A stretch of DNA of 64,000 bases, from contig CM059431.1 of the NCBI GenBank assembly GCA_030390025.1, positions 144,524,001 through 144,588,000 of the forward strand, read 5' to 3'. Position numbers and translations under genes: made by a program. Below are positions 1 through 64,000 of the stretch, one piece after another; positions within the stretch are counted from its first letter, which is position 1, and every line of letters starts with the position of its first letter. Below the pieces are notes generated by a model. That model searched no databases. It had not been told where the DNA came from and saw only the letters and a list, made by a program, of their open reading frames with translations. The DNA is from Squalus acanthias (taxonomy: Eukaryota).

Positions 1-238
1 ATTGGTGGTGACTCTAGTCTAACATTACTGGTGTTTTCCATGCTCTAACATAACTGGTGGTGACCCTACTCTATCGTTACTGGTGTTGAAACTACTCTAA
101 CATGACTGTTGGTGAACCTGGTCGAACATTACTGGTCGTGAACCTAGTCTAGCATAACTGATGGTGACCCTACTCCAGCATTACTGATGGTGACCCTATT
201 CTAACATTACTTGTGGTGAGCCTATGATTAATTTACTG
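1..238. repeat. 26-bp minisatellite (consensus TAACATTACTGGTGGTGACCCTACTC), left segment
   Basis: Degenerate tandem units; the same array resumes at 5523-5620 and 6747-8720. Confidence 0.9.
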
Positions 239-240
239 GT

Positions 241-704
241 ATAAAAACAGAAAAAGCTGGTGGAATTCAGCAGGTCAGGCAGCATCTGTGAAGAGATAAA
301 CAGAGTTAACGTTTCAGGTCGATGACCTTTCGTCAGAACTTGAAAAAAGCAGAAAATGGAACAGATTTTTAAGCAAGTGTAGAGGCTGGGAAAGTGGGGG
401 AGGGGATGAAAGAACAAAAGGGAAGATCTGTCATAGGATAGAAGGCGGAAGAGGTTAAGAGACATTAAGAGATTTTCAAGGCAAAAGGAGATGGTAATGG
501 GACAGTGTTAAGAAACAAATGATGACTCTAGGTGAAGTGTAAATTGCGCTGGCAGAATAAAAGACAGCTGCCATGTGGGGGAGAAGAAAAAAAAGACAGA
601 CAAAGCGTGTGGATAAAAAATATATATGTAAATGATAGGGGCTGAGGATATGATCTGAAATTGCTGAACTCTATGTTGAGTCCAGAGGGCTGTAAAGTGA
701 CTAG
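241..704 (-). mobile_element. Penelope-like element, inverted copy of 3' region
   Basis: Reverse complement of ~6250-6710; a further piece of the same arm lies at 5461-5522 on the far side of the CR1 insertion. Confidence 0.85.
304..340 (-). ncRNA. Minimal hammerhead ribozyme motif (Penelope-associated)
   Basis: Minus strand reads AGTT-CTGACGA-A-AGGTC-atc-GACCT-GAAA-CG-TT-AACT: core boxes, stem II, palindromic AACGTT stem III, stem I AGTT/AACT. Confidence 0.8.
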
Positions 705-2201
705 AGGAGTAGACTAGTGTGTCATAGAGTCATAGTCATAGAGTTATACAGCACAGAAAGAGGCTCTTCGGCCCATTGTGTCCGGGCCGGCCATGAAGCC
801 CTGTCTATTCTAATCCCATTTTCCAGCACTTGGTCCGTAGCCCTATATGCTATGGCGTTTCCAGTGCTCCTCTAAATGATTCTTCAATGTTGTGAGGGTT
901 CCTGCCTCTACCATTGTTTCAGGCAGTGAGTTCCAGATTCCAAACACCCTCTGGGTGAAAATGTTTTTCCGGAAATCCCCTCTAAACCTCCTGCCCCTTA
1001 CCTTGAAAATATGCCCCTTGCTTATTGACCCCTCTACTAAGGGAAAAAGTTCCTTTCTAACTACCCTCTATATGCCCCTCATAATTTTGAACACCTCAAT
1101 TAGGACCCCCCTCAGCCTTCTCTGCTCTAAGGAGAACAACCCCACCCTGCCCAGTCTCTCTTCATAGCTGAAGCCCTCCAGCCCAGGTAAAATCCCTGTG
1201 AATCTCCTCCGCACCCTCTCAAATGCAATCACATCCTTCCTATAGTGTAGCAACCAGAACTGCACATAATATTCCAGTTGTGGCCTAACCGGCTTTTTGT
1301 ACAGCTCCATCATAATCTCCCTGCTCCGATATTCTATGCCTCGGCTAATGAAGGCAAGTATCCCATATGCCTTTTTAACCAACTTATCTAACTGACCTGC
1401 TGCCTTCAGGGATCCATGTACATGCACGCCAAGGTCCCACTGATCCCCTGTCCTTCCTATGGTCCTACCATTCATTGTTTATTCCCTTGCCTTGTTAGTC
1501 ATCCCAAAATGCATCACCTCACACTTTTCAGGGTTAAATACCATTTGCCAATGTTCTGCCCATCTAACTAACCCATCTATATCGTTCTGTAGCCTGAGGC
1601 TTCCCTCCTCGCTATTTACCACTTCACCAATTTTCGTGTCACATGCGAACTTACTGATCATACCTCCGACATTCATATCTAAATCATTAATGTACACTAC
1701 AAACAGCAAAGGACCCAGCACCGATCCCTGCGGTACACCACTGGACACAGGTTTCCAGTCACAAAAGCAACCTTCGACCATCACCATCTGCCTCCTGCCA
1801 CTAAGCCAATTTTGGATCCAATTTGCCAAGGTGGCCTGGATCCCATGGGCTCTTACCTTCTTGATCAGTCTCCCATGCGGGACCTTGTCAAAAGCCTTAC
1901 TGAAGTCCATGTAGATCACATCAACTGCACTACCCTCATTCACACACCTAGTCACCTCCTCGAAAAATTCAATCAAATTGGTCAGACATGATCTCCCCCT
2001 GAAAAAACCATGCTGACTATCCTTGTTTGATCGTTGCCTCTCCAAGTGGAGACTAATTCTGTCCCGCAGAATTTTTTCCAACAATTTCCCTACCACTGAT
2101 GTTAGGCACACTGGCCTGTAATTCCCTGGTTTATCCCTACTAACTTTCTTGAATAATGGTACTACGTTACCTGTTCTCAAGTCCTCTGGCATCTCCCCTG
2201 T

Positions 2202-2342
2202 ATCTAATTTACTTCACCTGAGGAAGGAGCAAATCGATAGCTCCGAAAGCTTGTGATTTCAAATAAAACTGTTGGACTATAACCTGGTGTTGTGCGACCT
2301 CTCAATTTTGTCCACCCCAGTCCAACACCGGCATCTCCGCAT
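2202..2342 (+). mobile_element. Short Penelope 3'-end insertion in CR1 ORF2
   Basis: Matches the 3' end of the element at 33735-33864; flanked by a 12-bp direct repeat CATCTCCCCTGT (2190-2201, 2343-2354). Confidence 0.85.
2214..2256 (+). ncRNA. Minimal hammerhead ribozyme motif
   Basis: TCAC-CTGAGGA-A-GGAGC-loop-GCTCC-GAAA-GC-TT-GTGA. Confidence 0.75.
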
Positions 2343-3886
2343 CATCTCCCCTGTGGCCAGAGAGGTTTTGAAAATTTGTGTCAGAGCCCCTGCAATCTGC
2401 TCCTTTGCCTCACACAGCAGCCTGGGATACATCTCGTATGGGCCTGGGGATTTATCAACTTTTAAGCCCGCTAAAACCGCTAGTACCTCCTCCCTCTCAA
2501 TACTAATTTGTTCACGTCTATCACAATCCCCCTGCCTGATTTATATGCCTACATCATCCTTCTCCATAGTGAACACAGATGCAAAATATTCATTCAAAAC
2601 CTCACCTATATCTTCCAACTCTACAAACAGAATGCCACTTTGGTCCCTAATGGGCCCTACTCTTTCCCTTGTTATCCTCTTGCCCTTAATATACTTATAA
2701 AGCACCTTGGAATTTTCCTTTCTTTTGCCCGCCAGTGTTTTTCCATGCCCCCTCTTCGCTCTCCTAATTTCATTTTAATTACCCCCATGCACGTTCTATA
2801 CTCCTCTAGGGCTTCCACTGTTTTTAGTCCTTTGTATCTGCCAAAAGCCTCCGATGTTTTCCTAATCCATTCTTGTATATCCCTTGACATCCAGGGTTCC
2901 CTGGGCTTGTTGGTCCCACTCTTGACCTTTACGGGAACATGTTGGCGTTGTACTCTTTCTATTTCCTTTCTGAAAGACTGCCACTGCTCTGATGTGGATT
3001 TTCCTGCAAGTAGCTGATCCCAGTCCACTTTGGCCAGATCCTGCCTTATCATATTAAAATCGGTCTTCCCCCAATTTAGAATCTTTATTTCCGTCCATCT
3101 TTGTCCTTTTCCATGACTACCTTAAATCTCACCGAATTATGGTCACTTTCACCAAAATGCTCTCCTACTGTCACTTCTACCACCTGCCCGGCTAAATTCC
3201 CTAGAATTAGGTCCAGTACCGCCCCCTCTCTTGTAGGGCTTTCTACATGCTGGCTCAAAAATCTCTCCTGGATGCACTTTAAGAATTCCGCACCCTCTAA
3301 GCCTTTCACACTCTGATTATCCCAGTTAATATTGGGGAAGTTGAAATCCCCTACTATTATTACCCTATTATTTCTACACTTCTGAGGTTTGCCTACATAT
3401 CTGTGCCTCTATCTCCCCCTGACTGTTTGGGGGCCTATAGTATACTCCCAGTAAAGTGCTTGCCCCCTTTTTGTTTTTAACTTCTACCCATTTGGCCTCA
3501 TTAGAGAAACCTGCTAAGATATGATCCCTCCTTACAGCAGTAATTGACTCGTTGATTAATATTGCGACACCCCCTCCTCTTTTACGCCCCCCTTTGTCTC
3601 GCCTGTAGATTCTATACCCCGGAATATTGAGCTGCCTGTCCTGCCCCTCCCTCAAACATTTATCTGTGATAGCAACAGTATCATACTCCCATGTGTTCAT
3701 CAACAGCTTCAATTCATCTGCCTTACTCGCAAGACTCCTTGCATTAAAATAAATGCCATCCAGCCTTGTCATACTCCTTTGTGCCGTTACATATTTGATC
3801 TGCCTTCCAGGCTGACTTGTTTTTTCCTCTATGTTTGGCTGTGCATCACCCCCTACTATAGCTCCACTCCGTTTCCCATCCCTCTG

Positions 3887-4843
3887 CTAAGTTAGTTTAA
3901 AACCCCCCACAACAGTACTAGCAAACCTTCCCGCAAGGATGTTGCTCCCGTTCCGGTTCGGGTGCAACCCGTCCGACTTGTAGAGGTCCCACCTTCCCCA
4001 GAAGCAGACGCAGTGATCCAGGAAACTAAAGCCCTCTCTCCTGCACCAACTCTTTAGCCACGCACTCATCTGCTCTATCCTCCTATTGCTATACTCACTA
4101 GCATGTGGCACCGGGAGTAATCCAGAGATTACAACGTTTGAGGTATTGCTTTTTAAACTGCCACCTAGCTACCTAAATATTTGTTGCAGGACCTCATCCT
4201 GTTTTCTACCCATGTCGTTTGTACCAATGTGAAGCACGACCTCTGACTGTTCGCCCTCCCCCTTCAGAATGCCCTGCAGCCGTTCAGTGACATCCTTGAC
4301 CCTGGCACCAGGGAAGCAACATACCATCCTGGAGTCACGCTTGCAGCCACAGAAACGTCTATCTGTTCCCCTTACTATAGAATCTCCTATCACTATTGCT
4401 CTCCCACACTTCTTCCTCTACTCTTGTTGTGCTGAGCCACTCGTAGTGCCACAGACTTGGCTCTTGCTGCATTCCCCTGAGAAACCATCTCCCCCAGCAG
4501 TATCCAAAACGGAAAATCTGTTTGAGAGGGAGATGTACCCAGGGGACTCCTGCACTACCTTCCTAGTTCTTTTACTCTGTCTGGTTGTCACCCATTCCCT
4601 GTCTGCCTGTGCACTCTTTATTTGCGGTGTGACCACCTTGTTAAACGTGCTATCCACGAAGATCTCAGCTTCGCGGATGCTCCACAGTGACTCCAGCTGC
4701 AGCTCCAGCTCCGAAACGCGGATTTCGAGTAGCTGCAGCTGGAGACACTTCCTGCACATGTGTTCGCCCTGGACACCTAAAGTTTCGCTGAATTCCAACA
4801 TAGCACAGGAGGAGCACTCCACGCTGCCGAGCTGCCCTGCCAT
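3887..4843 (-). pseudogene. CR1 ORF1: zinc finger/leucine zipper + SGNH esterase domain
   Basis: CSSC...HMCRKC, heptad LEIRVSELELQL, IGDS, HIGTND, DGLHP; split by stops/frameshifts. Confidence 0.9.
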
Positions 4844-5624
4844 GTCCTACCCTTAATTTACACCATTTACTGCCTTTAAATTAAAGAATATTAAATACAC
4901 TAGGGACCTTACTTCCCCTGAAACACTACTTACTCTAAACTAGAGACCTTACTTTTACTTTAACAACTGGAATGTAGAAATACTGTAGAAATACTCACCG
5001 CTGGTTCTCTGTCCCCTCTTGTGCAGCTTTTTAGCGCCTGCTCTCCTGGAAGCTGACAAAGATAGAGAAAGAAAGGAACACCTCCCTCCCCTACTCCCTC
5101 ACTCACCAAACTAGCAGCTTAACACTCTGTTCCGATCTGCACTCCGTGACAAACTGCACTTTGGCCTCCCTTATTTATACTGCTGAGATTTAAATAAGTA
5201 AGCTCTCTGGCAGTTACAGAACCAGATTAGACCAGTTAATTAATTAATTACTCTCACCTGCTCTCCAGCACAGAGCTGGCTTAGCCCTGCCCAAGCCTGG
5301 AAGAAACTTAAAACTTGAAACAGTAAATTTCAATTTATGTTAAATGTTAATTGCAAGCACACAAGATAAGATTGTATATTAAAAAAAGAGATTAACCTTT
5401 AAGATTCACTCCCTTACTCACCAAACTCGCAGCTTAACACTTTGTTCCGATCTGCACCATGTTGCGGAGGGAGCGGTCCCTACGGAATGCTGAAAGGGGA
5501 GCTGAGGGGAAGATGCGTTTAACACTACTGATTCTGACCATTCTCCAACATTACTGGTGGTGATCGTGAATTAACATTACTGTTGGTGACCATACTCATA
5601 CATAACTTATTGTGACCCTCTACA

Positions 5625-6746
5625 GTGGGGTTCACACGGCCCTTGACCGTGTCCGTTCTATCTCCCGCACTTCTGCTCTCACTCCTACCCCTCCCTCCCG
5701 GAACCACGACAGAGTTTTCCTTGTCCTCACCTTTCATCCCACCAGCCTCCACATTCAACGGATCATCCTCCTCCATTTCCGTCACCTCCAGCGTGATCCC
5801 ACCACCAAACGCATCTTCCCCTCACCTCAACTTTCAGCATTCCTAGTCCACTACTCTATCACCCCAACACCCCTTTCCTTTCGCCCGGCACCTTCCCGTG
5901 CAAGCGCAGGAGATGCAACACATGACCTTATACCTCCCCCCTTCCCACTGTCCAGGGCTCCAAACATCCCTTCCAGGTGAAACAGCGATTTACTTTTACT
6001 TCTTTCAATTTAGTATACTGTATTCGCTGCTCACGATGCGGTCTCCTCTACATTGGGGAGAGCATACGCAGATTGGGTGACCGCTTTGCGGAACACCTCC
6101 ATTCAATCCGTAAGGGGGACCCCGAGCTTCCGGTCGCTGGTCAGTTTAATTCACCGCTCCACTCCCACTCTGACCTCACCGTCCTCGGCCTCTTGCATTG
6201 TTCCACGGAAGCTCAGCGTAAGCTCCAGGAACAGCACCTCATCTATCGATTAGGCACTTTACAACCCTAAGGACTCAACATGGAGTTCAACAATTTCCGA
6301 TCATAACCTCGGCTCCTATCATATATATAAATATATTTTATCCGCACACTTTGTCTGTCTTTTTTTTTCTTCCCCACAAGGCAGCTGTCTTTCATTCTGC
6401 CAGCGCAATTTACACTTCATCTAAAACCATCCTTTGTTTCTTAACACTGTCCCATTACCATCTCCTTTTGCCTTGAATATCTGTTAATGTCTCTTAACCT
6501 CTACCGCCTTCTATCCTATCACAGATCTTTCCTTTTGTTCTTTCAGCCCCTCCCGCCTTTCCCAGCCTCTACACTTGCTTAAAAATCTGTTCCATTTCCT
6601 GCTTTTTTCCAGTTCTGACGAAAGGTCATCGACCTGAAACGTTAACTCTGTTTCTCTCTTTACAGATGCTGCCTAGCCTGCTGAGTATCTCCAGCTTTTT
6701 CTGTTTTTATTTCAGATTTCCAGCATCTGCAGTATTTTCTTTTTGT
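5625..6746 (+). mobile_element. 5'-truncated Penelope-like retroelement (RT C-terminus, GIY-YIG endonuclease, 3' UTR)
   Basis: LVYCIRCSRCGLLYIGESIRRLGDRFAEH...EQHLIYRLGTLQP in ORF 5977-6270. Confidence 0.9.
6611..6647 (+). ncRNA. Minimal hammerhead ribozyme motif
   Basis: AGTT-CTGACGA-A-AGGTC-atc-GACCT-GAAA-CG-TT-AACT. Confidence 0.8.
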
Positions 6747-8720
6747 ATTAATTTACTGCTGGTGACCCTACTCTATCATTACTGGTGGTGACTCTACTCT
6801 GACATTAATTCCGGTGACCCTACACTAACATTACTGGTGATGAATCTACTGCAACATTACTGGTGGTGACCCTACTATAATATTATTATTGGTGAACCTA
6901 CTCTAATATTAGTGGTGCTGACCCTACGCTAACATTAATTGCAGTGATCCTACCTCTACATTATTAGTGGTGATCCTACTCTAAAATTAATGGTGGTGTA
7001 CCAACACTAACGTTAAGGGTGTTGATCCTACTATAGCATTACTGTTGGCGACCTCGCTCTACCGTTTCTTATGTTGAAACTAATTTAAAACTACTCACGG
7101 TGACCCTTCTCCAACATTACTGGTGGTGATCGTGATTCAACATTACTGTTGGTGACCCTACTCTATCATTGCTGTTGGTGACCCTACTTCAACATTATTG
7201 GTGGTGAAACTACTCCAACATTAATGGTGTTAACCCCACTCTAATATTATTGGTGTTGACCCAACTCTAACATTACTGATGGTGTTTCTACTCTAACATT
7301 ACTGGTGGTCGCTCTACTCCAACATTACTTTTGGTGAACCTACTCTATCATTACCCATGGTGACCCTACTCTAACATTACTGGAGGTGACACTGCTCTAA
7401 AATACTTTTTGTGATCCTACTCTAACATTATTGGTGGTGATCCTACTGTAACATTACTGGTGGTGACTCTAATCTAACATTACCAGTGGTGACCCTACTC
7501 TAACATTACTGCTGGTGACCCTACTCTAACGTTACTGATGGTGAAACTACTCTATCCTTACTGGTTGTGACCATACTCTAACATTACTGTTGTTGACACC
7601 ACTCTAATATTATTGGCGGTGATCCTACTCTAACATTACTGGTAATGACTCTTCTTTAACGTTCCTAGTAGCGAAACTATCTAACAATACTTGTGGTGAC
7701 CCTGGTTTAACATTACTCTTACTGTCCCTACTTTAACACAACTGACTGTGACCCTACTCTACCGTTCCTAGTGGTGACCCTACTTTAACATTACTGGTGG
7801 TGACTCTATGATAACGTTGCTGATGGTGATCCTACAGTAACATATATGGTAGTGATCCTACTTTAACATTACTGGTGATGCCCCACTCTAACATTACTGG
7901 TGGATTACTTTACTCTAACATTACTGCTGGTAACTCTACTCTAACATTAGTGAAGGTGTCACTATTCGAACATTATTGGTGGTGACTCTACTCTAACCTT
8001 ACTGTTGTTTACCCTGCTCTAGCATAACTGGTGGTGACTATACTCTATCGTTACTGGTGTTGGAGCTACTCTAACATTACTGTTGGTGACACTACTCTAA
8101 CATTACTGGTGGTGACCCTACTCTAACCTTATTGGCGGTGATCCTACTCCAACATTACTGGTGGCGAGGTTTCTCTATCATTACTGGTGGTGACTCTAAT
8201 CTAACATCACTGGTGGTGGCCCAACTCTCACATTATTGGTGGTGACTCTACACTAACATTATTGTTGGTGAATCTAATCTAATATTACTGGTGTTTACCC
8301 CGTTCTATCATAACTGGTGGTGACCCTACTCTATCGTTACTGGTGTTGAAACTACTCTAACATTAATGTTGGTGACCCTGGTCAAACATTACTGGTGATG
8401 ACCCTCGTCTAGCATTAATGATGGTGACCCTACTCTAACATTACTGATGTTGTGCCTATGATCAATTTACTGTTGGTGACACTACTCTAACATTACTGGT
8501 GGTGACTCTTCTCTAACATTATTGTTGCTGACCTTCCTCTAACATTGCGAAAGCTGAATGTACAATAACATTACTCATGCTGGCCCTACTCTAACATTAC
8601 GAAAGCTGAACGTACAGTAACATTACTGATGCTGGTCCTACTCTACCATTTCGAATGCTGACTCTACTCTAACATAACTAATGGTGGCCCTACTCTAACA
8701 TTAATGGCGGAGACCCTAGT
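6747..8720. repeat. 26-bp minisatellite, main segment
   Basis: About 75 degenerate units of AACATTACTGGTGGTGACCCTACTCT. Confidence 0.95.
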
Positions 8721-8727
8721 ATAATTT

Positions 8728-9268
8728 TGTGGAAATAAACCACTCGAAGTCACGGATAGGCTGCGATACGGGAACACTTTATTACAAAACTGCTGGGGAG
8801 AATCTTCAGCGCACCGAAGTCTCTAAAATTTACGATGATCGTGGAAGTTTATTTATACATAATCAAGCTACTACCGATAATTGCTCAAACGTTAATTACC
8901 GGTTACGTAGGCTTTGACAGATATTTCTTGTTATCTCAACTGCCCCAGTCTCAAGGCCCTTACGTCTGCTTTCCTGTGATTCTTTTAACCACATTATCTG
9001 ACCTTCAGTTCCCCCTTATCTTTTGCTCATTAGCCTTGGTTTGATAGACAAAAACGTATTTTCGTCAAAACTGCTTACACCTACAGTTTTTTACATCTTA
9101 GCTTACATATGGCCGAGCTTCCCATCATGCCTTGCGATTACAATGGCTTGTTACTAACATGGATACTTACATTATTGCAGCATACATTAAAAGGTATCGA
9201 CTTACACGTGATGGAATAATCACAGGTTATCACCACATCAGTACATTGAGCAATGTTACTATCCTATC
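8728..9268 (-). mobile_element. Putative 3' LTR of a decayed LTR element
   Basis: TG/CA ends, minus-strand TATAAA (~8855) upstream of AATAAA (~8782), GAGGGG purine tract at ~9270-9277; right boundary uncertain and no partner LTR found. Confidence 0.45.
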
Positions 9269-10269
9269 AGCCCCTCAAGTCAACCACTGGCCCTCCAGGT
9301 TGCCACTTCAGCCTCTCTTGTTGGCCCCCGGGTCAGACCTTTTCTGATCCAGGTAGGACACCACTAACCCCGAATTAACTACCTCTGAGATTGTCCAGGG
9401 ATCCTACTGGACTCCCACGGGTGTCGAATTCATAAATTTCAAGCTTCTCTTACTGCTTCAGCGATGTCCTGGTGATATTGGCTATGCTTGGAACCATATA
9501 GACCAGATCTATACAACATACTGATTCATTGGTAACTTCTTCTCTGGGAGCGGTTCTGTGACTACGGACACTGGGACGTACCCTTTGTTTGACATCATCA
9601 CCATCTTCACCACACAGTACGAAGTTGCATATGCAATCAAACTCATCTCAGTCTTGCTGTCTTCTGTTGACTGAAGTTTTCTCTTCCTCTGGTTTCGCGC
9701 TGCCTTCAGTGTTCAATTGCTGCTTCTTTATATCTTTTCCCTCACAAAATATTTGGCAACTTGCAGCGCCTGGTTTATTTCACCATTCTTGTTGCTAATG
9801 ATTTTTCTGAATGAGCTTTTCTCTGAGAACTTTTACACAAACAAACTTCCCACGAATTATGACAGGTGTCTTTTGCCTTTCACATAGCCCATTATCTAGC
9901 CTGATCTGCAACTTCAGCGATAAGGGATGTTAGGTGTTGAAAAGCCTCTGTCTTACTTTGAAACTTAATTAATGTTTGTCCTTCACTGGCTTCTTGTTTG
10001 TAACATAACCGAAAATCATTTTCTACTTTAGCACTATTCTCGCAGTTAACATAATGTTGGCTTAATTTTATCATCATGCTTTACTTCTCAGCCTTGTGTC
10101 TTTTTAACTAATGTTATACATATTGTAACAGAGGTGTTATGCTTCGAACACACGTTATTATATATCGTAGCACTTTTAAGAAAAGCATTACATTTAAAAC
10201 ATTTTCAAAATAAAAACATATAAGCTCTATTCTACCTTGAAGGCGAGGTATTTATCCGACCCCTCAATT

Positions 10270-11200
10270 TTAAATTATTTTATATGGATTTGCTCTCCCA
10301 CGTTTGCTTATTTCAAAGAGGTTCTGTGCTGTGATTATGTCTAATTGTGATCTTGTCTTGTACATTAGGTGCCTTAAGTAGCATTTGCAGAGCAATAAGC
10401 ACATTAATACTATAAATTGGGTTATGTCCAGTACGTGTGAAATTATTCTAATCCAAGGGGGAATATCTATGTCCGTCCCTATATCACACCCATGTGTCAA
10501 ATCTACCATATGTGGAATGTCCTTGGCTACATTTTTGTTCCCTTGCTCCAGTGAAATGTAATGTCGTTGGGAGGCGTTCACCTGGTTCATTAATTTTGTT
10601 AAGGCTTCAGGTAGTTCACGGACCTCATATCCAAAGTTAATGACATAGTCCTCTAGATTTATACTCCATTTATCTTCTACGTGTAAGACCTGCTGATCAG
10701 GTGTGGCCATGCAAATAGGGGTTTTTCCTCCTATTACAGTGGTTTTGGTACGGGTAATGCAATAGGTTCCCTGATTAATTGAACATTTAAGATATCCGTG
10801 ATGATAATAGGTTTCTAATGTGGTAAAACACTTCCTTCCTTCTCGTATATAGGCCGTTATAGTTCTCACATCAGATGGACCTGTTACTTCCATGGTAGAG
10901 TTTAACCCGCCTTATTCCAATCAAAAACACAGGTATCTGCTGAGTGATCGTATAAATTGTATGGGCAAATGAATGCATCCTCATTTGTACTGCATCTTTG
11001 TCGGTTTGTTTCAATCCATGTCAGTTCTTCTGACTGGAACAACCATTGTGGTGCTGTGAGGAATTGACTAAAGATATTTATTTTCGCCATTCCTATATTT
11101 CCCAATTTAAACAGAGGGTTGGCTCTGGTTCGATTCATTAGAGTCAGAATGTGTATTATTAGTCCTAACTATTTTTAACTCCCTACCTTGTGACATTCGT
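10270..11200 (-). pseudogene. Envelope/fusion glycoprotein-like gene remnant, copy 2
   Basis: Cys-rich region (CSTNEDAFICP...C, GRKCFTT...CSINQ), heptad repeat, C-terminal TM helix and short tail. Confidence 0.65.
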
Positions 11201-11244
11201 GTTTAACTGAGTAGATCTTAATCAAACTGCTGATCTCACATAGT

Positions 11245-12100
11245 TCAAAGTCTTACTGCACGGGTTACATATATCAAATACACTATCATTACAAGTTGGA
11301 GAACTACCAGAGCGTGAGAAATAATACGAACCTGAGGGTGTGCTAATGTATTAAGCCCAATATCCCACCAGTGTAAATCGTCACTTATGCTGTCAATGTC
11401 AATACCTATTCTCGAGTTGTCTTGCTCCAAAACATAAAAATGCTTTAGGGAGGTGTTCAGTCGCATCACGAGCTCACTGACGACCACAGACAATAGGGGA
11501 ATGTCGTATACGAATTGTGCAGCTCATAATTAAGTGTCTCATTTACTGTCAGTTTCACTTGAGCATACGTTTTGATATTGAGTAAAACGTGTTGGTTGAT
11601 GGGACAGGTCCTGTTAGACCCGTAAAGCATGGTAGTTGCAGTAGTAGTGACACAGGAGGCACGACCAAAACCACCTCATTCTAGATTCATACTGGTTTTT
11701 CCCATGCTCTGTTATCTACAAAACACAAGTATTACAGTCATAAGGTATAATTCAGTCTTACAATCATTTCAAGCGACATTACAATATAACATTTAATCAA
11801 CAAATCATGGACTTAAAAGATTCTGCAGATATTTCTTACTCGTATCCATCTTGTGGATAATTCTTGCTAAACATGATTTCTGCTTATTCTCAATTATATC
11901 AATCATAATTCCATGTTATTCTCCGCTTCAAGTTCAATTTCATACCCTCTAACAGGTACAAGAGTTTTTAACTCTATTCTGATTGTTTGATTAATTAGAT
12001 AATTTCTCGATGGAGTGTGTGTCAATGCTTTAAGAGTTGTTTCCTGAGTCACGTTAAACATTTCATGTCTTGCTGTGTACAAGTAACTGAGCATGTCTGA
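11245..12100 (-). pseudogene. Envelope/fusion glycoprotein-like gene remnant, copy 1
   Basis: Hand translation gives GRASCVTT...CPINQ (~11600-11665); ORF 11245-11493 has a heptad and TM segment paralogous to copy 2; 5' extent uncertain. Confidence 0.6.
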
Positions 12101-15100
12101 GACCTGTTCTTCAGTGCAAATTCAACACGCATTTCCGGATGATAATTGCTTCATATGTAACAAATCACATTTGCACACTCATACCGATAACTCAATATCA
12201 TGCCACACGTGCCATCCGATACAAGCCTTTCTCGGGCTTTCAGGTACCTTATCAAAAGATTGTAATTGTCTGGAGAACTTTGCTCATCTTCCTATGCATG
12301 GTCCCAAAGTCTTGGGTAGTGGCCGGACTATCGAATTAAGGTTTCTTAAAAGTTTCATTATAGGACTCAAATGTCTCCAAGAGAAACTATCAATTCACTT
12401 TTTGTAGCTGCACTTTCTTGACTTTCACTGGCAAGTTTGGAAAATACCCCTTCAGAAGTGTAATTTTCCAGTTTCAATCTCTACCCCTCAATCACTTCCC
12501 TTTAATTACCATTAATATCTCATTCATGAGCCCTGGAGGAAATTTACTCTCCGGTACAATATTTAAGATAGAACACATAGATGAAACGTTCTCACTTGGT
12601 CCAAGTTATTAACAGTTTTTACTTATCATTATTTTAGAGGATGCTTTATTTTCCCAAACGTACCCCAATATATAGTGCCTGAGTCCATTTTGTCATTGCA
12701 AAATTATCCCAAAATCCAAACAGCAGTATTGTTCAACTGGCCGGTTTTGCCAATGCTCAACTTCATTTCTATCAATTCATCTTATCAATTCCAATTTCAG
12801 AAAAAAGTGATTCCCAGGCTAGGTGGTTTACACGGTGTTTTAACATTAGAGACAGAAATACTGAAATTAGTTTACTAGGTAACTTCCATATAACAAAGGA
12901 AAGAAGAGAATCCATTGTGACTCTGCTTAAGAGCCCAAGGGGTTAATTTATCAAATCATAATTTTCCTTCAGTCACTGTGGGGAAATATTAACTTAAAAT
13001 TAAGAAACTTAAATTTAATAAGTCCAATATCTTTAAATGTCATTAAGTTGTTGCTTGGCGAATTTAACAGCTGTAAGTGGAAAGGGTTATTTGCAGGTTT
13101 GTAAGAAGGTGGAGCGAAACATTGTCAGGCGCTCGCAATTGCGTCACTTCATGTAAATTTTTAAAAAACTTTCCCGATCGAAAAAGACAGTTGTGCTTTC
13201 ACAATTTAATAGGTTTGTTACCTTTAATAATTACAATTTAATGCAGATCAGTCTTTTATTAACAAAACACGAACAGAACAGACAAAACAAAATAGCACGT
13301 GAAAACAGTAAATTACGTCATATTTCTTACTGTCCTTTCTTCAGAAGCCTTTCCAAATGACTGTAAAAACCTTGAATACAACTGGAGAAAAAATCATTTT
13401 TTCACATTTAAACAAATCCAATTAAACTGCTTTGTAAATTTCACTACAGCAAGCGCGACTTCAAGGTGAAATATTAGACCGAAACGTAATCTTATGTTGA
13501 ACAAACTTTTTGTTTTTCTCAGTTTTTCCTCACCAGCTTAACTTAAATTGTAGTTCAAAGTTTTTTTGTTCAATTCTGGGTGTACAATCTTAACCGCACA
13601 TTCTTAAAACTTAAACGCTTTTTAAAATTAAAGCAGAGAAGTGGGTGGAGCTTTAAAGACAGACTTTCAGACAAAAGGAATACTGTAACTTTTTAAACAT
13701 TCATAGTCAAGAAACTTCCACACTTTAACACACACTTTCACACTAACTGAAACTGCAGCATTTTTTTAAGGTTCCTTTCACTCAGCAAATCTTGTGTTTT
13801 ATGTGTCTCAGCACAGACGTTAATAACTTCCATGTTGGTAAAACTTTAGGTTTCTCTCTTTTGTTTTCCTTTTTTTAAATCGGCGTCTCAGCAGCTTTCC
13901 CTGGCTTTCCAAATTACTGTTTTCTTCCTTTCTTTGCTGAGTTTTCAGGTAAGTTATCCTGTGTGGGATCGCAAATTAGGCCTGTGCAACGAAACCTATA
14001 CCCCTTAGTCTTTAAATATATATTAACCAAGGCTGTAGGGCAGTAATATTAGAAATCATGTCTAAAGGATAGTTAATTCATTTATAGAGAGATATCAATA
14101 CGTACATATTGCTTTTTAGATAGTTGCAAAGCATGATGGACCATTTGGTTCATTATTTTAACCCTTTTAAATATTACTGAAAGAAGTGTTGCTACTTGCA
14201 GCCAGATTGTCGGAGTCATAGCTTAACTTCTAGGCATTTTAGAAGTTCATTATCAGTGCTACAGAAGCAGTGTTTATATGTAGTTGGCCTTCTGAAGAGA
14301 TAAGGGAAACTGAACTGTACGGGGAGTCGGCCATTTCTCTCTTGGTCTCAAACACCTTATCTCCCTTTGGAGTGGACCTTGTTTATCATAATAAGCTTCT
14401 CTCGAGAATTAACGAAGTATTGGTTAGATACAACAATATGGGAAAAGTAAGATAAGCGTTTTACAACCTTGTTTAAGAGACAAGATGGAGTCTGGTAGAC
14501 CTCGCTCCCAGAGACTATATGAAGGCCCCATGTATAACAACTATGTGTTATGTTTAATGTCACAGAACATTTCAGGGCGGCTCCCAACATTGAGCGACTG
14601 ATCATTAACCAATAAGTGGAACAATGGTAGTGACGTTGTTTGTATTTGTGCGCCCACTTTTGTAACCTGTGGGTGTTGCCTATCGAAAGGTATATCAGTG
14701 CTTGTATGTAGTTTTTCCTTTGAGAGTTGGGTTCGAGTCTGAGGAAATCAACCTCTCTCCCTTTGTGCACAAAGCCTTCTGGCTAGTTTCTAATAAACTT
14801 TTACTTTGTCTTCAGTTCCGTCTCCGTCTGGTTTTGCTCCAAAATTCGATGTAACGGTGAGTAATTGGGATGCCGGGAGCAGGGGTGACCTCTTAGGACT
14901 TTAATTAGTCCCTGTGGACTCGAATTGGGCCCCTGTGAAAAAGTCCCAATTCTGATCTAACACCTGCAAATTAGATCTTTTGTTAGGGTAACTATCTGAC
15001 ACCTGGCTCCCTCAAGATTCTGTTTGGCGAATCCTGCCTGAACTGTATTAACACTTTGTTGCTGTATGATCGCGGTAGATGTGGCAACTTGACTTTGGAG

Positions 15101-17439
15101 AATTTTAATCTGATTCTGTTTTTCTAAAATTTGATCCTCCTGCGTGAGGATAACATCATCATCCCGCTCCGCACATTACGAAGTTGCATATGTAATCAAA
15201 CGCATTGCTTTTCCTGGCTTCCATTTCTTAGCCTTAACCTGCCTTTCAATGAATCCTCAAAAGGTACTCTCAGATAATTCGTTAGACACTCCACTAATAG
15301 TGTGTCATCACACTTCTTCTCTAACGTCGCTCTATATTCTTTCCAAAGATCCCCTCTCGGCATTTTGAGACCTATCTGTCAGGTAAACTAACTCTCCACC
15401 CGGATTCACCGTTGTCCAGACGACAGTCCAAGTGCCTGCTGCCTTATCCACAATAATACCTGGTTTCAGTTAATAGTCAACGTCCCATCTGGTCCACCTC
15501 CGCGCAGTCCCAATCCACTGTATTTATTAGTTTGTGTTCAAAGTGTCTCGTCACAAAGCTCTCCTTCTCCTGGGGGACTACAACAGGTGTGAGGGATTAA
15601 TTTGGGACCTTGAACGAAGTGAATCCAAATATTTTGCAACTGTTGTCCTAAATTCGGCGCTTTCTAAAGTAGATCGTTTCCTTTACAAATATAGCTACAT
15701 TTTTCCCATGCTCTCCTCCCACATCCCTTCAAAAAATATAACCTTTAATGAGAGGCGTTTGGCTTTATTCCGACAACACTGATACTGAAGAGCCTACTAT
15801 ATTTATGAACAGTAACAAGTGGTCACTTATATAACCCGAGTGTTCTGCCACAGATTGTTTAGCTGGAAATCTGTTTAGTTTTATATAGCAGGTCGGCCTT
15901 ACAAACAACGACCACCTCGCACTGCTCCATTGTATCGAATACATCCGCCTGTACCACGTGTTCCTGTTGGGCTATTTTAGGCTCGAGGTGCTTCACCATG
16001 TTTTTCCATTGTTACAGTTCTCTCACTGTAAACTGTGAGATAGAACATTTTCCTTACTTGCTGCAAATTTACATTTATTGTGTGGTGCTAAGATGTTGAA
16101 TTGATTTCTAATATTACTTCTATTGCTGTTGTCTTTATCAGGTGCTATCCAGCGCTATGACCTTCGGTCTCCCACACCTTCAATACAGCCAATTCCAGGT
16201 CAGCTAGAGCGACTTCGATAGCCTTTAACTAACAATTGGTGACCGAACAAAGTTGTTGCTTTTTAACAATTACTATTTGGAACAATAATAACAAATACAA
16301 TAAGACGCAGTTTTCTAGGCTTTCGTTGGCCGCAGATAACTCTAGGAATTAGACTCAGATTCAACACAAGTTTGCATCTATAGAGCAGGCAGCTTCCCTT
16401 TACATCTACCGATATTATTACCATATTAATCAAAGTATTATTTGACACAGTGTGCCTGTTTATATTGACTTGTCCTGGTGACAGTCTGTTGTAAATCTAT
16501 TCATAGTGAGTCATCAACGAGATTTTGAATGCAACGTTAAGTTAAATCTTATAACTATTCAGGATTGTTATCAAACCCCGGACTTGATTTTATCCTTGCA
16601 GCTCACAGTACTGATCAGAGATTCTGAATAATATAATTTATCATTGCTATACACACTATTCGTAACAATATGCAGATGCTCCACAAGGCTGAATATTCAG
16701 CAACATCTCAATTTTATCTCAAATATCTGACAATTACTTTTCGCAGTTATTACTTGCATTACCAAGAAATTATAGTTGCATAAATCGTTCAATATTGGTC
16801 TAATTCAGAAAAAAAATATTACACTGTAGGCATTGAGAAAAGGGGTGAGCAGCTTCATTTTAATTTCGATGATTAGCTTTCAACTTTTGGTCACCAGTCG
16901 TGATTTCTCGTTCTTAGCGAAACAGGCAAACGTCACAGTTACAATAGAGTTCTCAGTGTTTTGCATCATTCGGACATTTAACAAGAGACACGTGCCCTAT
17001 TCCACGTGGACCGGAAACAGTAGGGGGTTGCGACTGAAGGTGAGACCCCCATCTGCAGAAATCTTACCGAGGCACGAGGGCAAAATACGTCATTGGTTCT
17101 GCCTACCGGAAAATTTAATTGTCAATTTATCTGGTAAATCTAAATTGCTGGCATGCATAGAAGTCAATTATCTCTGCTTCTCAAACATGTTATTCCACCA
17201 ATACATCTTACTTGTGATTATTGAATTACAACCTTAGCGAGAAAGGAGCATATCGGAAGCTCTGAAATACAAGTAGCCAGAGGCAATACCGACATGACTC
17301 GCGTGCTATATAAACGGGATATTTTCGTGCGCCTGGTATTGTTTACAAGAACCATCCTACTGTGTTTTTGAACAGCGAACTATTCTGATCTGAAACAAGA
17401 ACGGACACTGAGCTCTAAATTTGGACAGCAACATTTTGG

Positions 17440-18232
17440 TTTGACTTAATTGTTTTCTTTAAACCAGCCTGAGGAATATCAGCAAAGTCTTCAGCTCTTC
17501 TCTGTATTTGGTCAGAGTGTATCCAGAAATGCAGGTGTTCGTCCAGGAACACAAATACATGAACATGAACCTGGTTCGAGTCGGTATATATATTGGGTTA
17601 GTGAAATCGCATTGATAATGAGCGCTGACGGTCATTCTGACAACTAAAGCTCACAGCAGCTTTCAACCACCAGAAGGTAAAATTGCCCGATAGAGTGGAG
17701 AGCGAATTGATCGATCTGTTTCGGTTCTCCCTATCTGGATCACACTCATTCTCGCCGTATTGACCCGGAGTGCCCTGCGGACTCGATTGGACGGCCAGAT
17801 ACTTAAACATTGAAATCAAAGCAGATGGCATCAAGGGAAAAATATAGATTTCACCAGGAATGTGCTGCCCAGGAATGTAATAAAAGGAATTCCACACTTG
17901 TGCTTCAATCCCGCTGCACATTGTCAATTATTTCTTCCTGTTCAAAGCATCAGAGGCTGTAACTGAACCAGAACAGGTCGGTGATCCCTGTTAGACCGCG
18001 GCTGCAGTCCTCTCCGTGCAATATGACGTTGTAAGTTTCGAGCAGCATATCGCTGCAATGCGTTCAATGGTGAAGGAGACGGTGAACCGCACAGACCTTT
18101 CCAGGGTGGCGACATTCAAGCAGAGAATGAAGCTGCAAACTGGAGTTTGGAACAGGAAGCGTAGTGGAAAGACATAACCGAAATTCCGATGAGGTTGAAG
18201 ATCATGACCAGTAGAAACGCCACCGCCTTATT
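17440..18232 (-). pseudogene. Decayed GPR139-like GPCR exon 2
   Basis: DNA blocks shared with 59080-59999 (GTGAAGGAGACGGTGAACC, TTGAAGATCATGACCAGTAGA); ENECDPDRENRNRSI..TLSGNF; frameshifted, exon 1 not found. Confidence 0.85.
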
Positions 18233-18244
18233 GTCACAGCCTCT

Positions 18245-19045
18245 TGGGCCTGTTACATAGGAACAGGAGAAAGGCATGCAGGCCCGCCCCGCCTCCCTCA
18301 GCCTGACGTGTAGGAACAGAATTGACCATTCATCCCCAAAAACCTGTGGCATAGGAATATAAAGAGGCCATTCCGCCCCTCGAGTCCGTTACATAGGAAA
18401 GGAGGAGGCCATTTAGCCCTCTAGTCCGTAACATAGGAATAGCTGTAGGTTTTCCAGACCCTCGATCCAGCTACAGAAATACAGGAGTAGGCCATTCAGC
18501 CCCTCGCTTCTGTTAGAACGGAACTGGAAAAGACCATTCAGCCCCTCGAGCCTGTTATATAGAAATGCGAATAAATCATTAATCCTCTAGATCGTGCTGC
18601 ATAGGAACAAGAGTCGGCCATCCATACCTCGAGCCTGTTCCAATATAACAGAGTAGGCAATTCAACTCATCAGCCAGTTTCATACTTACAGGGGCAGAGC
18701 GAGCGGCCCGTAGAATCTGTTACATAGGAATGGGAGAAGGCCATTCAGCCCCTCGAGCCAGCTACATAGGAACAGGGGTTGGCTATTTTGCACCGTTTGG
18801 TCGCTCACATTTGAAAAGTAGGCCAGTTAGCCCCTTGAGCCTGTTGCACAGGAACCTGAGTACACCATTCAACCCCTCGAGCCTGTTACATATTTACCGG
18901 GGTAGAACTGGCGGCTCATCGAGCCTGTTACATAGGAATGGGAGGAGATTATTCAGCCCCCAGAGCCAACTAAATAGCAACATGAGTAGAACATTCAGAC
19001 CGCGGCACTGAGCACAGGAACAAGGAGAGGCCATTCACACCTTCA
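18245..19045. repeat. ~41-bp minisatellite derived from a CR1 3' end
   Basis: Unit CATAGGAACAGGAGTAGGCCATTCAGCCCCTCGAGCCTGTTA resembles the LINE termini at 29730-29780 and 61020-61065. Confidence 0.8.
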
Positions 19046-19239
19046 CGTTACTTCATCAGATAACACAATTAAATTAATCGAACAGGATTTGCCTTTAACA
19101 AATCCGTTTTGGCTGTCTTATCTGCCCCTTTACTGCCCTGTATCCTTTATGCTGCTCAAGACAAACATTGTTAACCCCGCCCCTTCCTTAACCACGCCCC
19201 TTACTACTTTACATAAACCTGCAGGATCGGCACTCCGAG

Positions 19240-19770
19240 AAGCGACCTGATAAAGGCTTATCAAATAAAGCACTTGCTGGATTGCGCGCCTATTGACAGA
19301 TGATTTCAGTTTGACAGGTTAGAGAGGAGCGGGAGACATGCAGATGAGCTCGGTAGGTGGTTCTTCTTTTCACCGAGAGTAACGAGCCTCTGGAATGTGT
19401 TGCAAGCTTGGGCGACACGTGCTGCCTCTCTGCATCTCTTCAAGAGAGAGCTAGACCGCTTCTTGCCTCGGGCAGATATCGCAGCATATTCAAGGTAAGT
19501 GGATTAACAATTAACGTGCGCAAATCAATGTCAACTTCTGAAGTGGTTTTGATTGCCTGAGGGTGTCGCAGAGGAATTCTCCACAGTTTTTTTGCGCCTT
19601 ATTGACCCTGGGTATTTTCTGCTACATTGCATCTCCCCGAAGATCACAGGCTGCAGGGAGATATGAAGTGTTTACTCAACGTGCTGCGAGCATCATGAGT
19701 GTGGGGCAGGCTTGATGGACCTGCCGGTCTTTTGTTGCCCGTCATTTCTGTCTTTTCGTCTGTTCTTGCG
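19240..19770 (+). mobile_element. Old CR1-like 3' fragment
   Basis: TTCTTTTCACCGAGAGT..CTCTGGAAT, TTCAAGAGAGAGCTAGAC, terminal GCTTGATGGACC hairpin-like region and short-repeat tail. Confidence 0.5.
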
Positions 19771-20199
19771 GCGCCTCTGAAGGTTGAATAATGTGACTTT
19801 CCCTGCACGTTCTTTGTAGCCGAGTCCGCTGACCGTGGACCTCGGCCTCGTGGCCCCTTTCTACCGTCTCATCGGGATGGATGCTAACCATGTACCAGGG
19901 TTACCAGAAGTAAGGTCATTTCCCAGTGTGAAACCTGACTAGAGCACCTCAGAGCTGCAGCTGAAACCTGGCGCTGATTGGGCCATGTAGCTCAGACGTC
20001 TGTTTGGTTGCTACTTCACAGCGCTCACTGTACCCTCTCTCCTCATTCACATTGCCTTTCATTAATTACTCACTGTTTAGTCTGTGCTGCACATTACTGT
20101 AGCAGTTCTGTATTCTATGCTTATCAAAGAAAGACTTCCATTTGTATAGAGTCTTATACATCCCCAGGACGCCCCAAACGACTTTACTGTCAATGAACT

Positions 20200-20550
20200 A
20201 CTATTTTTTAAAGTAGCCGGTGTTGTAAAGTAGCAATAATGGCAGCAAATTTCTGCACAGCAAGATCCCCCACACAGCAATATGATAGTTAACAGATAAT
20301 TTGTTTTAATACATTTGTTTGAGAGATAAATGTCAGCGAGGATGCTGGGGAAGAATCCACTGCTCATCTTCAAAATAGTGCCATGGGATCTTTTAACTCC
20401 TCCTGAGTGGATCAACGGACAATCGGATTAATATCACATCTGCAAGGCGGCACCTCCACCAGCCTAGATGTTTTTCTCAAGTCCCTGGAGTGGGGCTGGA
20501 ACACAACAATTCTGACTTCGAGACTGCTACCACCGAGCCACGTCTGACAC
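20200..20550 (-). mobile_element. tRNA-headed Deu-domain SINE (SacSINE1-like)
   Basis: Minus strand has head GTGTCAGACGTGGCTCGGTGGTAGC and Deu core TAAAAGATCCCATGGCACTATTTTGAAG; homologous to 31733-32080. Confidence 0.75.
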
Positions 20551-21722
20551 AGTACCTACACCTCGCATCACTGTGTAACGGTAAATATACAGAAATGACC
20601 ATTCTCACCGAGCCCCGGTTGACACTGTACCTACACCTCGCATCACTGTGTAACGGTAAATATTGAGAAATGACCATTCCCACCGAGCCCCGGCTGACAC
20701 TGTACCTACATCTCGCATCACTGTGTAACGGTAAATATAGAGAAATGAACATTCTCACCGAGCCCCGGCTGACACTATACCTACACCGAGCATCACTGTG
20801 TAACGGTAAATATAGTGAAATGACCATTCCCACCAAGCCCCGGCTGACACTGTACCGACACCGAGCATCATTGTGTAACGGTAAATGTACAGAAATGTCC
20901 ATTCTCACCGAGCCCCGGCTGACACTATACCTACACCAAGCATCACTGTGTAACGGTAAATATAGCGAAATGACCATTCACACCGAGCCCCGGCTGACAC
21001 TGTACCAATACCGGGCATCACTGTGTAACGGTAAATATACAGAAATGACCATTCCCACCGAGCCCCGGTTGACACTGTACCTACACCTCGCATCACTGTG
21101 TAACGGTAAATATAGTGAAATGAACATTCCCACCAAGCCCCGGCTGACACTGTACCTACACCTCGCATCACTGTGTAACGGTAAATATAGTGAAATGACC
21201 ATTCCCACCGAGCCCCGGCTGACACTGTACCTACACCGAGCTTCACTGTGTAACGGTAAATATAGACAAATGACCATTCCCACCGAGCCCCGGCTGACAC
21301 TGTACCTACACCTCGCATCACTGTGTAACGGTAAATATAGTGAAATGACCATTCCCACCGAGCCCCGGCTGACACTGTACCTACACCGAGCTTCACTGTG
21401 TAACGGTAAATATAGACAAATGACCATTCCCACCGAGCCCCGGCTGACACTGTACCTACACCGAGCATCACTGTGTAACGGTAAATATAGAGAAATGACA
21501 ATTCCCACCGAGCCCCGGCTGACACTGTACCTGCACCGAGCATCACTGTGTAACGGTAAATATACAGAAATGACCATTCCCACCGAGCCCCGCTGCCACT
21601 GTACCTACACCGAGCATCATTGTGTATCGGTAGATATAGAGTAATGACCATTCCCACCGAGCCAAGGCTGACACTATACCTACACCAAGCATCACTGTGT
21701 GACAATAAATATAGAGAAATTA
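20531..21722. repeat. 60-bp tandem repeat, ~20 copies
   Basis: CACCGAGCCCCGGCTGACACTGTACCTACACCTCGCATCACTGTGTAACGGTAAATATAGAGAAATGACCATTCC recurring with period 60. Confidence 0.95.
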
Positions 21723-21899
21723 CCAATTCCATCGACACGCAGCCTCCACAAGAGGACCTTAAAGTCGGCCTTCCTGGCCATCCAGATATATTTATATTTG
21801 GCCAACGTATATTTGGATAGAGAGAGTGATGGATACTAAAATAGAAGGGACAGTAAATCATTCTGAGAACCAAAGGGCGCTGTAAAGGGATATTGATAA

Positions 21900-22240
21900 G
21901 ATTCCGGAATTGGGGAAGAAGGCAGATGGAACTCAATGTCAGTAAATGTCAGCCAAAGAATTAACATTAAGAATTCGGTGCATGGGAAAAGCTGCATGAT
22001 GTGGAAGAGCAGTTGGATTGGTTTGGGGGAATATGTCTATAAGAACTTTAAAACACCACCTCAACTGGATAGAGCTTTTAAAAGATAATGCATTATTGGG
22101 AGTTATGGGAAGAGGCGTAGACTATAACATTACAGATGCAATGGTGAATCTGAGAAAAACATTAGTGAGACAACAGCTGCAGTATTATGTGCAGTTTGGT
22201 GCTGCACAATTTACGTGGGCTGCTGAGGCAATAGAGATGT
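21900..22240 (+). mobile_element. Old CR1 ORF2 fragment
   Basis: MVNLRKTLVRQQLQYYVQF resembles the CR1 LYKxLVRPxLEYCVQFW motif. Confidence 0.6.
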
Positions 22241-22243
22241 GAT

Positions 22244-24990
22244 TGTAGGGGTAATACTGGGACGGGAGGGACACGGTCACATCTATTGTAAGTGTAGGGG
22301 TAACACTTGGACAGGAGGGCCACGGTCACATCTAGTGTCAGTGCAGGGGTAGCACTGGGACATGATTGACACGGTCACATCTAGTGTCAGTGTAGGGGTA
22401 ACATTGGGACAGGATGGACACGGTCACAACTAGTGTCAGTGTAAGTGTAACACAGGGAAAGGAGGGGCACGGCCACATCTAGTGTCAGTGTAGGGGTATC
22501 TCTGGGACAGGAGGGACACGGTCACATCTAGTGTCAGTGTAGGGGTAGCACTGAGACAGGAGGGGCACGGTCACATCTAGTGTCAGTGTAGGGGTAGCAC
22601 TGGGACAGTAGTGGCACGGTCAATTCTAGTGTAAATGTAGGGGTAGCACTGGTGCAGCAGTGGCACGGTCACTTCTAGTGTAAGTGTAGGGGTAACTCTG
22701 GTACAGGAGGGACACGGTCACATCTAGTGTCATTGTAGGGATATCTCTGGGACGGGAGGGACATTGTCACATCTAGTGTCAGTGTAGGGGTAGCACTGGG
22801 TCAGTAGTGGCATGGTCACTTCTAGTGTAAATGTAGGGGTAGCACTGGTACAGTAGTGTCACGGTCACTTCTAGTGTAAGTGTAGGGGTAACTCTGGGAT
22901 AGGAGGGACACGGTCACATCTTGTGTCAGTGTAGGGGTAGCACTGGGACAGGATGGACAAGGTCACATCCAGTGTCAGTTTCGGGGTAACACTGGGACAG
23001 TTTGGGCACGTTCACATCTAGTGCCAGTGTAGGGTTAACATTGGGACAGGAGGGACACGGTCAGATCTTGTGTAAGTGTAGGGGTAACATTGGGACAGGA
23101 GGGGCACGATAACATCTAGTGTCAGTGTAGGGGTAATACTGGGTCAGGATGGACACGGTCACATCTAGTTCCAGTGAAGGGGTAACATTGGGTCAGGATG
23201 GACACGGTCACATCTAGTGTCAGTGAAGGGGTAACATTTGGTCAGGATGGACACGGTCACATCTAGTGTCAGTGCAGGGGTGACACTGGGACAGGAGGGA
23301 CACGCTAACAACTAGTCTAATTGTCGCGTTAACACTGGGACAGGATGGACACAGTCACATTTAATGTTAGTGTAGGGGTAACACTGGGACGGGAGGGACA
23401 CGGTCACATCTAGTGTCAGTGTAGGGGTAACAATGGGACAGGAGGGGCACGGTCACATCTAGTGTCAGTGCAGGGATAGCACTGGGACAGGATTGAAACG
23501 GTCACATCTAGTGTCAGTGTAGGGGTAACATTCGGACAGGATGGACACGGTCACATCTAGTGTCAGTGTAGGTGTAACACTGGGACAGGAGGGACACGGT
23601 CACATCTAGTGTCAGTGTAGGGTTAACATTGATACAGTAGTGTCACGGTCACATCTAGTGACAGTGTACGTGTAACATCGGAACAGGAGTGGCACGGTCA
23701 CATCTAGTGACAGTGTAGGGGCAACACTGGGACAGGAGGGACACGGTCAGATCTTGTGTAAGTGTAGGGGTAACATTGGGACAGGAGGGGCACGATAACA
23801 TCTAGTGTCAGTGTAGGGGTAATACTGGGTCAGGATGGACACGGTCACATCTAGTTCCAGTGAAGGGGTAACATTGGGTCAGGATGGACACGGTCACATC
23901 TAGTGTCAGTGAAGGGGTAACATTTGGTCAGGATGGACACGGTCACGTCTAGTGTCAGTGCAGGGGTGACACTGGGACAGGAGGGACACGCTAACAACTA
24001 GTCTAATTGTCGCGTTAACACTGGGACAGGATGGACACAGTCACATTTAATGTTAGTGTAGGGGTAACACTGGGACGGGAGGGACACGGTCACATCTAGT
24101 GTCAGTGTAGGGGTAACAATGGGACAGGAGGGGCACGGTCACATCTAGTGTCAGTGCAGGGATAGCACTGGGACAGGATTGAAACGGTCACATCTAGTGT
24201 CAGTGTAGGGGTAACATTGGGACAGGATGGACACGGTCACATCTAGTGTCAGTGTAGGTGTAACACTGGGACAGGAGGGACACGGTCACATCTAGTGTCA
24301 GTGTAGGGTTAACATTGATACAGTAGTGTCACGGTCACATCTAGTGACAGTGTACGTGTAACATCGGAACAGGAGTGGCACGGTCACATCTAGTGACAGT
24401 GTAGGGGCAACACTGGGACAGGAGGGGCACGGTCACATCTAGTGTCAGTGTCGTTGTAACACTGGAACAGGAGGGGCACGGTCACATCTAGTGTAACTGT
24501 AGGGGTAACACTAGGGGAGGAGGGACACGGTCACACCAAGTGTCAGTCTAGGGGTAACACTGGGACAGGAGGGGCACGGTCACATCTAGTGTAAGTGTAG
24601 GGCTAACACTGGGACAGGAGTGGCACGGTCACATCTAGTGTCAGTGTAAGTGTAACACTGGGACAGGAGGGGCACGGCCACCTCTAGTGTCAGTGTAGGG
24701 GTAACTCTGGGACAGGAGGGACACGGTCACATCTAGTGTCAGTGTAGGGGTAGCACTGGGACAGGAGGGGCACGCACGCAACTAGTTTAAATATTGGGCT
24801 AACACTGGGACAGGAGGGGCACGGTCACTTCTCGTGTAAGTGTAGGGGTAGCACTGGGACAGTAGTGGCACGGTCACTTCTAGTGTAAGTGTAGGTGTAG
24901 CACTGGGACTGTAGTGGCACGGTCAGTTCTAGTGTAAGTCTAGGGGTAACACTGGGACAGGAGGAGAATACGCTGATCTAGTGTATGAGG
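22244..24990. repeat. 49-bp minisatellite, ~56 copies, with an internal 686-bp duplication
   Basis: Unit GTCACATCTAGTGTCAGTGTAGGGGTAACACTGGGACAGGAGGGACACG; variant TCAGATCTTG at 23061 and 23747. Confidence 0.95.
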
Positions 24991-25574
24991 GGGTACTCCC
25001 CTCGTACCGGAGGAGCGCTGTCAATAGCTGTGTTAGTGTAGTGCTACCACTATTACCATAGCAGCACATTCAACTCCAGTGTAGTCATGGCACTAGTGCC
25101 TGAGGAGTTCGGACACATTTAGCGTAACTGTATTGTGCCAGTAGCCCAGGAGGAAAACTGTCACTCTAAGATAAAGGTAGGGTACCACTAGTACAGGAGG
25201 ATCACTGTCACCTCATATACTGCCAGACTGGGTTCATCACCAGTATTGCAGGATGTGATTCACTGCCTGTTCTGGAGGAGTTGTTGCAATAGGAATGAAT
25301 CAAGGGCAGGGTCATGACAATTATTGCCTGGGGAGCTGCCTTCACCAGGCCTGTAGGAACAGCGTCAGCACGAATACTGGGAGATTGCACATCATACACG
25401 TAGACACTGTTTTAAATCTGCACTTTTTTGAAACTCTCCAATAACAATTTCACAGTATTTCTCTTAATCTGACGTATCAGTTAAAAAAACAACTTACCTA
25501 AGTCTATTTGTTCAATGACTATAACAAATGCTAATTATGATTTAACCTGATTGACTCGCTGGAGGATTGATGTG

Positions 25575-25590
25575 TGGATAAATATAGGTT
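25575..25590 (+). promoter_or_regulatory. TATA-like element of GPCR copy 1
   Basis: GGATAAATATAG ~85 bp upstream of the ATG; conserved upstream of copy 2 (~60560-60571). Confidence 0.5.
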
Positions 25591-25663
25591 CCCTTCCATT
25601 GCCTCAGCCGTGCGCCAGTCGGAGTCCTTTAGCTTCGACAGAATTCATTCATTTTCACTGAAA

Positions 25664-27038
25664 ATGGGGCGAACAACTATTCTGCTGATCAAAGAGATTT
25701 ACTACCCGATTCTCGCGGCCGTCGGTGTCCCTGGTGAGCCATTGTAACCTGTTTTTTGGTTAATCGGGGTTAATTGTATTCATGTACATACAGCCTGTTT
25801 TAATAAGGTATTGAGTTTTCTAGAGGTCAACATTACACTTAATCGGTTAGCCTTACTGATGTTACCAAGTTCTTTGAATCTCCAACACAAGGATTTTAGC
25901 GGATTTCTGGACCGTCTTGTTCCCCCCGTGCAGAGTGAGCGCTGCAAAAGCTCATTAAAATATGTGGATGGGTTTCCCAGGTAATGGCTTTAATACGAAT
26001 CCTGTTCTCACACTGCTCCGTGTTGATAATCACACTGAATGGAATGAAATGATCTTAACAGGTATCTACTTATATATTTCAATCAGACACTGGGACGTTA
26101 TTTCTCTCCTCTCTCTCTTTCTTACAGCGAACTTGGTCACAATTGTGATTCTCTCCCGAGGAAACTGCGGCCTTTCGAAGTGTATCACTATCTACATGGT
26201 GGCCATGGCAACAGCAGATCTGCTTGTCTTGATCTTCAATGTAATAGGATATCATATTTTCAATTATCACTTTCCACTTTCATTCCTGTACCACACTCCC
26301 GTGTGTAAGTTCATTCTCTATATGACTGCTGTCAATCTCGATTTTTCTGTTTGGTTCACCGTCTCCTTCACATTTGACCGATGTGTTGTTATCTGCTGCC
26401 AGAAGTTTAAAGCAAAGTATTGCACCGAGAGAACTGCGGCCGCGGTCATAACAGCTTTCACGGTCGTAATCTTTTTAAGGGGCATCCCCATTTTGTTTGC
26501 ATTTGAAGCTGAACAAATCGTTAACAAGGTGCAGTGGGGCTGCCGGAACAGTGTGACTTTTGTTACCTCAGCTCCAGGTGTTGCCTACATCTGGTTTCAC
26601 AGCGCCTGGGGCGTTTGGCTTCCTTTTACTTTAATTGCATTTTTAAATTATTTGACAGTCAGACGTATTTTAGTGGCCAGCAGAGCCCGCAGGGGACTCC
26701 GGGGTCAAAGGAGTGAGAATCAGAGAGATACAGAGACAGAGAACCGAAGGAAATCCATCATTTTACTGTTCACTATATCGGGCAGTTTTATATTGTTGTG
26801 GATGACAGCTGCCGTGAGTTTTGTAACTACCAGACTGACAAACACCACCTATTATCGAGGTGACCGCACAGACACTGGTTATATCGCCATTGAAACTGGA
26901 ACAATGTTGAAGTTTTTCAGTTGCTTTCAAAACTCGTGCATTTATGTAGCGACCCAGAGGAAATACAGAGAAGAGCTGAAGAATGTGGTTAAATCCCCCT
27001 GGAGACTGATTCTGAGATTAGTTAGAAAATCAGAATAG
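25664..27038 (+). CDS. Class A GPCR, GPR139/GPR142-like, 326 aa; exons 25664-25733 and 26128-27038
   Basis: Exon 1 MGRTTILLIKEIYYPILAAVGVP with phase-1 G|GTGAG donor; polypyrimidine TTACAG acceptor; in-frame join PANLVT; ADLL, FDRC, seven hydrophobic segments. Confidence 0.92.
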
Positions 27039-27999
27039 AAAGAATCAAGTCAAACGAAAGCTTCCTCTCAACTAAAGTTCCATGTCAACTCAGATTCCAC
27101 CGTAAAACGTCATTCTTTCTGATAATGTGAGACATGGGAGATTTCTTTTGTGAACATTTCTTCCGTTTTGCAGCATGTCTTCTGTGCTTAAGTTTGTATG
27201 ATTCTTTCGTTGACTAAACATAACCTATTCCTGCAAATTTAGCCCATTTCAAATTCAGGGATCAACGATAGCAATGATGCGGTTCAGAAGCGGACATGTG
27301 GGGAACAGAGGAATCCACCGTACACTGCAGATACTGGGATCGGGCGCGCGACTTTAAAATCATCAATAAAGATTCATTCGCTGCCAAAACAATCAAAGTT
27401 CTTGCGATCGCCGATATTTGTAACTTTCCTGGAAGTTTGGTTTGAATATTGCAGGCGCGGGTCTCTCCATCGGACTCCATTACTCATTGACAAATAGCGC
27501 GTGCTCTTGTCCCGTGATCAGTGTTCGAATGGAGGAAACAGTCGGAACCCGACTCAGAGATGTGACCTTTCACCTTTTTTTTCCCCAAATACAGACTTAA
27601 AATCTTGATTGTGCGCTGACTGGAGTCTCTCACTCAGCACAAAGATGGAGTCTGATCTTGTTTTAAGCTGTCGATAAAAGTTTCATGAGTAATATTATTG
27701 ATATTCTGTCTCAATCAGTCTCCCAAACAAAGTTGTAAAGGAATGTAAAATGAATGATCTTTCATAAAGTTATTCATTATTACAATTGTTGCAAGTGATC
27801 TGTTAAAAATTCTGCCAGAAATTCAGATAAAATACAACTAATATTCAGTATTCTGCGTTTGGATGAACATTTGCAGACGGTCAGAAAGAATCTTTGGTAA
27901 TTACCATCTTATTATGTGGTTACACATTTTTGAAAATAATAATTCAAAAATACCTGAAACTTTGAATCAGTTACAAATTGTTCTTCGGTGATTTCGCCT

Positions 28000-28730
28000 G
28001 ATTGTGAGAGAAATGCCAAGGAATGGGAGCAGAGTCTCAATGGGAAGGAGCTGAAGGGTGTGGATGGACAGCGAGAGATAGGGATCCAAATATTCAATTC
28101 CTAGAAAGTTCCTGAGAAAACCAACAGGAATTACTGTTTTATGGACAGGGACATTAATCACACGAATAAACAAGTGATGATGAATCTTTACAAAATGTTG
28201 GTGAGGACACCTTTAGAACACCAGGTAAAGCTTCGCACCCTCATTGTGGAAAGGCCATGAAATCCACTGAGGGCGGGCAGTGTAGATACACCAGGATGGT
28301 GCCACGGATCAGAACTATACTGGTGATGAGGGTCAAGATATTGGGACTATTTGCACTGGAGCAGCGAAAGCTAAGAAGAGATTTAATAGAGATTCTAAAA
28401 ATGATCAACAGTTTCGTCAGAATAAAGCTGGAGAGATTATTCCATCTAATAAGGGAGATAGCAATAAAGGGTATTCGACTTAAAATGGTCACAATGGGAA
28501 TGAGCAGAGAGGTTAGAAGAAACTTCTTTATGCAAAGGGTGCTGGAGCATGAATGTTTTACCTCACGGAATAGTTAAGGGAAAGTTAGGAGAAGATTTGA
28601 AAACGAGAAAATAATTGTCTGTGGAGAGAGAGGAGGAGAGTGCCGATAGTTTTTCATTGCTGTCTCAAAGAACCGAGTACAGATTGAATGGGGCAAATTA
28701 ATTACACCCGCCCAGTTAATTTCTATGGTT
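28000..28730 (+). mobile_element. CR1 3' fragment
   Basis: RYTRMVP..LGLFALEQRKLRRDLIE..RRNFFMQRV. Confidence 0.8.
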
Positions 28731-29721
28731 TTATAGATTAATCTCTGCTGGTATCATTTCCATTTTTTAAGATACCCTCATCCCCGTTGAGCTTCTATTG
28801 AACAAAAGATTATAAATAAACTGATACCAAGGAAGATCCCAAAGGTTCAATTGTCACTTGTACCTTACAGGTTCACATTTTACGATAACCTCCTTTTATT
28901 TTGTAATGAGCTCTCTGTGCAGTGCGAGATCTCCCACCCATCCCATAATTCCTCACCGTTTGTAGATGTGGAACCTTGTCCGCTGCTTTGTTAATATCAG
29001 ACTGGGTCATTCCAGCTGCATTTCCCCTGCCCTACAGGCCAGTGATGTGTTTCAGAAACTCCAGCAGGTTAGTTAAAGATGACACATCGTCCCTTAAACC
29101 AATATAATTCCCTTTTACATTGCTCCACTCCCAGGTGCTCACCCACTGGATCTCTCCTGGCCTCATTTTAAACACTGGGATTATTTCAACCGCTGTCGGA
29201 TCCTCAGTAATCTTCTCTAATTGAGGTAACTTGCAGCAGTGTCAGTAAACCGTCACTCCTATCAGTCCCCATTCCTTTATCTCGAGGTATTAGGGTCCCT
29301 GGATTCCAGATTCCCATTTTATGTTGTTGAACACTTTAACTATATTTCAAAGCCCGTTGCTCTCTGTCGCTCATACAAGCACTCCTTCAATGATTCTCTT
29401 GTGTTCTATTTCGAATACTTACCAAACAGTCTTGGTTACTCCGTAATATCTACCTGCTAGATGTTTGGATAATTATAAAGCTTTTAATTTATCCTTAATA
29501 TTGCTCCCTGCATTATGACTTCTACCCACGGTGTCTCCTATTTTCTTTTAAATGGATAAATGCATTTTAATTCCACACTCAATAACACTGTCTTAACTAC
29601 TTTCCGCTTGCGTACTCCAGCGCTGGGACATTCCAGACCTGCACCATGGCCGGAATCTCACACGGACAGCGCGCGGATTATCGGATAATTATGGAAGGGC
29701 TTCGTTAGCTTTCAATCCTAA

Positions 29722-31518
29722 GAACAATAGAACATAAGAAATCGGAGCGGGAGTAGGCCATTTAGCACTTCAAGCCTGCTTCGCCATTCAATAAGATCAT
29801 GGCTGATCTTTAACCTCATCTCCACTTTCCTGAACTATCTCCATCTCCCTTGATTCCCTTAATATTCAAAAATGTATCGATCTCTGTCTTGAATATACTC
29901 AACGACTGAGTCTCCACAGTCATCTGGGTAGAGAATTCCAAAGATTCACCACCCTCTGAGTGAAGAAATTTCTCCTCATCTCAGTCCTAAATGGCCGACC
30001 CTTTATTCTGAGACTGTGACCAATGGTTCTATAATCCCCAGCCAGGGGAAACATCCTCCCTGCATCTAACCTGTCAAGCCCTGAAATTTTGTATATTTCA
30101 ATGAGATCACCTCTCATTCTTCTAAACTCTAGAAAATATAGGCCTACTCAATCTGTCCTCATAGAATAATCCCCCCATCCCAGGAACCAGTCTGGTGAAC
30201 CTTCGTTGCTCTCCCTCTATGGCAAATTTATCCTTCCTTAGGTAAGGAGACCAAAACTGTACACAATACTTCAGGTGTGGTCTCACCAGGGCCCTATATA
30301 ATTGCAGGTTTACATCTTGATTCTTAAATGTCTTAGTCCTCTTTTGCTGAATTCTAAAATCCTCCCTATCCTCAGGCTTACCACTCTTCTTGGCAGCATT
30401 AAAAGCCTCTTCCTTTGATCTAATACTATCTTTAACTTCTCTTGTTAACCACGGTTGGACCACTTTTCATGTGGAGTTTTTGTGCCTTAATGGAATGTAT
30501 ATTTGTTGTAAATTATGAATTAATTCTTTAAATGCCAGCCATTGCTCGTCCACTGTCATACATTTTAATGTATTTTCCCAATCTACATTAGCCAACACGC
30601 CCCTCATACCTCAGTAGTTTGCTTTGTTTAGATTTAAGACCCTAGTTTCGGATTTAAATAAGTCATTTTCAAACTCAATATAAAATTCTATAATTATATG
30701 GTTACTCTTTCCTAAGTGCCCCTTTACTACGGGTTTATCATTTAACCCTTTCTCGTTGTACAATACTAGATCTAAGTTCCTGTTCCCAGGTTGGTTCCTT
30801 AACATACTGATCTAGAAAACTATCTTACATACATTCCATGATTTCGTCCTCCACGCTATGACTGCAAATTTGATTTGCGCAGTACATATGTAAATTAAAG
30901 TCCCCCATCATTACTGTATTACCCTTGCTAGATTCGCCTCTAATTTCCTGATTTATAATCTGCCCTACATTACAACTAATGTTTGGGGACCTATAAACAA
31001 CTCCCTTCAATGTTTTCTGCGCCTTTCTGTTCTAAGCTCCACCCAAACTAATTCTGGTTCTTGATTTTCAGAGCTAAGATCCTTTCTCTCTAATGTCTGC
31101 ATCCCATCCTTTATTATCAGGGCTACCCTCCTCCTTTTTCATTTTGTCTCTCCCTTCCAAATTTATGTATCCTGGAATATTTATGTCCCAACCTTGGCCA
31201 CTGTGCAACCACGTCTCCGTTATGGCTATTAGATTAAACCTTTTAACTTCTATCTGCGCTATTAATTGATCTATTTTGTTGCGAATGCTTCACGCATTTA
31301 GAGATAATGCCTTTATCTTGGACTTATTTCCCTTTTTCCCTGCAGTCACCTTAGCCTTATTACCTTTGTTACTCTCTCTGTCCCTTCCTGACCCACTCTG
31401 TTTATTTTTACACAAAACTGTACTCTGTTCTAGTTCCTTGACATTTCACTGCTTTTAAACGTACTCTTTCCTGAACTCTCCCGCCACCCACCCCTCCCTG
31501 CTCCTTCATTAGTTTAAT
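29722..31518 (-). mobile_element. Internally deleted CR1 LINE
   Basis: Endonuclease (GVVYRSP, MGDFN, LDLVL) joined at ~30315 directly to the ORF2 C-terminus; RT core absent. Confidence 0.9.
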
Positions 31519-32135
31519 TCCATTGACATTAATGGGCGGATAACGCAAGCGGCACAGAATCATAGAATCAGAAAGCACATAAGGAGACCATGTGGCCTAT
31601 CGTGCCTCTCCCGGCTCTTTGAAATGGGTATCCAATTATTCCAACTACCCTGCTTTTTCCCCAAAGCCCAGCAAACCTTGCCTTTTAAAGTAAATATCCG
31701 GTTCTCTTTTAAAGTTACTATTTGTGAAAAGATGTCAGCAGTGGCTCTGTGGTCGCACTCTCGCCTCTGAATCAGATGGTAGTGGGTTTAAGTCCCGCTA
31801 CAGAGGCTTGAACACGAAATCTAGGTTGACATTCCAATGCAGTACTGATAGAATACTGCACTGTCACAGGTGCCGTCTTTCAGATGGGACGTTAAACCGA
31901 TTCCCGACTGCCCTGTCAGGAGGACGTAAAAGATCCCACAGCACTATTTGAAAGAAGAGATGGGGAGGTCTGTACAGCGTCCTGGACAATATTCATCCCT
32001 CAACCAACATCCCTGGTCATCATCTCATTGTTATTGGTGAGACCTGGCTGTGTACAATTTGGTGTCTTGCTTCCTACATGACAAAAATGAGAAGTCGCAC
32101 AACACCAGGTTATAGTCCAACAGATTTATTTAATT

Positions 32136-32174
32136 TTACAAGCTTTCGGAGCAGTTCGCTCCTTCGTCAGGTAA
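32136..32174 (-). ncRNA. Minimal hammerhead ribozyme motif
   Basis: TTAC-CTGACGA-A-GGAGC-gaact-GCTCC-GAAA-GC-TT-GTAA on the minus strand. Confidence 0.8.
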
Positions 32175-33734
32175 GTTTAGCAGTGAGAGAATCTCCCAGA
32201 ATTCACAATTTAAACACAGACAACATATATTCAAATCTTTCCCTACATCAAAGAGCATAGCCAAGACAATGAGATGTGTCCCAGGGGGTCCAACGTGTCA
32301 AACCACCTGCTGGCTGCATATCCTGTCAATCTGTGTAGGTTCTTGTGTTAGCCTTTTTTAAAAAAAACACCTGGGAAGACCGGCCATGATGTCAAGTCAC
32401 GTTCTGTATCGTGACATGAACCCGATATCGCGATTGAGGCCATCCTCATGAGTGCGGAACTTGGCTATCAGTTTCTGCTCTATGATTTTGCGCTGTCGTG
32501 TTCCATCCCACCATCAAACTCACCATGGACTACTCCTCAGAATCGGTTTCATTCTTGGACACACGAATCTCCATCAAAGACGGACGCCTCAGCACTTCAC
32601 TCTACCGCAAGCCCACGGACAACCTCACGATGCTCCACTTCTCCAGCTTCCACCCTAACCACGTTAAAGAAGCCATCCCCTATGGACAAGCCCTGCGAAT
32701 ACACAGGATCTGCTCAGACGAGGAGGAACGCGATGGACACCTACGGACACTGAAAGACGCCCTCGTAAGAACGGGATATGACGCTCGACTCGTCGATCGA
32801 CAGTTCCGACGGGCCACAGCGAAAAACCGCATAGACCTCCTCAGAAGACGAACACGGGACACAACCAACAGAGTACCCTACGTCGTCCAGTACTTCCCCG
32901 GAGCGGAAAAACTACGCCATGTTCTTCGCAGCCTTCAACATGTCATCGATGACGACGAACACCTTGCTAAGGCCATCCCCAAGCCTCCACTACTCGCCTT
33001 CAAGCAGCCGCCTAACCTCAAAAGTACCATCGTTCGCAGCAGATTACCCATCTTTCAGGCGAACAGCAACCAAGACACCACACAACCCTGCCACGGCAAC
33101 CTCTGCAAGACATGCCAAATCATGGACACAGATACCATCATCACACGTGAGGACACTACCCACCAGGTACACGGTACATACTAATGTGACTCGGCCAACG
33201 TTATCTACCTGATACGTTGCAGTAAAGGATGCTCCAGAGCATGGTACATCGGCGAGACCATGCAGACACTGAGACAACGTATGAACGGACACCGCGCAAC
33301 AATCGCCAGGCAGGAGGGTTGCCTCCCAGTCGGGGAACACTTCAGCAGCCAGGGGCATTCAGCCTCGGATATGCGGGTAAGCGTTCTCCAAGGCGGCCTT
33401 CGAGATACACGACAGCGCAAAATCATAGAGCAGAAACTGATAGCCAAGTTCCGCACTCATGAGGATGGCCTCAATCGCGATATCGGGTTCATGTCACGAT
33501 ACAGAACGTGATTTGACATCATGGCCGGTCTTCCCAGGTGTTTTTTTTAAAAAAAGGCTAAAACAAGAACCTACACAGATTGACAGGATATGCAGCCAGC
33601 AGGTGGTTTGACACGTTGGACCCCCTGGGACACATCTCATTGTCTTGGCTATGCTCTTTGATGTAGGGAAAGATTTGAATATATTTTGTCTGTGTTTAAA
33701 TTGTGAATTCTGGGAGATTCTCTCACTGCTAAAC

Positions 33735-33773
33735 TTACCTGATGAAGGAGCGAACTGCTCCGAAAGCTTGTAA
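33735..33773 (+). ncRNA. Minimal hammerhead ribozyme motif
   Basis: TTAC-CTGATGA-A-GGAGC-gaact-GCTCC-GAAA-GC-TT-GTAA. Confidence 0.8.
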
Positions 33774-34659
33774 AATTAAATAAATCTGTTGGACTATAAC
33801 CTGGTGTTGTGCGACTTCTCATTTTTGTCCACCCCAGTCCAACGCCGGCATCTCCACATCATGATTCCTACATGACAACAGTGTCTACAGTTCTAAAGTA
33901 TTTCATTGGCTGTAAAGGGCTTTAGGATGTCTTGGATATTTAAAGGAGCTGTAAACATGTAATATTTATTTTTTATTATTGAATTCGCTTCCAAGACCCT
34001 TTCAGACAATGCATTCTGGATTATAACAGTTCGCTACGTAGAAAAAAAATCTCCTCAACTCCTCCCTGGATCATTATCTAATTGCTTTAAATACGCGGCC
34101 TCTGATTACTGACCCTCCTGCCAGTGGAAACAATCTCTCCTTATTTACACTAAACCCCTTATAATTTTGAACATCTCTGTTAAATCTCCCCTGAACATTC
34201 TCTGCTCCATGGAGAATGATCCCACTTTCTCGCCATGTCGGCAGTTTCAGATCTTTCACCCGCTGTGGGCGAGGGCCCGCCCGAGACCTCACATCCGGGT
34301 ACCTCCAGTCTTGCCTTAATCTCTTCCTTGCTCAGTTTGGCAGATTAATCTTAATTTTTTTTCGTATAATCAACAATTTAAGAAGATTATTCTTAAATTT
34401 TTTTCGTACAATCAACAATTTACGAATCACATTTTAAATATGTTAACAAATACCCCTTTTGAAAGGATCCAATCTCTTCATTTACCGATTTAATCGAATC
34501 CCTTTTCATTTCATTTGACTCATCGGTTCAAAAAGTTGAAAAAAAATATGATTGATATTTTATGAATTCATAGTGGAGCTCTCTCCGTCTATGGAATTGT
34601 TCGACACTTCCCGCTTTCCTTCTCATCTTGGCCCCGCTCTCCTGGTCCCATTTCTTTCT

Positions 34660-37600
34660 GTCGGATCCCCACACTCTGCCAGATTCCATCCCACGGGTTC
34701 CCACACTCTGCCAGATTCCATCCCACGGGTTCCCGCACTCTGCCACATCCCAGTCGCACTGGTACCCACACTCTGCCAGATCCCAGTTCCACGGGTTCCC
34801 GCATATTGCCAGAGCCCAGTCCCACGGGTTCCCGCACTCTGCGAGATCCCAGTCCCACGGGTTCCCACACTCTGCCAGATCCCAGTCCCACGGGTTCCCA
34901 CACTCTTCCAGATCCCAGTCCCAAGGGTTCCCACACTCTGCCAGATCCCAGTCCCACGGATTCCCACACTCTTCCAGATCCCAGTCCCAAGGGTTCCCAC
35001 ACTCTTCCAGATTCCAGTCCCACGGGTTCCCAAACTCTGCGAGATCTCAGTCCCACGGTTTCCCGCATTTTGCCAGAGCCCAGTCCCACGGGTTCCCAAA
35101 CTCTGCCAGATCCCAGTCCCACGTGTTCCCGCACTCTGCCAGATCCCAGTCCCACGGGTTCCCACACTCTTCCAGATCCCAGTCCCAAGTGTTCCCACAC
35201 TCTGCCAGATCCCATGTCCCACGGGTTCCCACACTCTTCCAGATCCCAGTCCCAAGGGTTCCCACACTCTGCCAGATCCCAGTCCCACGGGTTCCCACAC
35301 TCTTCCAGATTCCAGTCCCACGGGTTCCCAAACTCTGCGAGATCTCAGTCCCACGGGTTCCCGCATTTTGCCAGAGCCCAGTCCCACAGGTTCCCAAACT
35401 CTGTGAGATCCCAGTCCCACGGGTTCCCGCACTCTGCCAGATCCCAGTCGCACGGGTTCCCGCACTCTGCCAGATCCCAGTCCCACGGGTTCCCGCACTC
35501 TGCCAGCTCCCAGTCCCACGGGTTCCCACACTCTTCCTGATCCCAGTTCTACGGGTTCCCACATTCAGCCAGATCCCAGTCCCACGGGTTCCCGCAATCT
35601 GACAGATCCCAGTCCCACGGGTTCCCACACTCTGCCAGATCCCATTCCCACGGGTTCTCACACTCTGCCAGTTTCCAGTCCCAAGGTTATTCCGCACTCT
35701 GCCAGATTCCAGTCCCTCGTGTTCCCGCAATCTGCCAGATCCCAGTCCCACGGGTTCCCACAATCTGTCTGATCCCAGTCACACGGGTTCCCTCACTCTG
35801 CCAGATCCCAGTCTCACGTGTTCCCACACTCTGCCAGATCCCAGTCCCAAGGTATTCCCGCACTCTGCCACATCCCAGTCCCACGGGTTCCCAGAATCTG
35901 TCTGATCCCAGTCACACGGGTTCCCACAATCTGCCAGATCCCAGTCTCACTGGTTGCCACCCTCTGCCAGATCCCATTCCATCGGGTTCCCATACTCTGC
36001 CAGTTCCCAGTCCCACGGGTTCCCGCACTCTGGGAGATCCCAGTCCCACGGGTTCCCGCAATCTGCCAGATCCCAGTCCCACTGTTTCCCGCATCTGCCA
36101 GATCCCAGTCCCACGGGTACCCGCATTTTGCCAGTTCCCAGTCCCACGGGTTCCCGCAATCTGACAGATCCCAGTCTCACGGGTTCCCACACGCTGCCAG
36201 TTCCCAGTCCCACGGGTTCCCGCAATCTGACAGATCCCAATCTCACGGGTTCCCGCAACCTGACAGATCCCAGTCTCACGGGTTCCCGCACTCTGCCAGT
36301 TCCCAGTCCCACGGGTTCCCGCAATCTGACAGATCCCAGTCCGACGGTTTCCCGCACTCTGACAGATCCCAGTCCCTCGTGTTCCCGCAATCTGCCAGGT
36401 CCCAGTCCCTCGTGTTCCCGCACTCTGCCAGATCCCAGTCCCACGGGTTCCAACAATCTGCCAGATCCCAGTCCCAAGGTTTTCCCGCACCGTGCCAGTT
36501 TCCAATCCCACGGGTTTCCACACAATGCCAGATCTCATTCCCACGGGTTCCCGCACTCTACCAGATCCCAGTCCCACGGGTTCCCACAATCTGCCAGATC
36601 CCAGTCCCACGGGTTGCCGCAATCTGCCAGATCCCAGTGCCACGGTTTCCCGCAATCTGCTAGATCCCAGTCCCACGGGTTCCCGCACTGTACCAGATCC
36701 CAGTCCCACGGGTTCCCACAATCTGCCAGATCACAGTCCCACGGGTTCCCACACTCTGCCTGTTCCCTACCCACGGGTTCCCACACTCTGACAGATCCCA
36801 GTCACACGGGTTCCCGCACTCTGCCAGATCCCAGTCCCAAGGTTTTCCCGTACTCTGCCAGATCCCAGTCCCACGGGTTCCCAGAATCTGTCTGATCCCA
36901 GTCACACGGGTTCCCACAATCTGCCAGATCCCAGTCTCACTGGTTCCCACCCTCTGCCAGATCCCATTCCATCGGGTTCCCATACTCTGCCAGTTTCCAG
37001 TCCCACGGGTTCCCACACTCTGGGAGATCCCAGTCCCACGGGTTCCCGCACTCTGGGAGATCCCAGTCCCACGGGTTCCCGCAATCTGCCAGATCCCAGT
37101 CCCACTGTTTCCCGCACTCTGCCAGATCCCAGTCCCACGGGTACCCGCATTTTGCCAGTTCCCAGTCCCACGGGTTCCCGCAATCTGACAGATCCCAGTC
37201 TCACGGGTTCCCACACGCTGCCAGTTCCCAGTCCCACGGGTTCCCGCAATCTGACAGATCCCAATCTCACGGGTTCCCGCAACCTGACAGATCCCAGTCT
37301 CACGGGTTCCCGCACTCTGCCAGTTCCCAGTCCCACGGGTTCCCGCAATCTGACAGATCCCAGTCCGACGGTTTCCCGCACTCTGACAGATCCCAGTCCC
37401 TCGTGTTCCCGCAATCTGCCAGGTCCCAGTCCCTCGTGTTCCCGCACTCTGCCAGATCCCAGTCCCACGGGTTCCAACAATCTGCCAGATCCCAGTCCCA
37501 AGGTTTTCCCGCACCGTGCCAGTTTCCAATCCCACGGGTTTCCACACAATGCCAGATCTCATTCCCACGGGTTCCCGCACTCTACCAGATCCCAGTCCCA

Positions 37601-40600
37601 CGGGTTCCCACAATCTGCCAGATCCCAGTCCCACGGGTTGCCGCAATCTGCCAGATCCCAGTGCCACGGTTTCCCGCAATCTGCTAGATCCCAGTCCCAC
37701 GGGTTCTCGCACTGTACCAGATCCCAGTCCCACGGGTTCCCACAATCTGCCAGATCACAGTCCCACGGGTTCCCACACTCTGCCTGTTCCCTACCCACGG
37801 GTTCCCACACTCTGACAGATCCCAGTCACACGGGTTCCCGCACTCTGCCAGATCCCATTCTCACGTGTTCCCACAATCTGCCAGATCCCAGTCTCACGGG
37901 TTCCCGCACTCTGCCAGATCCCAGTCCCAAGGTTTTCCCGTACTCTGCCAGATCCCAGTCCCACGGGTTCCCGCACTCTGCCAGATCCCAGTCCCAAGTT
38001 TTTCCCACACTCTGCCAGATCCCAGTCCCACGGGTTCCCGCACTCTGCCAGACCCCATTCCATCGGGTTCCCACACTCTGGCAGATCCCAGTCCCACGGG
38101 TTCCCGCATTCTGCCAGATCCCAGTCCCAAGTGTTCCCGCATTTTGCCAGATCCCATTCCCACTGGTTCCCGCACACTGCCAGATCCCATTCCATCGGGT
38201 TCCCACACTCTGCCAGATCCCAGTCCCACGGGTTCCCACAATCTGCCAGATCCCAGTCCCACGGGTTCCCACACTCTGCCAGATGCCAGTCCCAAGGTTT
38301 CCCGCACTCTGCCAGGTCCTAGTCCCACGGGTTTCCGCACTCTTCCAGGTTCCATCCCACGGGTTGCCGCAATCTGCCAGATCCCAGTCCCACGGTTTCC
38401 CGCAATCTGCCAGATCCCAGTCCCACGGGTTCCCGCACTCTGCCAGATCCCAGTCCCACGGGTTCCCACACGCTGCCAGTTCCCAGTCTCACGGGTTCCC
38501 GCACTCTTCCAGGTTCCATCTCACGGGTTCGCACACTCTGCCAGATCCCAGTCCCACGGGTTCCCACACGCTGCCAGATCCCAGTCCCAAGGTTTTCCCG
38601 CACTCTGCCAGATTCCAGTCCCACGGGTACCCGCATTTTGCCAGATCCCAGTTCTACGGGTTCCCGCATTTTGCCAGTTCACAGTCCCACGGGTTCCCGC
38701 ACTCTGCCAGATCCCAGTCCCACGGGTTCCCACACTCTGCCAGATTCCGGTCCCACGTATTCCCACACTCTGCCAGATCCCAGTCCCACGGGTACCCGCA
38801 TTTTGCCAGTTCCCAGTCCCACGGGTTCCCGCAATCTGACAGATCCCAGTCTCACGGGTTCCCACACGCTGCCAGTCCCCAGTCTCACGGGTTCCCGCAC
38901 TCTGCCAGATTACAGTCCCACGGGTTCCCACACTCTGACAGATCTCATTCCCACGGGTTCCCGCACTCTGCCAGTTTCCAATCCTACGGGTTCCCACACT
39001 CTGCCAGATCCCAGTCTCACTTGTTCCCACACTTTGTCCGATCCCAGTCCCACGGGTTCCCGCACTCTTCCAGGTTCCATACCACGGGTTTCCGCACTCT
39101 TCCAGATTCCATCGCACGGGTTGCCGCAATCTGCCAGTTCCCAGTTTCATGGATTCCCGCGCTCTGCCAGATCCCAGTCCCAAGGTTTTCCTGTACTCTG
39201 CCAGATCCCAGTCCCACGGGTTCCAACAATCTGCCAGATCCCAGTCGAAGGTTTTCCCACACTCTGCCAGATCCCAGTCCCACGGGTATCCGAACTCTGC
39301 CAGATCCCAGTCCCAAGGTTTTCCCGCACTCTGCCAGATCCCAGTCCCACGGGTTTCCGCACTCTGCCAGTTTCCAGTCCCACGTATTCCCACACTCTGT
39401 CGGCTTCCAGTCACACTAGTTCACACACTCTGCCAGTTTCCAGTCCCACCGGTTCCCACAATCTGCCAGATCCCAGTCCCACGGGTTCCCACACTCTGTC
39501 AGATCCCAGTCCCACGTATTCCCACAATCTGCCAGATCCCAGTCCCACGGGATCCCGCACTCTACCAGATCCCAGTCCCACGGGTTTCCGAAATCTGTCA
39601 GATCCCAGTCCCACGGGATCCCGCACTCTGCCAGATCCCAGTCCCACCGGTTCCCACAATCTGCCAGTTCCCAGTCCCACGGGTACCCGCACTCTGCCAG
39701 ATCCCAGTCCCACGGGTTCCCGCATTCTGCCAGATCCCAGTCCCACGGGTTCCCGCATTTTGCCAGATCCCAGTCCCACTGGTTCCCACACTCTGCCAGA
39801 TCCCATTCCATCGGGTTCCCGTACTCTGCCAGATCCCAGTCCCACGGGTTCCCACACTCTGCCAGATCCCAGTCCCACGGGTTCCCACACTCTGCCAGAT
39901 CCCATTCCATCGGGTTCCCACACTTTGGCAGATCCCAGTCTCACGGGTTCCCGCACTCTGCCAGATCCCAGTCCCACGGGTTCCCACACTCTGCCAGATC
40001 CCAGTCCCACGGTTTCCCAGACTCTGCCAGATCCCAGTCTCACGGGTTCCCACACTCTGCCAGATCCCAGTCCCACGGGTTCCCGCACTCTGCCAAATCC
40101 CAGTCCCACGGGTTCCCGCACTCTGCCAGATTCCAGTAACACGGGTTCCCACACTCTGCCATTTTCCAGTCTCACGGGTTCCCACACTCTGCCAGATTCC
40201 AGTAACACGGGTTCCCGCACTCTGCCAGATCCCAGTCCCACGGGTTCCCACACTCTGCCAGATCCCAGTCTCACTTGTTCCCACACTTTGTCAGATCCCA
40301 GTCCCACAGGTTCCCGTACTCTTCCAGGTTCCATACCACGGGTTCCCACAATCTGCCAGATCCCAGTCTCACGGGTTCCCGCACTCTGCCAGATCCCAGT
40401 CCCAAGGTTTTCCCGTACTCTGCCAGATCCCAGTCCCACGGGTTCCCGCACTCTGCCAGATCCCAGTCCCACGGGTTCCCGCACTCTGCCAGACCCCATT
40501 CCATCGGGTTCCCACACTCTGGCAGATCCCAGTCCCACGGGTTCCCGCATTCTGCCAGATCCCAGTCCCAAGTGTTCCCGCATTTTGCCAGATCCCATTC

Positions 40601-43600
40601 CCACTGGTTCCCGCACTCTGCCAGATCCCATTCCATCGGGTTCCCACACTCTGCCAGATCCCAGTCCCACGGGTTCCCACAATCTGCCAGATCCCAGTCC
40701 CACGGGTTCCCACACTCTGCCAGATCCCAGTCCCAAGGTTTCCCGCACTCTGCCAGGTCCTAGTCCCACGGGTTTCCGCACTCTTCCAGGTTCCATCCCA
40801 CGGGTTGCCGCAATCTGCCAGATCCCAGTCCCATGGTTTCCCGCAATCTGCCAGATCCCAGTCCCACGGGTTCCCGCACTCTGCCAGATCCCAGTCCCAC
40901 GGGTTCCCACACGCTGCCAGTTCCCAGTCTCACGGGTTCCCGCACTCTTCCAGGTTCCATCTCACGGGTTCGCACACTCTGCCAGATCCCAGTCCCACGG
41001 GTTCCCACACGCTGCCAGATCCCAGTCCCAAGGTTTTCCCGCACTCTGCCAGATTCCAGTCCCACGGGTACCCGCATTTTGCCAGATCCCAGTTCTACGG
41101 GTTCCCGCATTTTGCCAGTTCACAGTCCCACGGGTTCCCGCACTCTGCCAGATCCCAGTCCCACGGGTTCCCACACTCTGCCAGATTCCGGTCCCACGTA
41201 TTCCCACACTCTGCCAGATCCCAGTCCCACGGGTACCCGCATTTTGCCAGTTCCCAGTCCCACGGGTTCCCGCAATCTGACAGATCCCAGTCTCACGGGT
41301 TCCCACACGCTGCCAGTCCCCAGTCTCACGGGTTCCCGCACTCTGCCAGATTACAGTCCCACGGGTTCCCACACTCTGACAGATCTCATTCCCACGGGTT
41401 CCCGCACTCTGCCAGTTTCCAATCCTACGGGTTCCCACACTCTGCCAGATCCCAGTCTCACTTGTTCCCACACTTTGTCCGATCCCAGTCCCACGGGTTC
41501 CCGCACTCTTCCAGGTTCCATACCACGGGTTTCCGCACTCTTCCAGATTCCATCGCACGGGTTGCCGCAATCTGCCAGTTCCCAGTTTCATGGATTCCCG
41601 CGCTCTGCCAGATCCCAGTCCCAAGGTTTTCCTGTACTCTGCCAGATCCCAGTCCCACGGGTTCCAACAATCTGCCAGATCCCAGTCGAAGGTTTTCCCA
41701 CACTCTGCCAGATCCCAGTCCCACGGGTATCCGAACTCTGCCAGATCCCAGTCCCAAGGTTTTCCCGCACTCTGCCAGATCCCAGTCCCACGGGTTTCCG
41801 CACTCTGCCAGTTTCCAGTCCCACGTATTCCCACACTCTGTCGGCTTCCAGTCACACTAGTTCACACACTCTGCCAGTTTCCAGTCCCACCGGTTCCCAC
41901 AATCTGCCAGATCCCAGTCCCACGGGTTCCCACACTCTGTCAGATCCCAGTCCCACGTATTCCCACAATCTGCCAGATCCCAGTCCCACGGGATCCCGCA
42001 CTCTACCAGATCCCAGTCCCACGGGTTTCCGAACTCTGTCAGATCCCAGTCCCACGGGATCCCGCACTCTGCCAGATCCCAGTCCCACCGGTTCCCACAA
42101 TCTGCCAGTTCCCAGTCCCACGGGTACCCGCACTCTGCCAGATCCCAGTTCCACGGGTTCCCGCATTCTGCCAGATCCCAGTCCCACGGGTTCCCGCATT
42201 TTGCCAGATCCCAGTCCCACTGGTTCCCACACTCTGCCAGATCCCATTCCATCGGGTTCCCGTACTCTGCCAGATCCCAGTCCCACGGGTTCCCACACTC
42301 TGCCAGATCCCAGTCCCACGGGTTCCCACACTCTGCCAGATCCCATTCCATCGGGTTCCCACACTTTGGCAGATCCCAGTCTCACGGGTTCCCGCACTCT
42401 GCCAGATCCCAGTCCCACGGGTTCCCACACTCTGCCAGATCCCAGTCCCACGGTTTCCCAGACTCTGCCAGATCCCAGTCTCACGGGTTCCCACACTCTG
42501 CCAGATCCCAGTCCCACGGGTTCCCGCACTCTGCCAAATCCCAGTCCCACGGGTTCCCGCACTCTGCCAGATTCCAGTAACACGGGTTCCCACACTCTGC
42601 CATTTTCCAGTCTCACGGGTTCCCACACTCTGCCAGATTCCAGTAACACGGGTTCCCGCACTCTGCCAGATCCCAGTCCCACGGGTTCCCACACTCTGCC
42701 AGATCCCAGTCTCACTTGTTCCCACACTTTGTCAGATCCCAGTCCCACAGGTTCCCGCACTCTTCCAGGTTCCATACCACGGGTTCCCACACTCTGACAG
42801 ATCCCAGTCACACGGGTTCCCGCACTCTGCCAGATCCCATTCTCACGTGTTCCCACAATCTGCCAGATCACAGTCTCACGGGTTCCCGCACTCTGCCAGA
42901 TCCCAGTCCCAAGGTTTTCCCGTACTCTGCCAGATCCCAGTCCCACGGGTTCCCGCACTCTGCCAGATCCCAGTCCCACGGGTTCCCGCACTCTGCCAGA
43001 CCCCATTCCATCGGGTTCCCACACTCTGGCAGATCCCAGTCCCACGGGTTCCCGCATTCTGCCAGATCCCAGTCCCAAGTGTTCCCGCATTTTGCCAGAT
43101 CCCATTCCCACTGGTTCCCGCACTCTGCCAGATCCCATTCCATCGGGTTCCCACACTCTGCCAGATCCCAGTCCCACGGGTTCCCACAATCTGCCAGATC
43201 CCAGTCCCACGGGTTCCCACACTCTGCCAGATCCCAGTCCCAAGGTTTCCCGCACTCTGCCAGGTCCTAGTCCCACGGGTTTCCGCACTCTTCCAGGTTC
43301 CATCCCACGGGTTGCCGCAATCTGCCAGATCCCAGTCCCACGGTTTCCCGCAATCTGCCAGATCCCAGTCCCACGGGTTCCCGCACTCTGCCAGATCCCA
43401 GTCCCACGGGTTCCCACACGCTGCCAGTTCCCAGTCTCACGGGTTCCCGCACTCTTCCAGGTTCCATCTCACGGGTTCGCACACTCTGCCAGATCCCAGT
43501 CCCACGGGTTCCCACACGCTGCCAGATCCCAGTCCCAAGGTTTTCCCGCACTCTGCCAGATTCCAGTCCCACGGGTACCCGCATTTTGCCAGATCCCAGT

Positions 43601-46600
43601 TCTACGGGTTCCCGCATTTTGCCAGTTCACAGTCCCACGGGTTCCCGCACTCTGCCAGATCCCAGTCCCACGGGTTCCCACACTCTGCCAGATTCCGGTC
43701 CCACGTATTCCCACACTCTGCCAGATCCCAGTCCCACGGGTACCCGCATTTTGCCAGTTCCCAGTCCCACGGGTTCCCGCAATCTGACAGATCCCAGTCT
43801 CACGGGTTCCCACACGCTGCCAGTCCCCAGTCTCACGGGTTCCCGCACTCTGCCAGATTACAGTCCCACGGGTTCCCACACTCTGACAGATCTCATTCCC
43901 ACGGGTTCCCGCACTCTGCCAGTTTCCAATCCTACGGGTTCCCACACTCTGCCAGATCCCAGTCTCACTTGTTCCCACACTTTGTCCGATCCCAGTCCCA
44001 CGGGTTCCCGCACTCTTCCAGGTTCCATACCACGGGTTTCCGCACTCTTCCAGATTCCATCGCACGGGTTGCCGCAATCTGCCAGTTCCCAGTTTCATGG
44101 ATTCCCGCGCTCTGCCAGATCCCAGTCCCAAGGTTTTCCTGTACTCTGCCAGATCCCAGTCCCACGGGTTCCAACAATCTGCCAGATCCCAGTCGAAGGT
44201 TTTCCCACACTCTGCCAGATCCCAGTCCCACGGGTATCCGAACTCTGCCAGATCCCAGTCCCAAGGTTTTCCCGCACTCTGCCAGATCCCAGTCCCACGG
44301 GTTTCCGCACTCTGCCAGTTTCCAGTCCCACGTATTCCCACACTCTGTCGGCTTCCAGTCACACTAGTTCACACACTCTGCCAGTTTCCAGTCCCACCGG
44401 TTCCCACAATCTGCCAGATCCCAGTCCCACGGGTTCCCACACTCTGTCAGATCCCAGTCCCACGTATTCCCACAATCTGCCAGATCCCAGTCCCACGGGA
44501 TCCCGCACTCTACCAGATCCCAGTCCCACGGGTTTCCGAACTCTGTCAGATCCCAGTCCCACGGGATCCCGCACTCTGCCAGATCCCAGTCCCACCGGTT
44601 CCCACAATCTGCCTGTTCCCAGTCCCACGGGTACCCGCACTCTGCCAGATCCCAGTCCCACGGGTTCCCGCATTCTGCCAGATCCCAGTCCCACGGGTTC
44701 CCGCATTTTGCCAGATCCCAGTCCCACTGGTTCCCACACTCTGCCAGATCCCATTCCATCGGGTTCCCGTACTCTGCCAGATCCCAGTCCCACGGGTTCC
44801 CACACTCTGCCAGATCCCAGTCCCACGGGTTCCCACACTCTGCCAGATCCCATTCCATCGGGTTCCCACACTTTGGCAGATCCCAGTCTCACGGGTTCCC
44901 GCACTCTGCCAGATCCCAGTCCCACGGGTTCCCACACTCTGCCAGATCCCAGTCCCACGGTTTCCCAGACTCTGCCAGATCCCAGTCTCACGGGTTCCCA
45001 CACTCTGCCAGATCCCAGTCCCACGGGTTCCCGCACTCTGCCAAATCCCAGTCCCACGGGTTCCCGCACTCTGCCAGATCCCAGTCCCACGGGTTCCCGC
45101 ACTCTGCCAAATCCCAGTCCCACGGGTTCCCGCACTCTGCCAGATTCCAGTAACACGGGTTCCCACACTCTGCCATTTTCCAGTCTCACGGGTTCCCACA
45201 CTCTGCCAGATTCCAGTAACACGGGTTCCCGCACTCTGCCAGATCCCAGTCCCACGGGTTCCCACACTCTGCCAGATCCCAGTCTCACTTGTTCCCACAC
45301 TTTGTCAGATCCCAGTCCCACAGGTTCCCGCACTCTTCCAGGTTCCATACCACGGGTTCCCACACTCTGACAGATCCCAGTCACACGGGTTCCCGCACTC
45401 TGCCAGATCCCATTCTCACGTGTTCCCACAATCTGCCAGATCCCAGTCTCACGGGTTCCCGCACTCTGCCAGATCCCAGTCCCAAGGTTTTCCCGTACTC
45501 TGCCAGATCCCAGTCCCACGGGTTCCCGCACTCTGCCAGATCCCAGTCCCACGGGTTCCCGCACTCTGCCAGACCCCATTCCATCGGGTTCCCACACTCT
45601 GGCAGATCCCAGTCCCACGTGTTCCCGCATTCTGCCAGATCCCAGTCCCAAGTGTTCCCGCATTTTGCCAGATCCCATTCCCACTGGTTCCCGCACTCTG
45701 CCAGATCCCATTCCATCGGGTTCCCACACTCTGCCAGATCCCAGTCCCACGGGTTCCCACAATCTGCCAGATCCCAGTCCCACGGGTTCCCACACTCTGC
45801 CAGATCCCAGTCCCAAGGTTTCCCGCACTCTGCCAGGTCCTAGTCCCACGGGTTTCCGCACTCTTCCAGGTTCCATCCCACGGGTTGCCGCAATCTGCCA
45901 GATCCCAGTCCCACGGTTTCCCGCAATCTGCCAGATCCCAGTCCCACGGGTTCCCGCACTCTGCCAGATCCCAGTCCCACGGGTTCCCACACGCTGCCAG
46001 TTCCCAGTCTCACGGGTTCCCGCACTCTTCCAGGTTCCATCTCACGGGTTCGCACACTCTGCCAGATCCCAGTCCCACGGGTTCCCACACGCTGCCAGAT
46101 CCCAGTCCCAAGGTTTTCCCGCACTCTGCCAGATTCCAGTCCCACGGGTACCCGCATTTTGCCAGATCCCAGTTCTACGGGTTCCCGCATTTTGCCAGTT
46201 CACAGTCCCACGGGTTCCCGCACTCTGCCAAATCCCAGTCCCACGGGTTCCCACACTCTGCCAGATTCCGGTCCCACGTATTCCCACACTCTGCCAGATC
46301 CCAGTCCCACGGGTACCCGCATTTTGCCAGTTCCCAGTCCCACGGGTTCCCGCAATCTGACAGATCCCAGTCTCACGGGTTCCCACACGCTGCCAGTCCC
46401 CAGTCTCACGGGTTCCCGCACTCTGCCAGATTACAGTCCCACGGGTTCCCACACTCTGACAGATCTCATTCCCACGGGTTCCCGCACTCTGCCAGTTTCC
46501 AATCCTACGGGTTCCCACACTCTGCCAGATCCCAGTCTCACTTGTTCCCACACTTTGTCCGATCCCAGTCCCACGGGTTCCCGCACTCTTCCAGGTCCAA

Positions 46601-49600
46601 TACCACGGGTTTCCGCACTCTTCCAGATTCCATCGCACGGGTTGCCGCAATCTGCCAGTTCCCAGTTTCATGGATTCCCGCGCTCTGCCAGATCCCAGTC
46701 CCAAGGTTTTCCTGTACTCTGCCAGATCCCAGTCCCACGGGTTCCAACAATCTGCCAGATCCCAGTCGAAGGTTTTCCCACACTCTGCCAGATCCCAGTC
46801 CCACGGGTATCCGAACTCTGCCAGATCCCAGTCCCAAGGTTTTCCCGCACTCTGCCAGATCCCAGTCCCACGGGTTTCCGCACTCTGCCAGTTTCCAGTC
46901 CCACGTATTCCCACACTCTGTCGGCTTCCAGTCACACTAGTTCACACACTCTGCCAGTTTCCAGTCCCACCGGTTCCCACAATCTGCCAGATCCCAGTCC
47001 CACGGGTTCCCACACTCTGTCAGATCCCAGTCCCACGTATTCCCACAATCTGCCAGATCCCAGTCCCACGGGATCCCGCACTCTACCAGATCCCAGTCCC
47101 ACGGGTTTCCGAACTCTGTCAGATCCCAGTCCCACGGGATCCCGCACTCTGCCAGATCCCAGTCCCACCGGTTCCCACAATCTGCCAGTTCCCAGTCCCA
47201 CGGGTACCCGCACTCTGCCAGATCCCAGTTCCACGGGTTCCCGCATTCTGCCAGATCCCAGTCCCACGGGTTCCCGCATTTTGCCAGATCCCAGTCCCAC
47301 TGGTTCCCACACTCTGCCAGATCCCATTCCATCGGGTTCCCGTACTCTGCCAGATCCCAGTCCCACGGGTTCCCACACTCTGCCAGATCCCAGTCCCACG
47401 GGTTCCCACACTCTGCCAGATCCCATTCCATCGGGTTCCCACACTTTGGCAGATCCCAGTCTCACGGGTTCCCGCACTCTGCCAGATCCCAGTCCCACGG
47501 GTTCCCACACTCTGCCAGATCCCAGTCCCACGGTTTCCCAGACTCTGCCAGATCCCAGTCTCACGGGTTCCCACACTCTGCCAGATCCCAGTCCCACGGG
47601 TTCCCGCACTCTGCCAAATCCCAGTCCCACGGGTTCCCGCACTCTGCCAGATTCCAGTAACACGGGTTCCCACACTCTGCCATTTTCCAGTCTCACGGGT
47701 TCCCACACTCTGCCAGATTCCAGTAACACGGGTTCCCGCACTCTGCCAGATCCCAGTCCCACGGGTTCCCACACTCTGCCAGATCCCAGTCTCACTTGTT
47801 CCCACACTTTGTCAGATCCCAGTCCCACAGGTTCCCGCACTCTTCCAGGTTCCATACCACGGGTTCCCACACTCTGACAGATCCCAGTCACACGGGTTCC
47901 CGCACTCTGCCAGATCCCATTCTCACGTGTTCCCACAATCTGCCAGATCCCATTCTCACGTGTTCCCACAATCTGCCAGATCCCAGTCCCACGGGTTCCC
48001 GCACTCTGCCAGAACCCATTCCATCGGGTTCCCACACTCTGGCAGATCCCAGTCCCACGGGTTCCCGCATTCTGCCAGATCCCAGTCCCAAGTGTTCCCG
48101 CATTTTGCCAGATCCCATTCCCACTGGTTCCCGCACTCTGCCAGATCCCATTCCATCGGGTTCCCACACTCTGCCAGATCCCAGTCCCACGGGTTCCCAC
48201 AATCTGCCAGATCCCAGTCCCACGGGTTCCCACACTCTGCCAGATCCCAGTCCCAAGGTTTCCCGCACTCTGCCAGGTCCTAGTCCCACGGGTTTCCGCA
48301 CTCTTCCAGGTTCCATCCCACGGGTTGCCGCAATCTGCCAGATCCCAGTCCCACGGTTTCCCGCAATCTGCCAGATCCCAGTCCCACGGGTTCCCGCACT
48401 CTGCCAGATCCCAGTCCCACGGGTTCCCACACGCTGCCAGTTCCCAGTCTCACGGGTTCCCGCACTCTTCCAGGTTCCATCTCACGGGTTCGCACACTCT
48501 GCCAGATCCCAGTCCCACGGGTTCCCACACGCTGCCAGATCCCAGTCCCAAGGTTTTCCCGCACTCTGCCAGATTCCAGTCCCACGGGTACCCGCATTTT
48601 GCCAGATCCCAGTTCTACGGGTTCCCGCATTTTGCCAGTTCACAGTCCCACGGGTTCCCGCACTCTGCCAAATCCCAGTCCCACGGGTTCCCACACTCTG
48701 CCAGATTCCGGTCCCACGTATTCCCACACTCTGCCAGATCCCAGTCCCACGGGTACCCGCATTTTGCCAGTTCCCAGTCCCACGGGTTCCCGCAATCTGA
48801 CAGATCCCAGTCTCACGGGTTCCCACACGCTGCCAGTCCCCAGTCTCACGGGTTCCCACACTCTGACAGATCTCATTCCCACGGGTTCCCGCACTCTGCC
48901 AGTTTCCAATCCTACGGGTTCCCACACTCTGCCAGATCCCAGTCTCACTTGTTCCCACACTTTGTCCGATCCCAGTCCCACGGGTTCCCGCACTCTTCCA
49001 GGTCCAATACCACGGGTTTCCGCACTCTTCCAGATTCCATCGCACGGGTTGCCGCAATCTGCCAGTTCCCAGTTTCATGGATTCCCGCGCTCTGCCAGAT
49101 CCCAGTCCCAAGGTTTTCCTGTACTCTGCCAGATCCCAGTCCCACGGGTTCCAACAATCTGCCAGATCCCAGTCGAAGGTTTTCCCACACTCTGCCAGAT
49201 CCCAGTCCCACGGGTTTCCGAACTCTGCCAGATCCCAGTCCCAAGGTTTTCCCGCACTCTGCCAGATCCCAGTCCCACGGGTTTCCGCACTCTGCCAGTT
49301 TCCAGTCCCACGTATTCCCACACTCTGTCGGCTTCCAGTCACACTAGTTCACACACTCTGCCAGTTTCCAGTCCCACCGGTTCCCACAATCTGCCAGATC
49401 CCAGTCCCACGGGTTCCCACACTCTGTCAGATCCCAGTCCCACGTATTCCCACAATCTGCCAGATCCCAGTCCCACGGGATCCCGCACTCTACCAGATCC
49501 CAGTCCCACGGGTTTCCGAACTCTGTCAGATCCCAGTCCCACGGGATCCCGCACTCTGCCAGATCCCAGTCCCACCGGTTCCCACAATCTGCCAGTTCCC

Positions 49601-52600
49601 AGTCCCACGGGTACCCGCACTCTGCCAGATCCCAGTTCCACGGGTTCCCGCATTCTGCCAGATCCCAGTCCCACGGGTTCCCGCATTTTGCCAGATCCCA
49701 GTCCCACTGGTTCCCACACTCTGCCAGATCCCATTCCATCGGGTTCCCGTACTCTGCCAGATCCCAGTCCCACGGGTTCCCACACTCTGCCAGATCCCAG
49801 TCCCACGGGTTCCCACACTCTGCCAGATCCCATTCCATCGGGTTCCCACACTTTGGCAGATCCCAGTCTCACGGGTTCCCGCACTCTGCCAGATCCCAGT
49901 CCCACGGGTTCCCACACTCTGCCAGATCCCAGTCCCACGGTTTCCCAGACTCTGCCAGATCCCAGTCTCACGGGTTCCCACACTCTGCCAGATCCCAGTC
50001 CCACGGGTTCCCGCACTCTGCCAAATCCCAGTCCCACGGGTTCCCGCACTCTGCCAGATTCCAGTAACACGGGTTCCCACACTCTGCCATTTTCCAGTCT
50101 CACGGGTTCCCACACTCTGCCAGATTCCAGTAACACGGGTTCCCGCACTCTGCCAGATCCCAGTCCCACGGGTTCCCACACTCTGCCAGATCCCAGTCTC
50201 ACTTGTTCCCACACTTTGTCAGATCCCAGTCCCACAGGTTCCCGCACTCTTCCAGGTTCCATACCACGGGTTTCCGCACTCTTCCAGATTCCATCCCACA
50301 GGTTGCCGCAATCTGCCAGTTCCCAGTTTCATGGATTCCCGCGCTCTGCCAGATCCCAGTCCCAAGGTTTTCCTGTACTCTGCCAGATCCCAGTCCCACG
50401 GGTTCCCACACTCTGCCAGATCCCAGTCCCACGGGTTCCCACACTCTGCCAGATCCCATTCCATCGGGTTCCCACACTTTGGCAGATCCCAGTCTCACGG
50501 GTTCCCGCACTCTGCCAGATCCCAGTCCCACGGGTTCCCACACTCTGCCAGATCCCAGTCCAACGGTTTCCCAGACTCTGCCAGATCCCAGTCTCACGGG
50601 TTCCCACACTCTGCCAGATCCCAGTCCCACGGGTTCCCGCACTCTGCCAAATCCCAGTCCCACGGGTTCCCGCACTCTGCCAGATTCCAGTAACACGGGT
50701 TCCCACACTCTGCCATTTTCCAGTCTCACGGGTTCCCACACTCTGCCAGATTCCAGTAACACGGGTTCCCGCACTCTGCCAGATCCCAGTCCCACGGGTA
50801 CCCACACTCTGCCAGATCCCAGTCCCACGGGTTCCCACACTCTGCCAGATCCCAGTCCCAAGGTTTCCCGCACTCTGCCAGGTCCTAGTCCCACGGGTTT
50901 CCGCACTCTTCCAGGTTCCATCCCACGGGTTGCCGCAATCTGCCAGATCCCAGTCCCACGGTTTCCCGCAATCTGCCAGATCCCAGTCCCACGGGTTCCC
51001 GCACTCTGCCAGATCCCAGTCCCACGGGTTCCCACACGCTGCCAGTTCCCAGTCTCACGGGTTCCCGCACTCTTCCAGGTTCCATCTCACGGGTTCGCAC
51101 ACTCTGCCAGATACCAGTCCCACGGGTTCCCACACGCTGCCAGATCCCAGTCCCAAGGTTTTCCCGCACTCTGCCAGATTCCAGTCCCACGGGTACCCGC
51201 ATTTTGCCAGATCCCAGTTCTACGGGTTCCCGCATTTTGCCAGTTCACAGTCCCACGTGTTCCCGCACTCTGCCAGATCCCAGTCCCACGGGTTCCCACA
51301 CTCTGCCAGATTCCGGTCCCACGTATTCCCACACTCTGCCAGATCCCAGTCCCACGGGTACCCGCATTTTGCCAGTTCCCAGTCCCACGGGTTCCCGCAA
51401 TCTGACAGTCCCCAGTCTCACGGGTTCCCGCACTCTGCCAGATTACAGTCCCACGGGTTCCCACACTCTGACAGATCTCATTCCCACGGGTTCCCGCACT
51501 CTGCCAGTTTCCAATCCTACGGGTTCCCACACTCTGCCAGATCCCAGTCTCACTTGTTCCCACACTTTGTCCGATCCCAGTCCCACGGGTTCCCGCACTC
51601 TTCCAGGTTCCATACCACGGGTTTCCGCACTCTTCCAGATTCCATCGCACGGGTTGCCGCAATCTGCCAGTTCCCAGTTTCATGGATTCCCGCGCTCTGC
51701 CAGATCCCAGTCCCAAGGTTTTCCTGTACTCTGCCAGATCCCAGTCCCACGGGTTCCAACAATCTGCCAGATCCCAGTCGAAGGTTTTCCCACACTCTGC
51801 CAGATCCCAGTCCCACGGGTTCCCGAACTCTGCCAGATCCCAGTCCCAAGGTTTTCCCGCACTCTGCCAGATCCCAGTCCCACGGGTTTCCGCACTCTGC
51901 CAGTTTCCAGTCCCACGTATTCCCACACTCTGTCGGCTTCCAGTCACACTAGTTCACACACTCTGCCAGTTTCCAGTCCCACCGGTTCCCACATTCTGCC
52001 AGATCCCAGTCCCACGGGTTCCCACACTCTGTCAGATCCCAGTCCCACGTATTCCCACAATCTGCCAGATCCCAGTCCCACGGGATCCCGCACTCTACCA
52101 GATCCCAGTCCCACGGGTTTCCGAACTCTGTCAGATCCCAGTCCCACGGGATCCCGCACTCTGCCAGATCCCAGTCCCACCGGTTCCCACAATCTGCCAG
52201 TTCCCAGTCCCACGGGTACCCGCACTCTGCCAGATCCCAGTCCCACGGGTTCCCGCATTCTGCCAGATCCCAGTCCCACGGGTTCCCGCATTTTGCCAGA
52301 TCCCAGTCCCACTGGTTCCCACATTCTGCCAGATCCCATTCCATCGGGTTCCCGTACTCTGCCAGATCCCAGTCCCACGGGTTCCCACACTCTGCCAGAT
52401 CCCAGTCCCACGGGTTCCCACACTCTGCCAGATCCCATTCCATCGGGTTCCCACACTTTGGCAGATCCCAGTCTCACGGGTTCCGCGCTCTGCCAGATCC
52501 CAGTCCCACGGGTTCCCACACTCTGCCAGATCCCAGTCCCACGGTTTCCCAGACTCTGCCCGATCCCAGTCTCACGGGTTCCCACACTCTGCCAGATCCC

Positions 52601-53745
52601 AGTCCCACGGGTTCCCGCACTCTGCTAAATCCCAGTCCCACGGGTTCCCGCACTCTGCCAGATTCCAGTAACACGGGTTCCCACACTCTGCCATTTTCCA
52701 GTCTCACGGGTTCCCACACTCTGCCAGATTCCAGTAACACGGGTTCCCGCACTCTGCCAGATCCCAGTCCCACGGGTTCCCACACTCTGCCAGATCCCAG
52801 TCTCACTTGTTCCCACACTTTGTCAGATCCCAGTCCCACGGGTTCCCGCACTCTTCCAGGTTCCATACCACGGGTTTCCGCACTCTTCCAGATTCCATCC
52901 CACAGGTTGCCGCAATCTGCCAGTTCCCAGTTTCATGGATTCCCGCGCTCTGCCAGATCCCAGTCCCAAGGTTTTCCTGTACTCTGCCAGATCCCAGTCC
53001 CACGGGTTCCCACACTCTGCCAGATCCCAGTCCCACGGGTTCCCACACTCTGCCAGATCCCATTCCATCGGGTTCCCACACTTTGGCAGATCCCAGTCTC
53101 ACGGGTTCCCGCACTCTGCCAGATCCCAGTCCCACGGGTTCCCACACTCTGCCAGATCCCAGTCCAACGGTTTCCCAGACTCTGCCAGATCCCAGTCTCA
53201 CGGGTTCCCACACTCTGCCAGATCCCAGTCCCACGGGTTCCCGCACTCTGCCAAATCCCAGTCCCACGGGTTCCCGCACTCTGCCAGATTCCAGTAACAC
53301 GGGTTCCCACAGTCTGCCATTTACCAGTCTCACGGGTTCCCACACTCTGCCAGATTCCAGTAACACGGGTTCCCGCACTCTGCCAGATCCCAGTCCCACG
53401 GGTACCCACACTCTGCCAGATCCCAGTCCCACGGGTACCCACACTCTGCCAGTTCCCAGTCCCACGGGTTCCCACACTCTGCCAGATCCCAGTCCCACGG
53501 GTTCCCACACTCTGCCAGTTCCCAGTCCCACGGGTTCCCACACTCTGCCAGATTCCAGTCCCACAGGTTCCCACACTCTCCCAGTTTCCAGTCTTACGGG
53601 TCCCCGCACTCTGCCAGATCCCAGTCCCACGGGTTCACGCACTCTGCCAGATCCCAGTCCCACGGGTTCCCACTCTCTGCCACACCCCAGGCCCTAGGGT
53701 TCCGGCACTCTACCAGTTTCCAGTCCTAAGGGCTCCCACACTATG
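34660..53745. repeat. 33-bp satellite (~580 monomers) with ~2.4-2.6 kb higher-order repeat
   Basis: Monomer CCCAGTCCCACGGGTTCCCACACTCTGCCAGAT; marker GTCGGCTTCCAGTCACACTAG recurs at spacings 2441, 2507, 2573, 2407, 2605. Confidence 0.98.
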
Positions 53746-54884
53746 ATAGTTCTAGATATCCCCCTTCTTCTAGAATGGCCCCTCGAATATCAGAGGAATA
53801 GAGTTCGATGAAATCTATTGTTGTTGACACAAGACTTGTTGAGTTTACATCATTTGAGCTGTGTGGGCATTTCTGGTAAGCTAATCATGGAAAGTATATT
53901 TCTGCAATTTATAGGTTACACAGCTCTGTAGCAGAGATTCCAGGAATACACAAATCCAGTTTTGAAGAAATTATAGAAAATCCTGCTTTCCATCTTTAGA
54001 AAAGAGGACACCTCCAGCTGATCTAATGTTTTAATGTAACGAGGAGAATGCACAAATTACCCAAATTCTTCACGGCAGCAAGGAGTTCAATCATAAAGAT
54101 CTATAAATTCAAAATGTGAAATTAGGAGTGAGAAGGGAAGCCGGGCGGAACATTTCACCTCACTGGGTAACTGTATTCTGTATGTTATTTACTGAGTTAC
54201 CACAACGGTCATGCAGTACAAACCTATTTATCTGGCTCTGAAGTTGACAACTAGATTATCGAAAGTTTAGCACATGCCAAACATAACCTTCTCTAAACAA
54301 ACCGCAACATCCATGTGCTGCATAACACAAGCAAAGGTAAACTGATGAACCTCAATCTGAGGAGTTGAATAATCATGATATGCCACGAAAAAAAACAGAA
54401 AATTATCTTGAAAGAAGGGTAGATTATCAAAAAGTACACTTTTAAGTGGAATACTCCTGTCACTACATTTACTGCAATTTAGGAGGCAATAACAGGAACT
54501 CTATTGTTTAACGTTAGATTGTTAAGTTGCCGATTTATACTAATCATTCTCACAGTTGTTAATGGGATAGTCTGTGGTGCCTGTACCTACTGTAACAAAT
54601 CAAAAGCTGGAGACCCAGTTATATGCACTCTATTTAAGTACAAACAGAGGAATTCGGTTGTGTTTTGTTGAAGAGGTCCCTGCACAGAAACAAATACACG
54701 GAATCTCCTGTGTTGTGAATCCAAATATTTTCCCACGTCGTGGAGATCCCATTATTCGAAAGCTGAATTTTATTATCCTGAAAGATATATGTTGCGAAGA
54801 AGATAAATCCTTCATTCACTCCTTAAACCCCTTACTGAGGAATTAGACTGAAGAGGAGGGGCAGACGGGCATTGATACCCTGCT

Positions 54885-54947
54885 GGATTCTGGGAGTTGT
54901 AGTCCACCCTTGACAGAGACTCAAACAGAACTGGTGCATTATGGGAG
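54885..54947 (-). promoter_or_regulatory. Paired ZNF143 (SBS)/THAP11-type motifs
   Basis: GGACTACAACTCCCAGAATCC and CTCCCATAATGCA on the minus strand. Confidence 0.6.
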
Positions 54948-55473
54948 ACCGGTACTGGGCTGAGCTTCTTGATTTAGAAATTTTAGCAAAATATAAAAAT
55001 TCGCCTCCTGAAAGAGGTGCAAGATTGTGGTGAAACTACAAGAGACATTTCACAGGGATAATTGCTGATAAACTTCTAGTGTTCAGTTTCCATTTCAATT
55101 TTAAATGATTTTTGTGAATTTAATGCCTTTATTAATGTATTATAATGATTGGATATAGTGAGCGATGCGCTCCAGGTGGACCACTAGCAATAATAAAACA
55201 ATTGCTATACTTTTCTGATTGATTCTAATTTATCTTAAAGGAAATGACCCTTACTTAACTGTTAGCGCTAATTGGTGAGAAAGGCCTCGCCGAGCGGTTA
55301 CGTGAATTTGTGTCTTTCTCTGCAGTCTGAGCTCTTCACTGTGAACCCACATCTCCCAAAGTTACTCCAAGATCCCACATCTGCTTCCCACAATCAGTCT
55401 CACCGCTTTCTTAGAGCAGCATTTGTTAAATTTACACCCTACACTGTGACTGACTACGAACAATAACACGGGG

Positions 55474-56730
55474 ATCATAGAATTATTGAATCCTAGAGTT
55501 ATACAGTACAGAGGGAGGCCATTAGGCCCATTGTGCCTGTGCCAGCTCTTGGAAAGAGAGAAACAATTAGTCCCGCTCCTCTGCTACTTATTTTATTTTC
55601 ATTTATTTTACTTCATCTCCCCGCTGGTTTTTGTGCCAATGACCTTAAATCTGTGTCCTCTGGTTACTGAGCAGTCTGCCCCTGGAATAAATTTCGTAGA
55701 ATTTCCTTTATCAAAACCATTCCTAATTTGTATTCAGTTTGGTGCTCCCTTGAATTATTTACACAACATTTATCTTAAGCTTCCTTTTTTCTGTTATCAA
55801 TTTTGAATTCAGTTTTGGCTTGAATTTTGCTAACAGGTCGAGCATGTAGTACTTTGTCAAACGTCTTTTTAAAGTCCATAAACATAACATCAACTGCAAT
55901 ATCATCATCAACCCTCTCAGTTACTTCATGAAAGAACTCGATCAAGTTAGTAAAACATGATTCCCCACTAAAAAATCCGTCGTGGCTTTCATTGATTAAC
56001 CCACATTTTCTAAGTGCTAATTAAGTTTCTGTCGGATTATTGTCTCTAAATGTTTCTGCACCAATTTAGGTTGAGTGGCCTGACGTTTTTTGAATGGGGT
56101 GTAATGTTTGCAATCCACCACTACTCTGGCAGCTCTCCCATATCTAAGGAGGATTGGAAGATTTTTTGACCCCAGAGCCTCTGCAATTTCAACCCTTACT
56201 TCCCTCAGCTACCTAGGATACAGCCCATTTGGACCGGGTGACATTTCTACTTTGAGTGCTTCAAATGTTTTAAGTACCTCCTCTTTATTTATATTTTTCC
56301 TATCCAATTTCTCTACTATCGCCTCCTTTACTGTGACATTGAAAGCATTCATTTCTTTAGTGAAGACAAATGCAAAATATTCATTTAATACCTAAGCCAT
56401 GCTCCCTGCCTGCTCAAGAAGATTTCCTTTCTGGCCTGTAATCGGCCCCATCCTTGAGAGTGCCACGCTCCCGGAGGATCCCAGCACCACCTGCCTCTTC
56501 GCGCCCTGCCGATGGCCACCAACTTACTATCCTCCTGAACTCATTGTGGCTGCGGGGTGACCACCTCCTGGAACATGTGATCGAGCTAATTCTCAGCCCT
56601 GCAGTGAGTCCAGCCGCTACTGAAGCTCAGAAACTCTGAGTTTAAGTTCGAGCAGATGGAGGCACTTCATGGACACGTGATTATCATGGGCATGTGAAGC
56701 GTCCTAGAGTTCCAACATGTCTCAGGAATA
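55474..56730 (-). mobile_element. Fragmented CR1 LINE (3' tail, RT, ORF1 zinc-finger pieces)
   Basis: CATAGAAT tail, DFKKTFDKV-like segment, LNEYFAFVF, similarity to 4630-4810. Confidence 0.7.
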
Positions 56731-57473
56731 TCCATTTTTGTTATCAATGTAAGTTGCAGCTTCTAATTCAACAGTGACAGAAATCACGATGGAAGCTTAA
56801 TGAGATTCCGATGTTACGGACCGCCGTCAGACTTGGGATGGAGCTGTGTAACCCTTCACTAACACTCTACAACCACAGAACTCTCTGCACTGTGATACAA
56901 ACACATACAATGCGATTATCGGATTCTGACATGTAGATACACGATGGAGAAATTCGCGTGAGTTACACCCCAATTTTTAAGTCTTTCTTTCGACCAAATT
57001 ATGCAATACATTTTAACTAAACATTTAAATCTGTTACTGAGTCTAAGAATTTATGAGAGACTAGGTTTCATCTAAAAGAACTATAAACAGACCCACAATC
57101 CAAATACTGGCACTGCCCAACTGACTCTGACAGTAAAGAGCCTTGAAACAATTGGAGGCTGCTTCAAAAGTCTCTGTACTTTATCAGATACTATTCGGAA
57201 AATAGGAAACACATCAATAATTCCGTGATTTGACTGAACTTTCCTCCGCTTTAGTGAATTCTGCCGATTGGCAGCAGCGTATTTTACACCCGCCCAATTT
57301 AATTTTTCATTATAGTAATTGAAAAGGGAAGTTCGGTGGGGTGTATGACTGGCGCACAGTCCGCTACAGCCAGATTTCCACCCAGGCCGTAACTTAAAAT
57401 GCCCTTAGTTTCAGAATATTCAGATTCCACGAATCCCTAATGGACTGATAACTACAGGCATGCAGAAGATGGA

Positions 57474-57749
57474 AGATGTGGAGATGCCGGTGTTGGACTG
57501 GGGTGGACAAATGTGAGAAGTCGCACAACACCAGGTTATAGTCCAACAGCTTTATTTGAAATCCCAAGCTTTCGGAGCGCTGCTCCTTGGTCAGGTGAAG
57601 TGAAGAGATGCATATAGTCACAGCAGTTGGAAAGATTAACTGTAATCATCTGGCAGTGTTCTCTGACTATATATGCTGTGACTATATGCATCTCTTCACT
57701 TCACCTGACGAAGGAGCAGTGCTCCGAAAGCTTGTGATTTCAAATAAAG
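57474..57749 (-). mobile_element. Short Penelope 3'-end insertion with inverted duplication
   Basis: 57549-57626 inverted against 57674-57749; TSD AAGATGGA (57466-57473, 57747-57754); the minus-strand hammerhead at 57562-57598 is core-mutated (CTGACCA). Confidence 0.85.
57701..57737 (+). ncRNA. Minimal hammerhead ribozyme motif
   Basis: TCAC-CTGACGA-A-GGAGC-agt-GCTCC-GAAA-GC-TT-GTGA. Confidence 0.8.
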
Positions 57750-58393
57750 ATGGACGACACCGCGATAAAAATACAATCCGACTGGGCAAAAAAAAATGCA
57801 TGCAAGCCAATCAGTTTAAAATTAATATAAACCAACAGAACAATTAATATCAGCGGCGCCCATTAATTTCAGAAGATGTGTAAAGATCGAGCTGTCACAG
57901 CGTTGCCTGTTTATATGTGTATCCGGTAAACTTAATAGAACACAGAAACCAGTCAGAGACAGTCCTCTGACTTTCTTACACATCCTGCAGTGTGAACAGT
58001 GGATTTATCCAGTTCGAGGGGCAGCTTCGCTTCGACATCTTTCAACCTGCAACACATGTACTGCAGAATAAATTGCAAAACAGTTTCAACCGTGGCACTG
58101 ATATTAGCGGGCGGATAAAATGCTAGTTAATTGGCTCGAATCCTCATCTGAAGCCGTTGTGCCGAGCTAGGCTCTCCAAACCAGGTCCCCAGTGGTGCTG
58201 GACGGAGCTCCGAATACACCGCCTTGCACTGGGAGTACCCGTTCAATGCCAGTTGGTAAAATGGACGGGGTATTACATGGCACTGTCTGTGCACCAACAC
58301 ACACCGCGGATTATTCCATAGAAATATCTGAGAGTCCTGATTACTGATCCTTGCCTGAAAAGCCCCGATTATAAATTCTTATTTCATACACTG

Positions 58394-58824
58394 TGTTACC
58401 AGGTTACAGGGTCCCTGATTGACAATAAAAGCAGTCAGATTCACAATGATACATTTAGTAACAGCAAGTAACAACTTTATTTAATGTTGCTGGACAGACT
58501 TCAACTATTTCTCTTTAATAAAGACGTCAGAAGAAAAGGTAAAACGAGGCAACTCCAGTTAACACTCAAAAAATGGTGAAACACTGAGAAGGGGACAGCA
58601 AAACTGCTCCTTCTTCCCAGGAGAAGGGGTGAAGCGGCCTTTGCAGCTACAATCAGTCCAAGCAACATTTTCACAAAAACCTGCCAGAAAAAGTAAGGGA
58701 CAGGAAATTGTAAACGACTAAATCTTTCCCTAAAACTGGTGACTGATCCGGTCAATATATGGTAGAATTGATTACATGTCCCCGCAGGATCAGATATTAA
58801 ACCCGTTAATCAACTATTGTAACA
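58394..58824. mobile_element. Probable solo LTR
   Basis: TGTTAC...GTAACA termini; flanks CACTG/CACTC (4 of 5 match); internal AATAAA signals. Confidence 0.5.
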
Positions 58825-59079
58825 CACTCTTAAATTTCACTTAATCACTGATATTTTTCTTACTTAAGGGGGAATGACCTTGTTAGGGAGGAGTCACTCG
58901 GCCAAAGAACTGCGGCAACCAACAGTCCTTGTTGGCGTTAAATGCTACAAAGTGCCCCAATTATAGTCGTGTGCCTGTGAGTTTTTACAAGAACAATCCT
59001 ATGTTGCGGTTAGCAGAGAGAACTCCAGTCCAAGCTGGAACACGAGCTAGAACGGAATTCTAATGTCCCAACCGAAGCT

Positions 59080-60483
59080 CTAGTTCGGCTTTCTTTCATG
59101 TTTAACCAATCTTAGAATCAGTGTCCAGGGAGGTTTCACCACCTTCTTCAGCTCTTCTCTGAACTTCCTCTGGGTCGCTGCATAAATACACGTGTTCGGA
59201 CATGAGCTCAGATGCTTCAGCAGATCTCCGGTTTCAGTGACGATATAGGCTGCGTTTGTGCGGTCGCCTCGGTAATAATTGACATTTGTCATTCTGGTAA
59301 TTAAAAAATTCACGGCAGTTGTCAGCCAAAGCAGTAGAAAACTGCCCGATATAGTGAAGAGCAAAATGATGGATTTCCTTCGGTTCTCCATCTCTGGATC
59401 GCTCTGATTCTCACAGCTCTGACCCCGGAGTCCCCTGCGGGCTCTGCTGGCCACTAAAATACGTCTGACGGTCAAACAATTAAACAAGGCCATTAACGTA
59501 AAGGGAAGCCAAACGCGCCATATGGTGTGAAACCAGAGATACGCTACACCTGGAGGGGAGGAAAATAAAGCTACATTGTTCCGGCAGCCCCACTGCACCT
59601 TGTTAATTATTTGCTGCGGTTCAAATGCAAACAATACGGGGATGCCCTTTAAAAAGACCAGGAACGTGAACGCTGTTATAACCGCGGCCGCAGTTCTCGC
59701 GGTGCAATACTTCACTTTAAACTTCTGGCAGCAGATAACTATAAAACGGTCAAATGTGAAGGAGACGGTGAACCAAACAGACAAATCGAAGGTGACAGCT
59801 TTCATGTATAGATTGAACATACACACGGGAGTGTGGGACAGGAATGAAACTGGAAAGTGATAACTGAAAATATAATACACCATTACATTGAAGATCATGA
59901 CCAGTAGATCTGCTGTTGCCATGGCCACCATGTAGACAGAGATACACTTGGAAAAGCCGCAGTTTCCTCGGGAGAGAATCACAATTGTCACCAAGTTCGC
60001 TGTAAGAAAGAGAGAGGAGAGAATTAATATTCTGATTGAAATATATATGGAGATCCCTGTCGAGAGCATTTAACTCCATTCAGTGTGATTATCCACACGG
60101 AGCAGTGTGAGAACAGGATTAGTTTTGGAGCCATTACCTGGGAAACCCACCCACACATTTTAATGAGCTGCTGCAGCGCACACTCTGCACGGGGGGACAA
60201 GACGGACGGATTTCCGCTAAAATCCTTGTTTTGGAACTTCTAATAGCAAAGTAACATCACTCAGGTTATGGTATTAAGGGAAACGTGGAAAGTGCGGACA
60301 CGCGGTTCACTGTTTCATGCTGACATCTGTAAAACTGTTACCCTATCCAACATGCGATATGAACAGAGAGGCAGTAAACCCCGATTAACAACAAGCAGGT
60401 TACAATGGCTCACCGGGGACACCGAAAGCTGCGAGAATCGGGTAGTAAATCTCTTTTATCAGCAGTATAGCTGATCGCCCCAT
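59080..60483 (-). CDS. Class A GPCR, GPR139/GPR142-like, 329 aa; exons 60483-60414 and 59999-59080
   Basis: Exon 1 MGRSAILLIKEIYYPILAAFGVP, same phase-1 GT-AG intron as copy 1, FDRF, intact frame. Confidence 0.92.
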
Positions 60484-61009
60484 TTTCTGTGAGATTGGAT
60501 GAATTCTGTTCGAGCTGAAAGACTCTGACTGGCGCACGGCTGAGACAATGGAATGGAAGCTATATTTATCCACACATCAATCCGCAAGGGAGTCAATCAG
60601 GTTAAATCATAATTGGCATTAGTTACAGTCATTTAACAAATAGACTGAGGTAAGTTTTTTTTTTGACTGTTAATTCAGATTAAGAGAAATTAATGAAATT
60701 GTTATTGTACAGTTTCAAAAATACACATAATACAAAGATTCCTTACAAATGGAAACCGAAATCACCCAATAATGGAGCTGACCCTATTCCAGCAGAACTG
60801 GCGGAAGCTGCTCCCCTGGCAGTCATCGCCCTGACCCTGCCCTTCACTGACTCCTAGTGCTCCAACTCCTCCAGAACAGGCGGTGAAACAAATCCTGCAA
60901 TATATGAAACAGTTCTGCAGCATTAGAGATGACCTTGTTCCTCTGGTAATATTAGCTCTTAAAACTTACACTAGACGTGACCCTGTTCCTCCACTACTAG
61001 TGATAACCG

Positions 61010-64000
61010 ACATAGAAACATAGAAAAATAGGAGCAGGAGTCGGCCATGCGACCCGTCGAGCTTGCACCGCCATTCAATATGATCATTGCTGATCCTCTG
61101 TCTCAATTCCATAATCCCGCTCTTTCCCCATACTCCTTGAAGCCTTTTGTGTCTACAAATCTATCGATCTCCCTCGTAAATATATTCATTGACTTGGCCT
61201 CCACAGCCATCTGTGGTAGAGAATTCCTCAGATTCACCACCATCTGAGTGAAGAAATTTCTCCACACCTCAGTACTAAATGTCCTAACCCCTATCCTGAG
61301 ACTGTGAACCTTCGTTCTAAACTTCCCAGCCAGGGGAAACATCCTGCCTGCATCCAATCGGTCTAGCCCTGTCAGAATTTTATCAGTTTCATTGAGATCT
61401 CCTCTCATTCTTCTAAACTCCAGTGAATACAAGTCTAGTCGAAACAATCTCTCCTCATACGACAGTCCTGGAATCCCAGGAATCAGTCTGGTGAACCTTC
61501 GCTGCACTCCCTCTATAGCAAGTATATCCTTTCTTAGGTAAGGAGACCAAAATTGCACACAGTACTCCAGGTGGGATCTCACCAAGGCCCTGTATAACTG
61601 TAGTAAGAAATCCTTGCTCCTATCTCCAATCCTCTTGCAATGATGGCGAACATACCATTTGCCTTCCTAACTGATTGCTGCACCTGCATGTTTGCTTGCA
61701 GTGACTGGTGTACAAGGACTAGTGTACAAGGACTGGTGTACCCTTTGTACATCAACATTTCCCAATCTATCACCATTTAAATAATGGACTGCCTTTCTGT
61801 TTTTCCGACCGAAGTGGATAACTTCACATTTAACTACATTACACAGCAGCTGTCATGTATTTGCCCACTCAATGATCCCTGCGGCACCCAAGAATCACCG
61901 CCTGACACCCCGATAAAGACCCATTTATTCCTACCCTCTGTTTCCTGTCTGTTAAACAATTTTCAATATATGCCAGTATATTACCCCAATCCTATGTGCT
62001 TTAATTTTGCACACTAACCTCTTATGTGGGAGTTTTTGAAAGGCCTTCTGAAAATCCAAATACACCACATCTACTGGCTCTCCCTTATCTATTCTACCAG
62101 TTACATCCTCAAAAAACTCCAGTAGGTTTGTCAAACTCGACTTCCCTTTCATAAATCCATGATGACTTTGTCTAATCCCGTTGATATTTTCTAAGTGTCC
62201 TGGTATCACATCCTTGATATGAGACTCCAGCATTTTCCCTACTATTGATGTTAGCCTAAACGGTCTGTGGTTCCCTGTTTTCTCCCTCCCTCCTTTTTTA
62301 AATAGCGGGGTTACATTTGCCACTCTCCACTCTGCAGGAAGTATTCCATAATCTATAGAATTTAGGAAGATGGCAACCAATGCCTCCACTATTTCCATGG
62401 CTACCTCTTTTATTACTCTGGGATGCAGATTATCAGGACTTGGGGATTTATCGGCTTTCAGTACCATTAATGTCTCCAACACTATTTTTTTCGTAATACT
62501 AATTTCCTTTAATTCCTCCTTCTCACTAGACCCTTGGTTCCTTAGCATTTCTGGGAAGTTATTTGTGTCCTCTACCGTGAAGACAGAACCAAATTATTTG
62601 TTTAATTGCTCAGTCATTTCCTAGTTCCCAATTATACATTCTCCAGTTTCTGACTGTAAGGGACCAACATTTGTCTTCACTAATCTTTATCTTTTTGCAT
62701 ATTTGTAGAAGCCACTTTTATGTTGCTTGACAGTTTACTCTCATGATCTATTTTTCCCTCTTAATCAATCTCTTGGTCCTGTTTTGCTGAATTCTAAACT
62801 GCTCCCAATCCTCAGTCTTGCTACTTTTTTCTGGCCACTTTACATGACTCCTCTTTGGATCTAATATTATCCTTAATTTCTTTTTTAAGCCATGGTTGGG
62901 CCGCTTTTCCTTTTGTGTTTTTGCGCCAGAAAGGAATGTATAAATGCTGCAACTCATGCAATCGTTCCTTAAATGTTAGCCATTGCCTATTCACTGTCAT
63001 GCCTTTTAATGAAGCACCCCAACCTATCATAGCCAACTCCCTCCTCAGACCTTCATAGTTTCCTTTGTTTAGATTTAGGACCCTAGTTTCGGATTGGACT
63101 ACCTCATTTTCCATCTTAATGAAGAATTCTGTCATGTTATGGTCACTCTTCCCTAAAGGACCCCGCACAACAACATTATTAATTAACCACTTCTCATTGC
63201 ACAATGCCCAATATTTGATAGCCTGTTCACTAGATGGCTCATCATCGCACTGGTCTAAAAGAAAATCTCGTACACACTCCAGGAATTCATCCTCCACAGT
63301 ATAATTGCAAATTTGGTTTGGCCAGTCTATATGCAGACTAAAGACACCCATGATTACTATAGTACGCTTGTTACATGCATCTCTAATTTCCTGTTTGATG
63401 CCGTTCCCTACATTACCACTTCTGTTTAGAGGCCTATATACAACTCCCACCAAAGTGGTCTGCCCCTTGGTGCTTCTTAGCTCCACCTTGTGTAATTCTA
63501 CATCTTGATTTTCTGAGCCAATATCCGTTCTCTCTATTGCTCTAATTTCATTCTTTACGAATAACGCCACCACACCTCATTTTCCTTTTTGCCTGTCCTT
63601 CCTAAATATGGAATATCCTTGGATATTCAGGTCTCAGCCTTGGTCACCCTGCAGCCATGTCTCCGTAATTGAAGTTATATCTATTTGCGCTGTTAATCCG
63701 TCTACCTTATTATGAATGCTTCGTGCATTCAGATACAGTGCCTTTAGATTTGTCTTTTTAACATTTTTAGACATCAAAATATTTTTGGTACTATGGCCCT
63801 ATTTGTCTTCCAATTATTTTGTTACCAGGACCCTATCTGTTAGTGCACTCTTTTGTTTGTGCGCTCTGTCCTTTCCTGACAAAATCTGGTTATCCTTACC
63901 CCAATCCCGTTCCTGCACTGCTTCCCTGTCTTTTCTATTTAGTATTCTATATTTCTCTACACCATGCCACCCCCCCACCCACCCCCCCGCCTCTTATTTA
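61010..64000 (-). mobile_element. CR1 LINE ORF2 region (decayed), runs off the window
   Basis: GVVYRP, KSDHN, EWRVANVTPLFKKG, YLDFQKAF, VRSHLEYCVQFW; CATAGAAA tail. Confidence 0.95.

Follow-up and report, generated by a model that had tools for sequence, protein, structure and literature searches.

Does a stretch of shark DNA that carries two envelope-like pieces side by side descend from a retrovirus with two env genes? The question is raised by a locus in a 64,000 nt stretch of the Squalus acanthias genome (GCA_030390025.1, contig CM059431.1, positions 144,524,001 to 144,588,000; hereafter the window), where a first-pass annotation made from the letters alone had described an endogenous viral element with two tandem, divergent envelope-like genes at 10270..12100. 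The reading that we consider very probably correct is a different one: the locus is a broken, pol-less LTR element in which the tail of one env (env1) is joined to the 3′ 40% of the env, and to the LTR, of a single-env retrovirus family, and which moved as a passenger. The parts of the window copy are as follows.

14966..15481, minus strand: leader remnant and N-terminal gag stub (ATG at 15363), related to the donor family, family A
13962..14962, no strand assigned: insertion of about 1 kb, absent from both C7 duplicates of the locus
11680..13961, minus strand: AT-rich core of the pol-less module, with no Env or Pol match and no frame clearly constrained in a frame scan
11245..11679, minus strand: env1, an Env tail (heptad, WWDIG, TM) with its stop codon TGA at 11247-11245
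11245..11246, minus strand: recombination junction, where the stop codon of env1 and a mid-gene stretch of family-A env have a 2-bp GA in common
10270..11246, minus strand: env2, the last 325 codons of family-A env, 74-81% identical in DNA to single-env copies
9652..10232, minus strand: partial family-A 3′ LTR, its start eroded, matching both LTRs of L052
9311..9646, minus strand: short gag-like scrap, which repeats 15205-15169, and further sequence
8728..9310, minus strand: a second LTR-like repeat (TG...CA) of unrelated type, with dispersed copies at 86-91%

At its 5′ end the window copy has neither LTR nor target site duplication (TSD). The leader remnant is 66-75% identical in DNA to family-A leaders and the gag stub 34-51% identical to the family-A Gag N-terminus (tblastn); upstream of the leader lies locally duplicated sequence, with matches to 15490-16500 falling mostly in the same C7 region and on unplaced contigs. 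The C7 duplicates, L018 and L037, run straight from 14963 to 13961. The second LTR-like repeat recurs in L097 and L100, in L097 with a part directly 5′ of the core, and is likely to be a later LTR swap. Elsewhere the window holds two intronless GPCR-like ORFs on the plus strand (25959-27038 and 59080-60069), apparently paralogous and in a segmentally duplicated region, a GC-rich satellite of about 19 kb (34500-53750) and two smaller tandem arrays (6760-8720 and 20477-21948).

The motifs quoted for the two pieces were all recovered on the minus strand within 10270..12100, and the proposed paralogy is real. Aligned through their natural open frames (11523-11251 for the env1 tail and 10911-10273 for the env2 tail), env1 and env2 share 27 of 81 amino acids, with a score of 128 against 28 ± 4.7 (maximum 47) in 1000 shuffles. 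No obvious DNA identity had been seen between them, and this holds as well: the same alignment is identical at 129 of 243 nucleotides (53%), and blastn of 8001-17500 against itself gave no match of env1 to env2. Each piece had been described as ending in a Cys-rich region, a heptad and a TM helix. By the Env profile the heptad/WWDIG/TM region does end both, but the Cys-rich region of env1 is additionally cut by a 45-bp deletion at 11603/11602. The CX6CC mark of gamma-type TM proteins, reported as not seen, is absent from all three family Env frames checked.

The description as two genes, however, does not stand. On a 557-position Env profile, env2 spans 247-551 and env1 just 385-545. The stretch 12100-11680, which the annotated range had included, is without Env homology, and 12700-11680, tried as an Env N-terminus, gave no match. 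The likeness of GRASCVTT in env1 to GRKCFTT in env2 is in part an accident. Within env1 of the window about 250 bp have been deleted and the ends joined at a TGTGT microhomology (11656/11655); GRAS stands on the upstream side of this deletion, and GRASCVTT is therefore a chimeric reading; less-deleted env1 copies have GKGTYCVTT at this position. The frame of GRAS also differs from that of env1's own ATG at 11679, which opens about eight signal-peptide-like codons, and the Env tail of about 135 codons beyond the deletion is out of frame with this start. Both pieces are truncated, and they are the broken tail ends of two different single-env retrovirus families.

The family of env2 is abundant in the same genome, where a search with env2 gave at least 151 matches from the best 150 of 8372 candidates. 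Twenty loci picked by env similarity (L011-L030) were examined with their flanking stretches. Nineteen hold a single env, with one TM-region match each to the Env profile, and the odd one out, L018, and the window locus are segmental duplicates of each other. Their layout is that of typical ERVs: CCHC Gag, protease, RT, tether, RNase H and integrase (IN), then one env. Four of the 20 (L019, L020, L029 and L030) represent a more distant family B, in two subgroups, with one env near 6600-8500 on the element strand and an Env 34-44% identical in amino acids to that of family A. Full-length family-A env has about 830 codons, and the LTR, about 820-860 bp when complete, begins about 45 bp past the env stop. 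Family-A Gag matches zf-CCHC at E 2.3e-7, its N-terminus looking coiled-coil-like by eye, and Env carries a basic cleavage site (KSKRRR/GLI in L012, RQKR in L014). The provirus L028 has a tether (PF17919/PF17917) and RNase H (PF00075) by Pfam, domains common to all retroviruses; its frames are interrupted by stops. Because its LTR stretches (1-460 and 8836-9296) are 99.6% identical, family A was active comparatively recently.

Around env2, the window DNA matches family A solely from 11246 downward. The piece is thus the final 325 codons of the gene and is without signal peptide, cleavage site, fusion peptide and first heptad; it has stops at 11177 and 11171, a frameshift at 10914/10913 and an in-frame TAA just upstream.

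With an amino-acid identity of 35-48% between its Env tail and those of families A and B, env1 represents a third lineage of env. Its own family is large and dispersed, with at least 45 DNA matches from the best 40 of 2224 candidates; in a protein search all 150 scored candidates, the best 150 of 7963, matched. Across 78 anchored env1 loci, taken from ranked match lists rather than at random and with an upstream reach of 5.5-8 kb, Env homology never extends convincingly past the last ~160 codons, and none has RT, RNase H and IN leading up to env1, where just scraps of gag and pol of several types occur. L053 has a distant RT-RH-IN farther upstream, and the IN of L054 lies outside its 5′ LTR. 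An intact env1 parent was sought at 16 targeted loci (L091, L092 and L102-L115, L109 being unanchored), none of which has pol or an Env core; L099 and L101, like L109, have no anchor in the targeted set. In less-deleted env1 copies the start of the gene survives as a hydrophobic ATG frame, at most 82 codons long, and the tail follows it in another frame.

The module core (11680-13961) is 83-88% identical in DNA to dispersed copies. Modules with env1 and no env2 lie between differing LTR types and PBS motifs (L042, L063, L066, L073, L075 and L082) or beside gag and pol scraps of other families (L043, L044, L057, L065 and L082). Part of the core (window 12895-13225) matches L019 at 9563-9883 with 79% identity, downstream of a family-B env. 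In L018 the env1 TM region is interrupted by 1.4 kb of inserted sequence (5963-7402) whose inverted repeats are 99% identical, probably a Penelope-like element.

The point at which the two lineages meet was located by comparing 12 single-env copies with the window and with the own-type copy L042. The junction is precise: env2 begins within the stop codon of env1, and GA is the only sequence that they share. Most env1 copies are instead followed by their own 200-bp 3′ segment and then by various LTRs (39 of 40 protein-search loci, 9 of the 20 nearest in DNA and 13 of 16 anchored targeted ones), with env2 as the neighbour in the remaining 1/40, 11/20 and 3/16. The identical junction is present at 15 loci and in the window, and six loci on four chromosomes, three of them C7 duplicates, have a long env2 across it. 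Four chimeras have paired TG..CA/TA LTRs and 4-bp TSDs (GTTG, GTAG, GAGC and GCTC on C4, C11, C7 and C20), with LTR pairs 95.5, 96.4, 89.0 and 94.5% identical. Because these are four copies on four chromosomes, each with paired LTRs and a target duplication, the chimera moved as a unit. A TGGCGCCC-type PBS, which may be a tRNA Lys1,2 primer site, lies behind the 5′ LTR in L098, L045 and L054. The dispersed copies thus have the paired LTRs, PBS and TSDs of a non-autonomous LTR element (L098, L056, L052 and L054 are examples for LTRs and TSDs), and the 78 anchored loci are without gag-pol-env coding capacity. The three closer LTR pairs would be some 80-125 million years old, an order of magnitude obtained with a rate of 2.2e-10 that is marked as uncertain in the available text of its source (PMC4422223).

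These integrations bear directly on the proposal that two nested or adjacent decayed proviruses were brought together by insertion and later chromosomal deletion, of which the first-pass annotation had named the nested form as its fallback. The pieces do come from different families, the window copy has no 5′ LTR and three of the copies are C7 segmental duplicates, all as such a history would leave them. Between the pieces, however, there is no LTR or TSD, and the same exact join recurs at 15 loci and in the window, among them independent, TSD-flanked integrations of the whole unit. As the shared junction has distinct flanks and TSDs, locus-by-locus nesting is refuted, and we regard this explanation as unlikely.

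The same junction, leading into a long env2 at six loci on four chromosomes, could be taken as the mark of a retrovirus with two functional, divergent tandem env genes, as could the real paralogy of env1 and env2 and the LTRs that bound the tandem copies. Yet the N-terminal fusion machinery is missing from both pieces in every tandem copy examined, and tandem copies are without pol whereas their pol-bearing relatives are single-env. env2 has also proved dispensable, having been deleted repeatedly: it is down to about 95 bp plus 250 bp in L038, L045, L048, L054 and L056, and loses 600 bp in L049-L052. In some sister copies env2 has been swapped for that of another A subfamily. The env2 of L098, 74% identical to that of the window and of A1 type, is unbroken (no stops and no frameshifts over 325 codons) and may have been acquired anew from subfamily A1 at a later time. 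The annotation had itself let its two-env element depend on what intact relatives carry; since the gag-pol-bearing relatives found in the genome have one env, the claim is refuted on its own terms, and a two-env virus is the least probable of the explanations that we weighed.

Is either piece nevertheless kept as a protein? For env2, dN/dS is 0.65 among independent tandem copies (3 pairs), 0.25 for the same region among A1 single-env copies (55 pairs) and 0.19 between A1 and A2. Large env1 subfamilies give 0.65 and 0.76. Off-frame values from the same kind of data range from about 0.35 to 1.7, so that 0.65-0.76 is compatible with neutrality. In the least-deleted env1 subfamily the tail has a dN/dS of 0.30, which goes against a purely neutral history, and its frames are near stop-free; env1 pieces were therefore under some constraint earlier. 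Such a piece, whether the env1 tail or the headless env2, could have served as a short membrane-anchored heptad protein that inhibits fusion in a dominant-negative manner. In old env1 copies the ATG start is still hydrophobic, staying open for 82 codons in L091 and 81 in L106, and the tail has hardly any stops and a dN/dS of 0.3-0.45; the unbroken env2 of L098 points the same way. But in L091, L092 and L104 the tail does not share the frame of the start, 11 of 14 old env1 copies either lose the start frame within 36 codons or have no match to it, and the large env1 subfamilies are near-neutral. We consider this role very improbable.

Under the passenger reading, two retroviral genomes would have been packaged together, and template switching would have joined the env1 stop to family-A env; the junction fits a founding DNA-level deletion followed by retrotransposition equally well. 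Because the chimera shares its LTR, gag stub and 3′ end with family A, we infer that it was mobilised in trans, likely by that family, with Gag and Pol supplied by the helper. Neither piece would then have a protein function, and env2 may have been kept only because it connects the module with the LTR and the 3′ signals.

The layout of the pieces had been likened to that of paramyxovirus and pneumovirus F proteins, and for the Env of the parent family A this homology is supported by comparison of structure models. The natural 633-aa open frame of L012 was modelled with a 46-row alignment (pLDDT 68, pTM 0.50), a first model from 14 rows (pLDDT 34) having been discarded. With this model, Foldseek ranked the F proteins of hPIV3 (E 7.6e-11), RSV, NDV and henipavirus first and also returned foamy Env (E 2.7e-7), and the viral-model matches include baculovirus F, lispiviral glycoproteins and the walleye epsilonretrovirus Env. 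In VIA, each of the eight best rows is either F or foamy Env (Z 7.1-10.2). TM-scores of the matches are modest (0.2-0.36 by query). The model aligns with NDV F (3maw) over 372 residues (Z 10.2, rmsd 18.7) and with foamy Env (8rm0) over 274 (Z 8.9, rmsd 5.8), at an identity to these proteins of just 10-14% (for foamy virus Env and paramyxovirus and pneumovirus F, see PMC11468914). By sequence, no Pfam fusion family, PF00523 included, was found on env2 or the family Env, a PDB search with Env gave nothing meaningful and a word-based homologue search none, and a Baculo_F match, weak at E 0.0011, occurred in one (P0036) of 34 homologues scanned. Family-A Env is thus predicted to be an F-type class I fusogen, and env1 and env2 would be F-type through their homology to it. 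Counted in this way, F-type env in this genome comes from three lineages or more, namely A, B and that of env1's parent.

A search with the Env profile gave 57 homologues, and the named ones among 20 looked up are from sharks, a skate and frogs. These nearest Env homologues, like those of IN, are consistent with the chondrichthyan host that had been guessed. Two shark database proteins, P0036 (an fbxo15 isoform) and P0028 (cadherin-related 5-like), hold family Env tails, which are either annotation artefacts or exonised ERV pieces. Long open Env frames are present in Chiloscyllium, Pelodytes, Mantella, Bombina and Xenopus (P0019-P0057), and a 16-member Mantella cluster of them suggests a young amphibian family. 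P0093 ties a Xenopus RT to the start of the family-A type of Env.

Where, then, does the donor belong? The database proteins nearest to family-A RT are from Xenopus tropicalis (58%), other frogs and coelacanth, its nearest IN homologue is from Callorhinchus (52%), and the best match of RT among solved structures is foamy Pol (132 bits, against 88 for Ty3 and 79 for MLV). In an RT tree of 64 rows (a subset of 120 matches plus two family rows, with one SFV row and no loki row), family A and other LPQG elements split from gypsy-type RTs at 100/100; family A did not group with the lone SFV row, on a backbone of weak support. A scan of IMG/VR for RT references found none. True foamy viruses have a Gag without a Cys-His box and accessory genes 3′ of env, and mammalian ones use a tRNA-Lys primer site. 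With its CCHC Gag and an LTR so soon after the env stop, family A was rejected as a true foamy virus. Wang, Chen and Cui reportedly described a cartilaginous fish endogenous foamy virus in 2023, which may already cover family A.

The annotation had looked instead to lokiretroviruses. In the available text on these (PMC7947760), likenesses to family A are the F-like Env, tether plus RNase H and a basic cleavage site; by eye, the Env core of Loki-Lch and its RT stretches WRLTIDYR, DIANGFW and DQYKLAF also resemble family A, whose RT carries both loki-like and retrovirus-like stretches. Its IN matches bear the automatic names NYNRIN-like and GIN1-like, an IN nearest to CGIN1 being a lokiretrovirus criterion, as are an RT clade sister to other retroviruses and, for some members, an smc-like gene. 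Against this, the RTs of Loki-Lch and Loki-Cne have CPFG, again by eye, where family A has LPQG, and the same source reports loki in none of six chondrichthyan genomes. Judged by this RT motif, with a tree that holds no loki references, family A is probably not lokiretroviral. Because its RT has LPQG and is nearest to Xenopus, other frog and coelacanth elements, a shark/frog foamy-like (FLERV) lineage is suggested, to which family A may belong. CmiFLERV and XtrFLERV form a shark and Xenopus clade in the available text of PMC5512871, and the frog and coelacanth RTs, the Callorhinchus IN and the foamy Pol structure all recall them; they are known there from pol only, whereas family A has gag-pol-env. 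It is conceivable, and we propose it tentatively, that the donor is a complete, recently active basal retrovirus of sharks, frogs and coelacanth, probably of the FLERVs, with CCHC Gag, a mixed RT and an F-type Env.

The tandem is ordinary in kind, being a recombinant passenger element, and is at the same time a clean record of a dead module passing between helper retroviruses and LTR types. More valuable is the parent family, whose gag-pol-env anatomy and F-type Env would represent a deep-branching chondrichthyan and amphibian retrovirus lineage. This Env bears on the origin of retroviral Env, for which four scenarios are set out in the available text of PMC7947760; if the donor is indeed a FLERV, its Env, together with those of loki, foamy and walleye epsilonretroviruses, would imply that retroviral Env was ancestrally an F-type fusogen. 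Within the literature covered, which lies largely outside subscription journals, we found no two-env ERV, no truncated-env non-autonomous recombinant and no shark F-type Env.

The closest known systems, as presented in the available text of PMC6466679, are mouse ETn/MusD and VL30, which are likewise LTR-bounded, without coding capacity and with traces of retroviral homology, and which occur in many copies beside coding-competent relatives in the same genome. By this analogy the chimera is probably an ETn/VL30-like passenger. It differs from them in that its core sits between several unrelated LTR and gag types, in that it bears env tails of two lineages and in that its trans-mobilisation is deduced from sequence. 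Template switching in env among ERVs (PMC10536682, available text) similarly yields an env region that is chimeric from two retroviral genomes; the shark element is set apart from such mosaics by a non-homologous 2-bp join that leaves two dead tails in tandem and no working env.

Follow-up and report, generated by a model that had tools for sequence, protein, structure and literature searches.

The 64,000-nucleotide stretch of Squalus acanthias DNA analysed here (the window) carries receptor genes whose nearest relatives are GPR139-like proteins. The question is whether these genes are expanded copies of a known amino-acid receptor or belong to a repertoire of their own. GPR139 and GPR142 are class A receptors activated by L-Trp and L-Phe. 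The OR, TAAR, vomeronasal FPR and MRGPR families show another pattern: clustered genes, birth and death with pseudogenes, and a variable pocket combined with a conserved inner face. TAAR and FPR arose from a non-sensory receptor.

Gene structures and their satellite setting

The window contains two intact two-exon class A GPCR genes (B and C) and a decayed copy (A) amid satellites, with the following features.

17433-18281, - strand: pseudogene A, the decayed remnant of a family member's exon 2, lacking its 5' part
18295-19042, unstranded: degenerate 42-bp tandem array, 18 copies (TRF), occupying the expected 5' end of A
20530-21730, unstranded: 75-bp satellite, 16 copies
22244-24964, unstranded: 49-bp satellite, 55 copies, directly upstream of gene B
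25189-25663, + strand: gene B upstream region, conserved with that of gene C
25664-25733, + strand: gene B exon 1, 70 nt, ATG at 25664; N-terminus and start of TM1
25734-26127, + strand: gene B phase-1 intron, 394 nt, GT..AG, after nt 70
26128-27038, + strand: gene B exon 2, remaining TM1 through stop codon; protein of 326 aa
34668-53742, unstranded: 33-bp satellite, 578 copies, with higher-order repeats of ~2.4-2.5 kb
59999-59080, - strand: gene C exon 2; protein of 329 aa
60413-60000, - strand: gene C phase-1 intron, 414 nt, GT..AG, after nt 70
60483-60414, - strand: gene C exon 1, 70 nt, ATG at 60483
60484-60951, - strand: gene C upstream region, conserved with that of gene B

The preliminary description had placed two intact paralogues and one pseudogene within 43 kb (17440-60483) amid satellites, and genes B and C and pseudogene A confirm it. 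The three do not run head-to-tail, the orientations of A, B and C being -, + and -. Pseudogene A is 69% identical to B and C at the DNA level over 811-826 columns. It carries numerous frameshifting indels and, by alignment, 3-4 in-frame stops, and its region was matched by tblastn with an E of 1e-35; no remnant of exon 1 or the intron was found near it. Five satellite arrays (26, 75, 49 and 33 bp) and the 42-bp array make up ~26 kb of the 64 kb, and the non-satellite DNA is largely LINE and Penelope remains. Long ORFs within the 33-bp satellite were rejected as genes because a period of 33 leaves frames open.

Both intact proteins match Pfam 7tm_1 above the cut-off (70.7 bits for B and 58.2 for C). 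The model of C has seven helices with a pLDDT of 80, and its Foldseek matches are class A folds, generic peptide receptors. By Pfam, the predicted model and the motif counts given below, B and C are class A (rhodopsin-like) GPCRs, a class marked by seven helices with N1.50, D2.50, D/E-R3.50, P5.50, W6.48, N7.49/Y7.53 and helix 8. Their alignment of 326 residues shows 81 differences, with a dS of 0.29 and a dN/dS of 0.46 (0.33-0.64), which shows purifying selection overall. A recent tandem origin of the pair was rejected on this dS and on the 209-row tree, where they are not mutual nearest rows, and the test for a gene-conversion tract within the coding sequence gave no support (p 0.09). The phase-1 intron in TM1, described earlier as identical, is so in position (after nt 70); its sequence is 85% identical over 379 aligned columns. 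The upstream regions, 83% identical over 460 columns, open a 1870-column match between the two genes and probably hold the promoter or 5' UTR. Synonymous sites have changed more than the intron and the upstream DNA.

Transcripts were sought in three runs that have no library or tissue record and whose RNA status is a guess. In the probable RNA run X1, a contig from a paralogue covers 25640-25728, joins exon 2 and skips exactly this intron position. Contigs of several paralogues occur in all 3 runs. Identity to gene B stayed below 95% in every contig, a result uninformative either way, and contig depth was not used for ranking genes.

Family membership and relatives

Genes A, B and C almost certainly belong to a large receptor family of cartilaginous fishes (sharks, rays and chimaeras). 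The best 120 relatives are all elasmobranch (120/120), and 1598 of 3042 candidates match at E<=1e-10; at E<=1e-30 there are 101 clusters at 50% identity. The clade is named in 18 species, and the deep in-tree representatives that were looked up are chondrichthyan in 18 of 18 cases, including one chimaera. Among the best 120 rows, single species hold at least 33 (a sawshark), at least 28 and at least 25 clusters. The 209-row tree contains species-specific blooms of 17 Heterodontus rows (support 100) and 10 Pristiophorus rows (99). Subfamilies are common to sharks, rays and a chimaera. In S. canicula 11/11 rows lie on one chromosome-length contig, and in S. torazame 7/7 likewise. Many clustered copies, species-specific blooms and a pseudogene are features of repertoire type. 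In automatic annotation the family is hidden under the name 'probable GPR139', and no description of it was found in the literature searched.

A single-copy amphibian/sturgeon gene stands as sister to the shark family (99/99). Further out come a single-copy vertebrate clade and amphioxus genes. This pattern is best explained by a bloom within the cartilaginous fishes that started from a single GPR139-related ancestor. Membership of the OR, TAAR, V1R, V2R or T2R families was not found, PF00001 being the only match at E<=0.1. The likeness of B and C to OR, TAAR, FPR and MRGPR genes is one of working pattern only: B and C match 7tm_1 alone, with no match to the olfactory or TAAR-type models, and have an intron in TM1.

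GPR139 is the best match among solved structures, with 29 bits for gene C and 80.6 bits for the family profile (next 66.3). As it is the top match for gene C and for both profiles, the genes belong to the wider GPR139/GPR142 lineage; Foldseek did not single out GPR139 (rank 29). Further likenesses to GPR139/GPR142 are H 5.42, W6.48 and an acidic 7.36 in B and C, the retained H5x43 and, in both, an NxxxY motif without P7.50. The residues at the TM1 intron junction align with GPR139, and the human GPR139 intron may lie at the same TM1 position. A two-exon gene, as for B and C, is also stated for GPR139/GPR142 (PMC7318219).

Expanded GPR139/GPR142 receptors, or their amino-acid pocket, as had been suggested, are nevertheless not what we find. 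Proteins of amphibians (139 bits), coelacanth (120), teleosts (109) and amphioxus (80) all score above GPR139, and the genes are probably not orthologues of these receptors, forming a separate branch by the sequence comparisons. The trees contain no true GPR139 or GPR142 sequences, none being among the stored proteins searched, and therefore non-orthology rests on scores. GPR139 needs R6.51 (PMC8807744), and the Trp/Phe pocket is defined by R6.51, D2.61, E3.29, E3.32, F3.33 and N7x38 (PMC8807744, PMC7318219). In the shark family D2.61, E3.29, E3.32 and F3.33 are missing, as is R6.51 in nearly all members, and most members have T in place of P6.50. The family retains a TM3-ECL2 cysteine pair, whereas the aligned GPR139 has no Cys at 3.25. 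Finally, GPR139 and GPR142 are single copy and highly conserved, in contrast to the many copies per shark genome.

The amphibian/sturgeon gene (P0212 clade) shares with the family a short N-terminus and a basic RR motif before TM6; it has one row per species (21 rows) and a near-invariant pocket, with K6.51 in 23/23. No published function of it was found. The vertebrate 'GPR139-like' clade (P0224) matches the family profile with probability 100, an E of 4e-56 and 29% identity, and has the short N-terminus and the cysteine pair. Unlike the family, it has at most 2 rows per named species and retains R6.51, E2.61, D3.29 and Y3.33. Its members range from sharks, which keep their own copy (P0275, P0278, P0282), to turtles and squamates; the best 120 include neither birds nor mammals. 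This clade is perhaps, at a guess, the 'Orphan 139-like' or 'NMOGPR' of PMC5207463, whose table gives no sequences. The very short N-termini reported for B and C are real (N1.50 at residue 25). They lose their diagnostic value, since N1.50 lies mostly at residue 26-28 in the single-copy relatives: a short N-terminus is ancestral and therefore no chemoreceptor hallmark.

Ligand pocket and activation machinery

Across 170 members the switch residues are retained at 96-99% (D2.50 in 165, R3.50 in 168, W6.48 in 166, N7.49 in 167, Y7.53 in 167 and C3.25 in 165) over a tree length of 44 changes per site. The pocket was treated as a set of 34 sites fixed beforehand, numbered from motifs and not from a solved structure. 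Its median rate in the family is 1.41, against 0.67 at other helix sites (p 1.7e-7). The relation is reversed in the single-copy vertebrate clade (0.29 vs 0.61, p 0.013) and in the amphibian/sturgeon orthologue (0.17 vs 0.48, p 1e-5). R6.51 is retained in 106/107 single-copy proteins; R or K stands there in just 5/170 family members, with A in gene B and T in gene C. The family pocket is variable, and the activation machinery and G-protein face are conserved.

Compared with adjacent non-pocket sites in the outer helix halves, the pocket is faster in the whole family (p 0.007) and not significantly so in the 117 closest relatives (p 0.14). Loss of constraint fits this modest excess as well as diversifying selection does. 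Between B and C, 13/34 pocket sites and 68/292 others differ, which is not significant (p 0.06), and pocket dN/dS, from the B and C DNA only, is 1.3 on 34 codons (p 0.06). A 15-site 'core' pocket set, picked post hoc, was not used.

Candidate roles of the repertoire

We consider a ligand-diversified repertoire, in whichever tissue, the preferred reading of these sequence patterns, with a probability of about 0.7. B and C would then be working class A GPCRs in which the pocket varies from copy to copy and the G-protein face and activation machinery stay constant. With a varying pocket, different copies would detect different small water-soluble molecules; by ancestry these may be amino-acid derivatives, amines or short peptides, and signalling, by analogy with GPR139, may run via Gq or Gi/o. 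The large, lineage-restricted and poorly characterised family arising by birth and death that had been proposed is upheld by the elasmobranch relatives, the blooms and the diversified pocket. Few copies, no expression or a place in a characterised family, the grounds named against that proposal, were not encountered in the data examined.

An external-sensory version of the repertoire is held tentatively, at somewhat under even odds. The most likely users would be olfactory microvillous neurons, taste or solitary chemosensory cells, or the gut lining; against it, the presence of many paralogues in runs so small fits non-olfactory cells at least as well. Known olfactory receptors number ~10-50 in cartilaginous fishes, and catshark olfactory neurons are nearly all Go/TRPC2, with the V2R co-receptor label at 'moderate frequency' (PMC10116579). 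The genes might then be a fifth olfactory receptor family, exclusive to cartilaginous fishes and larger than the V2R set, derived from a GPR139-like amino-acid receptor that dropped the R6.51 anchor and expressed singly, each cell using one gene, in those Go/TRPC2 neurons that lack the V2R co-receptor label. We regard this proposal as distinctly unlikely in so specific a form. The top 50 genes specific to a catshark brain-plus-olfactory library include no GPCR (PMC11979771), which weighs little either way.

The same blooms, pocket and motifs would fit a repertoire of sentinel receptors, carried by leukocytes, mast-like cells or somatosensory neurons and sensing microbial or damage peptides and metabolites in the manner of FPR and MRGPR. 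We consider this unlikely, though a serious candidate. It would agree with contigs of several paralogues in all 3 runs, and loose contig ends in all 3 match the motif of the P0220 subfamily. The catshark member P0220 is itself annotated as fused to an integrin alpha-X-like gene, and receptor and integrin gene are therefore neighbours; gene neighbourhood, however, is not expression. According to PMC8455134, cartilaginous fishes lack MAS1 and its relatives, which would leave the role free. Yet the family is not named in the immune literature searched and has no match in the supplement text of a nurse shark spleen study (4,750 characters). The supplements of PMC11589584, PMC8455134 (12/24 files), PMC10529500, PMC13188829 and PMC11806052 likewise gave no family match.

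Function as a repertoire is dispensed with altogether if the bloom was largely neutral, redundant copies in satellite- and transposon-rich DNA losing pocket constraint and decaying slowly in slow-evolving genomes. Satellites fill ~40% of the window and LINE/Penelope remains much of the rest, 0.46 is a higher dN/dS than receptors usually show, and the pocket of the nearest subfamily does not significantly outpace adjacent outer-helix sites. Such a bloom is nonetheless improbable: dN/dS is clearly below 1 after a dS of 0.29, switch residues persist over the whole tree, subfamilies are common to sharks, rays and a chimaera, intron and upstream DNA outlast synonymous sites, and a paralogue is spliced. 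We regard as very improbable that these are receptors for expanded peptides or metabolites of the animal's own, with endocrine, gut-nutrient, osmoregulatory or reproductive roles, including sperm or pheromone cues. The peptide receptors among the fold matches, the kinship of the wider lineage with protostome MIP/sex-peptide, FMRFamide, proctolin and myosuppressin receptors (PMC8514136) and the action of GPR142 in gut and pancreas (PMC7318219) are in keeping with it, but endogenous ligands usually keep a pocket constant, as in both single-copy sister clades.

The ligand-diversified repertoire preferred here bears on two published views, that GPCRs are scarce in cartilaginous fishes (PMC8455134) and that these fishes have no more than ~10-50 receptors to smell with (PMC10116579). 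Both are challenged by a family in which one subfamily alone counts at least 25-33 members per species. If sensory, the family would add one more case of a chemoreceptor family arising independently in vertebrates; if immune, it would be the shark equivalent of surveillance by FPR/MRGPR; and if olfactory, it would explain why so large a nose as the shark's seemed to have only 10-50 receptors. Both single-copy sister clades, of which one has the amino-acid anchor of GPR139, offer a natural series from fixed to variable pocket. Animals credited with hardly any chemical sensors thus appear to have a set of them that had escaped notice.

Receptor copies and repeats in the window

The preliminary description had proposed two intact GPR139-like receptor genes with the same phase-1 intron inside TM1 and one pseudogenised copy, all lying amid satellites. 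Each of these points was borne out. The strand order of the three loci, A, B and C, is -,+,-.

Receptor loci and associated blocks (coordinates, strand, description)
18281-17433, minus strand: pseudogene A, the decayed third copy, DNA identity 69%
25664-27038, plus strand: gene B, 326 aa, intron of 394 nt
60483-59080, minus strand: gene C, 329 aa, intron of 414 nt
25189-26127 and 60000-60951: intron and upstream blocks of B and C, more alike than the B/C synonymous sites

Genes B and C share a 70-nt exon 1, a phase-1 GT..AG intron within TM1 and a long exon 2. Both proteins pass the Pfam 7tm_1 cut-off, and the predicted fold of the gene C protein has seven helices (pLDDT 80.3). Pseudogene A is riddled with frameshifts and stops; no exon 1 was found at this copy, and a 42-bp array occupies the expected site of its 5' end. 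The two intact proteins differ at 81 of 326 residues (dS 0.29; dN/dS 0.46, bootstrap 0.33-0.64) and, as judged from sequence, are old paralogues. Their intron is more conserved than their synonymous sites (57 of 379 columns differ versus around 58 of 239 sites, p 0.006), with a central block of around 150 nt above 90% identity, and the upstream DNA is 83% identical across 460 columns. These blocks are a candidate shared regulatory element; the likeness could come from regulatory constraint, from gene conversion or from alignment bias.

Satellites of 26, 75, 49, 33 and 42 bp take up around 26 of the 64 kb.

Repeats and other elements of the window (coordinates, strand where assigned, description)
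3-703 and 6251-8718: 26-bp satellite, two occurrences
846-4846, 29727-31337 and 61012-63768, all minus strand: endonuclease and reverse-transcriptase pieces
10273-12121, minus strand: broken open pieces, class III viral fusion glycoprotein-like
32080-33829: reverse-transcriptase end and GIY-YIG-type nuclease remnant
34668-53742: 33-bp satellite, higher-order repeat offsets 2441, 2507, 4948, 5080 and 7521

The higher-order repeats of the 33-bp satellite are 98.7-99.6% identical, which indicates recent amplification; the array has a strong strand skew, and its period holds frames open up to around 1000 codons. The flanks of the 26-bp arrays (241-703 and 6251-6710) form a 463-nt inverted duplication of 90% identity. 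The fusion-glycoprotein-like pieces, whose membrane-anchored ends at 11248-11523 and 10273-10911 resemble each other, had no Pfam match; an Atlas lead to a Monjiviricetes-type fusion protein (score 0.94) was a weak recognition, and the pieces are possibly an endogenous viral element or a retroelement envelope. The remnant at 32080-33829, also lacking a Pfam match, we take to be a Penelope-like element; its 423-nt inverted terminal repeat is 98.8% identical, pointing to a young insertion. A second such remnant lies at around 5600-6270. The endonuclease and reverse-transcriptase pieces are presumably CR1-type LINE remnants, those at 29727-31337 and 61012-63768 being 72-78% identical.

Breadth and placement of the family

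With exon 2 of gene B as the query, 1598 of 3042 candidates matched at E<=1e-10, and the best 120 of these 1598 were all elasmobranch: Pristiophorus 33, Heterodontus 28, Heptranchias 25, S. canicula 11, Rhincodon 8, S. torazame 7, Stegostoma 4, and Mustelus, Chiloscyllium, Cetorhinus and Pristis 1 each. These counts are lower bounds, since the rows are 90% clusters of one subfamily. The top identity was 79%, to a sawshark protein, which points to the window being shark DNA. When 1.84 billion representatives were scanned in full, 101 clusters (at 50% identity) reached E<=1e-30 and 163 reached E<=1e-10. With the best 120 of the 1598 rows covered, a family total near 1,400 proteins is an estimate.

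A coverage filter retained 291 of 392 stored proteins, and a FastTree tree was built on 209 rows. B, C and 170 others formed one clade (support 86), within which Heterodontus (17 rows, 100) and Pristiophorus (10 rows, 99) show species-specific blooms. Among 53 clade representatives initially lacking species names, all 18 that were checked were chondrichthyan, as were two fused gene models that this tree omits. Eighteen family species have been named so far, including skates, a stingray, an electric ray, a devil ray and Callorhinchus. Among the best 120, a single 226-Mb contig carries all 11 S. canicula rows and a single 75-Mb contig carries 17 of the 28 Heterodontus rows; genomic clustering is general beyond the window. 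The lineage-specific family suspected earlier is larger than the window suggests.

The closest solved-structure match of gene C is human GPR139 (29 bits), and the family profile also scores GPR139 highest (80.6 bits; runner-up receptor 66.3). Proteins from a salamander (139 bits), coelacanth (120), teleost (109) and amphioxus (80) are much nearer to gene C, as compared by bits and not E-values because the libraries differed. The salamander protein led to the P0212 gene, represented once per species (20 rows from amphibians, one from sturgeon). The coelacanth protein led to the P0224 clade, which reaches from sharks to squamates and turtles with no more than two rows for any named species. Birds and mammals were absent from the best 120 of 145 P0224 rows, around one third of which carry no species name. 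Sharks retain their own copy of the P0224-clade gene. The P0224-clade gene bears a TMEM183A isoform annotation in one shark and one frog, suggesting conserved linkage.

In a 50-row mixture-model tree, whose bootstrap had not fully settled, the P0212 gene grouped as sister of the shark family (99/99). The family itself formed a single clade (94/88) that contains the chimaera, the P0224 clade fell outside (100/97) and amphioxus further out. On this topology the P0212 gene is the orthologue of the entire shark family, and what is peculiar to cartilaginous fishes is the expansion alone. As to the comparison with GPR139 and GPR142 called for in the preliminary description, the shark clade stands separate on scores and residues, the trees covering neither true GPR139 nor true GPR142. 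PMC5207463 lists 'NMOGPR' and 'Orphan 139-like' without detail as non-mammalian relatives; that these may be the two single-copy clades is a guess. The P0224 clade appears to be an unnamed single-copy vertebrate receptor holding GPR139's amino-acid anchor residues.

In RefSeq, family genes bear the automatically assigned name 'probable G-protein coupled receptor 139', and others are called allatostatin, vasopressin, FMRFamide or ghrelin receptor-like. In the public models P0186, P0220 and P0131, family members are fused with neighbouring genes for a sodium channel, for an integrin alpha-X-like product or for a RING protein. Such fused or misnamed models hide the family from name-based counts. 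A literature search, with subscription journals mostly outside its coverage, found no paper on this expansion, and the Greenland shark preprint held no GPCR passage. GPCR paucity in cartilaginous fishes is reported in PMC8455134.

The ligand pocket

According to PMC8807744, R244(6x51) of GPR139 is critical and, in docking, sits opposite the carboxyl group of Trp/Phe, whose amine faces D84(2x61), E105(3x29) and E108(3x32); PMC7318219 adds F109, H187, W241 and N271 as lining the site. The P0224 clade keeps this anchor (R6.51 in 106/107, E2.61 and D/E3.29 each in 107/107). At 6.51 amphioxus has R, like GPR139, and the P0212 gene K, whereas only 5 of 170 shark-family members have R or K (B has A, C has T). 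The same 170 members conserve the activation residues D2.50 (165), R3.50 (168), W6.48 (166), N7.49 (167), Y7.53 (167) and C3.25 (165). Numbering was derived from motifs and is supported by polar residues at pocket sites that are invariant in both sister clades.

Thirty-four pocket positions, fixed beforehand, were compared with 144 other helix sites. Median site rates in the shark family were 1.41 for the pocket versus 0.67 (p 1.7e-7), in contrast to 0.29 versus 0.61 in the P0224 clade (p 0.013) and 0.17 versus 0.48 in the P0212 gene (p 1e-5), whose pocket is nearly invariant, aromatic and basic across frogs, salamanders, a caecilian and sturgeon. Under a stricter control, with non-pocket sites limited to the outer helix halves, the family pocket stood at 1.35 versus 1.11 (p 0.007), and in the 117 closest relatives at 1.22 versus 1.03 (p 0.14). 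Judged by these rates, the shark-family pocket is certainly freed from the constraint seen in the sister clades, and positive selection on it is suggested.

Transcripts and possible function

No RNA data set was listed for gene C. Three runs under the same species label, by our guess RNA, gave 20, 17 and 11 contigs 80-95% identical to the B locus and none above 95%. One contig of run X1 spans exon 1 joined to exon 2, with the predicted intron exactly removed and the frame kept; this spliced contig (n=1, depth 3.4; a DNA retrocopy is possible) speaks for the gene model and for a close paralogue being transcribed. Further contigs from these runs match the intron, and loose ends of contigs match a distant subfamily, one catshark member of which is annotated as fused to an integrin alpha-X-like gene.

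We tentatively favor a role in external chemosensation (probability around 0.4). PMC10116579 gives around 10-50 known olfactory receptors encoded by cartilaginous-fish genomes and describes catshark olfactory neurons as nearly all Go/TRPC2, with the V2R co-receptor at moderate frequency; these three observations speak for this reading, and some of the neurons probably have no known receptor. Immune or somatosensory surveillance is somewhat less probable; in its favor, MAS1 relatives are reported missing from cartilaginous fishes in PMC8455134, and family paralogues turn up in runs without a tissue label. That the copies are a neutral bloom seems unlikely, and endogenous signalling more doubtful still.

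Since GPR139 was solved with Gi and mini-Gs/q (PMC8807744), the family may couple to Gq or Gi/o. Most likely, a single ancestral GPR139-like receptor would have shed its fixed anchor at an early stage of the cartilaginous fishes, and then multiplied. The family is a real and independent birth-and-death receptor repertoire, whose copies, by retaining the switch and the G-protein face and varying the pocket, may jointly cover many ligands.
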